From Mobula hypostoma (Eukaryota), in assembly GCF_963921235.1 (NCBI RefSeq), contig NC_086108.1, forward strand, positions 19,282,001-19,346,000: 64,000 nt of DNA, given 5' to 3'. Below, piece after piece: positions 1-64,000 of the stretch. Each line of letters opens with the position of its first letter. Position 1 is the stretch's first letter. The notes beneath the pieces were generated by a model. It had not been told where the DNA came from, ran no database searches, and was given only the letters and a program-made list of their open reading frames with translations. Both the position numbers and the translations under genes were made by a program.

Positions 1-615
1 GAGGCGCTGCTCAGAATAGGTGCTGAGCATGAACAATAGAAGCAGAGGCTTATCACACCAGACAAGGCCCAAGATGCAGACTGTACAAGGAATCCACTGA
101 AACCATCCAGCACATAGTAGCAGGATGCGAGATGCAGGCAGGGACAGCATACACTGAACAGCACGTCCAAGTTGCAGGAATTGTATACAGGAACATCTTT
201 GCTGAGTTTGGATTGGACACTCCCAAGTCCAACTGGGAAACACCCGAAAAATCTGTGGGACTTCCAAATACAGACTGGTAAGTAGGTCCTGGCCAACTAA
301 CCGGACATAGTAATACTGGACAAGGAACAGAAGAAAGCAATAGTAATAGATGTGGCAATCCTGAATGACAGTAACATCAGGAAGAAAGGATATGAGAAGT
401 TGTAGAAATACCAGGGCTTGAAAGAGCAGATAGAAAGGTTGTGGAAGGTTTTATAGTAATCCCAGTGGTGATAGCAGCACTTTGAACTGTGACACCTGGA
501 CTGGGGGAGTGGCTCCAACAAAACCCAGGAACAACATTTGAGATCTTGGTCCAGAAGAGTGCACGACTAGGAACAGCAAAGGTACTGCACCAACCCTCAA
601 GCTCCCAGGCATCTG

Positions 616-617
<2 letters not shown>
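1..617 (+). mobile_element. 3' end of an R4/Dong-clade (restriction-like endonuclease) non-LTR retrotransposon, degenerate
   Basis: Broken + frames read CRL..ETIQHIVAGC (CCHC knuckle), then PDIVILDKEQKKAIVIDVA (PD..D RLE motif), then LVQKSARLGTAKVLH. Several stops and frameshifts. Runs off the window start. Confidence 0.8.

Positions 618-666
<49 letters not shown>
618..666. repeat. (GT)n microsatellite
   Basis: Uninterrupted GT run directly after the R4-like 3' end. Confidence 0.98.
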
Positions 667-667
<1 letters not shown>

Positions 668-807
668 TAGATGCACCTTTGGCAGCAATGACAGCCTTGA
701 GTCTGTGTGGTCTCTATCAGCTTTGCACATCTGGACACTGCAATTTTTTCCCCCATTCTTCTTTACAAAACTGCTCAAGCTCTGTCAGATTGCATGGGGA
801 TCATGAG

Positions 808-1205
808 TGTTGTTGCGTGAATGAAATCACCGGAGAGAGTTACTGGTAGATACAAAGCAGCTTCTTTATTCAACAAAACAAGGTACAGCAGGCATCATAC
901 CTAGACGCTTTCAGTAGAAAGGTCTGCTGGCCCAACATGGGGCTCGATATTTATTTGCTAAGTACAAAGGGCAATCCATATTTACAAAGTATAAACAATG
1001 CTTTCTTTTGAAGCTACATACAAACTTCACACCTTCTGATTACATCTATCCCACCAGCAACAGCAGCGTCTGGACTGGGATCCACAGCTTTTAGGAAAAG
1101 CATTGTTCCAAATTAAATCCACAATACCATATCAAGGAACAGAAGACTGGTAACCAAAGTTATTGGCTAAATGTAAATGACCTAAGCTCTAAAATCACTC
1201 TAACA
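808..1205 (-). repeat. ERV 3' LTR (398 bp)
   Basis: TGTTGTTG...CTCTAACA, a direct repeat of 4374-4749. TTTATT near the left end is AATAAA on the minus strand. Confidence 0.93.
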
Positions 1206-1217
1206 GTCCCTCCTCTT
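1206..1217 (-). promoter_or_regulatory. Polypurine tract
   Basis: Minus strand AAGAGGAGGGAC immediately precedes the 3' LTR. Confidence 0.85.
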
Positions 1218-1871
1218 GGCCCTCCTGGACAAAAATAAATTTGTACCAGGAAAGGCCAACCTAGGAGGATCTACTCAAATAGGGCAGCAAAAATGCCCTG
1301 TCTCAAAATTCCTCCCCCGCCCCCAATTTTGTGTACCTCAATATCTACCCTAGCATTCCCGAATCGCTACCTACCAAATGTTAAGCAGACAGGTTGTTCC
1401 AGAAATTTGAACAAGTCTTTGGAAATGTGGCTTCTTTCGTGTGCTCTTTCTCTGCAGGCTGATTGCAGCTTAATCACATTCCTTTGTCTTCAGCTCTTCA
1501 TTCTCTGGTTGCTGAAACTCTTTCCAGGAGCACCCACAGGGCCTCTCATCGATGTACAGGAAGGGGTTGGGGTGGCCTCTATGTAAATGTCTGCAAGGAC
1601 CTCTCCCCAGTGGCACCCCCTTCCGAGCTGTCCAATCACTGGCCCAACTGCTGAAAGGGCCCAGCTCCTCATTCAGACTGGGGGTGACTGCCTTCGGATG
1701 TCGTGTGCAGTCTGAAATGCCATTGAAGTTGTGAAACTTGCTGTCTCTACTCTAACTTAAAAATCCCTCCCCATCTATTTTCCAATCTTTTCTATTATAT
1801 GCTATGAAACTAATCATCTACCTTCAGCAACCAGCCTTCATCACACAGTACCATCTTCACACTTTAACATG

Positions 1872-2225
1872 CTATTCATGGTTTTCTGTCATTCTCTCAA
1901 TGTCTTCTGCCATGCTGTCAGGGTTTTCTGCCTCTGCGTTTCCTCCAGGTATGTTTTCATCAGCAGTGGTTAGGTCTAGCATGGCCAGCTGGTGTTCCTC
2001 TCTTAGGTTTTCTGTAATTACATGGTTACTGGGTACACTTGATCCCCCGCTCTGTCTGTGGGAGCAACAAGAGGGTGAGTTGTATGCTTTAACCTGAGTC
2101 CAGTGTTTCCACTGGCTGCCTCGCCAAGCGTGCACATAAACACAAGTATCATTGGTTAAGAGTACCATCTGTGGTCCTATCCACTTGGGGGCAAATCCTG
2201 GCCTTTCTGGCAGCACCCTCATCAT
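1872..2225 (-). pseudogene. pol: Retroviral integrase C-terminal (SH3-like) fragment
   Basis: APKWIGPQMVLLTNDTCVYV...WKHWTQVKAY matches the retroviral P(R/K)WxGPxxV(L)LT...W.H.S.VK pattern. Confidence 0.8.
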
Positions 2226-2330
2226 GACTTGGTTGGCTGGCTGTGGAAGGAATACCTCCTTTCCCTCTGGCTCTCTCTGATCAGCGATTTGCTGCTGTTG
2301 TTTTGCTCAGTCCTTCACACTTTAAGTTGG

Positions 2331-2897
2331 TTACAAAGGTCTTTCACATATTTTCCTTCTATCCCTGTTAATCCCAGGCTCCCTGCAACCCATAATTACC
2401 CCATGATATAACTTCAGTAATATCTGCCTAATACATGGTGGGTTTATCCTTACTTGACCACAATCTTGCTTGTGTGTAGCCCACACTGCTGGGAACTGCT
2501 GACAAAGTAACCCATAGACACCACCCTGGCTCCAGTCTCCGGTGATCGGGGCAGCTGCGACCAGGCTGTGTATTATGTTGGTTGTACGCATTTGCTGCCC
2601 CTGACTTTTCCATATTATTTCTCCTTTTCCCGAATCTGTAACAGCTCCTGCTCCCCCTATTCCAAGGATAGTGCCCTCGATATTTGGACATACCCAGAAA
2701 TACACTGGAAGCTGCACTCCCCAGATTTCTAGTATTTGCAACTCGCTTCTTTCTGCTTTCACTGTTTTCCCTCCTACACCTGGAATATAAATGGCCTGTC
2801 CAGTTGTTGGCAAGGGTAAGTCTGTTATCAATACCAATGCCCCTGTGTCCACTAACATATTGCATTGCCGTCCCCCTAGCGTTGCTGTTGTGTACAT
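2331..2897 (-). pseudogene. pro: Retroviral aspartic protease plus first residues of RT, fused by deletion to late pol
   Basis: MLVDTGA catalytic motif, GVGG flap and ILG motif, then FPAVWATHKQDCG (RT N-terminus). No YxDD core remains. Confidence 0.88.
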
Positions 2898-4029
2898 CCG
2901 CGGGTCACCAGCGCTGGCAATGGGGCCCGCCGCCCATCCTTTTCTGACCTAGGAGCCGTCTTTGCCAGCTCCTTGATCTGATCGACAATCAGATTGGTCA
3001 GACTGGGCACCGATGGGGTGAGAGATTGCGTGTCTGCTGTGACGTTCACCTGTTTTTCTTTCCTCTGTTTTGGACACTGCCTCCAACCATGTCCCAATAG
3101 GCCGCACCTGTAGCATATCAACTCCTTTACCCTCTCACGTCTATTCCCAGCAATGCCTTGCTTCGTGCCCTGGCTGCTAGCAAGCAAAACAAACTCTCTG
3201 GAACTTCGCAGCAGTTGCATCCACTATAGCCACTTTATGATCTCTCTGGCACTTTCTTCAGTCTATCTCTCTGGCCCATGAAACAATTGCAGAGTAGGTC
3301 AACCCCACCGTTATGCCTAAACCTAAAACTTCCTGGTGGGCTGAGCTCAGGTCTTCCTTCAGCATTTTCAGTTAGACTTGGTCATCCCTCCCTAGATTAT
3401 CCAACCCTGAATAGTCCTCATATGCTCGATATTTACGATCTGCATAATCCATGGCCATCTCAACAGCTTTTTGAATCACTGCTGTTATCACTCCCCAGCT
3501 ACTCTCGCTGCCTCACCTCCCCTTTAAAAGAGCAATATCCTTCTTCATTGTTGGCATTCCCGGTGGTTGCCCAGGTACCATCCCGCACCCCCTGGGCCAT
3601 CTTGTCCCACATATTCCTCGGGCACTTCACTTTTACCAACACGTGTATATCTTTAGGGTGCATCTGGTGAACTTCAACCATTTCCTCAAGCTTACGCCAG
3701 AATTCTGAATTCCCGCATGCAACTTTAAGTGAGGGCAACTCAGACAAAATGCTCTGTTTCTCCCCAGGGGTGAAGGGTTTATGAATGGTCGTAATCATTG
3801 TCAAGGGCTGGCTTGGATCATCAGGATTCTCAATAGGTGCCATCCTGACAGATATATTTGGGTAAAACCTCTCCCTGAAATATCTCCACACTAATTCCCA
3901 CACTACGCAAAATATAAAAGATGGATACCAGTTAAACAGCATGTACTTAAAACCGCAGAGTACGTACTCTGCAAACAGCCACTTTAGAGCACCTAAGCTC
4001 ATTATGCCCTCTGTATTCCTTTGCATCAT
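2876..4029 (-). pseudogene. gag: Retroviral gag, disrupted (ORFs 3499..4029 and 2876..3220)
   Basis: CYRCGLLGHGWRQC zinc knuckle. KPFTPGEKQSILSELP resembles a capsid start. Located between the PBS and the protease. Confidence 0.85.
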
Positions 4030-4353
4030 ATTTGCAGAACGTATACACTAAAATGCAGTTCCCCCTATGAGTATACATGCCCCCACTCTGGTGTCCTGAA
4101 CCGTCGGTTACCACCTTTCACAATTGGTGGCTCCATCTCACCAAGTTAACATGCAAAGTTTCCTCACTTACATAAACACACATGCACACGCACACACCAC
4201 TTTTCTATCTACCAGTTCAGCTCTCCGCGTTCGTGATACCTCGTGTTCCCGTGTACCACCGACCCGAACAGATCCAAGTGTGAGTGCTATTTTAGAAAAT
4301 ACTCACCCACTTAGACTGATAAGATCACTGGCCACACGATGGGTCACGAAGGT

Positions 4354-4371
4354 ATCCCACTCCTGACACCA
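4354..4371 (-). promoter_or_regulatory. Primer-binding site complementary to tRNA-Leu
   Basis: Minus strand TGGTGTCAGGAGTGGGAT, 2 nt after the 5' LTR, complements the vertebrate tRNA-Leu(CAG) 3' end ATCCCACTCCTGACACCA. Confidence 0.9.
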
Positions 4372-4373
4372 AA

Positions 4374-4749
4374 TGTTGTTGCATGAATTAAGTCACTGGA
4401 GAGAGTTACTGATAGATACAAAGCAGCTTCTTTATTCGACAAAACAAGGTACAGCAGGCATCATACTGAGACACTTTCAGTGGAAAGGTCTGCTGGCCCA
4501 ACATGGGGCTCGATATTTATTTGCTAAACACAAAGGGCAATCCATATTTACAAAGTATAGACAATGCTTTCTATTGAAGCTACATACAAACTTCACACCT
4601 TCTGATTACATCCATCCCACCGGTGCCAGCAGCATCTGGAAAAGCATTGTTCCAAATTAAATCCACAATACCATATCAAGGAACAGAAGACTGGTAGCCA
4701 AAGTTATTGGCTAAATGTAAATGACCTAAACCCAAAAATCACTCTAACA
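4374..4749 (-). repeat. ERV 5' LTR (376 bp)
   Basis: Direct repeat of 808-1205, lacking an approximately 22-bp segment. Confidence 0.93.
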
Positions 4750-5624
4750 GTGAGTAAACAACCTTTTTCAAGTCCAGCCACAAATTCTCAATTGGATTGA
4801 GGTCAGGACTCACTTGGTCACTCAAGGACATTGACTTTGATGTTTTTAAGCCATTCCTGTGTAGCTTTAGCTGTATGCTTGGGATCATTGTCTTGCTGGA
4901 AAACAAATTTCTCCCAAGTCACAGTTCTCTTGCAGACTTCAGAGTCTCCCACATACCTTCTGGCCAACTTTAGCTGAGATTTCATGTGAGCTTTTCAACA
5001 GTGGCTTTCTCTTTGCCACCCTCCCACAAAGCTGTGACTGTTGAAGCACCCGGGCAACAACTGTTGTACGCGCAGTCGCTCCCATCTCAGCCACTGAAGC
5101 TTGTAACCTCTCCAGAGTTGTCATAGACCTCTTTGTGCCCTCCCTCACTCGTCTTCTTCTTGCATGGTCACTCAGTTTTTTGAGGATGGCCTGCTCTAGG
5201 CAGATTTACAGCTGTGCCATATTATTTCCATTTCTTGTGATGATTGACTTAACTGTACTCTAAGGAACATTTAGTGACTTGGAAATTTTCTTGTATCCAT
5301 CTTCTACTTGTCCTTTTCAATAACCTTTTCTTGAAGTTGCTTCAAGTGTTCCTTTATCTTCATGGAGTAGTTTTGCTAGGATACTGACTCACCAGCAGTT
5401 GGACCTTCCAGATACAATCAATTGAAACATCTTGTTACAGGTGATCTCCATTGAATTAATTATGTGACTTCTAAAACCAAACTGGCAGCACCAGTGATGA
5501 TTGGGTGTGTCATACTAATAGGCATGAATACTTATGCAATCAATTATTTGTATTTTATATTTGTAATTAACTTTGATCACTTTGTAGAGATAATACATAG
5601 TTTTAAAAAAAGAGAAAAAATAGT

Positions 5625-6100
5625 GAGGATTCATTGTCCATTCAGAAATCCGATAGCAGAGGAGAAGAAGCTGTACCCAAAATGTTGAGTGTGTATCTTC
5701 AGATTCCTGTACTTCCTCCTTGATGGTAGTAATGAGAAGAGGGCATGTCCTGGGTGATGGCGGTCCTTAATGATGGATGGCGCTTTTCTGAGGCATGGCC
5801 TTTTGATGATGTCCTCGATGGTGTGGAAGCTAATGCCCATAATGGAGCTGGCTGAGTTTACAACTTTCTGCAGTTTATTTCAATCCTGTGCAGTGGCCTT
5901 TCTATACCAAATGATGATGCAATCAGTTAGACTGCTTTATACGGTACATCTGTAGAAATTCTTGAAAATCTTTGGTGACATAACAAGTTTCCCTAAACTC
6001 CTAACGAAATATGGTTGTTTTCATGCCTTCTTTGTAGTTGGATCAGTATGTTGGGCCCAGGATAGATCTGCAGAGATGTTGACACCCGGGAACTTGAAAC
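5625..6100 (-). mobile_element. Rex1/Babar-type LINE 3' fragment
   Basis: CLRKAPSIIKDRHHPGHALFSLLPSRRKYR..FGYSFFSSAIGFLN, the typical Rex1/Babar C-terminus. Confidence 0.8.
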
Positions 6101-6149
6101 ACACCTATCCCAATAAAGGAGCTCTCCACTTTACCCATAAAGAAGAAAG

Positions 6150-6350
6150 CACTTAACTCCAAGTGGAGTCATCAGGACGCCATCATGACGACACTTTTTT
6201 TAGCAGGCTTTCTTATTTTAATGAGGCTGAGTTGCTAGCTCGACGCTCAACCCAGCACGGATGGAAAGCGTGCAAGGGAGCTGGCTGGATTCGAACTCGG
6301 GAGCCTTCGCTCCGAAGTCCGGCGCTGATGCCACTACGCCATCAGCCAGG
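6150..6350 (-). mobile_element. tRNA-derived SINE
   Basis: Minus strand has A box TGGCGTAGTGG and B box GAGTTCGAATCC, followed by an A-rich stretch. CpGs are retained, suggesting a young copy. Confidence 0.75.
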
Positions 6351-7204
6351 GACTTTATGCAAAAAGGCCACCATATTAATTTGTCAGTAGCAGAATAGCT
6401 ACCCACCAAGCAGGAAAAAATGCTCTGCCAATAAAGTGCAGCAAAATCACCCCATTAACGCAAAGCCCATCACCCCAATCAATGGCAGCATAGTCATTTC
6501 AATGGAAAGAAGCAAAGGTTTCCCAAAAAGAGAAGCACATTTATACCAGCAAAGGAAAGGGCATATGCCCCAGAAAAAGTCACCATATGTGTTCCAGTCA
6601 GGTGCAGAACAGCCAAGTCAACATACTCTGCTTGAATGTGCCATTAAAGAGACACTGAGTTCATAAACATAAGCTCATCAATCCCGAGAATGGACAGGTC
6701 CATTCTTCCTATAAGGGCAGCATGTTGGGCCCAGTACCAGGCATAACATCTGTGTAAAGGACAGCAAAACCATCACAATAAAAGCAAACTTTCTACTCCA
6801 ATCAGCAGCAGCAAAGCCATTCCAAATACTGAAACCGCAGATATCTCAATAAAAAGCAGCACACACATAATATTGAAAAGAACGGGTATCCCAATGCAGA
6901 ACGATGGTGTCCTAACCAAGTGCAGCAAAGCTACCCAACCAAGAGATGTACAGGTATCCAAATAAGGGAAACTACAAGCATCTCAAAATAGGAAGTTCCA
7001 GGTATCTGAACAACTGGCAGCACAGGTATCCCAATTTACGGAATCACAGATATCTCAATAAAAGGGCACGCATGTATCTCAGTGTAGGGAAGGAGTAGGC
7101 TCCAAATAATGAGGAACACAATAAAAGAGAACACAGATATCCAAATAAAATTGAGCACAGGTATTCCAATAAAGGACAGGTCTAGGATTCTAATAAAGGA
7201 TAGT

Positions 7205-7561
7205 GGGGCATGCCCTTTTCTCACTGTTACCATCAGGTAGGAGATTCAGAAGCCCGAAGGCACACACTCAGCGATTCAGGAACAGCTTCTTCCCCTCTGC
7301 CATCCAATTCCTAAATGGACATTGAAGCTTTGGACACTACCTCACTTTTTTAAAAAATTTACATTATTTCTATTTTTGCATATTTTTTTCATCTATTCAA
7401 CATACGCAATTGATTTGCTTGTTTATTTATTATTATTGTTTTATTTTATTAATTATTAATTTTTTTCTCTCTGCTAGACTTTGTATTGCATTGAACTGCT
7501 GCTGCTAAGTTAACAGATTTCACGTCACATGCCGGAGATAATAAACCTGATTCTGATTCTG
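7205..7561 (+). mobile_element. Rex1/Babar 3' end with (ATTCTG)n tail
   Basis: HALFSLLPSGRRFRS..RFRNSFFPSAI coding relic, then AATAAACCTGATTCTGATTCTG. Confidence 0.8.
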
Positions 7562-7771
7562 GATGTATCACAACAATGGGTGACACAAGCATCTGTACAA
7601 AGGGAAGCAGAGGTATCCTACATGGATCAACACAGCTATGTCAAAGAGGAGCACAAGAAACCCGAAAGGGGCAGCAAAGCTCTCCCAATAATGAGAAGCG
7701 CAGGTATTCCAAAACAGGGCAGCATGGCTACCCCATAGAGGGAAGACGTGCTTACTCACTGCCCATTACAC

Positions 7772-8793
7772 CAGGGGTCCCCAACCTTTTTTGCACTGCG
7801 GAACGGTTTCATATTGACAATATTCTTGCGGACTGGCCGACCGGGGGGCCGGGGGGGAGGTGGTAGGGTTGCCAACGAACAAAAGTAGCAGTCAAACACG
7901 TTGGGTTTACCCCGAGAAAGACTACAATGACCATGAAGCCTTGCACGGGCACCAGTACGCATGCGTGTATGTGCCAATTTTTTTCTACAAATCGTTTTTG
8001 GCGATTCTGTTCGGGGGGGGTGTTAATCACGAACGCAATATAGGTGATAAGTGGCTAATACACTCAATTCGGTATTATTATTTAAAGAAAAATTGAATAG
8101 CTATATGAAGAGGAAAGAAATGGTGGGTTATGGGCTGAATGCAGGTCAGTGGGACTAGGTGAGAGTAGCGTTCGGCACGGACTAGAAGGGCAGAGATCGC
8201 TTGTTTCCGTGCTGTAATTGTTATATGGTTATATAAGTCAATAGTATCATAACATTTTAAGTAACGTTTGGATATTAAACACACAGCACATATTTTCCCC
8301 CTGTGAACATATAAAGTCATTGCAACGCACTAATATCGCTGAATCAGTGGGAGCCCTTGGCTTGTTTCCCTGCAACAAGACGGTCCTGTCGAGGGGTGAT
8401 GGGAGACAGTGATACTCGAAGGAGGTTCCTTATGTCCAGTGTATTCCGCAATTTAGTTTTCGTTGCATTCCTTGCAGAGATATGTTGGAAATGGAAGCAA
8501 CGTTTTCAGTGCTTTTGTGGATATCTCAGGATATTTAGCCTTGACTTTGATCCAGAATGCCAGCAGAGATTTTATGTCAAACATGCTTTTTAGCCCGCTG
8601 TCATTTGCAAGCGCGAGGAGTTGATCTCCTTCCCGCGCTGACATGGATGACGCGCAGGTAATGACCTCGCGTGTGTTCAAGCTCAACAGTGGGTGTGACA
8701 GGGAATGAGGAAAGGTGCAGCTGACTCATATCGCCAAATCATATCGTCTCCTCGCGGCCCGGTAGCGCATGCTTTGGTGGTTGGGGACTGCTG
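7772..8793 (-). mobile_element. Non-autonomous hAT (Charlie/Buster-like) element
   Basis: TIRs CAGGGGTCCCCAACC / GGTTGGGGACTGCTG, 8-bp TSD CATTACAC/CATTACCC, and hAT dimerisation relic FWIKVKAKYPEISTKALKTLLPFPTYLC (8453..8686). Contains a CR1 tail at about 8090-8232. Confidence 0.9.
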
Positions 8794-8829
8794 CATTACC
8801 CCACTGGTGTTTAGGACAGCAATAAAGAT

Positions 8830-9156
8830 CTCCACCTCTGGCAGAGTTCATCATACTAGAGGGTTCCTCTCGGTTTTCACAACTGTAAATCATGCATGTC
8901 CCAGCTGGAGACTCTGGAATACCGTTGCACTCAGATGGAGAAGGATTCTTCATTGCTCTGTCCCAAGTTTAACCGGTTGTTAGCCCTGAGCTGACCTCTC
9001 AAACTGAGAATGCGTGGTGGACGGCTCTTAGTCTGGCCTCAGCCCTTTGATCTGTTTGGCATGGGTGACCCTACGAAGAGCCCTGACTCCAGGCAATGTA
9101 GCTCTCTGGGCTATTGAGGCACACAAGCCTCTAAACCACAACAAGGTTGTGGTCTT
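8830..9156 (-). mobile_element. RTE-clade LINE 5' end with structured leader
   Basis: Minus strand GACCACAACCTTGTTGTGG..GAGGCTTGTGTGCCTCAAT..GTAGGGTCACCCATGCCAAACAG resembles the RTE/BovB-type 5' UTR. Confidence 0.6.
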
Positions 9157-9249
9157 AGACAATATAGGGAAGATAAGTGGCTCAAATGCTTCACAATGAA
9201 AGGAAACAAAGGTCAGCCACTTCAAGAAGCAAGGCAGAATGCACACCCA

Positions 9250-9800
9250 CCTCTATGAATGGTGCTGAAAAGGAGATGGATCAGAGTTTCAAATTCCTAT
9301 GTGTAAGCATCGCCAACAACCTGTCCTGCTTCAGCCACATGGAAGCTATGGACAAGAAAGTGTGCCAGAGCCTCCACTTCCTCAGAAGGCTAAGGAAATT
9401 CCACATTTTTTTTTCCTTTTGCATTACCTTAATGTACTGATGCATGGAACAATCTGCCTGGATGGTAAGCTTTTCACTATATCCCAGTACATGTGGCAAT
9501 ATTAGACCCATTACCAAAGGCAGCCCCATTGATGTGAACTTCACTCCTTTGAGAACATTTACAGCAGCATGTGCATAAAGAAGGCCTGGAAGATCATTGG
9601 GGACACCAGTCATCCAAACCATAAGGCAAATGGTAATATAGCATTAAAGCCAGGACAAACAGGCTACGGAACATTCTTTCTCCAAGCCTTTAGACTTGCA
9701 GATTCACATGTCTGTACACTGCGATGGTGTCATAACGCAAAGATTTTTACTCCCTCACGTTTAAGATTTAAATAAATAACTATTATTATTATTATTTTAA
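9250..9800 (+). mobile_element. Rex1/Babar fragment, degenerate
   Basis: SFKFLCVSIANNLS..LHFLRRLRKF and KAWKIIGDTSHP. Confidence 0.7.
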
Positions 9801-9950
9801 AAAGGCAGCGCAGATATCTCAATAAAGTGCAGCAAAGGAATCCGGCTAAAGGGGTGCACAGAAGCACAGATACACCCATGAAAGGTACTGCCTTCCCAAA
9901 AAGGGCCAGCTCACATGACCCATAACAGACATCCACTGCCGAATAAAGAC

Positions 9951-11343
9951 TAAGACCATAAGACAAAGGAGCAGAAGTCAGCCATTCAGCCCATCCAGTC
10001 TGCTCCGCCATTTTATCTTGAGCTGATCCATTCTCCCATTTAGTCCCACTGCCCCACCTTCTCACCATAATCTTTGATGCCCTGGCTACTCAGATACCTA
10101 TCAATCTCTGCCTTAAATACACCCAATGACTTGGCCTCCACTGCTGCCCGTGGCAACAAATTCCACAGATTCAACACCCTCTGGCTAAAAAAAAATTCTT
10201 CGTATCTCTGTTCTGAATGGGCGCCCTTCAATCCTTAAGTCATGCCCTCTCGTACTAGATTCCCTCACCATGGGAAACAACTTTGCCACATCCACTCTGT
10301 CCATGCCTTTCAACATTCAAAATTTTTCTATGAGGTCCCCCCTCATTCTTCTAAACTCCAAGGAAACTTTTAAAAACTTCCCAATCCTCTGTCTTCCCAC
10401 TAATTTTTGCTTCCTTGTATGCCCTCTCCTTTGCTTTACCTTTGGCTTTGACTTCTCTTGTCAGCCACGGTTGCATCCTTTTTCCATTTGAAAGTTTCTT
10501 CTTTTTTGGAATATTCTGTCTTGCACCTTCCTCACTTCTCGCATAAACTCCAGCCACTGCTGCTCTGCCGTCCTTCCTGCTAGTGTCCTTTTCCAGTCAA
10601 CTTTGGCCAGTTCCTCTCTCAAGCCACTGTAATTTCCTTTACTCCACTGAAATACCAACACATCGGATTTCGGCTTCTCTTTTTCAAATTTCACAGTGAA
10701 CTCAATCATGTTATGATCACCGCTTCATAAGGGTTCCTTCACCTCAATCTCTCTAATCCCCTCCGGTTCATTACACAATACTCAATCCAGTACAGCCGAT
10801 CCCCTAGTGGGCTCAACAACAAGCTGTTCTAAAATGCCATCTCGCAGACATTCTACAAATTCTCTCTCTTGAGATCCAGTGCTGACCTAATTTTCCCAAT
10901 CCACTCGCATGTTAAAATCCCCCACAATTATCATAACACTGCCCTTCTGACAAGCCTTTTCTATTTCCAGTTGTAATTTGTAGTCCACATCATCTGTTAG
11001 GAGGCCTGTATATACAAACATTTGTGTCTGCCATCAGGGTCCTTTTACCCCTGCGATTTCTTAGCTCAACCCATAAAGATTCTGTACCTTCTGATCCTAT
11101 GTAACCTCTTTCTAATGATTTAATATCATTTCTTACCAATAAAGCCACGCCTCCCCCTCTGCCTACCTTCCTATCCTTCCGATACACCATGTATCCTTGG
11201 ACGTTCAGCTCCCAGAGATATGCATCCTTTAGCCACGTCTCAGTGATGGCCACAATATCATACCTGCCTATCTGTAGCTGTAAAACAAGATCATCCACCT
11301 TATTCCTTGTGCTGCGTGCATTTAAGTATAACACCTTAAGTCC
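9951..11343 (-). mobile_element. CR1 LINE, 5'-truncated and internally deleted (same family as 17424-22085)
   Basis: (CATAAGAC) tail and EN motifs YLNARS and ITETW. The 3' end joins the EN-linker region directly at about 10365. Confidence 0.9.
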
Positions 11344-14300
11344 ATCACTGGACAAGAGAAGCAGAACAACCAAAGTGAAGGGCTGCATAAATGTCACCAG
11401 CTGGATCAATATGGGGAAGTTCATCGGCCCTTCTCAATCAAGAGAGCAAAGGTGTCCCAAAAGAAAAGTTGCACCTCCACCCCAAAAAGGCACAGCACAG
11501 TTATGGGAATGAACAGCAGTAGATGCAGCACAATGAAAAACAACACTGTTATCCTCAACCTTGTTTGTTAAAGCAACTTAACTTCTCTTCACATATACTT
11601 GTTAATCATGGAGATATTTTCTGCATTTTTACACCTGTGAAATTATACATTCTCAAGGAATTTGGTGTCAAAGGAAAATTATCCTCACATTCAGGTTCTG
11701 CATCTGAAAGTAGCATTCCATGTACTTTTGATGTGGCTGCCTCAATTTTACATGTTTAATTACCAATGGATACTTACAATGTCACACAGTAAAAACCCTG
11801 AAGCACAGGTAAATGAAGCAGATGAAATGTTTCTGCTTGAGGAGTGACCTTCGTTCACCTTGCTGTGAAGTACTACTATCAGTCTGCTTCTGAAAATATT
11901 CCTTTCATTTTATCTTGCCTCCTGCCATACCATTCCCTGCCCCCATCACAAAATAGCATCCTTTCGTTCTATTAGTGTTGGATAGTGCCCTAAGCAGTGT
12001 GCAGGTGTGTGCAGGCAATTGAAGCTCATCTTGCAGCTGCAGCTCCAGTTCCTGTATCCCACACAATAACATCACCCAGAAAGAAAGCACAGCAAAATCG
12101 ACATTGGTAATTTCTAAATGGGAATGCCCTTCACTGAGGTCATTATAATATTAGAAGCATCTGGTGGAGCAACGCATTCCTCGGAATCATTCATCCACCA
12201 CTGAATTTTGTGGTACCAGTGATATCTGTGACCTGTTCCAGATGAGATATCAGTATCTACAACCATTGTAGAAAATGGTATTCAACACTGGGCATGAAAA
12301 AATTCAACATCCTCAGTTCTCTCAAGGGTTATAATGCATCTCAGAGACTCAAGTGCAATTGCAAATCAGAAATGCAGTCTTCATCAGAATTAAAACATGC
12401 ACACATAATGGACAAGGAATGACTAGCTTCCTTACCTACTCATGCTGTCTGGGGTATCATGACCAAAAACTTACCCCACAATCAAATCACCCCATCCCTT
12501 CCCTGCAGTCATGTCATCTGCAGGAAACAAAAGATAAAATGAAATCCCTGGGGCCAACACAGCAAAACATCTGAGAAATTCCTCTCTGATCTCCTTACTG
12601 ATCAAACCCAGTCAGCCAGAATTTTGCACTCTAACATAAAACCAGGTACATAAGTCCAACCTCGAGTACTTACAAAAGCAATGTACAAGGTTACCGACAA
12701 AAAAAAGGTCATAAATTTCCAGGAGATTATCTGCGGTTTCTTGAGTGTTGAAGTGGTGACACCATTAATGCAATTAATTGTCATGAGTCACAAAAGCTGC
12801 TGAGGAACCTCTGGGGGCCTTTTTGTATTTATTCCTGCGCTCCACAGTAATCGACTGTGAGTGGTTTACAAATTAATTTTTGTTTGCACCTACTTTATGA
12901 CCAAATAGTATCAACAAAAAGTCAGGGTGTGGTAGTGGTGAGGGATGGAGTGGAGAAGACAGAGACAGTGGGGCTCACAAAAGAATATGCTCTTGCTTCA
13001 CAAAAATCCTCTACCTTAACCATGAAACAGTACTCCTGATTATTCTGAGTCATCCCTAAATTTCACATATGCCATTTCTAATGGAGATTTCTAACCTTGC
13101 AATCTACATTGGATTATGGTCTGATTAAGATGCCCCAGGACACATATACACTCCCAACAAAGCCAGAGTTCATGTCTAAAACCTAATGACTAAAACCTTA
13201 AGGCTCTAGAAGAGAATGCCACAGAGGTGATAGAATAGATTACCAAAGTTGCCAAGATATTTGGATGATCCAAGTAGATTAGAAGAAAGCAAAAATTAAT
13301 TCAATAATCAGGAAAAAGTGTGAAAGAGAAAACTGCAAACTATAGGTTAGTTAACCCATTATGCTTATTAAGCACATGCTAGTCAGGGCAGGAATAGGAT
13401 GATCGTACAGAAGAATGTGTGGCTAAGAACTAGTGCAGGGAGCAGAGTTTCAGATTTCTAGATCATTAGGATCTCTAATGTAGAAAAAGGATGGGTTGCA
13501 CCTGAACCTGAAGGGGAACGATATACTTGCGGATCAGCTAGCTAGAACAGTTGGGGAGGGTTTAAACTAAGTTGATGGGGGAAGGAATTAAAGTGATAGG
13601 ACTGAAGATAGGACAGTTTGTATACGAGTAGGTGCAGTGTGTAGATAGACTGTCAGGAAGGACAGGCAGATGATAGGGCAAAACTGCAGTCAGTAGGAGA
13701 GATGAAGTACAACATGGGGGCAAAATCAATAAGGGTGATGAATACAGCACCTAAGGTGTTATATTTGAATGCGCAATGTATATGGAACAAGGCAGATGAT
13801 CTTGTAAAGCAGTATGACATCGTAGGCATATCTGAGACATGACTGAAAGATCATAGTTGGGAGCGTAATGTCCAAAGATATACTCCTTGTACCTAAAGGA
13901 TAGGCAGGTAGACAGGGGTGGCTCTGTTGGTTAAAAAGTTAAATCAAACCCTTAGAAAGATGTGCCATAGGATTTGAAAATGTAGCATTCTTATGAGTAA
14001 AGTTAAGAAACTATAAGGGTAAAAGGACTATGATGGGAGTTATATACAGATCTCCGAACAGTAGCCAGGACGTGGGATATAAATTTCAGTGGGAAATTGA
14101 AAAGGCATGTAATAAGAGCAATGTTATGATAGTCATGGAGGATTTTAATATGCAAGTAGATTGGGAAAAATCAGATTGGTGCTGAATCCCAGGAGAGGGA
14201 CTTTGTAGAAAGCCTATGAGATGTCTTTTGAGCCCACTAAGGGAAAGGCAATTTTGGATTGGGTGTTATGTAATGAACCAGGTTTGATTTGGGAGCTTAA

Positions 14301-15152
14301 GGTAAAGGAACCCTTAGGAGACAGTGATCAGAATTCACCCTGCAGTTTGAGAGGGAGAAGATAAAGCCAGGAGTAAAGGGAATTACAAAGACCTGAGAGG
14401 AGAGCTAGCCAAAGTTGATTGAGAAAGGGTATTAATAGGGGAGATGGCAGAACCGCAATTGCTGGAGTTTCTGGTGCAATTTGAAAGGCACAGGGTAGAT
14501 ACATCCCAAAGATGAAGAAGTACTCTAAAGGGAGGACGAGATGGGTGACAAGGAAATCAAAAACAGCATAAAAACAATAGGGAGGGCATATAATATAGAG
14601 CAAATATTAGTGGCAAGTTAGAGGATTTGGAACCTTTTAAAAACCAACAGAAGGCAACTAAAAAGCAATAAGGAGAGAAAAGATGAAGTATGAAGGTACG
14701 CTGGGCAATAATACAAAAACATTTTTTCAGATATATTAAAAGAGTAAAAGAGAGGCAAGAGTGGATATCAGACCACAGGAAAGTGGCACTAGAGAGGCAG
14801 TAACGGGGAACAAAGAAATGGCTTTGAACTGAATAAGTATTTTGTGTCATTCTTCACTGTGGAAAATTAGCAGAATGCCAGAAATATGAGAGCGTCGGGG
14901 GGCAGAAGTGAGTGTAGCTGCTTTTACTAAGGAGAAGGTGCTTGGGAAGCTGAAAGGTCTGAAGTAGACAAGTCACCTGGACCAGATGGACTACATGCCA
15001 GAGATCTGAAAGCGGTAGCTGAAGAGATTGTGGAGGTCTTAGTAATTATCTTTCAAGGATCACTGGATTTTGGAATGATTCCAGAGGACTGAAAAATTGC
15101 AACTGTCACTCCATTCTTTAAGAAGGGATGGAAGCAGAAGAAAAGTAATTAT

Positions 15153-15443
15153 ACTCCCCTCTTTTCTTTCTTCCGTGGCCTTCTGTCCTCTCCTATTAGA
15201 TTCCCCCTTCTCCAGCCTTGTATCTCTTTCACCAATCAACTTCCCAGCTCTTTATTTCCCCCTTCCCCTTTATGGTTTTGCCCATCACCCAGTGTTTCTC
15301 CCATCCCTCCTTCCACCTTTTAAATCTACTCATCTTTTTTTTTCCTCCAGTCCTGCTGAAGGGCCTTGGCCCGAAACATCAACTGTATTCTTTCCATTGA
15401 TGCTGCCTGGTCTTCTGAGTTCCTGTAGCATTTTGTATGTGTT
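15153..15443 (+). mobile_element. Penelope-like 3' terminal fragment with decayed hammerhead motif
   Basis: GTCCTGCTGAAGGG..CCCGAAACATCAACT..GATGCTGCCTGG..GCATTTTGTATGTGT, inserted in CR1 with a short ATTATA duplication. Confidence 0.7.
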
Positions 15444-18400
15444 ATTATAGGCCAGTTAGCCTGACTTCAGTGTTTGGGAAGCTGTTGGAGACCATTATTA
15501 GGAATAAGGTTTCAGGTATAGAGGCACATGATATAACAGGCCAAAGTCAGCATGGTTTCCTTAAGGGGAAATCTTGACGGCAACATCTGTTGGAATTCTT
15601 TGAGGAAATAACAAGCAGGGGATGTTGTTTACTTGGATTCTCAGAAGGCCTTTGACAAGGTGCTACACATGAGGCTGCTTAACAAGATAAGAGCCTATGG
15701 TATTACCGGAAAGATACGAGCATGCATAGAACATTGGCTGACTGGCAGGAGGCAAAGAGTCAGAATAAAGTGGGCCTATGCTAGTTGGCTGTAGTGGTGT
15801 TCCATAGGGGTCACTATTGGGACTGCTTCACATTATATGTCAATGATTTATAATGACAGAATTGATGGCTTTGTGGCAAGGTTTTGTGGATGATATGAAG
15901 ATATGTGGAGGGGCAGGAAGTGTTGAGGAAGGAGGGAGGCTGCAGAAGGACTTGCATTAGGATAATGAGCAACGAAGTGGCAGATTGAATATAGTGCAAG
16001 GAAGTGTATGGTCTTGTACTTTGCCAGAAGGAATAGTAGAAACATAGAAAACCTACAGCACAATACAGGCCCTTCGGCCCACAAAGTTGTGCTGAACATG
16101 TCCCTACCTTAGAAATTACTAGGGTTACCTATACCCTCTATTGTTCTAAGCTCCATGTACCTATCCAAAAGTTTCTTAAAAGACCCTATTGTATCCGCCT
16201 CCACCACCGTTGCCGGCAGCCCATTTCACACACTCACAATTCTGTGTGAAAAACATACCCCTGACATCTCCTCTGCACCTACTCCCAAGCACCTTAAACC
16301 TGTGCCCTCTTGTGGCAGCCATTTCAGCCCTGGGAAAAAGCCTCTGACTATCCAGACAATCAATGCCTCTCATCATCGTATACACTTCTATCAGGTCACC
16401 TCTCGTCCTCTGTTGCTCCAAGGAGAAAAGGCTGAGTTCACTCAACCTCTCTTCATAAGGCATGCTCCCCAATCCAGGCAACATCCTTGTAAATCTCCTC
16501 TGCACCCTTTCTATGGCTTCCACATCTTTCCTGTAGTGAGGTGACCAGAACTGAGCACAGTACTCCAAGTGTGGTCTGACGTGGGTACTACATAGCTGCA
16601 ACATTACCTCTCAGCTCCTAAATTCAATTCTATGATTGATGAAGGCCAATGCACCATATGCCTTCTTAACCACAGAGTCAACCTGCGCAGCTGCTTTGAC
16701 CATCCTATGGACTCGGACCCCAAGATCTCTCTGATCCTCCACACTACCAAGAGTCTTAACATTAATACTATATTCTGCCATCATATTTGACCTACCAATT
16801 GAACTACACATATCTGGGTTGAACTCCATCTACCACTTCTCAGCCTAGCTTTGCATCCTATCAATGTCCCGCTGCAACATCTAACAGCCCTCTACACTAT
16901 CCACAACACCCCCAACCTTTGTGTCATCAGCAAACTTAGTAACCCATCCGTCCACTTCCTCATCCGGGTCATTTATAAAAATTACTAAGAGTAAGGGTCC
17001 CAGAACAGATCCCTGAGGCAGACCACTGGTGACCGACCTCCATGCAGAATATGACCCGTCTACAACCACTCTTTGCCTTCTGTGGGCAAGCCAGTTCTGA
17101 ATCCACAAAGCAAAGTCCCCTTGGATCTCATGCCTCCTTACTTTCTCAATAAGCCTTGCATGGGGTACCTTACAAAAAATTCAATCAGGCTCGTAAGGGA
17201 TGACCTGCCCTTGACAAAGCCATGCTGACTATTCCTAATCATATTATACCTCTCCAAATGTTCATAAATTCTGCCTCTCAGGATCTTCTCCATCAATTTA
17301 CCAACCGCTGAAGTAAGACTCACTGGTCTATAATTTCCTGGGCTATCTCTACTCCCTTTCTTGAATAAGGGAACAACATCCGCAACCCTCCAATCCTCCG
17401 GAACCTCTCCCATCCCCATTGATCATAAGACCATAAGACAAAGGAGCAGAAGTCAGCCATTTGGCAGATCGAGTCTGCTCCACCATTTTATCATGAGCTG
17501 ATCCATTCTCTCATTTAGTCCCACACCCCTGCCTTCTCACCATAACCTTTGATGCCCTGGCTACTCAGATACCTATCAATCTCTGCCTTAAATACACCCA
17601 ATGACTTGGACTCCACTGCTGCCCATGGCAACAAACTCCATAGATTCACTACCCTCTGACTAAAAAAATTTCTTCGCATTGCGGTTCTGAATGGGCGCCC
17701 TTCAATCCTTAAGTCATGCCCTCTTGTACTAGACTCCCCCATCATGGGAAACAGCTTTGCCACATCCACACTGTCCATGCCTTTCAACATTCGAAATGTT
17801 TCTATGAGGTCTCCCCTCATTCTTCTAAACTCCAAGGAATACAGTCCAAGAGCGGACAAACGTTCCTCATATGTTAACCTTCTCATTCCTGGAATCATTC
17901 TAGTGAATCTTCTCTGTACCCTCTCCAACGTCAGCACATCCTTTCTTAAGTAAGGAGACCAAAACTGCCCACAGTACTCCAAGTCTCACCAGCGCCTTAT
18001 AGAGCCTCAACATCACATCCATGCTCCTATATGCTATTCCTCTAGAAATGAATGCCAACATTGCATTCGCCTTCTTCACTACTGACTCAACCTGGAGGGC
18101 AACTTTAAGGGTATCCTGTACGAGGACTCCCAAGTCCCGTTGCATCTCCGAACTTTGAATTCTTTCCCCATTTAAATAATAGTCTGCCCGTTTATTTTTT
18201 CTGCCAAAGCGCATAATCATACACTTTCCAACATTGTACTTCATTTGCCACTTCTCTGCCCATTCTTCCAATCTATCCAAGTCTCTCTGCAGACTCTCCC
18301 TTTCCTCTGCACTACCGGCCCCTCCACCTATCTTCATATCGTCAGCAAACTTAGCCACAAAGTCATCTATTTCATAATCCAAATCGTTGATGTACAATGT

Positions 18401-19585
18401 AAAAAGAAGCAGCCCCAACACAGACCCCTGTGGAACACCACTGGTAACTGGCAGCCAACCAGAATAGGATCCCTTTATTCCCACTCTCTGTTTCCTGCCA
18501 ATCAGCCAACGCTCTATCCACATATGTAACTTCCCCGTAATTCCATGGGCTCTTAAGTAAGTAGCCTCATGTGTGGCACCTTGTCAAAGGCCTTCTAAAA
18601 ATCCAAATATACAACATCCACTGCATCTCCCTTGTCTAGCCTACTGGTAATTTCCTCAAAAAATTGTAATAGGTTTGTCAGGCAGGATTTTCCTTTAAGG
18701 AATCCATGCTGAGTTCTGCCTATCTTGTCATATGCCTCCAGGTACTCTGTAACCTCATCCTTGACAATCGACTCCAACAACTTCCCAACCACCGATGTCA
18801 AGCTAACAGGTCTATAATTTCCTTTTTGCTTCCTTGCCCCCTTCTTAAATAGCGGAGTGACATTTGCAATCTTCCAGTCCTCTGGAACCATGCCAGAATC
18901 TATCGACTTTTGAAAGATCATCGCTAATGCCTCCGCAATCTCCACAGCTACTTCCTTCAGAACACGTGGGTGCATTCCATCTGGTCCGGGAGATTTATCT
19001 ACCTTTACACTATTCAGCTTCCTGAGTACTTTCTCTGTCGTAATTGTGACTGCGCACACCTCTCTTCCCTGCCACCCTTGAGTGTCTGGTATACTGCTGA
19101 TGTCTTCCTCAGTGAAGACTGATGCAAAATACTTGTTCAGTTCCTCTGCCATCTCCTTAGCTCCCATTATAATCTCTCCAGCATCATTTTCTATCGGTCC
19201 TATATCTACTCTCACCTGTCTTTTACTCTTTATATACTTGAAAAAGCTTTTAGTATCCTCTTTGATATTATTTGCTAGCTTCCTTTCATAGTTAATCTTT
19301 TCCCTCTTAATGACCTTCTTGGTTTCCTTTTGTAAGGTTTTAAAAACTTCCCAATCCTCTGTCTTCCCACTAATTTTTGCTTCCTTATATGCCCTCTCCT
19401 TTGCTTTAACTTCTCTTGTCAACCACGGTTGCATCCTTTTTCCACTCGAAAATTTCTTCTTTTTTGGAATATACCTGTCTTGCACATTCCTCACTTCTCG
19501 CATAAACTCCAGCCACTGCTGCTCTGCTGTCTTTCCCGCCGGTGTCCCTTTCCAGTCAACTTTGGCCAGTTCCTCTCTCATGCCA

Positions 19586-19796
19586 ACAACAGGAATTCTG
19601 CAGATGCTGGAAATTCAAGCAACACACATCAAAGTTGCTGGTGAACGCAGCAGGCCAGGCAGCATCTATAGGAAGAGGCGCAGTCGACGTTTCAGGCCGA
19701 GACCCTTCGAAGGGTCTCGGCCTGAAACGTCGACTGCGCCTCTTCCTATAGATGCTGCCTGGCCTGCTGCGTTCACCAGCAACTTTGATGTGTGTT
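19586..19796. mobile_element. Penelope-derived fold-back mini-element containing a perfect 176-bp palindrome
   Basis: 19621-19796 is self-complementary with centre TTC|GAA. Flanked by the direct repeat GTTCCTCTCTCATGCCA (19569-19585, 19794-19810). Confidence 0.95.
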
Positions 19797-20714
19797 CCTC
19801 TCTCATGCCACTGTAATTTCCTGTACTCCACTGAAATACCGACACATCAGATTTCGGCTTCTCTTTTTCAAATTTCGCAGTGAACTCAATCATGTTATGA
19901 TCACAGCATCTTAAGGGTTCCTTCACCTCAATCTCTCTAATCACCTCTGGTTCATTACACAATACCCAATCCAGTACAGCCGATCCCCTAGTGGGCTCAA
20001 CAACAAGCTGTTCTAAAAAGCCATCTCGCAGACATTCTACAAATTCTCTCTCTTAAGATCCAGTGCCGACCTGATTTTCCCAATCCACTCACTTGTTAAA
20101 ATACCCCACAATTATCATAACACTGCCCTTCTGACAAGCCTTTTCTATTTCCTGTTGTAATTTGTAGTCCACATCCCTGCAGCTGTTTGGAGGCCTATAA
20201 ATAACTGCCATCAGGGTCCTTTTACCCCTGCTATTTCTTAGCTCAACCCATAAAGATTCTGCATCACCTCTTATATATCATCTATAAGATCCTATATCAC
20301 CTCTTTCTAATGATTTAATATCATTTCTTACCAATAACGCCACGCCTCCGCCTCTGCCTATCTTCTGATACACCGTGTATCCTTGGACGTTCAGCTCCCA
20401 GAGACATGCATCCTTTAGCCACGTCTCAGTGATGGCCACAATATCACACCTGCCAATCTGTAGCTGTACGACAAGATCATCCACCTTATTCCTTATGCTG
20501 CGGGCATTTAAGTATAACACCTTAAGACCAGTATTTGATCATTTTCGCTTTGATTTCACTGTAACTTTATTGCACTGCAACTCATTCCAATGGCTACAAA
20601 TTTGCCCCATCACCTGCCTGTCTTTCTTGACATCTATACTGCTCAATATCTTAGATTTATTTCTGTTTTCTCCTTCCTCCGCTCTGTCATTCCGGTTCCC
20701 ATCCCCCTGCCAAA

Positions 20715-21650
20715 TTAGTTTAAACCCTCCCTAACAGCTCTATTAAACCTTCCCGCCAGGATATTGGTCCCCTTCGGGTTCAGGTGTAACCTGTCCTTTT
20801 TGAACAGGTCATACTTCCCCCAGAAGATATCCCAATTATCCAAGAATCTGAAGCCCTGCCCCCTACACCAGTCTCTCAGCCACGCATTCATCTGCCCGAT
20901 CCTCCTATTCTTGCCCTCGCTAGCACGTGGCACAGGTAGCAATCCCGAGATTACTACCCTGGAGGTCCTGCTTCTCAGCTTCCTTCCTAACTCCTGGAAA
21001 TCTCTCTTCAGTACCTCCTCCCTTGTCCTATCTATGTCATTGGTACCAACATGTACCAAGACAACTGGCTGCTCACCCTCCCCCTTCAGAATATTCAGGA
21101 CCCGATCCGAGACATCCCGTACCCTGGCGCCTGGGAGGCAACACACCATGCGGATATCTCTATCAGGCTCACAGAATCTCCTGTCCGTTCCCCTGACTAT
21201 GGAATCCCCTATGACTACCGCATTTCTCTTCTCCCTCCTCCTCTCCTGCACAACAGCACCAGGCTCAGTGCCAGAGACCCGGTCACCGTGGGCGTCCCCT
21301 GTCAGGTCGTCCCCCTCAACAGCATCCAGAACAAGATACTTGTTGCTGAGGGGGACAGCCACAGTTGTGCTCTCCACTATCCGGGCATTTCCCTTCCCTC
21401 TCTTGACAGTCACCCAGTTTTCTGACCCCTGTAGCCTAGGGATGACTACCTCCCTGTAGCTCCTGTCTATCACCTCTTCACTTTCCCTGATAAGCAGTAG
21501 GTCATCAAGCTGCAGCTCCAGATCCCTAACACGGTCTCTGAGGAGCTGCATCTCGGTGCATCTGGCGCAGATGTGGCCATCAGGGTGGCTGGAGGTCTCC
21601 CAGGATTCCCACATCTGACACCTTGAACAAAGCACTAACCCTGCAGGCAT
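20715..21650 (-). CDS. CR1 ORF1p (zinc finger, coiled coil, SGNH esterase), 311 aa, open
   Basis: CSRC...CARC zinc finger, LRDRVRDLELQLDDL coil, and GDSIVRG / VHVGTND / DRLH SGNH blocks. Confidence 0.9.
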   Translation of the reverse strand: MPAGLVLCSRCQMWESWETSSHPDGHICARCTEMQLLRDRVRDLELQLDDLLLIRESEEVIDRSYREVVIPRLQGSENWVTVKRGKGNARIVESTTVAVPLSNKYLVLDAVEGDDLTGDAHGDRVSGTEPGAVVQERRREKRNAVVIGDSIVRGTDRRFCEPDRDIRMVCCLPGARVRDVSDRVLNILKGEGEQPVVLVHVGTNDIDRTREEVLKRDFQELGRKLRSRTSRVVISGLLPVPRASEGKNRRIGQMNAWLRDWCRGQGFRFLDNWDIFWGKYDLFKKDRLHLNPKGTNILAGRFNRAVREGLN

Positions 21651-24519
21651 GCTATCTAATTCTACAGGAATGAAACAGGAAAAATAAGTCTACTCACCCA
21701 CTTACCTCGCCAAACAAACAAACTTTTTAAACGTTAGCTCGTACCGTTGGCTGTGAGAGCCCTGCTGTTCCTGTCTGTCCAGGCTGATTAGCGAAAGTGG
21801 GGCGGGGGGGAGAAAAAAAAGAGTTGGTGCTTTGCTCTCGCCTCTTCCCGTTTACCGCCGAAGCCCGTTGAAGCCAAAGCCCTACACTCTGCTCTCACTC
21901 ACTCCGCTGCCCGCTCCGACAGCCACCCGCTGTATAGGATGGTCTCCTTTTTAACCTCTCCGCGCTGTCCTGTTGACGTCATGCACCTGCACAGTCTCGT
22001 CCTTCTTGCACTCGAAGTTTAAAAAAAAAACTGCCTTCCTTCAGAATTCAGCTTCCACGACGCTCTGTAGTCCCAATCCAAAACAGATGATGCAAAGTTC
22101 ATCGCCAGAGGCTCAGCAATCTCCTCCCTCACCTTCCACAGTAGCCTGGGGTATATCTCATCCGGTCCCGGCAACTTATCCAACTTGATGCTTTCCAAAA
22201 GCTCCAGCACATCCTCTTTCTTAATATCTACATGCTCAAGCTTTTCAGTCCGCTACAAGTCATCACTACAATCACCAAGATCCTTTTCCATAGTGAATAC
22301 TGAAGTGAAATATTCATTAAGTACCTCTGCTATTTCCTCCGGTTCCATACACACTTTCCCACTGTCACCCTTGATAGGTCACATTCTTTCACGTCTTCTT
22401 ATCCTCTTGCTCTTCACATTCTTGTGGAATGCCTTGGAGTTTTCCTTAATCCTGCCCACCAAGGCCTTCTCATGGCCCTTTCTGGCTCTCCTAATTTCCT
22501 TCTTAAGCTCCTTCCTGTTAGCCTTATAATCTTCTAGATCCTGTACCCTGCCATAACTTCCCTGTCTCATTGGAACATATCTATGCAGAACTCCACACAA
22601 ATATCCCCTGAACATTGGCCACATTTCTTCCGTACCTTTCCCTGAGAACATCTGTTCCCAATTTAAGCTTCCAAGTTCCTGCCTGATAGCCTCATAATTC
22701 CCCTTATTCCAATTAAACGCTTTTCTAACTTGTCTGTTCCTATCTCTCTCCAATGCTATTGTAAAGGAGATAGAATTATGATTACTATCTCCAAAATGCT
22801 CTCCCACTGAGAGATCTGATACCTGACCAGGTTCATTTCCCAATACCAAATCAAGTACAGTCTTTCCTCTTGTAGGCTTATCTACATACTGTGTCAAGAA
22901 ACCTTCCTGAACACACATAACAAACTCCACCCCATCTAAACCCCTCACTCTAGGGAGATGCCAATTGATATTTGGGAAATTAAAATCTCCCACCATGACA
23001 ACTCTGTTATTATTACACCTTTCCAGGATCTGTTTCCCTATCTGCTCCTCGATATTCTTGTTACTATTGGATGGCCTATAAAAAACACCCAATAGAATTA
23101 TTGACCCTTTCCTGTTCCTAACCTCCACCCACAGAGACTCCGCAGACAATCCCTCCATGACGTCCACCTTTTCTGCAGCCATGACACTATCTCTGATCAA
23201 CAGTGCCATGCCCCACCTCTTTTGCCTCCCTCCCTATCCTTTCTGAAACATCTGAAACCCGGCACTTGAAGTAACCATTCCTGTCCCTGAGCCATCCAAG
23301 TCTCTGTAATGGCCACCACATCATAGCTCCAAGTACTGATTCACGCTCTAAGCTCATCCACTTTGCTCACAATACTCTTTGCGTTAAAATAGACACATCT
23401 CAAACCATCGGCCTGAGCACGTCCCTTCTCTATCACCTGCCTATCCTTCCTCTCGCACTGTCTCCAAGCTTTCTCTATTTGTGACCCAACAGCCTCTTCC
23501 TCCGTCTCTTCAGTTCGGTTCCCACCCCCCGACAACAATTCTAGTTTAAACTCTCCCCAGTAGCCTTAGCAATCCTCCCCGCCAGGATATTGGTCCCCCT
23601 GGGATTCAAGTGCAACCTGTCCTTTTTGTACAGGTCACACCTGCCCTAAAAGAGGTCCCAATGATCCAGAAATCTGAATTCCTGCCCCCTGCTCCAAACT
23701 CTCAGGCACGCATTTATTCTCCACCTCTCTCTATTCCTATACTCACTGTCATGTGGCACAGGGGTAGACTATTTTCTAAATGGGAGAAAATGCAAAAACC
23801 AGAGGTGCAAAGGGACTTGGGAGTCTCCAGGCAGAATTCCCTAAAGGTTAACTTGCAGGTTGAGTAAGGAAGGCAAATGCAATGATAGCATTCATTCAAG
23901 AGGACTAGAATATGATATCAAGAATGTAATACTGAGGCTTTAGAAGGCATTGGTCAGACCATATTTGGGGTATTGTGCAGTTTTGGGTCCATTATCTAAG
24001 TAAAGATGTGCTGGCATTGGGGATGCCCCAGAGGAGGTTCACAAGAATGATTCTGGGAATGAAGGGATTAATATATGAGGAACGTTAGATGGCTCTGGGC
24101 CTGTACTCGCTGAAGTTTAGAAGAATGATGGGGCAGGGGTCTCATTGAAACCTGCTGGATATTGGAAGGACTAGATAGGGAGGATGTGGAGAAAATGTTT
24201 CCTGTAGTGGGTTAGTCTAGCAAAGTAGGGCACAGCCTCAGAACAGAGGTACATCCATTTAGAACAGAGACGGAAAAGGAATCTCTTTAGACAAATAGTG
24301 CTGAGTCTGTGGAGTACATTGCTGTGAATTCACATGGTTTTGGAAGCCAAGTCACTGAGTGTATTTGAAGCAGATGTCAACAGGTTCTTTGTTAGTAAGA
24401 GTGTCAAATATTACGGGGGTGGGAAGACAGGAGAATGGGCTTGAGAGGGATAATAAATCAGCCATGATGGAATGGTGAAGCAAGCTCGATGGGCCAAGCG
24501 TTCACTTACAAACCCAGGG

Positions 24520-24900
24520 GAAGCAGCACCCACTCTTTTACCTCATAACTTCTCACTACGCAGGGGCCCAAATATTCCCTCCAGGTGAAGAAGCTAGTCA
24601 TATGCCCTTCTTCCACTGAGGGGCAATCAGCGGTCACAAGTTACTTTATCCATGTCAGAGAAAACAAGCAAAGATGGGTCAACTACAGTGCTGAGTAACT
24701 CTGTGCAGTCTGCAAGTGAGACCTGAGCTTCCAGTCATCTGTTAACTTAATTCTCTATCCCAACCCCACACTGACCCCCAAGTCTGTGGACCTCCAGTAC
24801 CACAATAAATTTCCATACCCAACCGAAGAACACCAACCTGTCTCCCAGCTTGTAATATTACAGCCTTCAAGACTCAAGTTCAGATAATCAGTCGTCTCCA
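24520..24900 (+). mobile_element. Decayed Penelope-like GIY-YIG fragment
   Basis: CAGGGGCCCAAATATTCCCTCCAGGTGA.. aligns by eye to 49362-49390 and the downstream GIY-YIG sequence. Confidence 0.55.
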
Positions 24901-25689
24901 TCTTGGTTACCACATCTCCAGCACTCACTTTCATCCCTCTCTTCCCCGTTTGGTCCTCTCCTCTATTTTATCCCTGCTCCAGACACACACTTGCAGTACT
25001 ATTTCAGTGAGAAAATGCAAATTCCTGGAGTTCAGAAATGTGGACATTCTTATACAGAAAGGTGGCATGGTCTGGATGGTGAGTTCTTTGATGACGGATG
25101 TTGCCTTCTTGTGGCAGCACTACCAGTGGTGGGAAGGTATGTACATTAGGCAGAGTCCACTACTCTCTGCAGCTTCTAACACGCTTGCACATAAAAATTG
25201 CCATACCAGACCGTGATACAACAATTTAGGATAATTTCAACAGTACATCAGTAGAAGTTTGTTGGAATGTTTAGTGACAAGCCAAACCTCCTTAAAGACA
25301 CTGGTGTGCATTGCATATCTTTGCGTCTATGTACTGGGCCCAGGACAGGTTATTTGGTATGTTACTACACAGAAATTTAAAGCTACTGACTCTCTACAGA
25401 TTAGTTGGGGGTAATGTCCCCCTGTTGGGGTAAATGGGAGAATCCATGAGCAAAAAGCCCTGTTTCTGTGGCCTGCCTGTGACTCTAACTCTTGGAAGAG
25501 GCAAAGGACTAGAGTTGACCTTCTAGTCATCATTTCACTAATTCCTCCAGAAGATGCAAATGAAAAGCAGATTTTTGAAATCTCGGAGTGGAATTCTAAC
25601 TTCTACAGATATACTGCAAATACTCCCTTTCTCTGGGCTGAATGTCAGCAGCAAGTGGAAAGTTGAAGAATCATAGAAAGCAGACCCTT

Positions 25690-25950
25690 CAGGCAATTGG
25701 GTCCATGACAACCAACACAACTTATTTATACTAATTCTACACAAACTCTATTTTATTCTCTCTATATGCTCTCTATATTGAGGGCAGTTTATAATGGTCA
25801 ATCAACCTGCCAAACCATGCTTCTTTAGGATATAGGTATAAACTGGAGCACCTGGAGGAAACCCACACAGTCATGGGGAAACTTGCAAACTCCACACAGA
25901 TAGCATCTGAGGTCAGGATTTAACCCAGGCTGTTGGAGCTGTGAGAGTGT
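25690..25950 (-). mobile_element. V-SINE/HE1-like SINE
   Basis: GGAGCACCTGGAGGAAACCCACACAG..GCAAACTCCACACAGA is the reverse complement of the V-SINE core. Confidence 0.7.
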
Positions 25951-26199
25951 GTATCCCACCCTGAGCAGAAGAGCATGACGCTGCAAAGCTCTGTGATGGT
26001 GCTTTTAGGGATGGGAAAAGAGGAGTGTCCAGTTGCTCTAGTCATGACCAATAGGTGTGGGCAGCCTCCCAGTCATTCAAGCTGCATGTGAATCCATAAC
26101 AGCCTGCTACTCTTCCTGAAGCTCAACAATTTCCCAGCACACATCTGCTTTGGATCCTATAATGACCAAAGTTCAAAGCACATTTATTATCGAGGTATA

Positions 26200-26557
26200 T
26201 ATCCATGTTGAAAGGCCAAGACAGAGGAGATGTGGAAAGGATGTTTCCCATGGTGGGGGAGTCTCGGACAAGAAGGCACAGCCTCAGGGTAGAGAGGTAT
26301 CCATTTAAAACAGGGATGCAGAGAAATTTCTTTAGCCAGAGGGTGGTGAATTTGTGGAATTTATTACCACTGGCAACTGTGGAGGCAAGGTCATTGGGTG
26401 TATTTAAGGCAGAGCTTGGTGGTTTCTTGATTGGACATAGCATCAAAGGTTACAGGGAGAAGTGCCAAGAAGTGGGGCTGAGGAAGGGAAAATAAGGATC
26501 AACCATTACTGAATGGGCCAAGTGGCCTGATTCTGCTCCTATGTCTCATGGTCTTAT
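26200..26557 (+). mobile_element. CR1 3' fragment
   Basis: RNFFSQRVVNLWNLLP plus CR1 3' tail. Confidence 0.88.
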
Positions 26558-27051
26558 ACAATCTTGAGATTTGTCTCCTTACAGGCTGCTAACAATGAAA
26601 CCCAAAAAGAACCCTTTGAAAAAAAAGACTCAAACACCCAATGTGCAAAGAGAAAAAAATTGTGCAAACAATAAAAGAAAGCAAATTGCATTCAGAACTG
26701 AAGTGAGTCCACAGACACTAAGCCAGGCATTGCAGCTGGAGCCATAGCCGCTGCAGGCCACAGCCTCAGTTCAGCACAGAGCTGGGTAGATGTTGTGGAG
26801 CAGCGAGCAGAACCAGCCCATCCCTCGCCTTGAGTCAGGACACCCTGACATGTGCCAATCTGGACCAGCACTTAAATCATCCAAACATTTGGTCATTCCT
26901 CACTGTTGAACCTGGGCTCTGTCACTTCAATATGCTCTGGGGCCTGGATCCCGCGCCATGATTTGACCTGGCACTTAAATAGATCAAAACTCAGGCTTTC
27001 CTCATTCTCCAGGATGGGCCCAGGCTCCACCTTGACTCTGCTTCACTTCTC

Positions 27052-29511
27052 TTTCTTCTTCTTTATTAATGTTTTTATTGATTTAAAAAGAGCACATATA
27101 CAAACAAGAGGAGCATTATCTCAAATATATATATATCTCAATAACAATACAAACAGAAAGTGAAATAAACATTATCAAAATCATACATAGTATTAAGCTA
27201 ATATGTGGGTATATAATAAAAAAGACAGCCAATTCTCCTCTTATCAACTCATAGAGAGAGAAAAAAAACTTTAAATTTTTAAAATAAGAAAAAAACCCCA
27301 CTACACTATAAGAAAAAAGGAAGGAAAAAAAGGGACTGGGCAGTCCACTCTGAGGATATGACCAAAAAAAATGGAAAGACTTTCTGATCAAATCTAAGAC
27401 TTCGAAAAAATAATTGGAAGAGTAATAAATCAAGTTAAATGAAAATATTGAATAAAAGGTTGCCAGATTTGCTCAAATTTAAAGGATGTATCAAATGTCC
27501 GATTTCTTATTTTCTCTAAACTTAAACAGGACATAATGAAGGCAAGCCAATAAAAGACAGTAGGTGGATTAGAATCCTTCCACTTCAGTAAAATGGCTCC
27601 CCTAGCCAATAAAGCTGAAAAGGCTATCATATGTTGAGCAGAAACAGGAATATTTCCTGCTACTGATGGGATAATCCCAAAGATTGCCATAAGTAAATTA
27701 GGTCGTAGGTCCAGATCCAAGACTTTTGAAAGTGTTTTAAAAAAATCTCTCCAAAAATTAGCTTTATACAAGACCAAAACATATGAGTTGAAGTGGACAC
27801 ATCAATGTTACATCTGTCACAAATAGGATTGAAATTGGAAAAAATACGCGCTAGTTTATCCTTTGACATATGGGCCTGATGCACTACCTTGAACTGTATC
27901 AAGGAATGGCGGGTACAGATAGATGAGTTATTAACCAAATGAAAAACTTTACTCCATTGATTATCTGAAAATGACTCTTGAAATTCCAATTCCCAAGCAT
28001 ATTTAATTTTATCGTTAGATATCATTCGTAAATTCAATAACCGTTTATAAATTATAGCTATCAACCCTTTTTGAAGTGGTTTAAGCTGAAAGAGAGCATC
28101 TGTCATATTAGTTGGATAGGCAGAAGGGTAATTTGGCAGCAAACCACGTAAACATTTCTAATTTGTAAATATCTAAACAAGTGTACATTAGATCAATCAT
28201 ATTTATCCACTAACTGAGAAAAAGACATTAAACAATCCCCTAAAAATAAATCTGAAAAAGTTATTATTCCCTTGGTTTTCCAAATTAAAAAGGCCTTATC
28301 CAAAATTGATGGTTTAAAAAAATAATTGAAATGGATATTACTAGAAAGAACAAAATTTTTTAACTCAAAAGATCTATGAAACTGAAACCAAATTCTTAAT
28401 GTATGTTTAATAATAGGATTAAAGTCATGTCTACTAATCTTAGAAAACAAAAAGGGAAGAGGAGCTCCCAGTAAAGAGGCCAAAGAGAATCCCTTCACCG
28501 AGTTTTCCTCCAAATCCAACCGTGAAGGACATTCATGTACGTCTGAATAATGAATCTAGAAAGTAATACATCGAATATTAATTGCTCAATAATACATTCT
28601 AAAATTTGGCAAAGCCATACCACTGTCCTTTTTTAATTTCTGCAATAAGAGTTTACTCAATCTAAGATTTTTATTATTCCAAATATAAGATAAGATTATA
28701 GAATCTATTCTATCAAAAAACATTTTAAGAAACAAAGGTAGGAACTGCCTGAAATGTATACTGTATAAGAATTTCGGTAGAACTATCATTTTAATAGCAT
28801 TAATTTGACCTATTAATGATAATGTCATAGGTGACCATTTAGAAAGCATTTGTTGGGTGTAATCAATTAATGGGAGAAAATTATATTTATACAGGTCCTT
28901 AAAATTTTTACTTATCTTGGTATTAAAATTACTAAAGTAATTTTTAGCAATACTAAAAGGTACTTGATGATATTGATCTGAGTAATTATTAATGGGAAAT
29001 AACTCACTTTTATGTAAATTTAATTTATATCCAGAAAAACTACTGAATTCAGAAAATATAGATAACATAGAAGGAATAGATTTCCTAGGATCTGAAATAT
29101 AAACTAACAGGTCATCTGCATACAACGAAACCTTGTGTACTTTGTCCCCTCTCTTAATACCCTGAACAGTATTGGAATCTCTAAGAGCAATAGCAAGGGG
29201 TTCTAAAGCCAAGTTAAATAATAAAGGGCTAAGAGGATATCCCTGCCAAGTACCTCTGTATAATCTAAGGTAAGGAAATTTTTGATTATTAGTTATAACC
29301 GCAGCCGTAGGGCTTGATAGATCAATTTGATCCAGGAAATAAATCCCAGACCAAAATTAAATCTTTCCAAAACCTCAAATAAGTAAGACCACTCCACCCT
29401 ATCAAAGGCTTTCTCTGCATCAGAGAAACAACACATTCAGATTCTTTAGATGGAGAAGAGTGAATAATGTTTAATAATCTTCAAATTTTAAAATGTGAAT
29501 ATCTATTTTTA
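27052..29511 (-). mobile_element. 5'-truncated L1-clade LINE (ORF2 RT to CCHC)
   Basis: LEPLAIALR..VSLYADD..FSGYKLN and CDRC..THMFWSC. AT-rich, with 10-bp TSD TTCACTTCTC (27042-27051, 29512-29521). Confidence 0.92.
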
Positions 29512-31789
29512 TTCACTTCTCCACTATTTGCTGTGATCGTTTACCAGAAAAAGTGTTATTAAAAAAATACTTAGTTACTTTCTTTGTTTGGTTTTCCACT
29601 GATAAGTAATCGCTGGCCTTCACCAGCACCATCTTAAACTAGAAGCCCTAGACCCAAGAGTTGGTGCAGACCAGTTAGCTTCTGAATGCATAAACAGGTC
29701 CATAAACTTCAACATTCCACAAACATCAAGGTTAGCACAACCCCTCAAGACATTGTCAAAACTTTCAACTCTGAAGGCCTTTCACAATGCCACTCAACTA
29801 ACTGCAGGGAGATCAGCTTCCCAGTCTGATTTTTCTTGTCCAGACCCAATCCATAGCTCTTTCACCTTCAACAAGGTTTCATGGATACAGGAATCCAAAG
29901 TAAATTTCAAATCACCAACCTAAGCCCACTTAATAAGCAACTCGATTACCCTCTGCCCCCCACCTCCGTCAGTCTCCCTATCACTGCAGTAACCTCCCCA
30001 CAACTTTTGAGAAAACTACCTGAGCTTAAGGAGTTAAAAATTCTTCTGATCCCATCCCAGTAACTTAACCAGTAGGTATCAAAAAAGGAATGCAGCAGAA
30101 CAAGACTATAGACCTTTTAATTAATTAATATATATGCTGCAACATCTGAGGAAGGATTGATTTTCCAACCCATTCAGCATTGGCCCACCGTTGAATGATT
30201 GAGTTATGGAGCTGATTTAGTGAATCACACTCGAGTCACAACTCCTTAGAAATGAAGCACCTCTTGTTTGCATGCAGCAAGATCCAGGCAACATTCTGGC
30301 ATACCCACCAAGAGTCAATGGATTCTTAAGTTGTGAGCTAGCACTTGTATGTGCTTGCAGCTGTGTGGGATTAAGACCACATTGCTTCATTGTTAGAATG
30401 CTGGGGATGGAGGGAAGGGAAATAGGGGAATGGGGAATACAGCTCCAGTTTGTGATCCTTGACCAAGTAAGTTGCTCATTCCTGTTGCCAAGCCTCTGGC
30501 TCCACCTAGTGTTTAAAAATTGACATACAACAGCCTTGTCCTATACATTACAGTATTCAGATGATCCTTGGCTGAGAATAAGATATAGGTGCAGAATTAG
30601 CCATTCAGACTACGCTCCACCATTTGATCATGTTGATTCATTTTCCCCCTCAACCCCATTCTCCTGCCTTCTCCCCATAACCTTTGACTCGCTTACTAAT
30701 TATCTATCAACCTCCATTTTACATGAGTACACCCAGTGACTTGGCCTCGGTCATAGGAATGCAAAGAGCAAGCACCATCATCGGTCACTGGCTAATTGTG
30801 TGAACCTCCAGTAATATAACAAAAAAAAAGATGCACACACTATTTCCATAACCGGAACAATCCTGGAACTTTGCAGTTGAGACCTTGGTATCACAAATGC
30901 AATTTGGAGATTTTAAATCATTTCAGCACTTCCCAGGATAGTTCAGTAAGAATGTAGAAGGCTAATTGGATCCAACATAAAAAACAGGAGAATGCTGGAT
31001 GCAGGATCTTCAATAGATCTCAAGCAGGCTCCAGATTCAGCATGGGCTGAAAGGGCTCGAAAACAGCAGACTGGATACCTGTAGATCATAGAGACTCCAA
31101 ACTTTTCCAGTGGTGCAATTAGATAGACACTTCCACAATGAGTGTACAGTTTATCTTTGTAGGTAACACATGGCTAAAGTACACAAAGAGCAGAAGTGCA
31201 TTGTGGGAGGCACCAGACTGAAACCAACCCCTTAGAATCCTTAAGTTTACTTGCAGAATTTACTTTGCTAAGTTTGGAAAGCTGCCTGTTGTTTGAACTG
31301 TCTTTTGCACTCAGATGTTAGCTTCCTGGGTTATTGGGAGGCCAGTAGAGAGAACTCAGGTCTTCCTGGGGGCAGGCTCATCCTCCCCATTAGTTAAACA
31401 AAGAAACTGGTTGCACAATGCCCTGGAGAATTGTAGATTTGACTTAGTAATTGTGCTGTTTTTAAACCAATAATTGCATGTCAAAAGTGATGTGGAGAAT
31501 ACAATTACACACAACAAAGTAAGTTGGTTCACTTCCTTCAGTTGGGAGACTTGTCACAGAGGTGGCAGGGCAACATAACCTTAGAGCCAACCTGATCACA
31601 CAGAGATCAGGGTTGAGAAATTCAATCACATATGAAAGGGGATGATTAGGAGAAATGGGTGCCTGATCGTTAGTGTGGTCTCAGTAGGCTGAAGATTCTG
31701 CTTCCATACAGTCTCTCTATGACTCAAATTTTCTACCTGCTGCTGATCCCGGTCCAGCTGAGGGAATGTTGTCTGCAGTTTTTGGGGAA

Positions 31790-33900
31790 AGGGGTTAAAA
31801 TGGAGATGAGGAAAATGAGCCTTTATCCTAAAATCATGCCCCCACAAAGGATTGAAATTCTCTAACTAGAGGAAACATCCTCTCATAATCTACCTTAACA
31901 AATTCCACCCCTGAGAATCTTAAATGTTTCAATATGATCTCTCAATCTTCTAAACTGACTCGACCCAATCTGTTCAATCTTTCCTCACAAGATGACACTT
32001 TCAATCCACAAATCAGTCTGCAGAAGCTCCTCTGAGCCACTTCGAATGCTAGCACATTCCTGCTTAAATAATGCTCCCAAAATTAATGGCAGTATTCCAA
32101 TGTGGTCACCCAATAGTTGCTGCAAGATCACTACATTTGTCATCCTTCCCTTTTGAAATAAAAACCAATGTTCCATCTACCTCTCTAATTTCTTGGTACA
32201 ACCACATGCTAGCTCTCTGTGTTTCAAGTGTGATGACACCAAATCACTGCACAGCAACATTCTGTCATCTTTGTGCACTTAAACAATACTTGGTTCCTCT
32301 CTTCTTCCTACTAAAGTGGATAATGTCACATTTCCCACCTTGTGCTTTATTAGCCAAATATCCATTCATTTAATCTCTCCACATCCCTTTGCAGACTCTA
32401 TGCATTGTCCTCTAACTTCCTTTCCCAGCTGTCTTGGAATTGCCAGAAAATTTGGGTGCAATATGCTTGGTCCTTTCCTCTAATTTGTTAAATATTTGGT
32501 TACAATTAATGAGCTGATCAGAGGTGAAGAGGGTCAGTAACTTTAAATTCCTTTGTGTTACCATATGAGAGGATCTGTCCTGGGACCAGCACACAAGTGT
32601 GGTCACAAAGATGGCATGACTGCTATTCTACTTTCTCAGAAATTTGCATAGAATCAGCATGTCATCTAAAACTTCGACAAACTCTTATACATGCACAATG
32701 AAGGGTACCCCAACTGGTTGCATCACAGCCTGCCATGGAAACACCAATGCCAGGAATGGAAAAGCCTACAAAGTGGTGGATACAGCCCTGTCCATCACAA
32801 GCACTGAGCATTGCCACAAGAAAACAGTACCCATCATCAAGGACCCCCATGATCCACACTATGTTCTCTTCTTGCTACTAGTATTGGGCAGGAGCTACAG
32901 GAGTCTTAGGTCACACACCACCAGGTTCATAAATATTTATTATCCTTCAATGATCAGATCCTGAACTAACGTGGATAACTTCAAACAGGTCAGTGCTGAA
33001 CTGACTCCAGACTTATAGGGCTCATGCTCAAGAACTCTACAACTTGTCCTCAGTATTATTTATTTATTTATTTATTTTATTAATTGTATCGTTTGGCTTC
33101 TCTGGCACGTTGATTGCCAGTCTTAGTTATTTATAGTTTTTCATAAATTTCTTGTAAATGTCTGCAAGAAAATGAATCTCAAGGTAGGATATGATGACAT
33201 ATACAGTACATACTTCAACAATAAATTTACTTTGACTCTAACATGACCTATAGTTCATTCTAGATTCCGTTAGCCAACCAGTTCATGCTGCTACATTATC
33301 CTCGTGCTAAGAGTACTTGTCTTGTGCTGTAGTCTTTCATGTGACATTACCTAAATGACTTTAGGAGAGCCAAACACATGACATCTACTTGTGCCCCTTT
33401 ATCCACCCTGCTGATTAAATCCTGGAAGAACTCCAATAAATTTGTCAAACACATAGTTCCTTTTTAGAAAACCAAGTCAGCTTTATTAATTGGATTACGA
33501 TTTTTTAATATCCTGCTTCCACTTCCTCAGTGATAGATCCCAGCATTTTCCCAATGAGAAATACTAAGCTAAATGACCTGTCTCCCTCTTTCCTTAACCA
33601 GGGATATTTGCAGTTTTCTATTGTATAGGCACCATTACAGAATCTGGAAAATATTGGAAGATTACAAACAATGTATTTGTCATCTCAAAGGCAACTTCTT
33701 CTGAGATGTTAGGATACAGGCTATCAGTTGCATGGGATGTCTGCCTATAGCCCCAGTCATTCCCTTGGTACTTCCTCTCTGGTGTTAGTGATTGCTTTAA
33801 ATCCACCCCTTTCACTCCCAGATGTTTTACAACTATGAAGATTCTTTTACTCTGTACAAATAAGCTATTTCTTCAAAGCCTCAACCCATTGTTCATTAAC
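31790..33900 (-). mobile_element. Old CR1 remnant, interrupted by a Rex1 copy
   Basis: Recognisable but heavily mutated CR1 RT and 3' sequence on both sides of 32510-33240. Confidence 0.6.
32510..33238 (+). mobile_element. Rex1/Babar 3' fragment
   Basis: TGCITACHGN..IIKDPHDPHYVLFLLL..GRSYRSLRSHTTRF and AATAAATTTACTTTGA tail. Confidence 0.82.
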
Positions 33901-34836
33901 TCCACAACCTGCAGAGTCCCCGTATTGGCAACTTAATCTTCTTTCTCCTGCTTTCTAAACACAGTTGGCTCTAAAACACACCCAATTTGCCAGTGCGCTA
34001 TTAATCTTCACCGCATTACAGTAGCTGTCTTTCCAGTCAATATTTTTGATCTATTCTGCAGTTTAGAACTTTTCATTCTGTTTCTGAAATAACATTCACA
34101 CTTGTAAAGAGGCATGACTTTATGATCACTGTGACTGAGTCTGATTAAAATAAATCTTGAAATCCTGATTTTCTCTCACTGGGAAAGAATATAGCTTGGA
34201 ACTTCAGGATCAAAGATAGCAAATCTTTCATCTGTCCACACCCTTAGTGATTTCACTATTCAAAATACTCAAGATGGCTCAAGTTTTAAGCTGCAGCAGA
34301 CCATGTACAATGCATTCTGAGAGGTGCCTCTGTGGGTAGCCAGCAAATGTTAACCTTCTAAAAGATATAGCAAGCAGGAACTTGTATTTATAATCACAAG
34401 AGGCCAGTATGGGGATGATACTAGCTCTGCATTACTGGATAAAGTGCTGGCACAAAGCAGCACAAAGTAAGAACTTGATCAAATTTGTCTGTGCTGTTTT
34501 ACCCTGTATCTTCAAATATTCAAAAACAAATGCAATATTGCTCACAGACTTAGTTCTGCACACTCGACATTCATATATTGCTCCATAGGTTCAACATTTA
34601 GTTGAAACATTTGTTGGCAGCACAGATGCCTGTCTAGGCATCTTCCCAGGGGATTGGCCTGAAACGTTGACTGTCCACTTTCCATCATAAAAGCTGGTAA
34701 CCTGGGCTCCCCAGCAACACAATGGCAGGTCATTGGTTCATGATCACTGACTTCAATTCTACTGGACATCTTCCCTCCACAGCCTCCATCCTCAATGTCA
34801 CTCAATCAAATCACAAACAAGAGAAAATCTGCAGAT

Positions 34837-34962
34837 CAAAGTTGCTGGTGAAGGCAGCAGGCCAGGCAGCATCTGCCTGGCCTGCTGCATTCACCAGCAA
34901 CTTTGATGGGTGTTGCTTGAATTTTCAGCATCTGCAGAATTCCTGTTGTTTGTGTTTTTAAA
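34837..34962. mobile_element. Very short Penelope-derived fold-back insertion
   Basis: About 35-bp inverted arms around a CAT loop, plus the terminal tail. TSD AAAATCTGCAGAT (34824-34836, 34963-34975). Confidence 0.85.
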
Positions 34963-35598
34963 AAAATCTGCAGATGCTTGAAATCCAAGCAACACATACA
35001 AAATGCTGGAGGTACTCAGCAGGCCAGGCAGTATCTATGGAAAAAAGCAGAGTTGATGTTTTGGGCCGAAACCCTTCGGCAGGACTGGAGAGAAAAAGCT
35101 GAGGAGTAGATTGGAAAGGTGGGGGAGGGGAGAGAGAAACACCAGGCAACAGGTGAAACTTGGAGTGGGGGGGAGCTGGGAAGTTGATTGGTGAAAGAGA
35201 CAGAAGGTCACCCAACATAGACCACTTCGCCAAGCATCTACATTCTGTCCACCAGAACAAACAGGATATCCCAGTGGCCATCCATTTTAATTCCCCTTCC
35301 CATTCCCATATGTCCTCCACTGTTGGAATAAGGCCATACTTAGGTTGGAGGAACAACATTTTACATTTCATTTGGGTAGCCTCCAACATGGTGGCATGAA
35401 CATCAATTTCTCAGACTTCCAGTAATGCCTCCCCACCATTTCCCATCTCCTTTTCCTTCTCTCATGTTATCTCCTTGCCTGCCCATTGCCTCTGGTGCTC
35501 TTCACCCCTCCCTTTTTTCTTTCTTCCATATCCTTCTGTCTCTTTCACCAATTAACTTCCTAGCACTTTGCCTCATCCCTCTCCCTCCAAGTTTCACC

Positions 35599-36473
35599 TG
35601 TTACGTACCCCGTAACTGGGTTGCCAAACCAGCAGAAATGGATCACTCAGTTGGAGTCTGGATTACTAAATCTAAGAAAGTTTTATTAAAGAAACAAACA
35701 ACACAGTAATCGAAAGGACAATAAATGCAACAGTTCAGCAATGATAAACACACATGTGCACAGAATTAAGATAACAGGATCAATCAAGCTCTATCGTTGT
35801 CTAGGGGTAAATGACCAATTTCAGAGTGACACAAAGTCCAGTTCAATTTAGTTCAGTTCGCAGTAATCGTTGCCATAGCGATGGACAATGTGGGGGGAAG
35901 GAGAGAGAGAGAGAGAACAAGAATGACTGATCATTCAAAACGGCTTCCACACACAGACCTGCGATATTGCTCACAAGCAGCTTTCAGGCGAGTCCTTTGT
36001 GATGTCACCTGAGGTCACCGACTGTGACCCCTCCTCCAGATGCGGTCGATCCTCTGCAGTGAACCTGGCACCCAAGCAAGGGCGGACACACACCGGGTTC
36101 CCGCCGATCGTACCTTTCCACCCTGTGCGTCTAAGGCTTGGTTCCGCAACCAGCCTTCCAAACGACTCCTGCCGACTTGCGGGGGGGGGGGGCACCGCTT
36201 CCAGGGTCTCGTTACCTCATGGTGTCGTGTGTGTCCTGCCTTAGCGAACCTGTCCCTTTTTATCCCCCTGCTGGGGTATCGCCTGTCCATCACTTCAAAC
36301 AGTTCAGGGTTCAAAGGGGGAGCCGCTCTAGACAGCTGTCTCTCCCGTCCCTTCATTACTCATCTCCAAATACTGCTCGATTGTCTTCCTTATCTCTCTC
36401 TCTCCCGAAGACAGGTGGCAGACCAACTGCTGATCACACAGGACAGCTAACATCTATGTATATTCTTGTCACA
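35599..36473 (-). mobile_element. Solo LTR (875 bp, probably Gypsy/Ty3)
   Basis: TGTTAC...GTCACA termini, 4-bp TSD CACC, TTTATT near the left end, CpG-rich. Confidence 0.85.
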
Positions 36474-36835
36474 CACCTATCACCTGGTGTTTCTCTCTCC
36501 CCTCCCCCACCTTCTAAATCTACTCCTCAGCTTTTTTTCTCCAGTGCGCCCAAGTGTTTCAGCCCAAAACATCAACTGTGCTTTTTTCTATAGATGCTGT
36601 CTGGCCTGCTGAGTTCCTCCAGCATTGTGTGTGTGTCATTCAATCAAACATAGATCACTTCAACCTCCTCCCTAAGATCCACAGCAGACCCAAACCAGTC
36701 AACCCACTGATCTAGCCTGTTCTCTTCCACAGAATTCGCTTCATCCTTGGTTGACTTTCCTTGCTCAGTGTCTTCCCACCTACAAATCGATGTTTCATGC
36801 CAATAACCTTTCATCCAATCTTGATGCCAAATTCA

Positions 36836-37945
36836 ATGAATGGTGGTGGAGGCGGATATGATAGGGTCTTTTAAGAGACTTCTGGATAGGCACATGGAGC
36901 TTAGAAAAATAGAGGGCTATGGGTAAGCCTAGTAATTTCTAAGGTAGAACATGTTTGGCACAACTTTGTGGGCCAAAGGGCCTGTATTGTGCTGTAGGCT
37001 TTCTATATTTCTATGTATTATCAAAGTATATATACTGTATGTACCCATATTGGCGGCAGTGTTAGAGGTGAGGAGGATGCAGGGTGACTCGGATAGGTTA
37101 GGTGAGTGGGCAAATTCATGGCAGATGCAATTTAATGTGGGTAAATGTGAGCTTATCCACTTTGGTGGCAAGAACAGGAAAACAGATTATTATCTGAATG
37201 GTGGCTGATTAGGAAAAGGGGAGGTGCAACGAGACCTGGGTGTCATTGTACACCAGTCATTGAAAGTGGGTATGCAGGTACAGCAGGCGTGAAAAAGGCG
37301 AATGGTATATTGGCATTCATAGCAAGAGGATTCAAGTACAGGAGCAGGGAGGTTCTACTGCAGTTGTACAAGGCCTTGGTGAGACCACACCTGGAGTATT
37401 GTTTGCAGTTTTGGTCCCCTAATCTGAGGAAAGACATTCTTCCCATAGAGGGAGTACAAAGAAGATTCACCAGATTGATTCCTGGGATGGCAGGACTTTC
37501 ATATGAAGAAAGACTGGATTGACTAGGCTTATACTCACTGGAATTTAGAAGATTGAGGGGGGATCCTATTGAAACGAATAAAATTCTAAAGGGATTGGAC
37601 AGGCTAGATGCAGGAAGATTGTTCCCAATGTTGGGGAAGTCCAAAACAAGGGGTCACAATTTAAGGATAAAGGGGAAGCCTTTTAGGACCGAGATGAGGA
37701 AAAACTTCACACAGAGAGTGGTGAATCTGTGGAATTCTCTGCCACAGGAAACAGTTGAGGCCAGTTCATTGGCTATATTTAAGAGGGAGTTAGATATGGC
37801 CCTTGTGACTAAAGGGATCGGGAGCATGGAGAGAAGGCAGGTACAGGGTTCTGAGTTGGATGATCAGCCATGATCATATTGAATGGCGGTGCAGGCTTGA
37901 AGGGCCAAATGGCCTACTCCTGCACCTATTTTCTATGTTTCTATA
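36836..37945 (+). mobile_element. Two CR1 3' fragments (about 36836-37017 and 37052-37945)
   Basis: RPHLEYCLQFWSP and FTQRVVNLWNSLP, with (TTCTATGT)-type tails. The second copy is the same family as 55042-56280. Confidence 0.9.
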
Positions 37946-38540
37946 TAAAATCCTGGGATTTCTTTCCCTGTGGGCATACAAAGTAAATCCAAGAAACACA
38001 ATAAAATCTATGTATGACCACAACCAACAGTATGGACAAACAACCAATGTGCATATACAAAAATAATAATAATAAAGAAATAAATATTGAGCACATGAGA
38101 TGGACGATGTAGGAACATTTCAGTGATGGGGCAAGTGAAGTTGAATGAAGTTATCCCTTTTGGTTCAAGAGCCTGATGGTTGAGGGTAATAACTGTTCAC
38201 AAACCTGGTGGTGAGGGTCCAGAGGCTCACGTAGCTTCTTTGTGATGACAACAGTGAGAAGAAAGTATGTCCTGGGTAGTGGGGTTCCTTGATGATGGAT
38301 GCTACTTTCCTGCAACAATGCTTCATGCAGATGTGCTTAATAGTGGGGAGGGCTTTACCTGTGATGGACACAGCCATATCACTACTTTTTGTAGGATTTT
38401 CCATTCAAGGACATTGGTGTTTCCATATCAGGCTGTGATGTAACCGGTTAATATACTCACCAACACACATCTATAGAAGTTTGTCAAAGTTTAAGATGTC
38501 ATGTCAAATCTTCGCAAACCAAGAAGGAAGTGGAGGGGAC
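37946..38540 (-). mobile_element. Rex1/Babar 3' fragment
   Basis: SIIKEPHYPGHTFFSLLSS..TTRFVNSYYP. Confidence 0.78.
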
Positions 38541-39669
38541 GGCTGTGCTTTCTCGATCTTCCACTCCATCTCAGGGCAGTACTGCTGTTGTATTGGATTT
38601 AGGCCTCTAACTGAGAGAGACTGAATATCCTTTCCCTGACACCACGTGCCTCTCTCTGACCAGGGCCTGAACACATTGGCCCCAGCAAGGACATCAGGTA
38701 TTTCCCCATCTGCCCAATCACCTCCCCTCACCTGGATTCACCTATCACCTGACAACTCCTGCCTCACCCCTCCCCCATCTTTTTATACTGGATATCCCAC
38801 CTCTTAGTTCTTCAATCCATATGAAGGGCCTCAATTTAAAATATCAGCTGTCCATTTCTCTCCATAGATGCTGTCTGACCTGTTGAGTTCTATCTTTATG
38901 CCTGTTGCTTCAGATTCCAGCAGCAACAGTCTCTCAAGTGTCTGTTGTATAAAGTCTATTCAACGCATGAAAACTTTGAACAAGTTTTCCTCTTCTCTTT
39001 GACGAGAGTTATGTGAGACCCTCTCTCACCATTCCCTCTCCGTGATGTCTGCAGCTATCCTGCTCTTTGACCACATGTTTGCCCAGACTCACTACCACAG
39101 CCATGTATCCTTCCTGGGCACCTGTCTCCTCCATCATCTTCTCCCACATCACTTTCATTTCCAGCTTCTAGCAAGCAGCCAATCTGCCTACCAAACCCTC
39201 ACCTATTTGCTTCCCAGCTCTTGCCTCCATCTCCCCTCTACCTTTCAGTAGATGAAGGGTCTTGACCCAGAAGGTTGACTGTGCATTTTCCTCCATAAAT
39301 GCTGCATGACTTGCTGACTTGGGGGGCCCTTCCTAACATAATGTCAGATCATTGTTTCATGGTCACTGACCTCATCTCCATTGGAGACCTTCCTACCACA
39401 GCTCACCTTGACATTCTCGCTAAGATCTACAGCAGAGCCATCCTAGTCCACTCACTGATTCAGCCTGTTCTCTTTCACAGAGCTCACTTCTTCCTTGCTC
39501 ACTGCCTTCCCACCTACAACATCAAAACCATCTCCTCTACCATGTTACCAATTTCCAGTCTCCTGTCCTCAACTGGTTTACTTTCACCACAGATATCATC
39601 TTCCATCTGCCATCACTGTGGTTTGACCTTTGCCCTCTGCCCCCTGGCCAAATGCATTTCCATACGTTT

Positions 39670-39973
39670 GGGCACCATGGTAGCATAGCGGTTAGTGTGA
39701 CGTAATTACAGCTTGGGCATTCTGGAGTTCAGAGTTCAATTCCACACCATGTATGGAAATTCAAAGTCCTCCACATGAAATATATGGGTTTTCCCCTGAT
39801 GCCCTGGTTTCCTCCCACAATCCAAAAGCATTCCAGGTAGGTTAATTGGTCATTGTAAATTATCCCGTGATTAGGTTAGGGTAAATTGGGGTTGTGGGGC
39901 TGCTGGGAGTGGAGTGGGAGCGGCTCGAAGGGCTGGAAAGGCCTACTCCATGCTGTAACACTAAATAAATAAA
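39670..39973 (+). mobile_element. V-SINE/HE1-like SINE
   Basis: A-box-like GGTAGCATAGCGG, B-box-like GTTCAATTCC, core GGTTTCCTCCCACA and a (TAAA)n tail. Confidence 0.8.
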
Positions 39974-40015
39974 CTTCCCCTTTAACTAACTCACTTCCTC
40001 CAAGTAAAGGGCATG

Positions 40016-40236
40016 GTAAGGGGAAGCTTTACAGGGCCTGTCTCTTTGTGGTATAGTGGGAACATTGTTTGTTTTAGATATAAAGAGTGTAGTAAGGGGA
40101 GGCTTTACAGGGCCTGTCTCTTTGTGGTATAGTGGGAACATTGTTTGTTTTAGATATAAAGAGTGTAGTAAGGGGAAGCTTTACAGGGCCTCTCTCTTTG
40201 TGGTATAGTGGGAACATTGCTTGCTTTAGATATAAA
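40016..40236. repeat. Tandem repeat, 76-bp unit, about 2.9 copies
   Basis: Units start at 40016, 40092 and 40168 and are nearly identical. Confidence 0.95.
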
Positions 40237-40799
40237 ACCAAACACAAAAGACTTGAAATGCTCAGCAAGTAAGGCAGCATCTGCAAAGGGAGAGAGCAGG
40301 TTGATGTTTCAAGCCAATGACCTGATATAGGGCTGTAATCAAAACATCTTGCCTCCCCCACAGTTGCTGCTCAACCCACTCAATACCTCCAACAGATTGT
40401 TTGCTGCTTGACCTACTATCAACACACCTTTTAGTCTCACAAGACCCCTCACATTGGGAGCTGTGTTGCTGCCTCATCTTACACAAACTCCTGTTCTCAT
40501 TTTCACATTGCCCATCGCTGCTACTTCCCTTTTCTCAAGTTGTTATCCATTTCAGGGTTTCAGTTGACTCATGCTTCCTGTAAGGGCTCCATTCCAGTCA
40601 CAGTAACCCCTCACTGCCCAGTCCACTGTTCACCAATGGATCTAAACCTTCAATGCTTTCTGCCATGTTTAATAGTAACTGGACAGCTTCAGATCTTGAT
40701 AACTAATTTGACAGTGCCAACTTCCACACCACAGTATCTGATATGTTCTACCCTTTGTTTTTAAAAACAGCTTTGTAAAGTCTTACAGTTGTATAACTG

Positions 40800-41098
40800 G
40801 TGCCATGGTTGCATAGTGGTTAGACAGATGCTATTACAGCATTCTGGAATTCAGGCTTCAATTCCCGCACCGTCTGTAAGGAGTTTGTACGTTCCCCCCA
40901 TCAACCACATGGGTTTCTTCCAGGTGCTCCGGTTTCCTCTGGGTGCTCCAGTTTCCTCCCACAATCTGAAAACGTACCGGTTAGCAGGTTGATTGTTCAT
41001 TCTAAATTGTCCATTGATTAGGCTAGTGTTAAATTGGTGGGTTGCTGGGCAGTGTGGCTCATTGGCCACTGTGGCCACTGTATCTCTAAAATAATTAA
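40800..41098 (+). mobile_element. V-SINE/HE1-like SINE
   Basis: tRNA-like head, duplicated GGTGCTCC(G/A)GTTTCCTC core and CTGTATCTCTAAAATAA tail. Confidence 0.8.
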
Positions 41099-42039
41099 AT
41101 CTTAGTAGGTGCCTATTTAGTCATTCATACCTACACAGAGTTCTTTAGAAGAGCTTTCCACCTAGTCTCACTTGCTTAAATTTTTACTAACGTTGACAAG
41201 TTTCTACACACCTAATTGTCCAAATGCCACATCCTTGATACACAGGCACTGGGAGTTTGTTGCTGTTATTACTATACATCAATGTAGAATGCTCCTTAAA
41301 CTCAGCAGCCAAACTGCTTTGAGTTAAATGCCAGATGTGTTAACCCATACCAATAAGAATGACCACAACAGTCAATTCAAAACACAAAGCTTCATGCACT
41401 GTGATCAGCAGCTACAAAATGCAAACCTCACAACACCTACCCCATTGTTAAACATTTCAGCTGGGCAGACAGCTATTCAAATCTGGATAAAACCAAATTT
41501 TATGGTCAAGTGCATTTTTAAACAAACCTTTTTTTTATTTTACCAAAACAAACACTGCAGAAGGGCTTGAGGTACCAGCTGATATCAGCTCCTCTGCTTT
41601 AATACCCAATAAACTAGAACTGGTCTAGTACCACAAATTTAAACAGAACTCTCCCAGTGACCCTTTACCAGACCCCAAGACAGCTTTTGATACTACTAAC
41701 AACAACCAGACCAACCTTAACAAATTAAAGCTTTAACAAATTAAATTCAAGTCCATCTTCAAATGAAAAGGTCAAGTCCTACTTAACATCTGCCAGAAGG
41801 TTTCTTTGAAGTGAAAGCTAATCTGGCACCAGCTGGGGTCAGAACTGCTCCAGTTCGACCCTGCTGCGCACGAAACTGTCTGGTCCAAAAGAACCAACAA
41901 TCAGGATACATATTGTGATTCAGAAAAAAAACACTTTACGTAATATGTTTTATAACCCAAAACAATTTATGGTGAATAAAGTCCTTGTGAAGTTGAGTGA
42001 CTTGAAATGTAGGATGACATGGTTAACAGTTTACAGGCG

Positions 42040-45000
42040 GAGCATCACCAAACCTGGTGAGATCTTTCTCCTTGTGAGGGTTTTTTTTCTTTAGAAACCA
42101 GTAGCCAGTGCGCAGGCACGGGAACCGTCAGAGGCATCGACATCAGCGGAAGGCAGGCGGAGTACTGTACCACCAAACCCGGTGAGTTCTTTCTCCCTGC
42201 GTGGGGTTTCTGCTTAAAAACAGGTTAGCCAGTGCGCAGGTGCGGGAACCGTCAGAGGCATCGGAAGGCAGACGAAGGACTGCCAAACACGATGAGTTCT
42301 TCCTCCTTGCGTGGGGTCGGGTCGGGTCCTATTTTTTAAACCATAAAAGAGAGATTGGGTCTAGCGGAGCAGCCATCGGACTGTGGGCTGGAGTCAGAGT
42401 GGGAACCTAGAGGCTTTGACGAGAAGAGGTTGAGGCCAAAGAAACAGGGAAGAAGGGTAGGTTTTTCCTTTCATTATTGCTGATTTGGTCTTGGTTGCCC
42501 ATAGTACAGTGCAGGCAGGATGACAGATATGGCAGTGGAATGCTCCTGCTGTAGGATGTGGGAATTCATGGAACCTGATGGTCTCCCAGATAACTACACC
42601 TGGGGGATGTGCAGCCAACTCCAGTTCCTGAAAGAGCGCACTAAGGAGCTGGAGCTGGAGCTGGAGCTGGAGCTGGAGCTGGAGCTGAATAAACTAAGGA
42701 GCTGGAGCTGGAGTTGGATAAACTAAGGATCATCCGAGAGGCAGAGCAATTGATAGATAAGACTTTTCAGCAGGTGGTTACACCCAGAGTGAGAATTCAG
42801 GGAGCAGATGGCGTACACCGAGAGAGGTAAAGGGAGGAAAGTCAGTGCAGGATTCCCCTGTGGCCATTTCCCTCAGCAACAGGTACTGATGAGGGGGATA
42901 ACCTATCTGGGCAAGGCGGCAGCAGCAGCCAGACCCATGGCACAGTGGCCGGCTCTAAATCTCAGAAGGGTAGGGTGGTCAAGCTGAGCAATAGTCATAG
43001 GGGCTCGATATTTGGAGGGGGGGGGCAGACAGATTCTGCGGCAGCAAAAGACATGCCAGGACAGTGTATTGTCTCCCAGGTCTAGGGTCCAGGACGTCTC
43101 TGAGCGGTTGCAGAATATTCGTGAAGTGGAGGTGAGCAGCCAGAGGCTGTGGTACATATTGGTACCACTGACATAGGCAGGAGAGACATGTGCAGTAAGT
43201 TTAGGGAGTTAGGAAGGAGGCTGAAGAGCGGGACCTCCAAGGAGGTGATCTCCAGATTACTCCCAGTGTAACGAGCTAGGGAAGGTCAGAACAGGAAGAC
43301 AGCACAGACGAATGAGTGGCTGAGGAGATGATGCAGGGAGCAGTGTTTCAAGTTATTGCATCATTGGAACCTTTTCTGGGGAAGGGGTGACCACTCCAAG
43401 TGGGACAGGTTGCACCTGAACTGGAGGGGAACCAATATCCTGGGAGGGAAGTTTGCTAATGCTGTTGGGGAAGGTTTAAACTGGATTTACGGGGGAATGG
43501 GAACCGAAATGAAGAGGCAGAGGATGGGGCGGTTGGTGCTTGTAGGGAGTTTGTGAGGAAGGATAGGCAGATGATAGAGCAAAGATGCACTCAGTCAGAT
43601 GGTTTGAGATGTATCTACTTTAATGCAAGGATATCATAAACAAAGCAGCTAAATTAGAGGAGGATCCATACATGGAACTAAGACGCTGTGGCCATACAGA
43701 GACTTGGATGTCTCAGGGGAAAGAATGGCTGCTGAGTGTGCTGGACTTTAGATGTTTCAAAAAGGACAGGGAGGGAGGCAAAAGAGATGGGGGAGCAGCA
43801 TTGCTAATCAGGGATATTATCATGGTTGCAGAAAAGGAGGAAGTTATGGAAGGATTGTCCACTGAGTCAAAAACAGGAAGGGAACAGTAGCTCTACTAGG
43901 AGACCTTGCTTTGTGGATCCAGAGAAGGCACACAGAAGGCAAAGGGTGGTTGTGGATGGTTCATATTCTGCATGGAGGTCAGTGACCAGTGGTGTTCTGC
44001 AGGGATCTGTTCTAGGACCCCTCCTCTTTGTCATTTTTATAAATAGTCATAGTCATACTTTATTGATCCCAGGGGGAAATTGGTTTTCATTACAGTTGCA
44101 CCATAAATAGTAAATAGTAATAGAACCATAAACAGTTAAATAGTATTATGTAAATTATGCCAGTAAATTATGAAATAAGTCCAGGACCAGCCTATCGGCA
44201 CAGGGTATCTGACCCTCCAAGGGAGGAGTTGTAAAGTTTGATGACCACAGGCAGGAATGACTTCCTATGACGCTCTGTGCTGCATCTGGGAGGAATGAGT
44301 CTCTGGCTGAATGTACTCCTGTGCCCACCCAGTACATTATGTAGTGGATGGGAGGCATTGTCCAAGATGGCATGCAACTTAGACAGCATCCTCTTTTCAG
44401 ACACCACCGTGAGAGAGTCCAGTTCCATCCCTACAACATCACTGGCCTGGATGAAGAAGTGGAAGGTTGAATTAGTAAGTTTGCTGATGATATGAAAGTT
44501 GGGGGTGTTGTGGATATCTGAAGGGTTGTTAAGGTTACAGTGGGACATCGATAGGATGCAGAACTGGCAGATCAACCCAGGTAAATGTGAAGTGGTCTAT
44601 TTTAGCAAGTCACATTTGAAGACAGAATACAACATTAATGGTAAGACTCTTGGCAGCGTGGAGGATCAGAGGGATCTTGGGGTCCATGTCCGTAGGACAC
44701 TCAAAGCTACTGCAAAGGTTGACAGTGTTGTTAAGAAGGCATATGGTGTGTTGGCCTTTACCAACCGTGGGATAGAGTTCAAGTGCTATAAGTTAATGTC
44801 ATAGCTACACAAGCCCTTAGACCCTACTTTAAGTATTTTCAGTTCTGGTCACCTCACTACATGAAAGGTGTGGATACCATAGAGAGGGTGCAGAGGAGAT
44901 TTACAAGGATGTTGCCTGGATTGGAGAACGTACCTGATGAGAATAGGTTGAGTGAACTTGGCCTTTTCTCTTTGGAGCAACAGAGAATGAGAGGTGACCT

Positions 45001-45360
45001 GATAGAGGCGTATAAGAATCAGAGGCATCAATCATGTGGATAGCCAGAGGCTTTTTCCCTGGGCTGAAATGGCTAACACGAGGGGACATTGTTTTAAGGT
45101 GCTTGGAAGTAGGTATAAGGGGGATGTCAGAGGTAAGTTTATCACACAGAGTGGTGGGTGCATGGAATGCACTGCCAGCGATGGTGGTAGAAGCAGATAC
45201 AATAAGATCCTTTAAGAGCCTCTCCAATAGGTACATGGAACTTAGAAAATTAGAGGACTATGTGGTAGGGTACCTAGGCAGTTTCTAGAGTAGATTACTT
45301 GGTCGGCACAACTTTGTGGGCTGAAGGGCCTGTACAGTGCTGTAGGTTTCTATGTTCTAT
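42040..45360 (+). mobile_element. CR1 with tandemly repeated 5' region, disrupted ORF1 and internally deleted ORF2
   Basis: ECSCCRMWE zinc finger at 42520 and esterase relics. The EN start joins mid-RT at about 43905. 3' tail at about 45360. Confidence 0.85.
44043..44447 (-). mobile_element. Rex1-like LINE 3' fragment inserted in CR1
   Basis: KLHAILDNASHPLH..RLIPPRCSTERHRKSFLPVVIKLYN and an (ATAGTC)n tail. Confidence 0.82.
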
Positions 45361-45824
45361 TGCAACTCCCCCCACTCTACAATTAAGTAAATGGTCTTCT
45401 GTTCATCACAGCTGTGATATCAGGGCAAAAATCTCAATCTTCCCCTTAATAATATTAGATTGGATATACAGCATATGCAATTGTAATGAAACAGTCGTAT
45501 ATACAGCAACTTAAGGCCCCACAGCACATTTGGATATCTGATTTGGATTCACTTTTGCAATCACTGCACAGTTAATGTACAAAAAAGTTAACTCCCCAAG
45601 TAGCTAGATGGCTTCTTGAGATTTATAGTTCTAAAGGCTTATCAACTGGTATCTGTGGATTCTAATTCACATTTGCGACTGTGCACCGTTATGGTTAATA
45701 TTTTAATTGATGTTTCATCGGACTGATTTTATTTCATCATTTTCAGAGAGTGAATGAGCAAGAGAGAAAAGGCAGGCAGAGGGGAGAGGGAAGACCAAAA
45801 CTATCAGTGGCTACAGGAAGAGAA

Positions 45825-47371
45825 TGTCATTGGTGGCTGGGAACAGACCCAAGTGCAAGACACAGACACTGAAGTACTAGGGACAGGACTAGGATACAGG
45901 GCGATGGCAACGACATGGACAGGAAAACCAGGAACCTGGAACAGGATTTGACAAGAGAGCTAGGAGCCCGGGCTTGGACTCCGAGCCAGAGACTGGACAA
46001 GGACCCAGTACCTGGGTCTTGCCTCTGGCTCGGACCCCAGAACCCGGCAAGGACAAGGCTTGGCAGGCAGGCAGGACGAGGCTGGAATCTTCAGGCTTGA
46101 GGCGAGACTTGGCAGGAGGCTGGAGTCTTGAGGCTAGAGGCTAGAGGCGTGGCAAGAGGCTAGAGACTTGGCTTGGCTTGGCCAGAGGCTAGAGACTTGG
46201 CTTGGCAAGAGGCTGGAGATTTGGCTTGGCTTGGCAAGAGGCTAGAGATTTGGCTTGGCTTGGCAAGAGGCTAGAGACTAGAGGCAGGAGGCTGGAGTCT
46301 TCAGGCTTGAGGCGAGGCGAGGCAGGAGACGAGGCAAGGCGAGGCGGGGCAGGAGGCAGGAGACTTGAGGCGAGGCAAGGCGGGGCAGGAGACTTGAGGC
46401 GAGGCGGGGCTGGAGGCAGGAGACTTGAGGTGAGGCGAGGCGGGGCTGGAGGCAGGAGACTTGAGGCGGGGCTGGAGGCAGGAGACTTGAGGCGAGGCGG
46501 GGCTGGAGGCAGGAGACTTGAGGCGAGGCGGGGCTGGAGGCAGGAGACTTGAGGCGAGGCTGGGCTGGAGGCAGGAGACGAGGCGAGGCTGGGCTGGAGG
46601 CAGGAGACGAGGCGAGGCTGGGCTGGAGGCAGGAGACTTGAGGCGAGGCTGGGCTGGAGGCAGGAGACTTGAGGCAAGGCGAGTCTGGAGGCAGGAGACT
46701 TGAGGCGAGGCGAGTCTGGAGGCAGGAGACTTGAGGCGAGGCGAGTCTGGAGGCAGGAGACTTGAGGCAAGGCGAGTCTGGAGGCAGGAGACTTGAGGCA
46801 AGGCGAGTCTGGAGGCAGGAGACTTGAGGCGAGGCAAGGCTGGAGGCAGGAGACTTGAGGTAAGGCTTGGCAGGCTCCTCCTGGGTAGGGCGCGGATCAC
46901 CACCCGACAGAGGCAAGAGACAGGAAGGGACAGAACCAACCGCAGGTAATGGCGAGATGGCCTGGCTTACCTGGCGGAGGCAAGGTACAGGATGGGAGCT
47001 AGGTACAGGGTGGCTCCAGGACAAGACTGCAGGCAAGACGAGGTGAGAGTTACCGGCAAGACAAGGCAAGGCTTCTGGCAAAGCAAGGTGAGACCAGAAC
47101 TTCAGGCGAGGCCAGAGTTACCGGCAATACAAGGCAGGGCTTCAGGCGAGGAAACATAAGGCAGAGCAAGAGATACAAGGAGTAAGGACAAGAACAATCC
47201 AGCAGCTATGCCTGGGTCTCTGAAAGTATTTATGCAGCCAGCCGCAACGAGCATCAGCTGCCTCAATTAGCTCAACAAGGACAGAAACAGGGTAGGCAGG
47301 AAAACCCGGGTCAAGGGTCGATGGGCCAGACCGTGAACCGGAATGCAGACTTCACGGACCGGACCATGACA
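45825..47371 (-). mobile_element. Solo LTR (1547 bp) inflated by an internal minisatellite
   Basis: TGTCAT...ATGACA termini, perfect 5-bp TSD GAGAA, and TATA-like GCATAAATA on the minus strand. Confidence 0.85.
46090..46870. repeat. G-rich minisatellite, main unit about 31 bp GAGGCAGGAGACTTGAGGCGAGGCGGGGCTG
   Basis: Directly visible tandem array with blocks of variant units. Confidence 0.95.
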
Positions 47372-48314
47372 GAGAAATAGAATGAGAGTGACTGCATGTC
47401 TGAAACAAATATGAAAGAAGGGAAGGACCTGTACACTTCAACCATATTGGAAGTGATGCACCAGCTATTTGTTTTGGATGTCAGTGGCTGCAGTTGTAGA
47501 TTGCCTTCCAGTACCCTATTGATAGTCTTCCAAGTTTTGCTACACAACTGTGATTTTATTCCAATATAATCTCAAAGATGCTTGCAGCATGGAGACTATC
47601 TCATGTAGAATGAATGAAATTGAATAGATGGTCACTGTGGAACGATGGTGTCAGATTTGAATTTTGTGATCTGTTTAATACCCCAACACCTGAACTAGAC
47701 TGATGCAGTTTCATTTCAGCACTCCCATGATAGAACAAGTGATTAGCAAACACAATTATTTCTCCTAATTAGCCCTTTTAAGTGAATTCTTATTCAAACA
47801 GCCAGCATTTCATTAGGGGGAGAAAAACGCTAGTCACCCTTACCACAGACAACTGGTTATTTTATGGATTTTAAAAACAATTAAAAACAAAGATTTACAT
47901 TTTGACAAATTTCTAAAAGAGAAAATAACAGATGCTACCATTTCCTTAGCAGATAAGAACATAACAAATACTCAAGATCTAAAATATAGTGCCGTCTTTT
48001 GCAAAGAATAAGATGTTTAATGGTTCAGTACCCAGTATTAGGATAATTACTCTGAACTATCAACATCTAGAACCTGTTGATTTTCTATTCCCTGCAAAAA
48101 GAATACCACAATCAGGATTTGGGAAGGATTAAAGTGAATTCTTTTTATTACAAAGTATTTTCAACTTTAATTCCAATTCCAGTATGAAATGTGTGTTTGG
48201 TACCACTTGGGGAAGAAGAGTGGACATGCAGACAAAGCTGGTTCAGTTCGATTTTGAGTTAACATAAATCACCTGCTACAAATGTTATTGGATAAAGCTT
48301 TTGTTCACTTATCT

Positions 48315-48560
48315 TTTTTTAAATTTAGGTATACAGCGTGGAACAGTCCCTTCTGGCCCAATGTGCCTCACCAGCCAGCAACCCTCCTGTTTCTTAGCCG
48401 AATCCTAGATCAACTTATAATGGGCAATTAACCTACAAACTGGTACGTCTTTGGAGAAACCCACGTGGTCACAGGGAAAACGTACGAACTCCTTACGGAC
48501 AAAGCCAGAACCGAACTCTGAGGCACCTCTAACTGCAATAGCATCACAATAACAGTGGCA
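48315..48560 (-). mobile_element. V-SINE/HE1-like SINE, 5' end hit by the Penelope insertion
   Basis: GAAACCCACGTGGTCACAGGGAAAACGTACGAACTCCTTAC is the reverse SINE core. Confidence 0.7.
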
Positions 48561-48620
48561 ACACACATAAAAGTTGCTGGTGAACGCATCAGGCCAGGCA
48601 GCATCTCTAGGAAGAGGTGC

Positions 48621-48656
48621 AGTCGACGTTTCAGGCCGAGACCCTTCGTCAGGACT
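48621..48656 (-). ncRNA. Minimal type I hammerhead ribozyme motif (Penelope-associated)
   Basis: Minus strand AGUC CUGACGA AGG-loop-CCU GAAAC GUC GACU has an intact core. Confidence 0.85.
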
Positions 48657-49310
48657 AACTGAAGGAAGAGTGAGTAAGGGATTTGAAAGTTGGAGGGGGA
48701 GGGGGAGATGCAAAATGATAGGAGAAGACAGGAGGGGGAGGGATGGAGCCAAGAGCTGGACAGGTGATAGGCAAAAGGGATACGAGAGGATCATGGGACA
48801 GGAGGTCCGGGAAGAAAGGGGGGGGGGGACCCAGAGGATGGGCGAGGGATATATTCAGAGGGACAGAGGGAGAAAAAGGAGAGTGAGAGAAAGAATGTGT
48901 GCATAAAAATAAGTAACAGCTGGGGTACGAGGGGGAGGTGGGGCCTAGCGGAAGTTAGAGAAGTCAATGTTCATGCCATGCTACCCAGACGGAATATAAG
49001 GTGTTGTTCCTCCAACCTGAGTGTGGCTTCATCTTTACAGTAGAGGAGGCCGTGGATAGACATGTCAGAATGGGAATGGGATGTGGAATTAAAATGTGTG
49101 GCCACTGGGAGATCCTGCTTTCTCTGGTGTTCAGCAAAACGATCTCCCAGTCTGCGTCGGGTCTCGCCAATATATAGAAGGCCACATCAGGAGCACCGGA
49201 CGTAGTCTATCACCCCAGCCGACTCACAGGTGAAGTGTCGCCTCACCTGGAAGGACTGTCTGGGGCCCAAAATGGTGGTAAGAGAGGAAGTGTAAGGGCA
49301 TGTGTAGCAC

Positions 49311-49712
49311 TTGTTCCGTGTAAGCTACATATGCCCTTACACTTCCTCCCTTACCACCATTCAGGGCCCCAAACAGTCCTTCCAGGTGAGGCGACACTTC
49401 ACCTGTGAGTCGGCTGGGGTGATATACTGCGTCCGGTGCTCCCGATGTGGCCTTTTATATATTGGCGAGACCCGACGCAGACTGGGAGACCGCTTTGCTG
49501 AACATCTACGCTCTGTCCGCCAGAGAAAGCAGGATCTCCCAGTGGCCACACATTTTAATTCCACATCCCATTCCCATTCTGACATGTCTATCCACGGCCT
49601 CCTCTACTGTAAAGATGAAGCCACACTCAGGTTGGAGGAACAACACCTTATATTCCGTCTGGGTAGCCTCCAACCTGATGGCATGAACATCGACTTCTCT
49701 AACTTCCACTGA
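49311..49712 (+). pseudogene. Penelope-like GIY-YIG endonuclease domain (5'-truncated, open frame)
   Basis: VIYCVRCSRCGLLYIGETRRRLGDRFAEH...HFN...EEQHLIFRLGSLQPDGMN. Confidence 0.92.
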
Positions 49713-50004
49713 GGTCCCACCTCCCCCTCTTACCCCATCTGTTACTTATTTTTATACACACATACTTTCTCTCACTCTCCCTTTTCTCCCTCTGTCTCTC
49801 TGAATATACCCCTTGCCCATCCTCTGGGTCCCCCTCCCTTGTCTTTCTTCCCGGACCTCCTGTCCCATGATCCTCTCGTATCCCTTTTGCCTATCACCTG
49901 TCCAGCTCTTGGCTCCATCCCTCCCCCTCCTGTCTTCTCCTATCATTTTGCATCTCCCCCTCCCCCTCCAACTTTCAAATCCCTTACTCACTCTTCCTTC
50001 AGTT

Positions 50005-50040
50005 AGTCCTGACGAAGGGTCTCGGCCTGAAACGTCGACT
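50005..50040 (+). ncRNA. Minimal type I hammerhead ribozyme motif
   Basis: AGTCCTGACGAAGGGTCTCGGCCTGAAACGTCGACT: helix I AGTC/GACT, CUGANGA, helix II, GAAA and GUC cleavage triplet. Confidence 0.85.
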
Positions 50041-50988
50041 GCAGCTCTTCCTAGAGATGCTGCCTGGCCTGCTGCGTTCACCAGCAACTTTTATGTGTGT
50101 TGCTTGAATTTCCAGCATCTGCAGAATTCCAGTTGTTTGCGTGACAATAACAGTGGCACCCACTTAGCCTTGTCTCATTAGCTGGGCATATGCACTTCAA
50201 ACAGAATTTCCTGCCTCGAGGCAGGCTGGCCTAGCCTGATGACAATTGTTGATGATGATGTTTTATAAGGGAGTATATGAACTGATAATGGAAACAGAGT
50301 TTTAGAGAACATCTAGCCTTCACATGCCACTTATTTCAAGCTATCAGAACCATACCAGACTAATAAACAGAAGATAAAGCCCATGGGTTCTGAAGAGAGG
50401 CCTCAGCCTGAGAAGTCAAATGTTTATTCATTTCCATAGATGCTGCCTGACCTGCCGAACTCCTCCAGCATTTTGTGCGCGCTGCTGTGGGTTTCCAGAA
50501 TCCGTAGACGTTCTCGTGTGGAAGATAAAAATGTACCTACTGTCACTGTCAAAAAACACAAGTACCTGCATGGGACCAGCATGTAGATAATGGTCAAATT
50601 ATATTCAGACTCCATACCATTTCAATCAGGGAATGGTTATTTTAGGAACCGCTTACTCTTCCAGGATCCATTCCATGATCAGATGAATCTGTTCTGATGC
50701 AAATAATGTCACCACTATAAACTTGTTTAATGCAATTAATTCATTAATGAGAAGATAATTGTGAAGTCAGAATAGTTTAATAAAATATATTACAATGCCC
50801 AGAATATTTTAAAGATGAAACAAACACTTATTGTGGGAGGTGTACAACAGAATTAGCCAACAGTTCATGATACAAGCTCCTATCACTAGCTCTTGTCAAT
50901 GGTAGCAACTGGATCTGGTTGTGTCACAAGGGCTGGATTCACTTCTCTTAAAGTAATGCAGAGGGAAGTCAGGGCAAAGGAAGTTCAG

Positions 50989-51015
50989 CTAGACAACCAG
51001 GTCAAAGTCATCTCT
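50989..51015 (-). CDS. Terminal coding exon of an unidentified host gene (RDDFDLVV*)
   Basis: Strong polypyrimidine acceptor TTTTCCTTTTTGTTTCTCCTCTCCAG, phase 0 matching the upstream exon, and TAG stop followed by non-repetitive UTR-like DNA. Confidence 0.8.
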   Translation of the reverse strand, partial: RDDFDLVV

Positions 51016-51194
51016 CTGGAGAGGAGAAACAAAAAGGAAAAGTAATGAACATCTTTCCATGCTGCATTGATCAACAATTTATAAATCATATGTAAAATAT
51101 CAATTCAAAATATATTTTAGCTCAACTTAACCTTTAATATTTTAGAATAAGAGGAGTGCTTCAAGTTCAAAGGATGTCAGGCTACTGTTTTGAG

Positions 51195-53650
51195 TGTGAC
51201 CAGATGGATTGGAGGGGGATACTGGCAGGGATGACGGCAGAACAGAGGTGCCTGAAGTTCCTAATGAAGTTCACAAGGTGCAGGATATGTCCCACAGAAT
51301 TTGTTCTCAAATGACAGGGGTAAGCAACCATGACTGACAAGGGAAGTTTAAGGACTGCGTAAAAGCTAAGGAAAGGGCAAATAAGGTAGCAAAATTGAGT
51401 GGGAAGTTGGATGATTGGGAAGCTTTTAAAATCTAACAAAATGCAACTAAAAAAGCTACAAGAAGGGAAAAGATGAAATATGAGGGCAAACCAGCAGAAT
51501 ACCAAAAGTTTTTTTTTCAGTTATATAAAGAATAAAAGGGAAGTGAAAGTTCATATTGGACCACTGGAAAATGATGCTGGTGAGGAAGTAATGGAGGACA
51601 AAGAAATGGCAGATGAACTAAATAAGTACTTTGCATCAATCTTCACTGTGGAAGACACTAGCTGTATGCCAGAGCTCCTTGGGCGTCAGTGAGCAGGAGT
51701 GAGTGACATTGCTATTACAAAAGAAAAAGTGCTAGATAAACTGAAATGTCTTAAGGTGGATAAGTCACCTGGACCAGATGGACTACATCCCGGAGTCCTG
51801 AAGGAGGTGGCTGACAAGATTAAGGATACATCTTTCATGAATCACATGATTGTGGCATGGTCAAAAATTCCAGATGTCACTCTACTCTTTAAAAAGGGAC
51901 GAAGGCAAAAGAGGGGAAATTATAACCTCAGAGATCGGAAAAGTGTTGGAGTCCATTAGTAAGGAAGAGGTTTTGGGGTACTTGGAGACTAATGATAAAA
52001 TAAATTAAGTCAGCATGGTTTCTGTAAAGGGAAATCTTGCCTGACAAATCTGTTAGAATTCTTCGAGGAAGTAACAAGCAGGGTGGACAAAGGAGAGGCA
52101 GTTAATGTCATTAACTTAGATTGTCAGAAGGTATTTGATAAGGTGCCTCACATGTGGCTGCTTAACAAGATAAAATCCTATGGTGTTACAGGAAATATAC
52201 AGGCATGGATGGAGGAATGGCTGACAGGCAGGAAGCAGCAATTGGGAATAAAGGGGGCCTGTTCTTGTTGGCTGCCAGTGGTGTTCCTCAGAGGTCAGTA
52301 TTGGGACTGCTACCTTTCACATTGTTTATCAATGATTTAGATAATGGAATTGTTGGCAAAAAAGTGGCAGATGGAATACAGATTTGGGAAATACATGATA
52401 ATGCATTTTGGTAAAAGGAAAAATAGTGCAGACTATTATCTAAATGGGAGAAAATTCAAACATCAGAGGTGCAAAGGAGTCCTCATGCAAGACTCCCAGA
52501 AGATTAATTTACAGATTGAGTCTGTGGTAAAGAAGGCAAATGCAATGTTGGAGAATAGAACATAAAAGCAAGGAGGAGATAATGCTGTGCCTTTATAAGA
52601 CACTAGTCAAGCCACACTTGGAATATTGTAAACAGTTTTGGACCCATTATTTCAGAACTGTCATTGGAGAGAGTTCAGAATAGGTTCACGAGGATTATTC
52701 CAGGAATGAAGGGGTTAATGTATTAGGAGCATTTGGCAGCTTTGGGTCTGTACGCTCCGGAATTTAGAAGAATGCATGGGGATCTCACTGAAACCTACCG
52801 AATGTTGAAAGGACTAGATAAGGTTGATGTGGAGAGGATGTTTCCTCTGGTGGGGCTTTCCAGAACTAGAAGGCACAGCCTCAAAACTGAGGGACAACCT
52901 TTCAGAACAGAGGTAAGGAGGAACTTTTTTAGCCAGAGAGTAGTGAATCTGTAGAACGCTCTGCCACAGTCTGCAGTGGAGGCCACATTCATGGGTGCAT
53001 TCAAAGTGGAAGTTGATAGATTGCTGATTGGTCGGGGCTTCAAATGATATAGTGAGAGGGCAGGTGTATGCAGTTGAATGGATCCAGGATCAGCCATGAA
53101 AAAGCAGAGTGGACTCGATGGGCTGAATGGCCTAATTCTGCTGTCTATGGTCTTCTATTATAAGAAAGATGTGAAGGCATCATAGAGAGGCTGCAGAAGA
53201 GGTTCAGCAGAATGTTGGATTATTGTTTCCTCTAGAGCAGGGGTTCCCAATATTTTTTATGCCATGGACTCCCTAACATTAACCGATGGGTCTGTGGACC
53301 CCAGGTTGGGAACCCCTGTCCTACAGCATCAGAGAATGAAGGGTGACCTGATGAAGGTATATAAAATTCTGAGGAATATGGATAAGGCAGACAGTCTTTT
53401 TAACCTGAATGGAAACGTCAAGTACAAGAGGGTATAAGTTTAGGATGAGAGGGGAAAGCATAAAGAAGATTAAATAGGCCAATAGCGTTTTAGACACAGT
53501 GAGCAAGTGGTATGTGCCTGGAGTGCAATGCCAAGAGAGATCATGGATAACATCCAAGCCGAATTTAGGTGGGGAATAGAGGCATATAGATCACATGTAG
53601 GAAAACGGGCAGTTTAAACTGGAGCCTATCCTGTGCTGTGCCGTTCTATG
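51195..53650 (+). mobile_element. Degenerate CR1 fragments in the last host intron
   Basis: KSPGPDGLHP, QKVFDKVPH and FFSQRVVNL relics, with two 3' ends. Confidence 0.85.
53238..53318. mobile_element. 81-bp hAT-type MITE
   Basis: TIRs CAGGGGTTCCCAA / TTGGGAACCCCTG. Left flank CTCTAGAG is Charlie-like; the right TSD copy is decayed. Confidence 0.8.
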
Positions 53651-53988
53651 TCTTTTCCAGGAGTCCTCCCCATAACCCTATTGGGTCTTGTAAGCAAAAG
53701 TCGATCTCTGTTCACAATGTTATACCCTTGATCGATACAAAGCTCTTTTGCAGCCTCCTATCCAAATCACGTTCAGCTGGCCAGTTATTTATCCCAATGC
53801 TTCTGGTAATTAATAAAATTTAAAATAGCACTTAAAAGTAGAGTACACATCAGATGATGAAGTGTGCTCACTTCAAACAGAATACCAAAATCGATTAGAA
53901 GACTATGTTGGACATAACTTGCTGACTGATCGGTTCAATTCTATCAGAAAAGCAATAGATTTGAGGGAATTGTTACTGTAATTCTTAC

Positions 53989-54061
53989 CTCTTCATTATA
54001 TTCCATTACATGTCGTTTGATCTTTGAAGAGTCCACCCAAGTTATGAAGTCTTCCATATTT
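53989..54061 (-). CDS. Penultimate coding exon of the host gene ([24 protein letters not shown])
   Basis: TTTTCAG acceptor and GAG|GTAAGA donor. The 73 bp are open and join 50989-51015 in frame. Confidence 0.85.
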
Positions 54062-55041
54062 CTGAAAATTAAACATGAATATAATAAGCACATTAATGGA
54101 TAGTTTAAAAAGTATTTGAATTATCATCTAATGTTGGTAATTCTCAGAATTTCCACATTTACCTTGTTGTGTATCTATGCAATGCACTTTCACAATAGCA
54201 GTACTGAATATCTCCTCACAAACCAACCCTTTACATGTCCAGATCTTAAAAGCACTGGCTTTACCAACTCAATGCTTCTTGTCTGTGACAGTTATGCCAA
54301 CTGTGGTGCTCTCAGGCGAAGACAAATTATGTCCATGTCTGACTTTATTCTCAAGATATGGATGATCATCCAGGTTTTCTTTAGGATCTTGGAGTAGACT
54401 TTTACTCAACTTTGGGGGAAAACAAGCTGAAATAACTTGCCACTGACATCAATAATAAACCCATGTTCACCTTCAGTAGTTCTCCCAATGTGGACTTGGA
54501 TAAAACAGATTTTCCCCCAAACCCTGAACTGTTTACAGTTCAATCACTCAAGGGGAAAACAATAGAACTTATAACAAATTCTAAAACTTTGGGGGGGGGT
54601 AAAACTTAGGCTACATCCACACGAGACCGGATAAATCCGTAACCGAAGCTTTTTCTCTTCGTTTTGACCCTCCGTCCACACTGAAACGGCATTTTCCTCC
54701 TCTGAAAACGGAGCTTTTCTAAAACACTCTCCAGACTGTTTAAATCTGAAAATGCCGGTTGGCTGTTGTGTCTACAGGGTTACTGGCTAACATTAAAACC
54801 GCTGTCATGACGTGCCGGAATAAATGATGGCGGCTGTGCGGCATTTCATTGTTTTCTTGAACGCAACCTCCAACACCACAACAATATCTGACAATAGATG
54901 TGTAACATCCTAATGTAACATTGTATGGAAATACAACACTGATGCAGACATGTTTTATACATTTAGCAAGGTGCTTTATTAATGTATTGCTTGTGCAAAC
55001 ATTCCATATAACCATATAACAATTACAGCACGGAAACAGGC

Positions 55042-56280
55042 CATAGAAAATAGAAACATAGAAAATAGGTGCAGGAGTAGGCCATTCGGCCCTTCGAGCC
55101 TGCACCGCCATTTATTATGATCATGGCTGATCATCCAACTCAGAACCCAGCCTTCCCTCCATACCCCCTGACCCCTGTAGCCACAAGGGCCATATCTAAC
55201 TTCCTTTTAAACATAGCTAATGAACTGGCCTCAACAGTTTGCTGTGGCAGAGAATTCCACAGATTCACCACTCTCTGTGTGAAGTTGTTTTTCCTAACCT
55301 CGGTCCTAAAAGGCTTCCCCTCTATCCTCAAACTGTGACCCCTCGTTCTAGACCTCCCCAACATCGGGAACAATCTTCCCGCATCTAGCCTGTCCAATCC
55401 CTTTAGGATCTTATACGTTTCAATCAGATCCCCCCTCAATCTTCTAAATTCCAACGAGTACAAGCCCAGTTCATCCAGTCTTTCTTCATATGAAAGACCT
55501 GCCATCCCAGGAATCAATCTGGTGAACCTTCTCTGTACTCCCTCTATGGCAAAGATGTCTTTCCTCAGATTAGGGGACCAAAACTGCACACAATACTCCA
55601 GGTGTGGTCCCACCAAGGCCTTGTACAACTGCAGTAGTACCTCCCTGCTCCTGTACTCGAATCCTCTCGCTATAAATGCCAGCATACCGTTCGCCTTTTT
55701 CACCACCTGCTGTACCTGCATGCCCACTTTCAATGACTGGTGTATAATGACACCCAGGTCTCGTTGCACCTCCCCTTTTCCTAATCGGCCACCATTCAGA
55801 TAATAATCTGTTTTCCTATTTTTGCCACCAAAGTGGATAACTTCACATTTATCCACATTAAATTGCATCTGCCATGAGTTTGCCCACTCACCCAACCTAT
55901 CCAAGTCACCCTGCATCCTCTTAGCATCCTCCTCACTGCTAACACTGCCACCCAGCTTTGTGTCATCCGCAAACTTGGAGATGCTGCATTTAATTCCCTC
56001 ATCCAAGTCATTAATATATATTGTAAACAACTGGGGTCCCAGCACTGAGCCTTGCGGTACCCCACTAGTCACCGCCTGCCATTCTGAAAAGGTCCCGTTT
56101 ATTCCCACTCTTTGCTTCCTGTCTGCTAACCAATTCTCCACCCACACCAATACCTTACCCCCAATACCGTGTGCTTTAAGTTTGCACACTAATCTCCTAT
56201 GTGGGACCTTGTCAAAAGCCTTTTGAAAATCCAAATATACCACATCCACTGGTTCTCCCCTATCCACTCTACTAGTTACT
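55042..56280 (-). mobile_element. Young 5'-truncated CR1 with an uninterrupted 375-aa RT C-terminal frame
   Basis: ORF 55140..56267: [23 protein letters not shown] through to the stop. Confidence 0.93.
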
Positions 56281-56505
56281 TGGCCCTTCTAGTCCGTACC
56301 AAACTGTTACTCTCACCTAGTCCCACCGACCTGCACTCGGCCCATAACTCTCCATTCCTTTCCTGTTCATATAGCTGTCCAATTAAACTTTAAACAGCAA
56401 CATCAAACCTGCCTCAACCACTTCTGCTGGAAGCTCGTTCCACACAGCTACCACTCTCTGAGTAAAGAAGTTCCCCCTCATGTTACCCCTAAACTTTTGC
56501 CCTTT

Positions 56506-59500
56506 AAAAGGTGGGACCTGTACAGATTGGATGGGTTGCACTTGAACCCGATGGGGAGCAATCCTTGCAGGTAGGTTTGCTAGCATGGTTCGGGAGGGTT
56601 TAAACTAATTTGCAAGGGGGATGGGACCCTGAGCGATAGAGCAGTGAAAGAAGTGCATGGAGTAAAGCCAGATCTAACATATAGAGAGGTTTTGAGGAAA
56701 GAGAAGCAGAATAAACGGAGTAAAGACAGTAAGGCAGAAGGGCTGAAGTGCGTGTACCTCAATGCAAGAAACATCAGGAACAAAGGTGATGAACTGACAG
56801 CTTGGATACATACATGGAATTATGATGTAGTGGCCATTATAGAGACTTGGCTGGCACCAGGGCAGGAATGGATTCTCAATATTCCTGGATTTCAGTGCTT
56901 TAAAAGGGATAGAGAGGGCGGAAAAAGGGGAGGAGGGGTGGCATTACTGGTCAGGGATACTATTACAGCTACAGAAAGGGTGGGAAATGTAGCAGGATCC
57001 TTTTTTGAGTCAGTATGGGTGGAAGTCAGGAACGGGAAGGGAGCAGTTACTCTACTGGGGTATTCTATAGGCCCCCTGGTAGCAGCAGAGATACAGAGGA
57101 GCAGATTGGGAGGCAGATTTTGGAAAGGTGCAAAAATAACAGGGTTGTTATCATGGGTGACTTTAACTTCCCTAATATTGGATTGGCACCTGATTAGTTC
57201 CAAGGGTTCAGATGGGGCAGAGTTTGTTAAGTGTGTCCAGGAGGGATTCCTGTCACAGAATGTGGACAGGTCAACTAGGGGGAATGCCAGACTAGATCTA
57301 GTACTAGGTAATGAACCGGGTCAGGTCACAGATCTCTCAGTGGGTGAGCATCTGGGGGACAGTGACCACTGCTCCCTGGTCTTTAGCATTATCATGGAAA
57401 AGAATAGAATCAGAGAGGACAGGAAAATTTTTAACTCGGGAAGGGCAAATTATGAGGCTATAAGGCTAGAACTTGCGGGTGTGAATTGGGATGATGTTTT
57501 TGCAGGGAAATGTACTATGGACATGTGGTCGATGTTTAGAGATCTCTTGCAGGATGTTAGGGATAAATTTGTCCCGGTGAGGAAGATAAAGAATGGTAGG
57601 GTGAAGGAACCATGGGTGACAAGTGAGGTGGAAAATCTAGTCAGGTAGAAGGAAGCAGCATACATGAGGTTTAGGAAGCAAGGATCAGATGGGTCTTTTG
57701 AGAAATATAGGGAAGCAAGAAAGGAGCTTAAGAAGGGGCTGAGAAGAGCAAGAAGGGGGCATGAGAAGGCCTTGGCGAGTAGAATAAAGGAAAACCCCAA
57801 AGCATTGTTCAATTATGTGAAGAACAAAAGGATGACAGGAGTGAAGGTAGGAACGATTAGAGATAAAGGTGGGAAGATGTCCCTGGAGGCTGTGGAAGTG
57901 AGCGAGCTCCTCAGTGAATACTTCTCTTCGATATTCACCAATGAGAGGAAACTTGATGGTGAGGACAATATGAGCGAGGTTGATGTTCTGGAGCATGTTG
58001 ATATTAAGGGAGAGGGGGTGTTGGGAGTTGTTAAAATATATTAGGACACGTAAGTCCCCTGGGCCTGACGGAATATTCCCCAGGCTGCTCCACGAGGTGA
58101 GGGAAGAGATTGCTGAGCCTCTGGCTAGGATCTTTATATCCTCATTGTCCACGGGAATGGTACCGGAGGATTAAAGGGAGGCAAATGTTGTCCCCTTGTT
58201 CAAAAAAGGTAGTAGGGATAGTCCAGGTAATTATAGACCAGTGAGCCTTATGTCTGTGGTGGGAAAGCTGTTGGAAAAGATTCTTAGAGATAGGATCTAT
58301 GGGCATTTAGAGAATCATGGTCTGATCAGGGACAGTCAGCATGTCTTTGTGATGGGCAGATCATGTCTAACAAGCCTGATAGAGTTCTTTGAGGTGGTGA
58401 CCAGGCATATAGATGAGAGTAGTGCAGTGGATGTGATCTATATGGATTTTAGTAAGGCATTTGACAAGGTTCCACCCGGGAGGCTTATTCAGAAAGTCAG
58501 AAGGCATGGGATCCAGGGAAATTTGGCCAGGTGGATTCAGAATTGGCTTGCCTGCAGAAGGCAGAGGGTCGTGGTGGAGGAAGTACATTCAGATTGGAGG
58601 ATTGTGACTAGTGGTGTCCCACAAGGATCTGTTCTGGGACCTCTACTTTTCGTGATTTTTATTAATGACCTGGATGTGGGAGTAGAAGGGTGGGTTGGCA
58701 AGTTTGCAGATGACACAAAGGTTGGCGGTGTTGTAGATAGTGTAGAGGATTGTTGAAGATTGCAGAGAGACATTGATAGGATGCAGAAGTGGGCTGAGAA
58801 GTGGCAGATGGAGTTCAACCCGGAGAAGGGTGAGGTGATACACTTTGGAAGGACAAACTCCAAGGAAGAGTACAAAGTAATGGCAGGATACTTGGTAGCG
58901 TGGAGGAGCAGAGGGATCTGGGGGTACATGTCCACAGATCCCTGAAAGTTGCCTCACAGGTAGATAGGATAGTTAAGAAAGTTTATGGGATGTTAGCTTT
59001 CATAAGTCGAGGGATAGAGTTTAAGAGTCGCGAGGTAATGATGCAGCTCTATAAAACTCTGGTTAGGCCACACTTGGAGTACTGTGTCCAGTTCTGGTTG
59101 CCTCACTATAGGAAGGATGTGGAAGCACTGGAAAAGGTACAGAGGAGATTTACCAGGATGCTGCCTGGTTCAGAGAATATGCATTATGATAAGAGATTAC
59201 GGGAGCTAGGGCTTTACTCATTGGAGAGGAGGAGGATGAGAGGAGACATGATAGAGGTGTACAGGATAATAAGAGGAAAAGATAGAGTGGATAGCCAGCG
59301 CCTCTTCCCCAGGGCACCACTGCTCAATACGAGAGGACATGGCTTTAAGGTAAGGGGTGGGAAGTTCAAGGGGGATATTAGAGGAAGGTTTTTTACTCAG
59401 AGAGTGGTTAGTGCATGGAATGCACTGACTGGGTCGATGGTGAGGCAGATACACTCGTGAAGTTTAAGAGACTATTAGAGAGGTATATGGAGGAATTTAA

Positions 59501-59593
59501 GGTGGGGGGTTATATGGGAGGCAGGGTTTGAGGGTCAGCACAACATTGTGGGCCGAAGGACCTGTAATGTGGTGTACTATTCTATGTTCTATG
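56506..59593 (+). mobile_element. CR1 with ORF1 3' end and complete but disrupted ORF2
   Basis: EN ORF 56644..57648, RT ORFs 58196..58756 and 58900..59460, and a (TTCTATG) tail. Confidence 0.92.
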
Positions 59594-62500
59594 TTAACTC
59601 TCAACTCATGTCCTCTTGTTTGAATCTCCCCCACTCTCAATGGAAAAAGCCTATCCACGTCAACTCTATCTATCCCCCTCATAATTTTAAGTACCTCTAT
59701 CAAGTCCCCCCTCAACCTTCTACACTCCAAGGAATAAAGACCTAACTTGTTCAACCTTTCTCTGTAACTTAGGAGATGAAACCCAGGCAACATTTTAGTA
59801 AATCTCCTCTGTACTCTCTCAATTTTATTGACATCTTTCCTATAATTCTGTGACCAGAACTGTACACAATACTCCAAATTTGGCCTCACCAATGCCTTAT
59901 ACAATTTCAACATTACGTCCCAACTCCTATACTCAATGCTCTGATTTATAAAGGCCAGCATACCAAAAGCTTTCTTCACCACCCTATCCACATGAGATTC
60001 CACCTTCAGGGAACTATGCACCATTATTCCTAGATCCCTCTGTTCTATTGCATTCTTCAATGCCCTGCCATTTATCATGTATGTCCTATTTTGATTAATC
60101 CTACCAAAATGTAGCACCTCACATTTATCAGCATTAAACTCCATCTGCCATCTTTCAGCCCACTCTTCTAAATGGTCTAAATCTCTTTGCAAGCTTTGAA
60201 AACCTCCTTCATTATCCATAACTCCACCTATCTTAGTATCATCTGCATACTTACTAATCCAATTTACCACCCCATCATCCAGATCATTCATATATATGCC
60301 AAACAACACTGGAGCCAGTACAGATCCCTGAGGCACACCACTAGACACCGTCCTCCAATCTGACACACAGTTATCCTCCACTACTCTCTGGCGTCTCCCA
60401 TCCAGCCACTGCTGAATCCATTTTACTACTTCGATATTAATGCCTAACGATTGTACCTTCCTAACTAACCTTCCATGTGGAACCTTGTCAAAGGCCTTAC
60501 TGAAGTCCATATAAATAACATCCACTGCTTTACCCTCGTCAACTTTCCTAGTAACCTCATCAAAAAATTCAAGAAGATTTGTCAAACATGACCTTCCACG
60601 CACAAATCCATGTTGACTGTTCCTAATCAGACCCTGTCTGTCCAGATAATTATATATACACCATCTCTAATAATACTTTCCATCAATTTACCCACCACAG
60701 ACATCAAACTCACAGGCCGATAATTGCTCGGTTTACTCTTAGAACCCTTTTTAAACAATGGAACAACATGAGCAATATGCCAATCCTCCAGCACCATTCC
60801 CGTTTCTAATGACATTTGAAATATTTCTGTCAGAGTCCTTGCTGTTTCCACACTAACTTTCCTCAAGGTCCGAGGGAATATCCTGTCCGGACCCGGAGAC
60901 TTATCCACTTTTATATTTCTTAAAAGTGCCAGTACTTCCTCTTCTTTAATCGCCATACTTTCCATAACTATTCTTCTTGTTTCCTTTACCTTACACAATT
61001 CAATATCCTTCTCCTTAGTGAATACCGAAGAAAAGAAATTGTTCAAAATCTCCCCCATCTCTTTTGGCTCCGCACATAGCCGTCCACTCTGATTCTCTAA
61101 GGGACCAATTTTATCCCTCACTATCCTTTTGCTATTAATATAACTGTAGAAACCCTTTGGATTTATTTTCACCTGCTTGCCAAAGCAGCCTCATATCTTC
61201 TTTTAGCTTTTCTAATTTCTTTTTTAAGATTTTTTTTTACATTCTTTATATTCCCCGAGCACCTAATTAACTCCAAGCTGCCTATATTTTTTGTAGATCC
61301 CTCTCTTTTTTCGAACCAAGCTTCCAATATCCCTTAAAAACCATGGCTCTCTCAAACTTATAACCTTTCCTTTCAACCTAACAGGAACATAAAGATCCTG
61401 TACACTCAAAATTTCACCTTTAAATGACCTCCATTTCTCTATTACATCCTTCCCATAAAAACAAATTGTCCCAATCCACTCCTTCTAAATCCTTTCGCAT
61501 CTCCTCAAAGTTAGCCTTTCTCCAATCAAAAATCTCAACCCTGGGTCCAGTCCTATCCTTCTCTATAATTATATTGAAACTAATGGCATTGTGATCATTG
61601 GATCCGAAGTGCTCCCCAACAAATACCTCCGTCACCTGCCCTGTCTCATTCCCTAACAGGAGATCCAACACTGCCCCTTCTCTCGTTGGTACCTCTATGT
61701 ATTGCTGCAAAAAACTATCTTGCACACATTTTACAAACTCCAAACCATCTAGCCCTTTTACAGAATGGGCTTCCTAGTCAATATGTGGAAAATTAAAATC
61801 TCCCACAATCATAACCTTGTGCTTACTACAAATATCTGCTATCTCCTTACAAATTTGCTCCTCCAATTCTCGCTCCCCATTAGGTGGTCTATAAAACACC
61901 CCTATAAGCATTACTACACCTTTCCTATTCCTCAATTCCACCCAAATAGCCTCCCTGGACGAGTCCACTAATCTATCCTGCCAGAGGACCGCTGTTATAT
62001 TTTCTCTGACAAGCAATGCAACACTTCCCCCTCTTGCTCCTCCAATTCTATCACACCTCAAGTAATGAAATCCAGGAATATTTAGTTGCCAATCACACCC
62101 CTCCTGCAACCATGTTTCACTAAGAGCTATAACATCATATTCAACAGATGTAATTGTCACTTTTGCTCAGTAACTCGTTTTATTGCACATGTTAAATACA
62201 GCAAAATAATACACAAAGACATGGCAAAAGTAAAGGCAAACAAATGAGGTAACAGCAAATTTCACTTTTGCCCAGTAACAAGCCTTATTGCATTTAGTTG
62301 TAGCTGTCGTCCCTTTCATCGGTAAAGAGACTATGGCCGTAGGAAATGTTTCTGGACAAACGTGCACCAAGTCTTTAGTCTGGCAATTTCCTTTTAAGTT
62401 TTTCTAGTTTATAACTGGACAAATGCGCACCAAGTACACCATTTCCTCTTCGCTTGTTTTCTGTGTGTCCTGCGCATGCCCAGTAGGAGGAGATTCGCCC

Positions 62501-62699
62501 AAATATCTGTTTTAATGTAGACGAAGGTATTTTCAAAAACACCTGGTGTGGACGCCTATTGTTTTTACATGAAACCGGCATTTTCAAAATTATCCGGTCC
62601 AGTGTGGACGTAGCCTTTAATATGTGAGATCATTTAAACAAGTTTGGGATGATGTTCAAAAGACTTCAAATTAATAGTCAATCAATGAGGACGACATTA

Positions 62700-62965
62700 A
62701 TCCTACTTAACGGTCAACTAACTCAGCCCAGAGAACAATTATTCACCTAATCGGATTTTAACAAATCAATCGCTGATTACATAATTGGTAACCAATAGAA
62801 ATGGCAAATATACCCACACACAAACGGACTAATCACAGGACACATAAAAGGCTAACAATGTAGATCACCAACATTTCATTTGAGGATGCATTGATGATGT
62901 TGCCAAGCTAGGTAACGAAATGTCCGCAAGCTAACAAGCCAGCTCGGCGAGCCATTCGACAATAA
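62700..62965 (+). mobile_element. Terminal fragment of a third Penelope-like family with a decayed hammerhead
   Basis: GCA TTGATGA T GTTGCC-AAGCTA-GGTAAC GAAA TGTC CGC at about 62888-62927. Confidence 0.55.
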
Positions 62966-63440
62966 AAAATTAATAGTGTATCTGGAAGTAATTTAACAAG
63001 CTACTTAAGACTGAAAGCTGCTCTTCCACTAAAATCTTTTCCTGCAACACGAACGTACTCTTTGTACCTTCTTGGATCTCATGCAGAATTGTTATATTTA
63101 CTTCTAAATACTGGACAATTAGAATAAGTTTTCACTCCATTGCTGAGCTCTGTTGCAGCACAGCCTGCCCAATCAGGTCAAATCCATCATCAACCACTTC
63201 AGGAAACCCACAGGCAATAAGGGAGATCCTGAAGCTGCTGCCTGTCACACTGAGAAATAATTAATATTCATTGTTCTACCATTGTTCTTTCTGCAAAATG
63301 CAGTCCACAGAAATCTCTAAGAATTCCTTTTTAGAAAGTTGATCCTATTTCCTTCTGGACAGGGCTGAAACTGTCAAATGTTTAAATCACAGAGCAAGGG
63401 AAAAGAGCAACACGTGTCTAAAAAATGGCCTGACATATTC

Positions 63441-64000
63441 AAACAACAGGAATTCTGCAGATGCTGGAAATTCAAGCAACACACATCAAAGTTGCTGGTG
63501 AACGCAGCAGGCCAAGCAGCAACTGTAGGAAGAGGTGCAGTCGACGTTTCAGGCCGAGACCCTTCGTCAGGACTAACTGAAGGAAGAGTGAGTAAGGGAT
63601 TTGAAAGTTGGAAAGGGAGGGGGAGATCCAAAATGATAGGAGAAGACAGGAGGGGGAGGGATAGAGCCGAGAGCTGGACAGATGATAGGCAAAAGGGGAT
63701 ACGAGAGGATCATGGGACAGGAGGCCTAGGGAGAAAGACAAGGGGGGGCGGGGACCCAGAGGATGGGCAAGAGGTATATTCAGAGGGACAGAGGGAGAAA
63801 AAAGAGAGTGAGAGAAAGAATCTGTGCATAAAAATAAGTAACAGATGGGGTACGAGGGGGAGGTGGGGCATTAGCGGAAGTTAGAGAAGTCGATGTTCAT
63901 GCCATCAGGTTGGAGGCTACCCAGACGGAATATAAGGTGTTGTTCCTCCAACCTGAGTGTGGCTTCATCTTTACAGTAGAGGTGGCCGTGGATAAACATG
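63441..64000 (-). mobile_element. Penelope-like element 3' end (runs off the window)
   Basis: Near-identical to the arms of 48561-50143 and includes the end of the GIY-YIG region. Confidence 0.92.
63539..63574 (-). ncRNA. Minimal type I hammerhead ribozyme motif
   Basis: Exact reverse complement of 50005-50040. Confidence 0.85.

Follow-up and report, generated by a model that had tools for sequence, protein, structure and literature searches.

Four insertions in the analysed stretch of ray DNA (64 kb, hereafter the window), E1 (19586-19796), E2 (34835-34962), E3 (34811-36636) and E4 (48558-50143), are dead copies, truncated at the 5' end, from two related Penelope-like families that carry an endonuclease and are of Neptune/Nematis type as far as their sequence features tell. 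Direct reading of the sequence places in each of them two 5'-truncated Penelope-like 3' ends, joined head to head as an inverted pair within a single direct repeat of 13-17 bp, and each pair is the product of one integration event. An optional tail of 36-48 nt at one end, an inverted 5'-truncated copy and a target duplication characterize all four pairs. The inverted pairs, direct repeats and one-sided tails had been described in a first-pass annotation of this DNA, and all of them are present in the sequence. Coordinates are collected in Table 1.

Table 1. Inverted Penelope-like insertions, their components and two comparison copies in the window.
Feature	Position	Strand	Remarks
E1 left copy of target-site duplication	19569..19585		17 nt; within CR1 LINE ORF2
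E1 tailed arm	19586..19709	-	124 nt; from terminus to CG in hammerhead core
E1 tail-less arm	19708..19796	+	89 nt; identical to tailed arm
E1 right copy of target-site duplication	19794..19810		
E2 left copy of target-site duplication	34824..34836		13 nt; target is E3 tail
E2 tail-less arm	34835..34874	-	40 nt
E2 tailed arm	34873..34962	+	83 nt, then ~7 extra T/A bases
E2 right copy of target-site duplication	34963..34975		
E3 left copy of target-site duplication	34796..34810		15 nt, one mismatch; within old Penelope-like fragment
E3 tailed arm	34811..35207	-	second family; 257 nt of its own; tail interrupted by E2
E3 tail-less arm	35210..36636	+	548 nt of its own; starts in GIY-YIG coding region
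Later insert in E3 tail-less arm	35599..36473		875 nt; TG...CA ends; 4-nt duplication
E3 right copy of target-site duplication	36634..36648		
E4 left copy of target-site duplication	48546..48560		15 nt
E4 tail-less arm	48558..49318	-	761 nt; stop codon and deletions in endonuclease piece
E4 centre	49319..49323		5 inserted bases; read directly
E4 tailed arm	49324..50143	+	819 nt and one extra base
C-terminal GIY-YIG endonuclease coding piece	49326..49712	+	128 aa, then stop
Putative minimal hammerhead core	50009..50036	+	~105 nt inside terminus; pattern per PMC4209133
Further putative minimal hammerhead cores	48625-48652 and 63543-63570	-	
E4 right copy of target-site duplication	50144..50158		
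E5, comparison copy	15154..15443	+	solo arm ending at tail-less site; 6-nt duplication; in CR1 ORF2
E7, comparison copy	63440..64000	-	tailed arm of E1/E2/E4 family; runs off window

The flanking direct repeats agree at 17 of 17 positions in E1 (19569, 19794), 13 of 13 in E2 (34824, 34963), 14 of 15 in E3 (34796, 36634) and 15 of 15 in E4 (48546, 50144). Of 3000 randomly drawn flank pairs, 0.4% contained a direct repeat of at least 13 nt with no more than one mismatch.

A profile search of the window (best E of the reversed-window control, 2.7) yielded eight insertions with both sides in the window: four clear inverted pairs, one decayed possible pair and three solo arms (15154-15443, 38692-38944 and 50388-50519). 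The possible pair, at 40240-40415, was kept apart from the four, being too decayed to score and without a clear duplication, and E7 stands outside this census as it runs off the window. The solo arms at 38692-38944 and 50388-50519 have no convincing duplication beside them. Two families are involved, as had been annotated: E1, E2, E4 and E7 belong to one (93-95%), and E3 and E5 to a second (~75% to the first). Hammerhead-like pieces at 34648 and 39228 were considered as further element ends and rejected, both continuing into ORF-like sequence.

E1 is a perfect palindrome with a CG common to both arms at its centre. When E1 is removed together with one repeat copy, the remaining sequence aligns at 92.7% over 300 nt with a CR1 paralogue that has no interruption (10478-10776), and the open CR1 frame spans the join. 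E2 sits in the tail of E3 and is therefore a separate event at a non-random place; its arms have 2 nt in common at the centre. The arm lengths of E3, 257 nt (tail included) and 548 nt, leave out both E2 and the 875-nt insert at 35599-36473, whose pattern is that of what we take to be a solo LTR. The arms of E3 differ at 23 of 215 sites, which is compatible with age.

In E4, the five central bases together with one base on each side form a 7-mer copy of 49290-49296, located 28 nt upstream, and this centre reads as a short templated insertion. The arms differ at 26 of 751 sites (3.5%) and by four indels. The arms of the pairs are inverted copies, in line with the first-pass annotation, without always being mirror images, given these differences and the unequal arm lengths of E3. 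Differences in E4 are patchy (11/181, 0/161, 13/148 and 2/261), and its two longest identical runs have a P of 5e-5. CpG ageing was rejected as their source, 8 of 9 CpGs in the inner tract being intact in both arms, and gene conversion between the arms is doubtful, with no family-rare letter in the identical tracts among the 40 of 343 rows listed. Of five non-CpG sites with two letters that are each common in the family, three (49372, 49455 and 49756) differ between the arms; the comparison covers the diverged patches and the 40 of 343 rows listed, and its P of about 8e-4 is post hoc. These common-variant differences hint at two templates, or at later exchange with other copies, and seem to sit badly with a single shared RNA.

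The right junction of E4 is bridged by read contigs in three of four runs, X1, X5 (from another sample) and X6 (from another organism), the X6 contig having three other letters in 286; X17 was without cover there. None of the centres of E1-E4 was found among the 15 of 700 joints and the 24 of 3109 loose ends listed from the read contigs.

The Penelope-like identity proposed in the annotation is borne out by the GIY-YIG domain, the CxxC linker and the putative hammerhead. The endonuclease piece of E4 matches PF01541 with 24.6 bits (cut-off 22.6) and is then interrupted by a stop. In the right arm of E4, two cysteines lie between GIY and YIG (VIYCVRCSRCGLLYIG) and histidines follow, which makes up the CCHH motif, a feature of the endonuclease of EN+ Penelope-like elements (PMC8557442). 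Of the CX2-5CxxC linker, the CxxC part is found in the left arm of E4, and a complete CX4CxxC in the relative P0001. By the features described in PMC8557442, the families are best assigned to the Neptune/Nematis type and not to Poseidon; membership of the Penelope/Poseidon clade, from which the linker is absent, was rejected since the linker is present here. The E4 piece shares 95% identity with a protein of Mobula hypostoma and 80-89% with four proteins of Hypanus sabinus, which makes a ray the most likely host. Reverse transcriptase is absent from the truncated arms; P0001 (95% identical) has the YIDD motif, and the RVT_1 match of another relative, P0015, lies below the cut-off. A putative minimal hammerhead core (CTGA-N-GA...GAAAC-GTC) was recognized by its sequence pattern on the coding strand of three arms, and an Rfam search gave no match at its thresholds. 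Pattern scans gave no DNA of relatives in the metagenome, genome contigs and viral contigs. One short metagenome match (L001) extends over 34 nt only and looks unrelated.

Outer ends of the two arms differ in a regular manner. In the reference end, tail-less ends map to offsets of 40, 42, ~43 and 49 nt, and tailed ends to offsets of 4-6 nt; the second-arm start, annotated as lying roughly 35-50 nt inside the terminus, is nearly fixed. The E3 right, E4 left and E4 right outer junctions were taken from alignments, and the others from an exact-match anchor. The solo arm E5 ends at the equivalent of offset 42 with a duplication of its own, so the inner site is itself a true end. All four tail-less ends have nucleotides in common with the target, 3 nt in E1 and E3 (in both cases with the right repeat), 3 nt in E4 and 2 nt in E2. 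Random joins share at least 2 nt in 17.5% and at least 3 nt in 6.0% of 20000 trials, and a match of at least 2 nt at four of four ends is expected by chance about once in 1000 (calculated by hand). At tailed ends there is a match of 1 nt (E1) or there are extra bases (~7 in E2, one in E4 and probably one in E3). E5, which also ends there, has no nucleotide in common with its target. A predicted stem-loop with an 11-bp stem and a 10-nt loop contains the inner site of the main family; folds of the whole region are no stronger than those of shuffled sequences (z -1.42 and -0.33), and the fold predicted for the second family differs from that of the main one.

Inner ends show a polarity. The arms reach equally far inward in E1, and the tail-less arm goes further than the tailed one by 5 nt in E2, 10 nt in E4 and about 330 nt in E3; the additional 10 nt in E4 are element sequence, as they lengthen the match to P0001. 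In E2, E3 and E4, each arm contains sequence that the other lacks, the tail being present only in the tailed arm and the additional inner-end sequence only in the tail-less one. Because the tail-less arm holds element sequence missing from the tailed arm in all three informative cases, it is not a fold-back copy of the latter. The first-pass annotation regarded inverted copies as a routine product made by fold-back or template switching; they are indeed common in the window (four clear pairs among eight insertions), while folding back of the tailed arm is contrary to three of three informative cases. All four turning points are different, and combined with the nearly fixed tail-less start this variability supports a mechanism acting per insertion, the option for which the annotation had named the same signs. 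Turning at the hammerhead cut site was considered and is not seen: E1 turns inside the core ~22 nt upstream of that site, and the other three turn elsewhere.

We consider it probable that the pairs arose by twin target priming, in which synthesis is primed from both nicks of the target, each using a different start site, and the cDNA ends are joined by microhomology as in L1. The GIY-YIG endonuclease would nick the two target strands 13-17 nt apart, judging from the duplications, and each free 3' end would prime reverse transcription. Priming at the outer start site, with little or no match to the target, would give the tailed arm. Priming at the inner site, ~40 nt further in, on a GU-rich stem-loop and helped by 2-3 matching bases, would give the tail-less arm. 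Both cDNAs would terminate at the same position or close to it; the simplest reason would be that both are copied from the same broken RNA, with the inner-primed enzyme ahead. Their 3' ends would be joined via 2-nt microhomology or a short templated patch, and gap filling would complete the palindrome. The resulting sequence would not differ if the tail-less cDNA briefly folded back before pairing with the tailed one, and this variant is included in the model. Anatomy, polarity and junction matches are observed directly, and the two start sites and the nicking and extension of both strands are drawn by analogy from another clade in vitro; from these we infer that both primings take place in one event on a shared RNA and are followed by the joining step.

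Several points count against twin priming. Only four insertions are available, and their polarity in three of three informative cases equals 1 in 8 by coin toss; palindrome centres can, moreover, be remodelled after insertion. Near-equal inner ends in three of the four need coupling, which two independent RNAs would not give. The common-variant differences in E4 hint at two templates, and the patchiness of its arms is not fully explained by any model considered. The in vitro work concerns another clade, with homology-free priming and AC-rich RNA start sites, whereas the coding strand is GU-rich at both ends here. The absence of inner-site microhomology in E5, folds that do not exceed shuffles and the different fold of the second family weigh in the same direction.

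A stricter version of twin priming would have it built into the element: one dimer would prime both target strands on a single RNA, at two fixed sites separated by ~40 nt, with the enzyme at the inner site leading and the outer one following, so that the tail-less arm would always reach at least as far inward and the palindrome would be the usual product. We regard this version as possible, albeit rather doubtful. If it is true, these genomes hold thousands of readable records of an integration step that the cited papers call unresolved, and the elements would be a steady source of new palindromes and of templates for double-stranded RNA.

A tail-less cDNA snapping back alone cannot supply the tail, and a snap-back beginning at the tail is contradicted by the inner ends, which leaves two primings or an asymmetrically cut hairpin. 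The latter, an unlikely reading, has a hairpin intermediate formed first, by self-priming of antisense RNA or from a long cDNA running past the tail, then cut in a staggered manner ~40 nt apart and joined to the target, with the loop-forming strand ending up tail-less. Self-priming on an antisense template was proposed in PMC3846280, and endonuclease resolution as the origin of the tail in PMC8557442, but both borders of the tail have since been identified as start sites of target-primed synthesis (PMC11167929). A hairpin of this kind fits the polarity and the near-equal inner ends, and both the centre of E2, readable as a 2-bp stem with a 3-nt loop, and the identical arms of E1 agree with it; yet the centre of E1 is without any loop, E3 would require a loop of ~330 nt, and the arms should be identical at birth, against the common-variant differences in E4. 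Simple snap-back, the plainest sense of the annotated fold-back, in which a cDNA started at the tail folds over and copies itself, halts ~40 nt short and joins the other target end by microhomology, accounts for microhomology at tail-less and its lack at tailed ends, as well as for near-equal arm lengths and the identity of the E1 arms. Since the tail-started cDNA must supply the loop, its arm should extend further inward, which was never seen in E1-E4 and is the opposite of all three informative cases unless the centres were remodelled later. Solo E5 in addition ends at the inner site without a partner arm, and we hold simple snap-back to be very improbable.

MITEs and fold-back DNA transposons are short, hairpin-forming and flanked by direct repeats, and the first-pass annotation suggested that the smallest forms might be such separately mobilised units. 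This suggestion found no support here, and we give only a slender chance to amplified non-autonomous hairpins moved as units: no junction is repeated in the window, where four of four turning points differ, and no joint of high depth was present among those listed. In favour of such units, one opposite-strand joint (50006/50082) has a depth of 164 in X1 against ~16 for unique flank, equivalent to about ten copies. The best 15 of 700 joints and 12 further rows listed nevertheless stay below a depth of 500 compared with a summed family depth in millions, with counts saturated in X1 and X6 and contigs able to collapse perfect palindromes. Unlike in MITEs, the ends are asymmetric owing to the one-sided tail, duplications vary in length (13, 15, 15 and 17 nt), the turning point changes from copy to copy, and both arms consist of retroelement 3' ends. 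Poseidon RNA, furthermore, has to carry the initial 172 nt of the ORF, which lie beyond the start sites (PMC11167929), so that an inserted end, if this can be carried across clades, should lack part of the signal. Two separate insertions at one site, or assembly artefacts, are scarcely credible. A Penelope end can itself receive an insertion of the same kind, as E2 in the E3 tail demonstrates, and identical arms as in E1 would be expected of a chimera; a single duplication, however, encloses each pair, and a chimera would produce neither this duplication nor a one-sided tail. Artefacts are also opposed by the arm divergence in E4 and E3, by the two nested later insertions in E3 and by the E4 right junction in contigs of X1, X5 and X6.

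The architecture itself is already known, more fully than the first-pass annotation acknowledged: inverted copy, tail, duplication and palindromic junction have all been described, and the tail has been explained in vitro. An inverted copy, a 31-bp tail, duplications of 8-10 bp and palindromic junctions were reported for Pen2a_Av and others, with self-priming proposed (PMC3846280), and an inverted 5'-truncated copy with a one-sided tail of 30-40 bp is typical of these elements (PMC8557442). PMC4209133 describes minimal hammerheads that occur in pairs, on opposite strands and at a spacing of 100-700 bp. Our insertions resemble inverted EN+ Penelope-like insertions in the head-to-head truncated copy with one duplication around both, the tail at one end only, the palindromic junction and the hammerhead in the terminal repeat (PMC3846280, PMC8557442). 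They differ from the rotifer examples shown in PMC3846280 in the heavy truncation of both arms (to 40 and 83 nt) and in duplications of 13-17 instead of 8-10, and their tails measure 36-48 nt against the 30-40 nt given in PMC8557442. Neither the polarity of the inner ends nor the contrast in microhomology between the outer ends is mentioned in the available text of these two papers.

For Anolis Poseidon in vitro, both strands were nicked and extended, reverse transcription started at two internal sites with the interval corresponding to the tail, and the protein was predicted to be a dimer (PMC11167929). The ray families likewise have two ends about a tail apart, ~100-140 nt past the hammerhead core, a stem-loop at the start site (here predicted) and, in the proposed model, use of both target strands. 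On the other hand, a CX4CxxC linker occurs in the near relative P0001 and is absent from Poseidon (PMC8557442), start regions are GU-rich on the coding strand here and AC-rich there, and the 2-3 nt target match at tail-less ends has no counterpart in the accessible part of PMC11167929, whose reported system does not reconstitute inverted products such as those found here. In L1 twin priming, cDNA ends are joined by microcomplementarity, often with internal duplication and with correlated lengths (10.1101/2024.08.27.596794; twin priming is also covered in 10.1101/2024.12.14.628481). Priming from both nicks, a second primer with short complementarity, one target duplication and internal duplications are common to L1 and to the proposed model. 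The second L1 primer lands anywhere upstream and the pieces are mostly non-overlapping (10.1101/2024.08.27.596794), whereas a second primer at a fixed site ~40 nt from the first would duplicate almost the whole insert; the ray elements also belong to another enzyme family and have no poly(A).

The formation of tandem and inverted structures is listed as open in the available text of PMC8557442, and steps after first-strand synthesis are left unvalidated in that of PMC11167929. In our search, which left most subscription literature outside, no publication was found on inverted Penelope repeats of rays or elasmobranchs or on Penelope-like twin priming, and the inner-end polarity may already be in print. 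E1-E4 are well-preserved examples of a known insertion pattern, and their polarity and microhomology contrast are small, usable handles. The candidate mechanisms can be told apart by two asymmetries, inward reach and outer-end microhomology, both of which are countable in any ray assembly, where copies number in the thousands. In annotation, hairpins of this kind belong under truncated Penelope-like insertions and not under MITEs.

The window as a whole consists of vertebrate DNA rich in repeats, among them many pieces of CR1-like LINEs. Loose ends located before 50005 look like other hammerhead-bearing families, not like a fixed truncation. Across the tail, summed read depth drops about fourfold in X1, X6 and X17 and threefold in X5, in a bin that is partly flank and with depth being no copy number.

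Two of the four head-to-head inverted pairs of truncated Penelope-like 3' ends are located in sequences of their own kind. The pair E2 (34824-34975) lies within the tail of E3, between two presumed start sites, while the target of E3 was itself an older Penelope-like piece, now split by the insertion. This piece and another old copy in the window are 70-73% alike, and in both of them the hammerhead-like end continues into a sequence resembling the start of the Penelope-like reverse transcriptase (LLPKIH). The reverse transcriptase-like stretch of the old pieces matches at 40% over 35 aa P0015, a related Penelope-like protein with an RVT_1 match below the cut-off. The pieces at 34648 and 39228 possibly represent an internally deleted non-autonomous family. 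Coordinates of these and other repeats are listed in the table.

Older Penelope-like pieces and other repeats in the window
Feature	Position	Strand	Remarks
Old Penelope-like piece, copy 1	34648-34810 with 36649-36800		split by E3
Old Penelope-like piece, copy 2	39228-39519		
Very decayed match to Penelope-like linker and endonuclease	24537-24787		weak, E 2e-4
Insert in E3 tail-less arm	35599-36473		875 nt, ends TG...CA, 4-nt duplication
Several ORF pieces	1872-4047	-	one piece weakly matches PF00077 (retroviral-type aspartyl protease), E 3e-5
L1/Tx1-like ORF2 fragments	27430-29356	-	zf-RVT below cut-off
Long tandem array, 29-31 nt unit	46078-46860 and beyond		open frames on minus strand
76-nt triple repeat	40016-40236		adjoins decayed pair at 40240
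CR1-type ORFs	20715-21689 and 56584-57648	-	esterase-like frame, endonuclease-like frame of 354 aa

Comparison of the two E4 arms (49324-50103 with 48558-49318) disclosed mismatches grouped into two patches; each of the four indels removes sequence from the tail-less arm. In sequencing run X1, an opposite-strand joint at 50006/50082 reached a depth of about 10x single-copy, and comparable joints, from 50078 and from 50115, each to 50005, were observed in run X6, which derives from another organism. The 50006/50082 joint is a candidate for a small repeated mini-unit.

The insert in the tail-less arm of E3 has no second copy within the window, and it resembles a solo LTR. The ORF pieces at 1872-4047 constitute a broken LTR-element or retrovirus-like stretch. 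Among the CR1-type ORFs, the esterase-like frame contains a GDSI motif.
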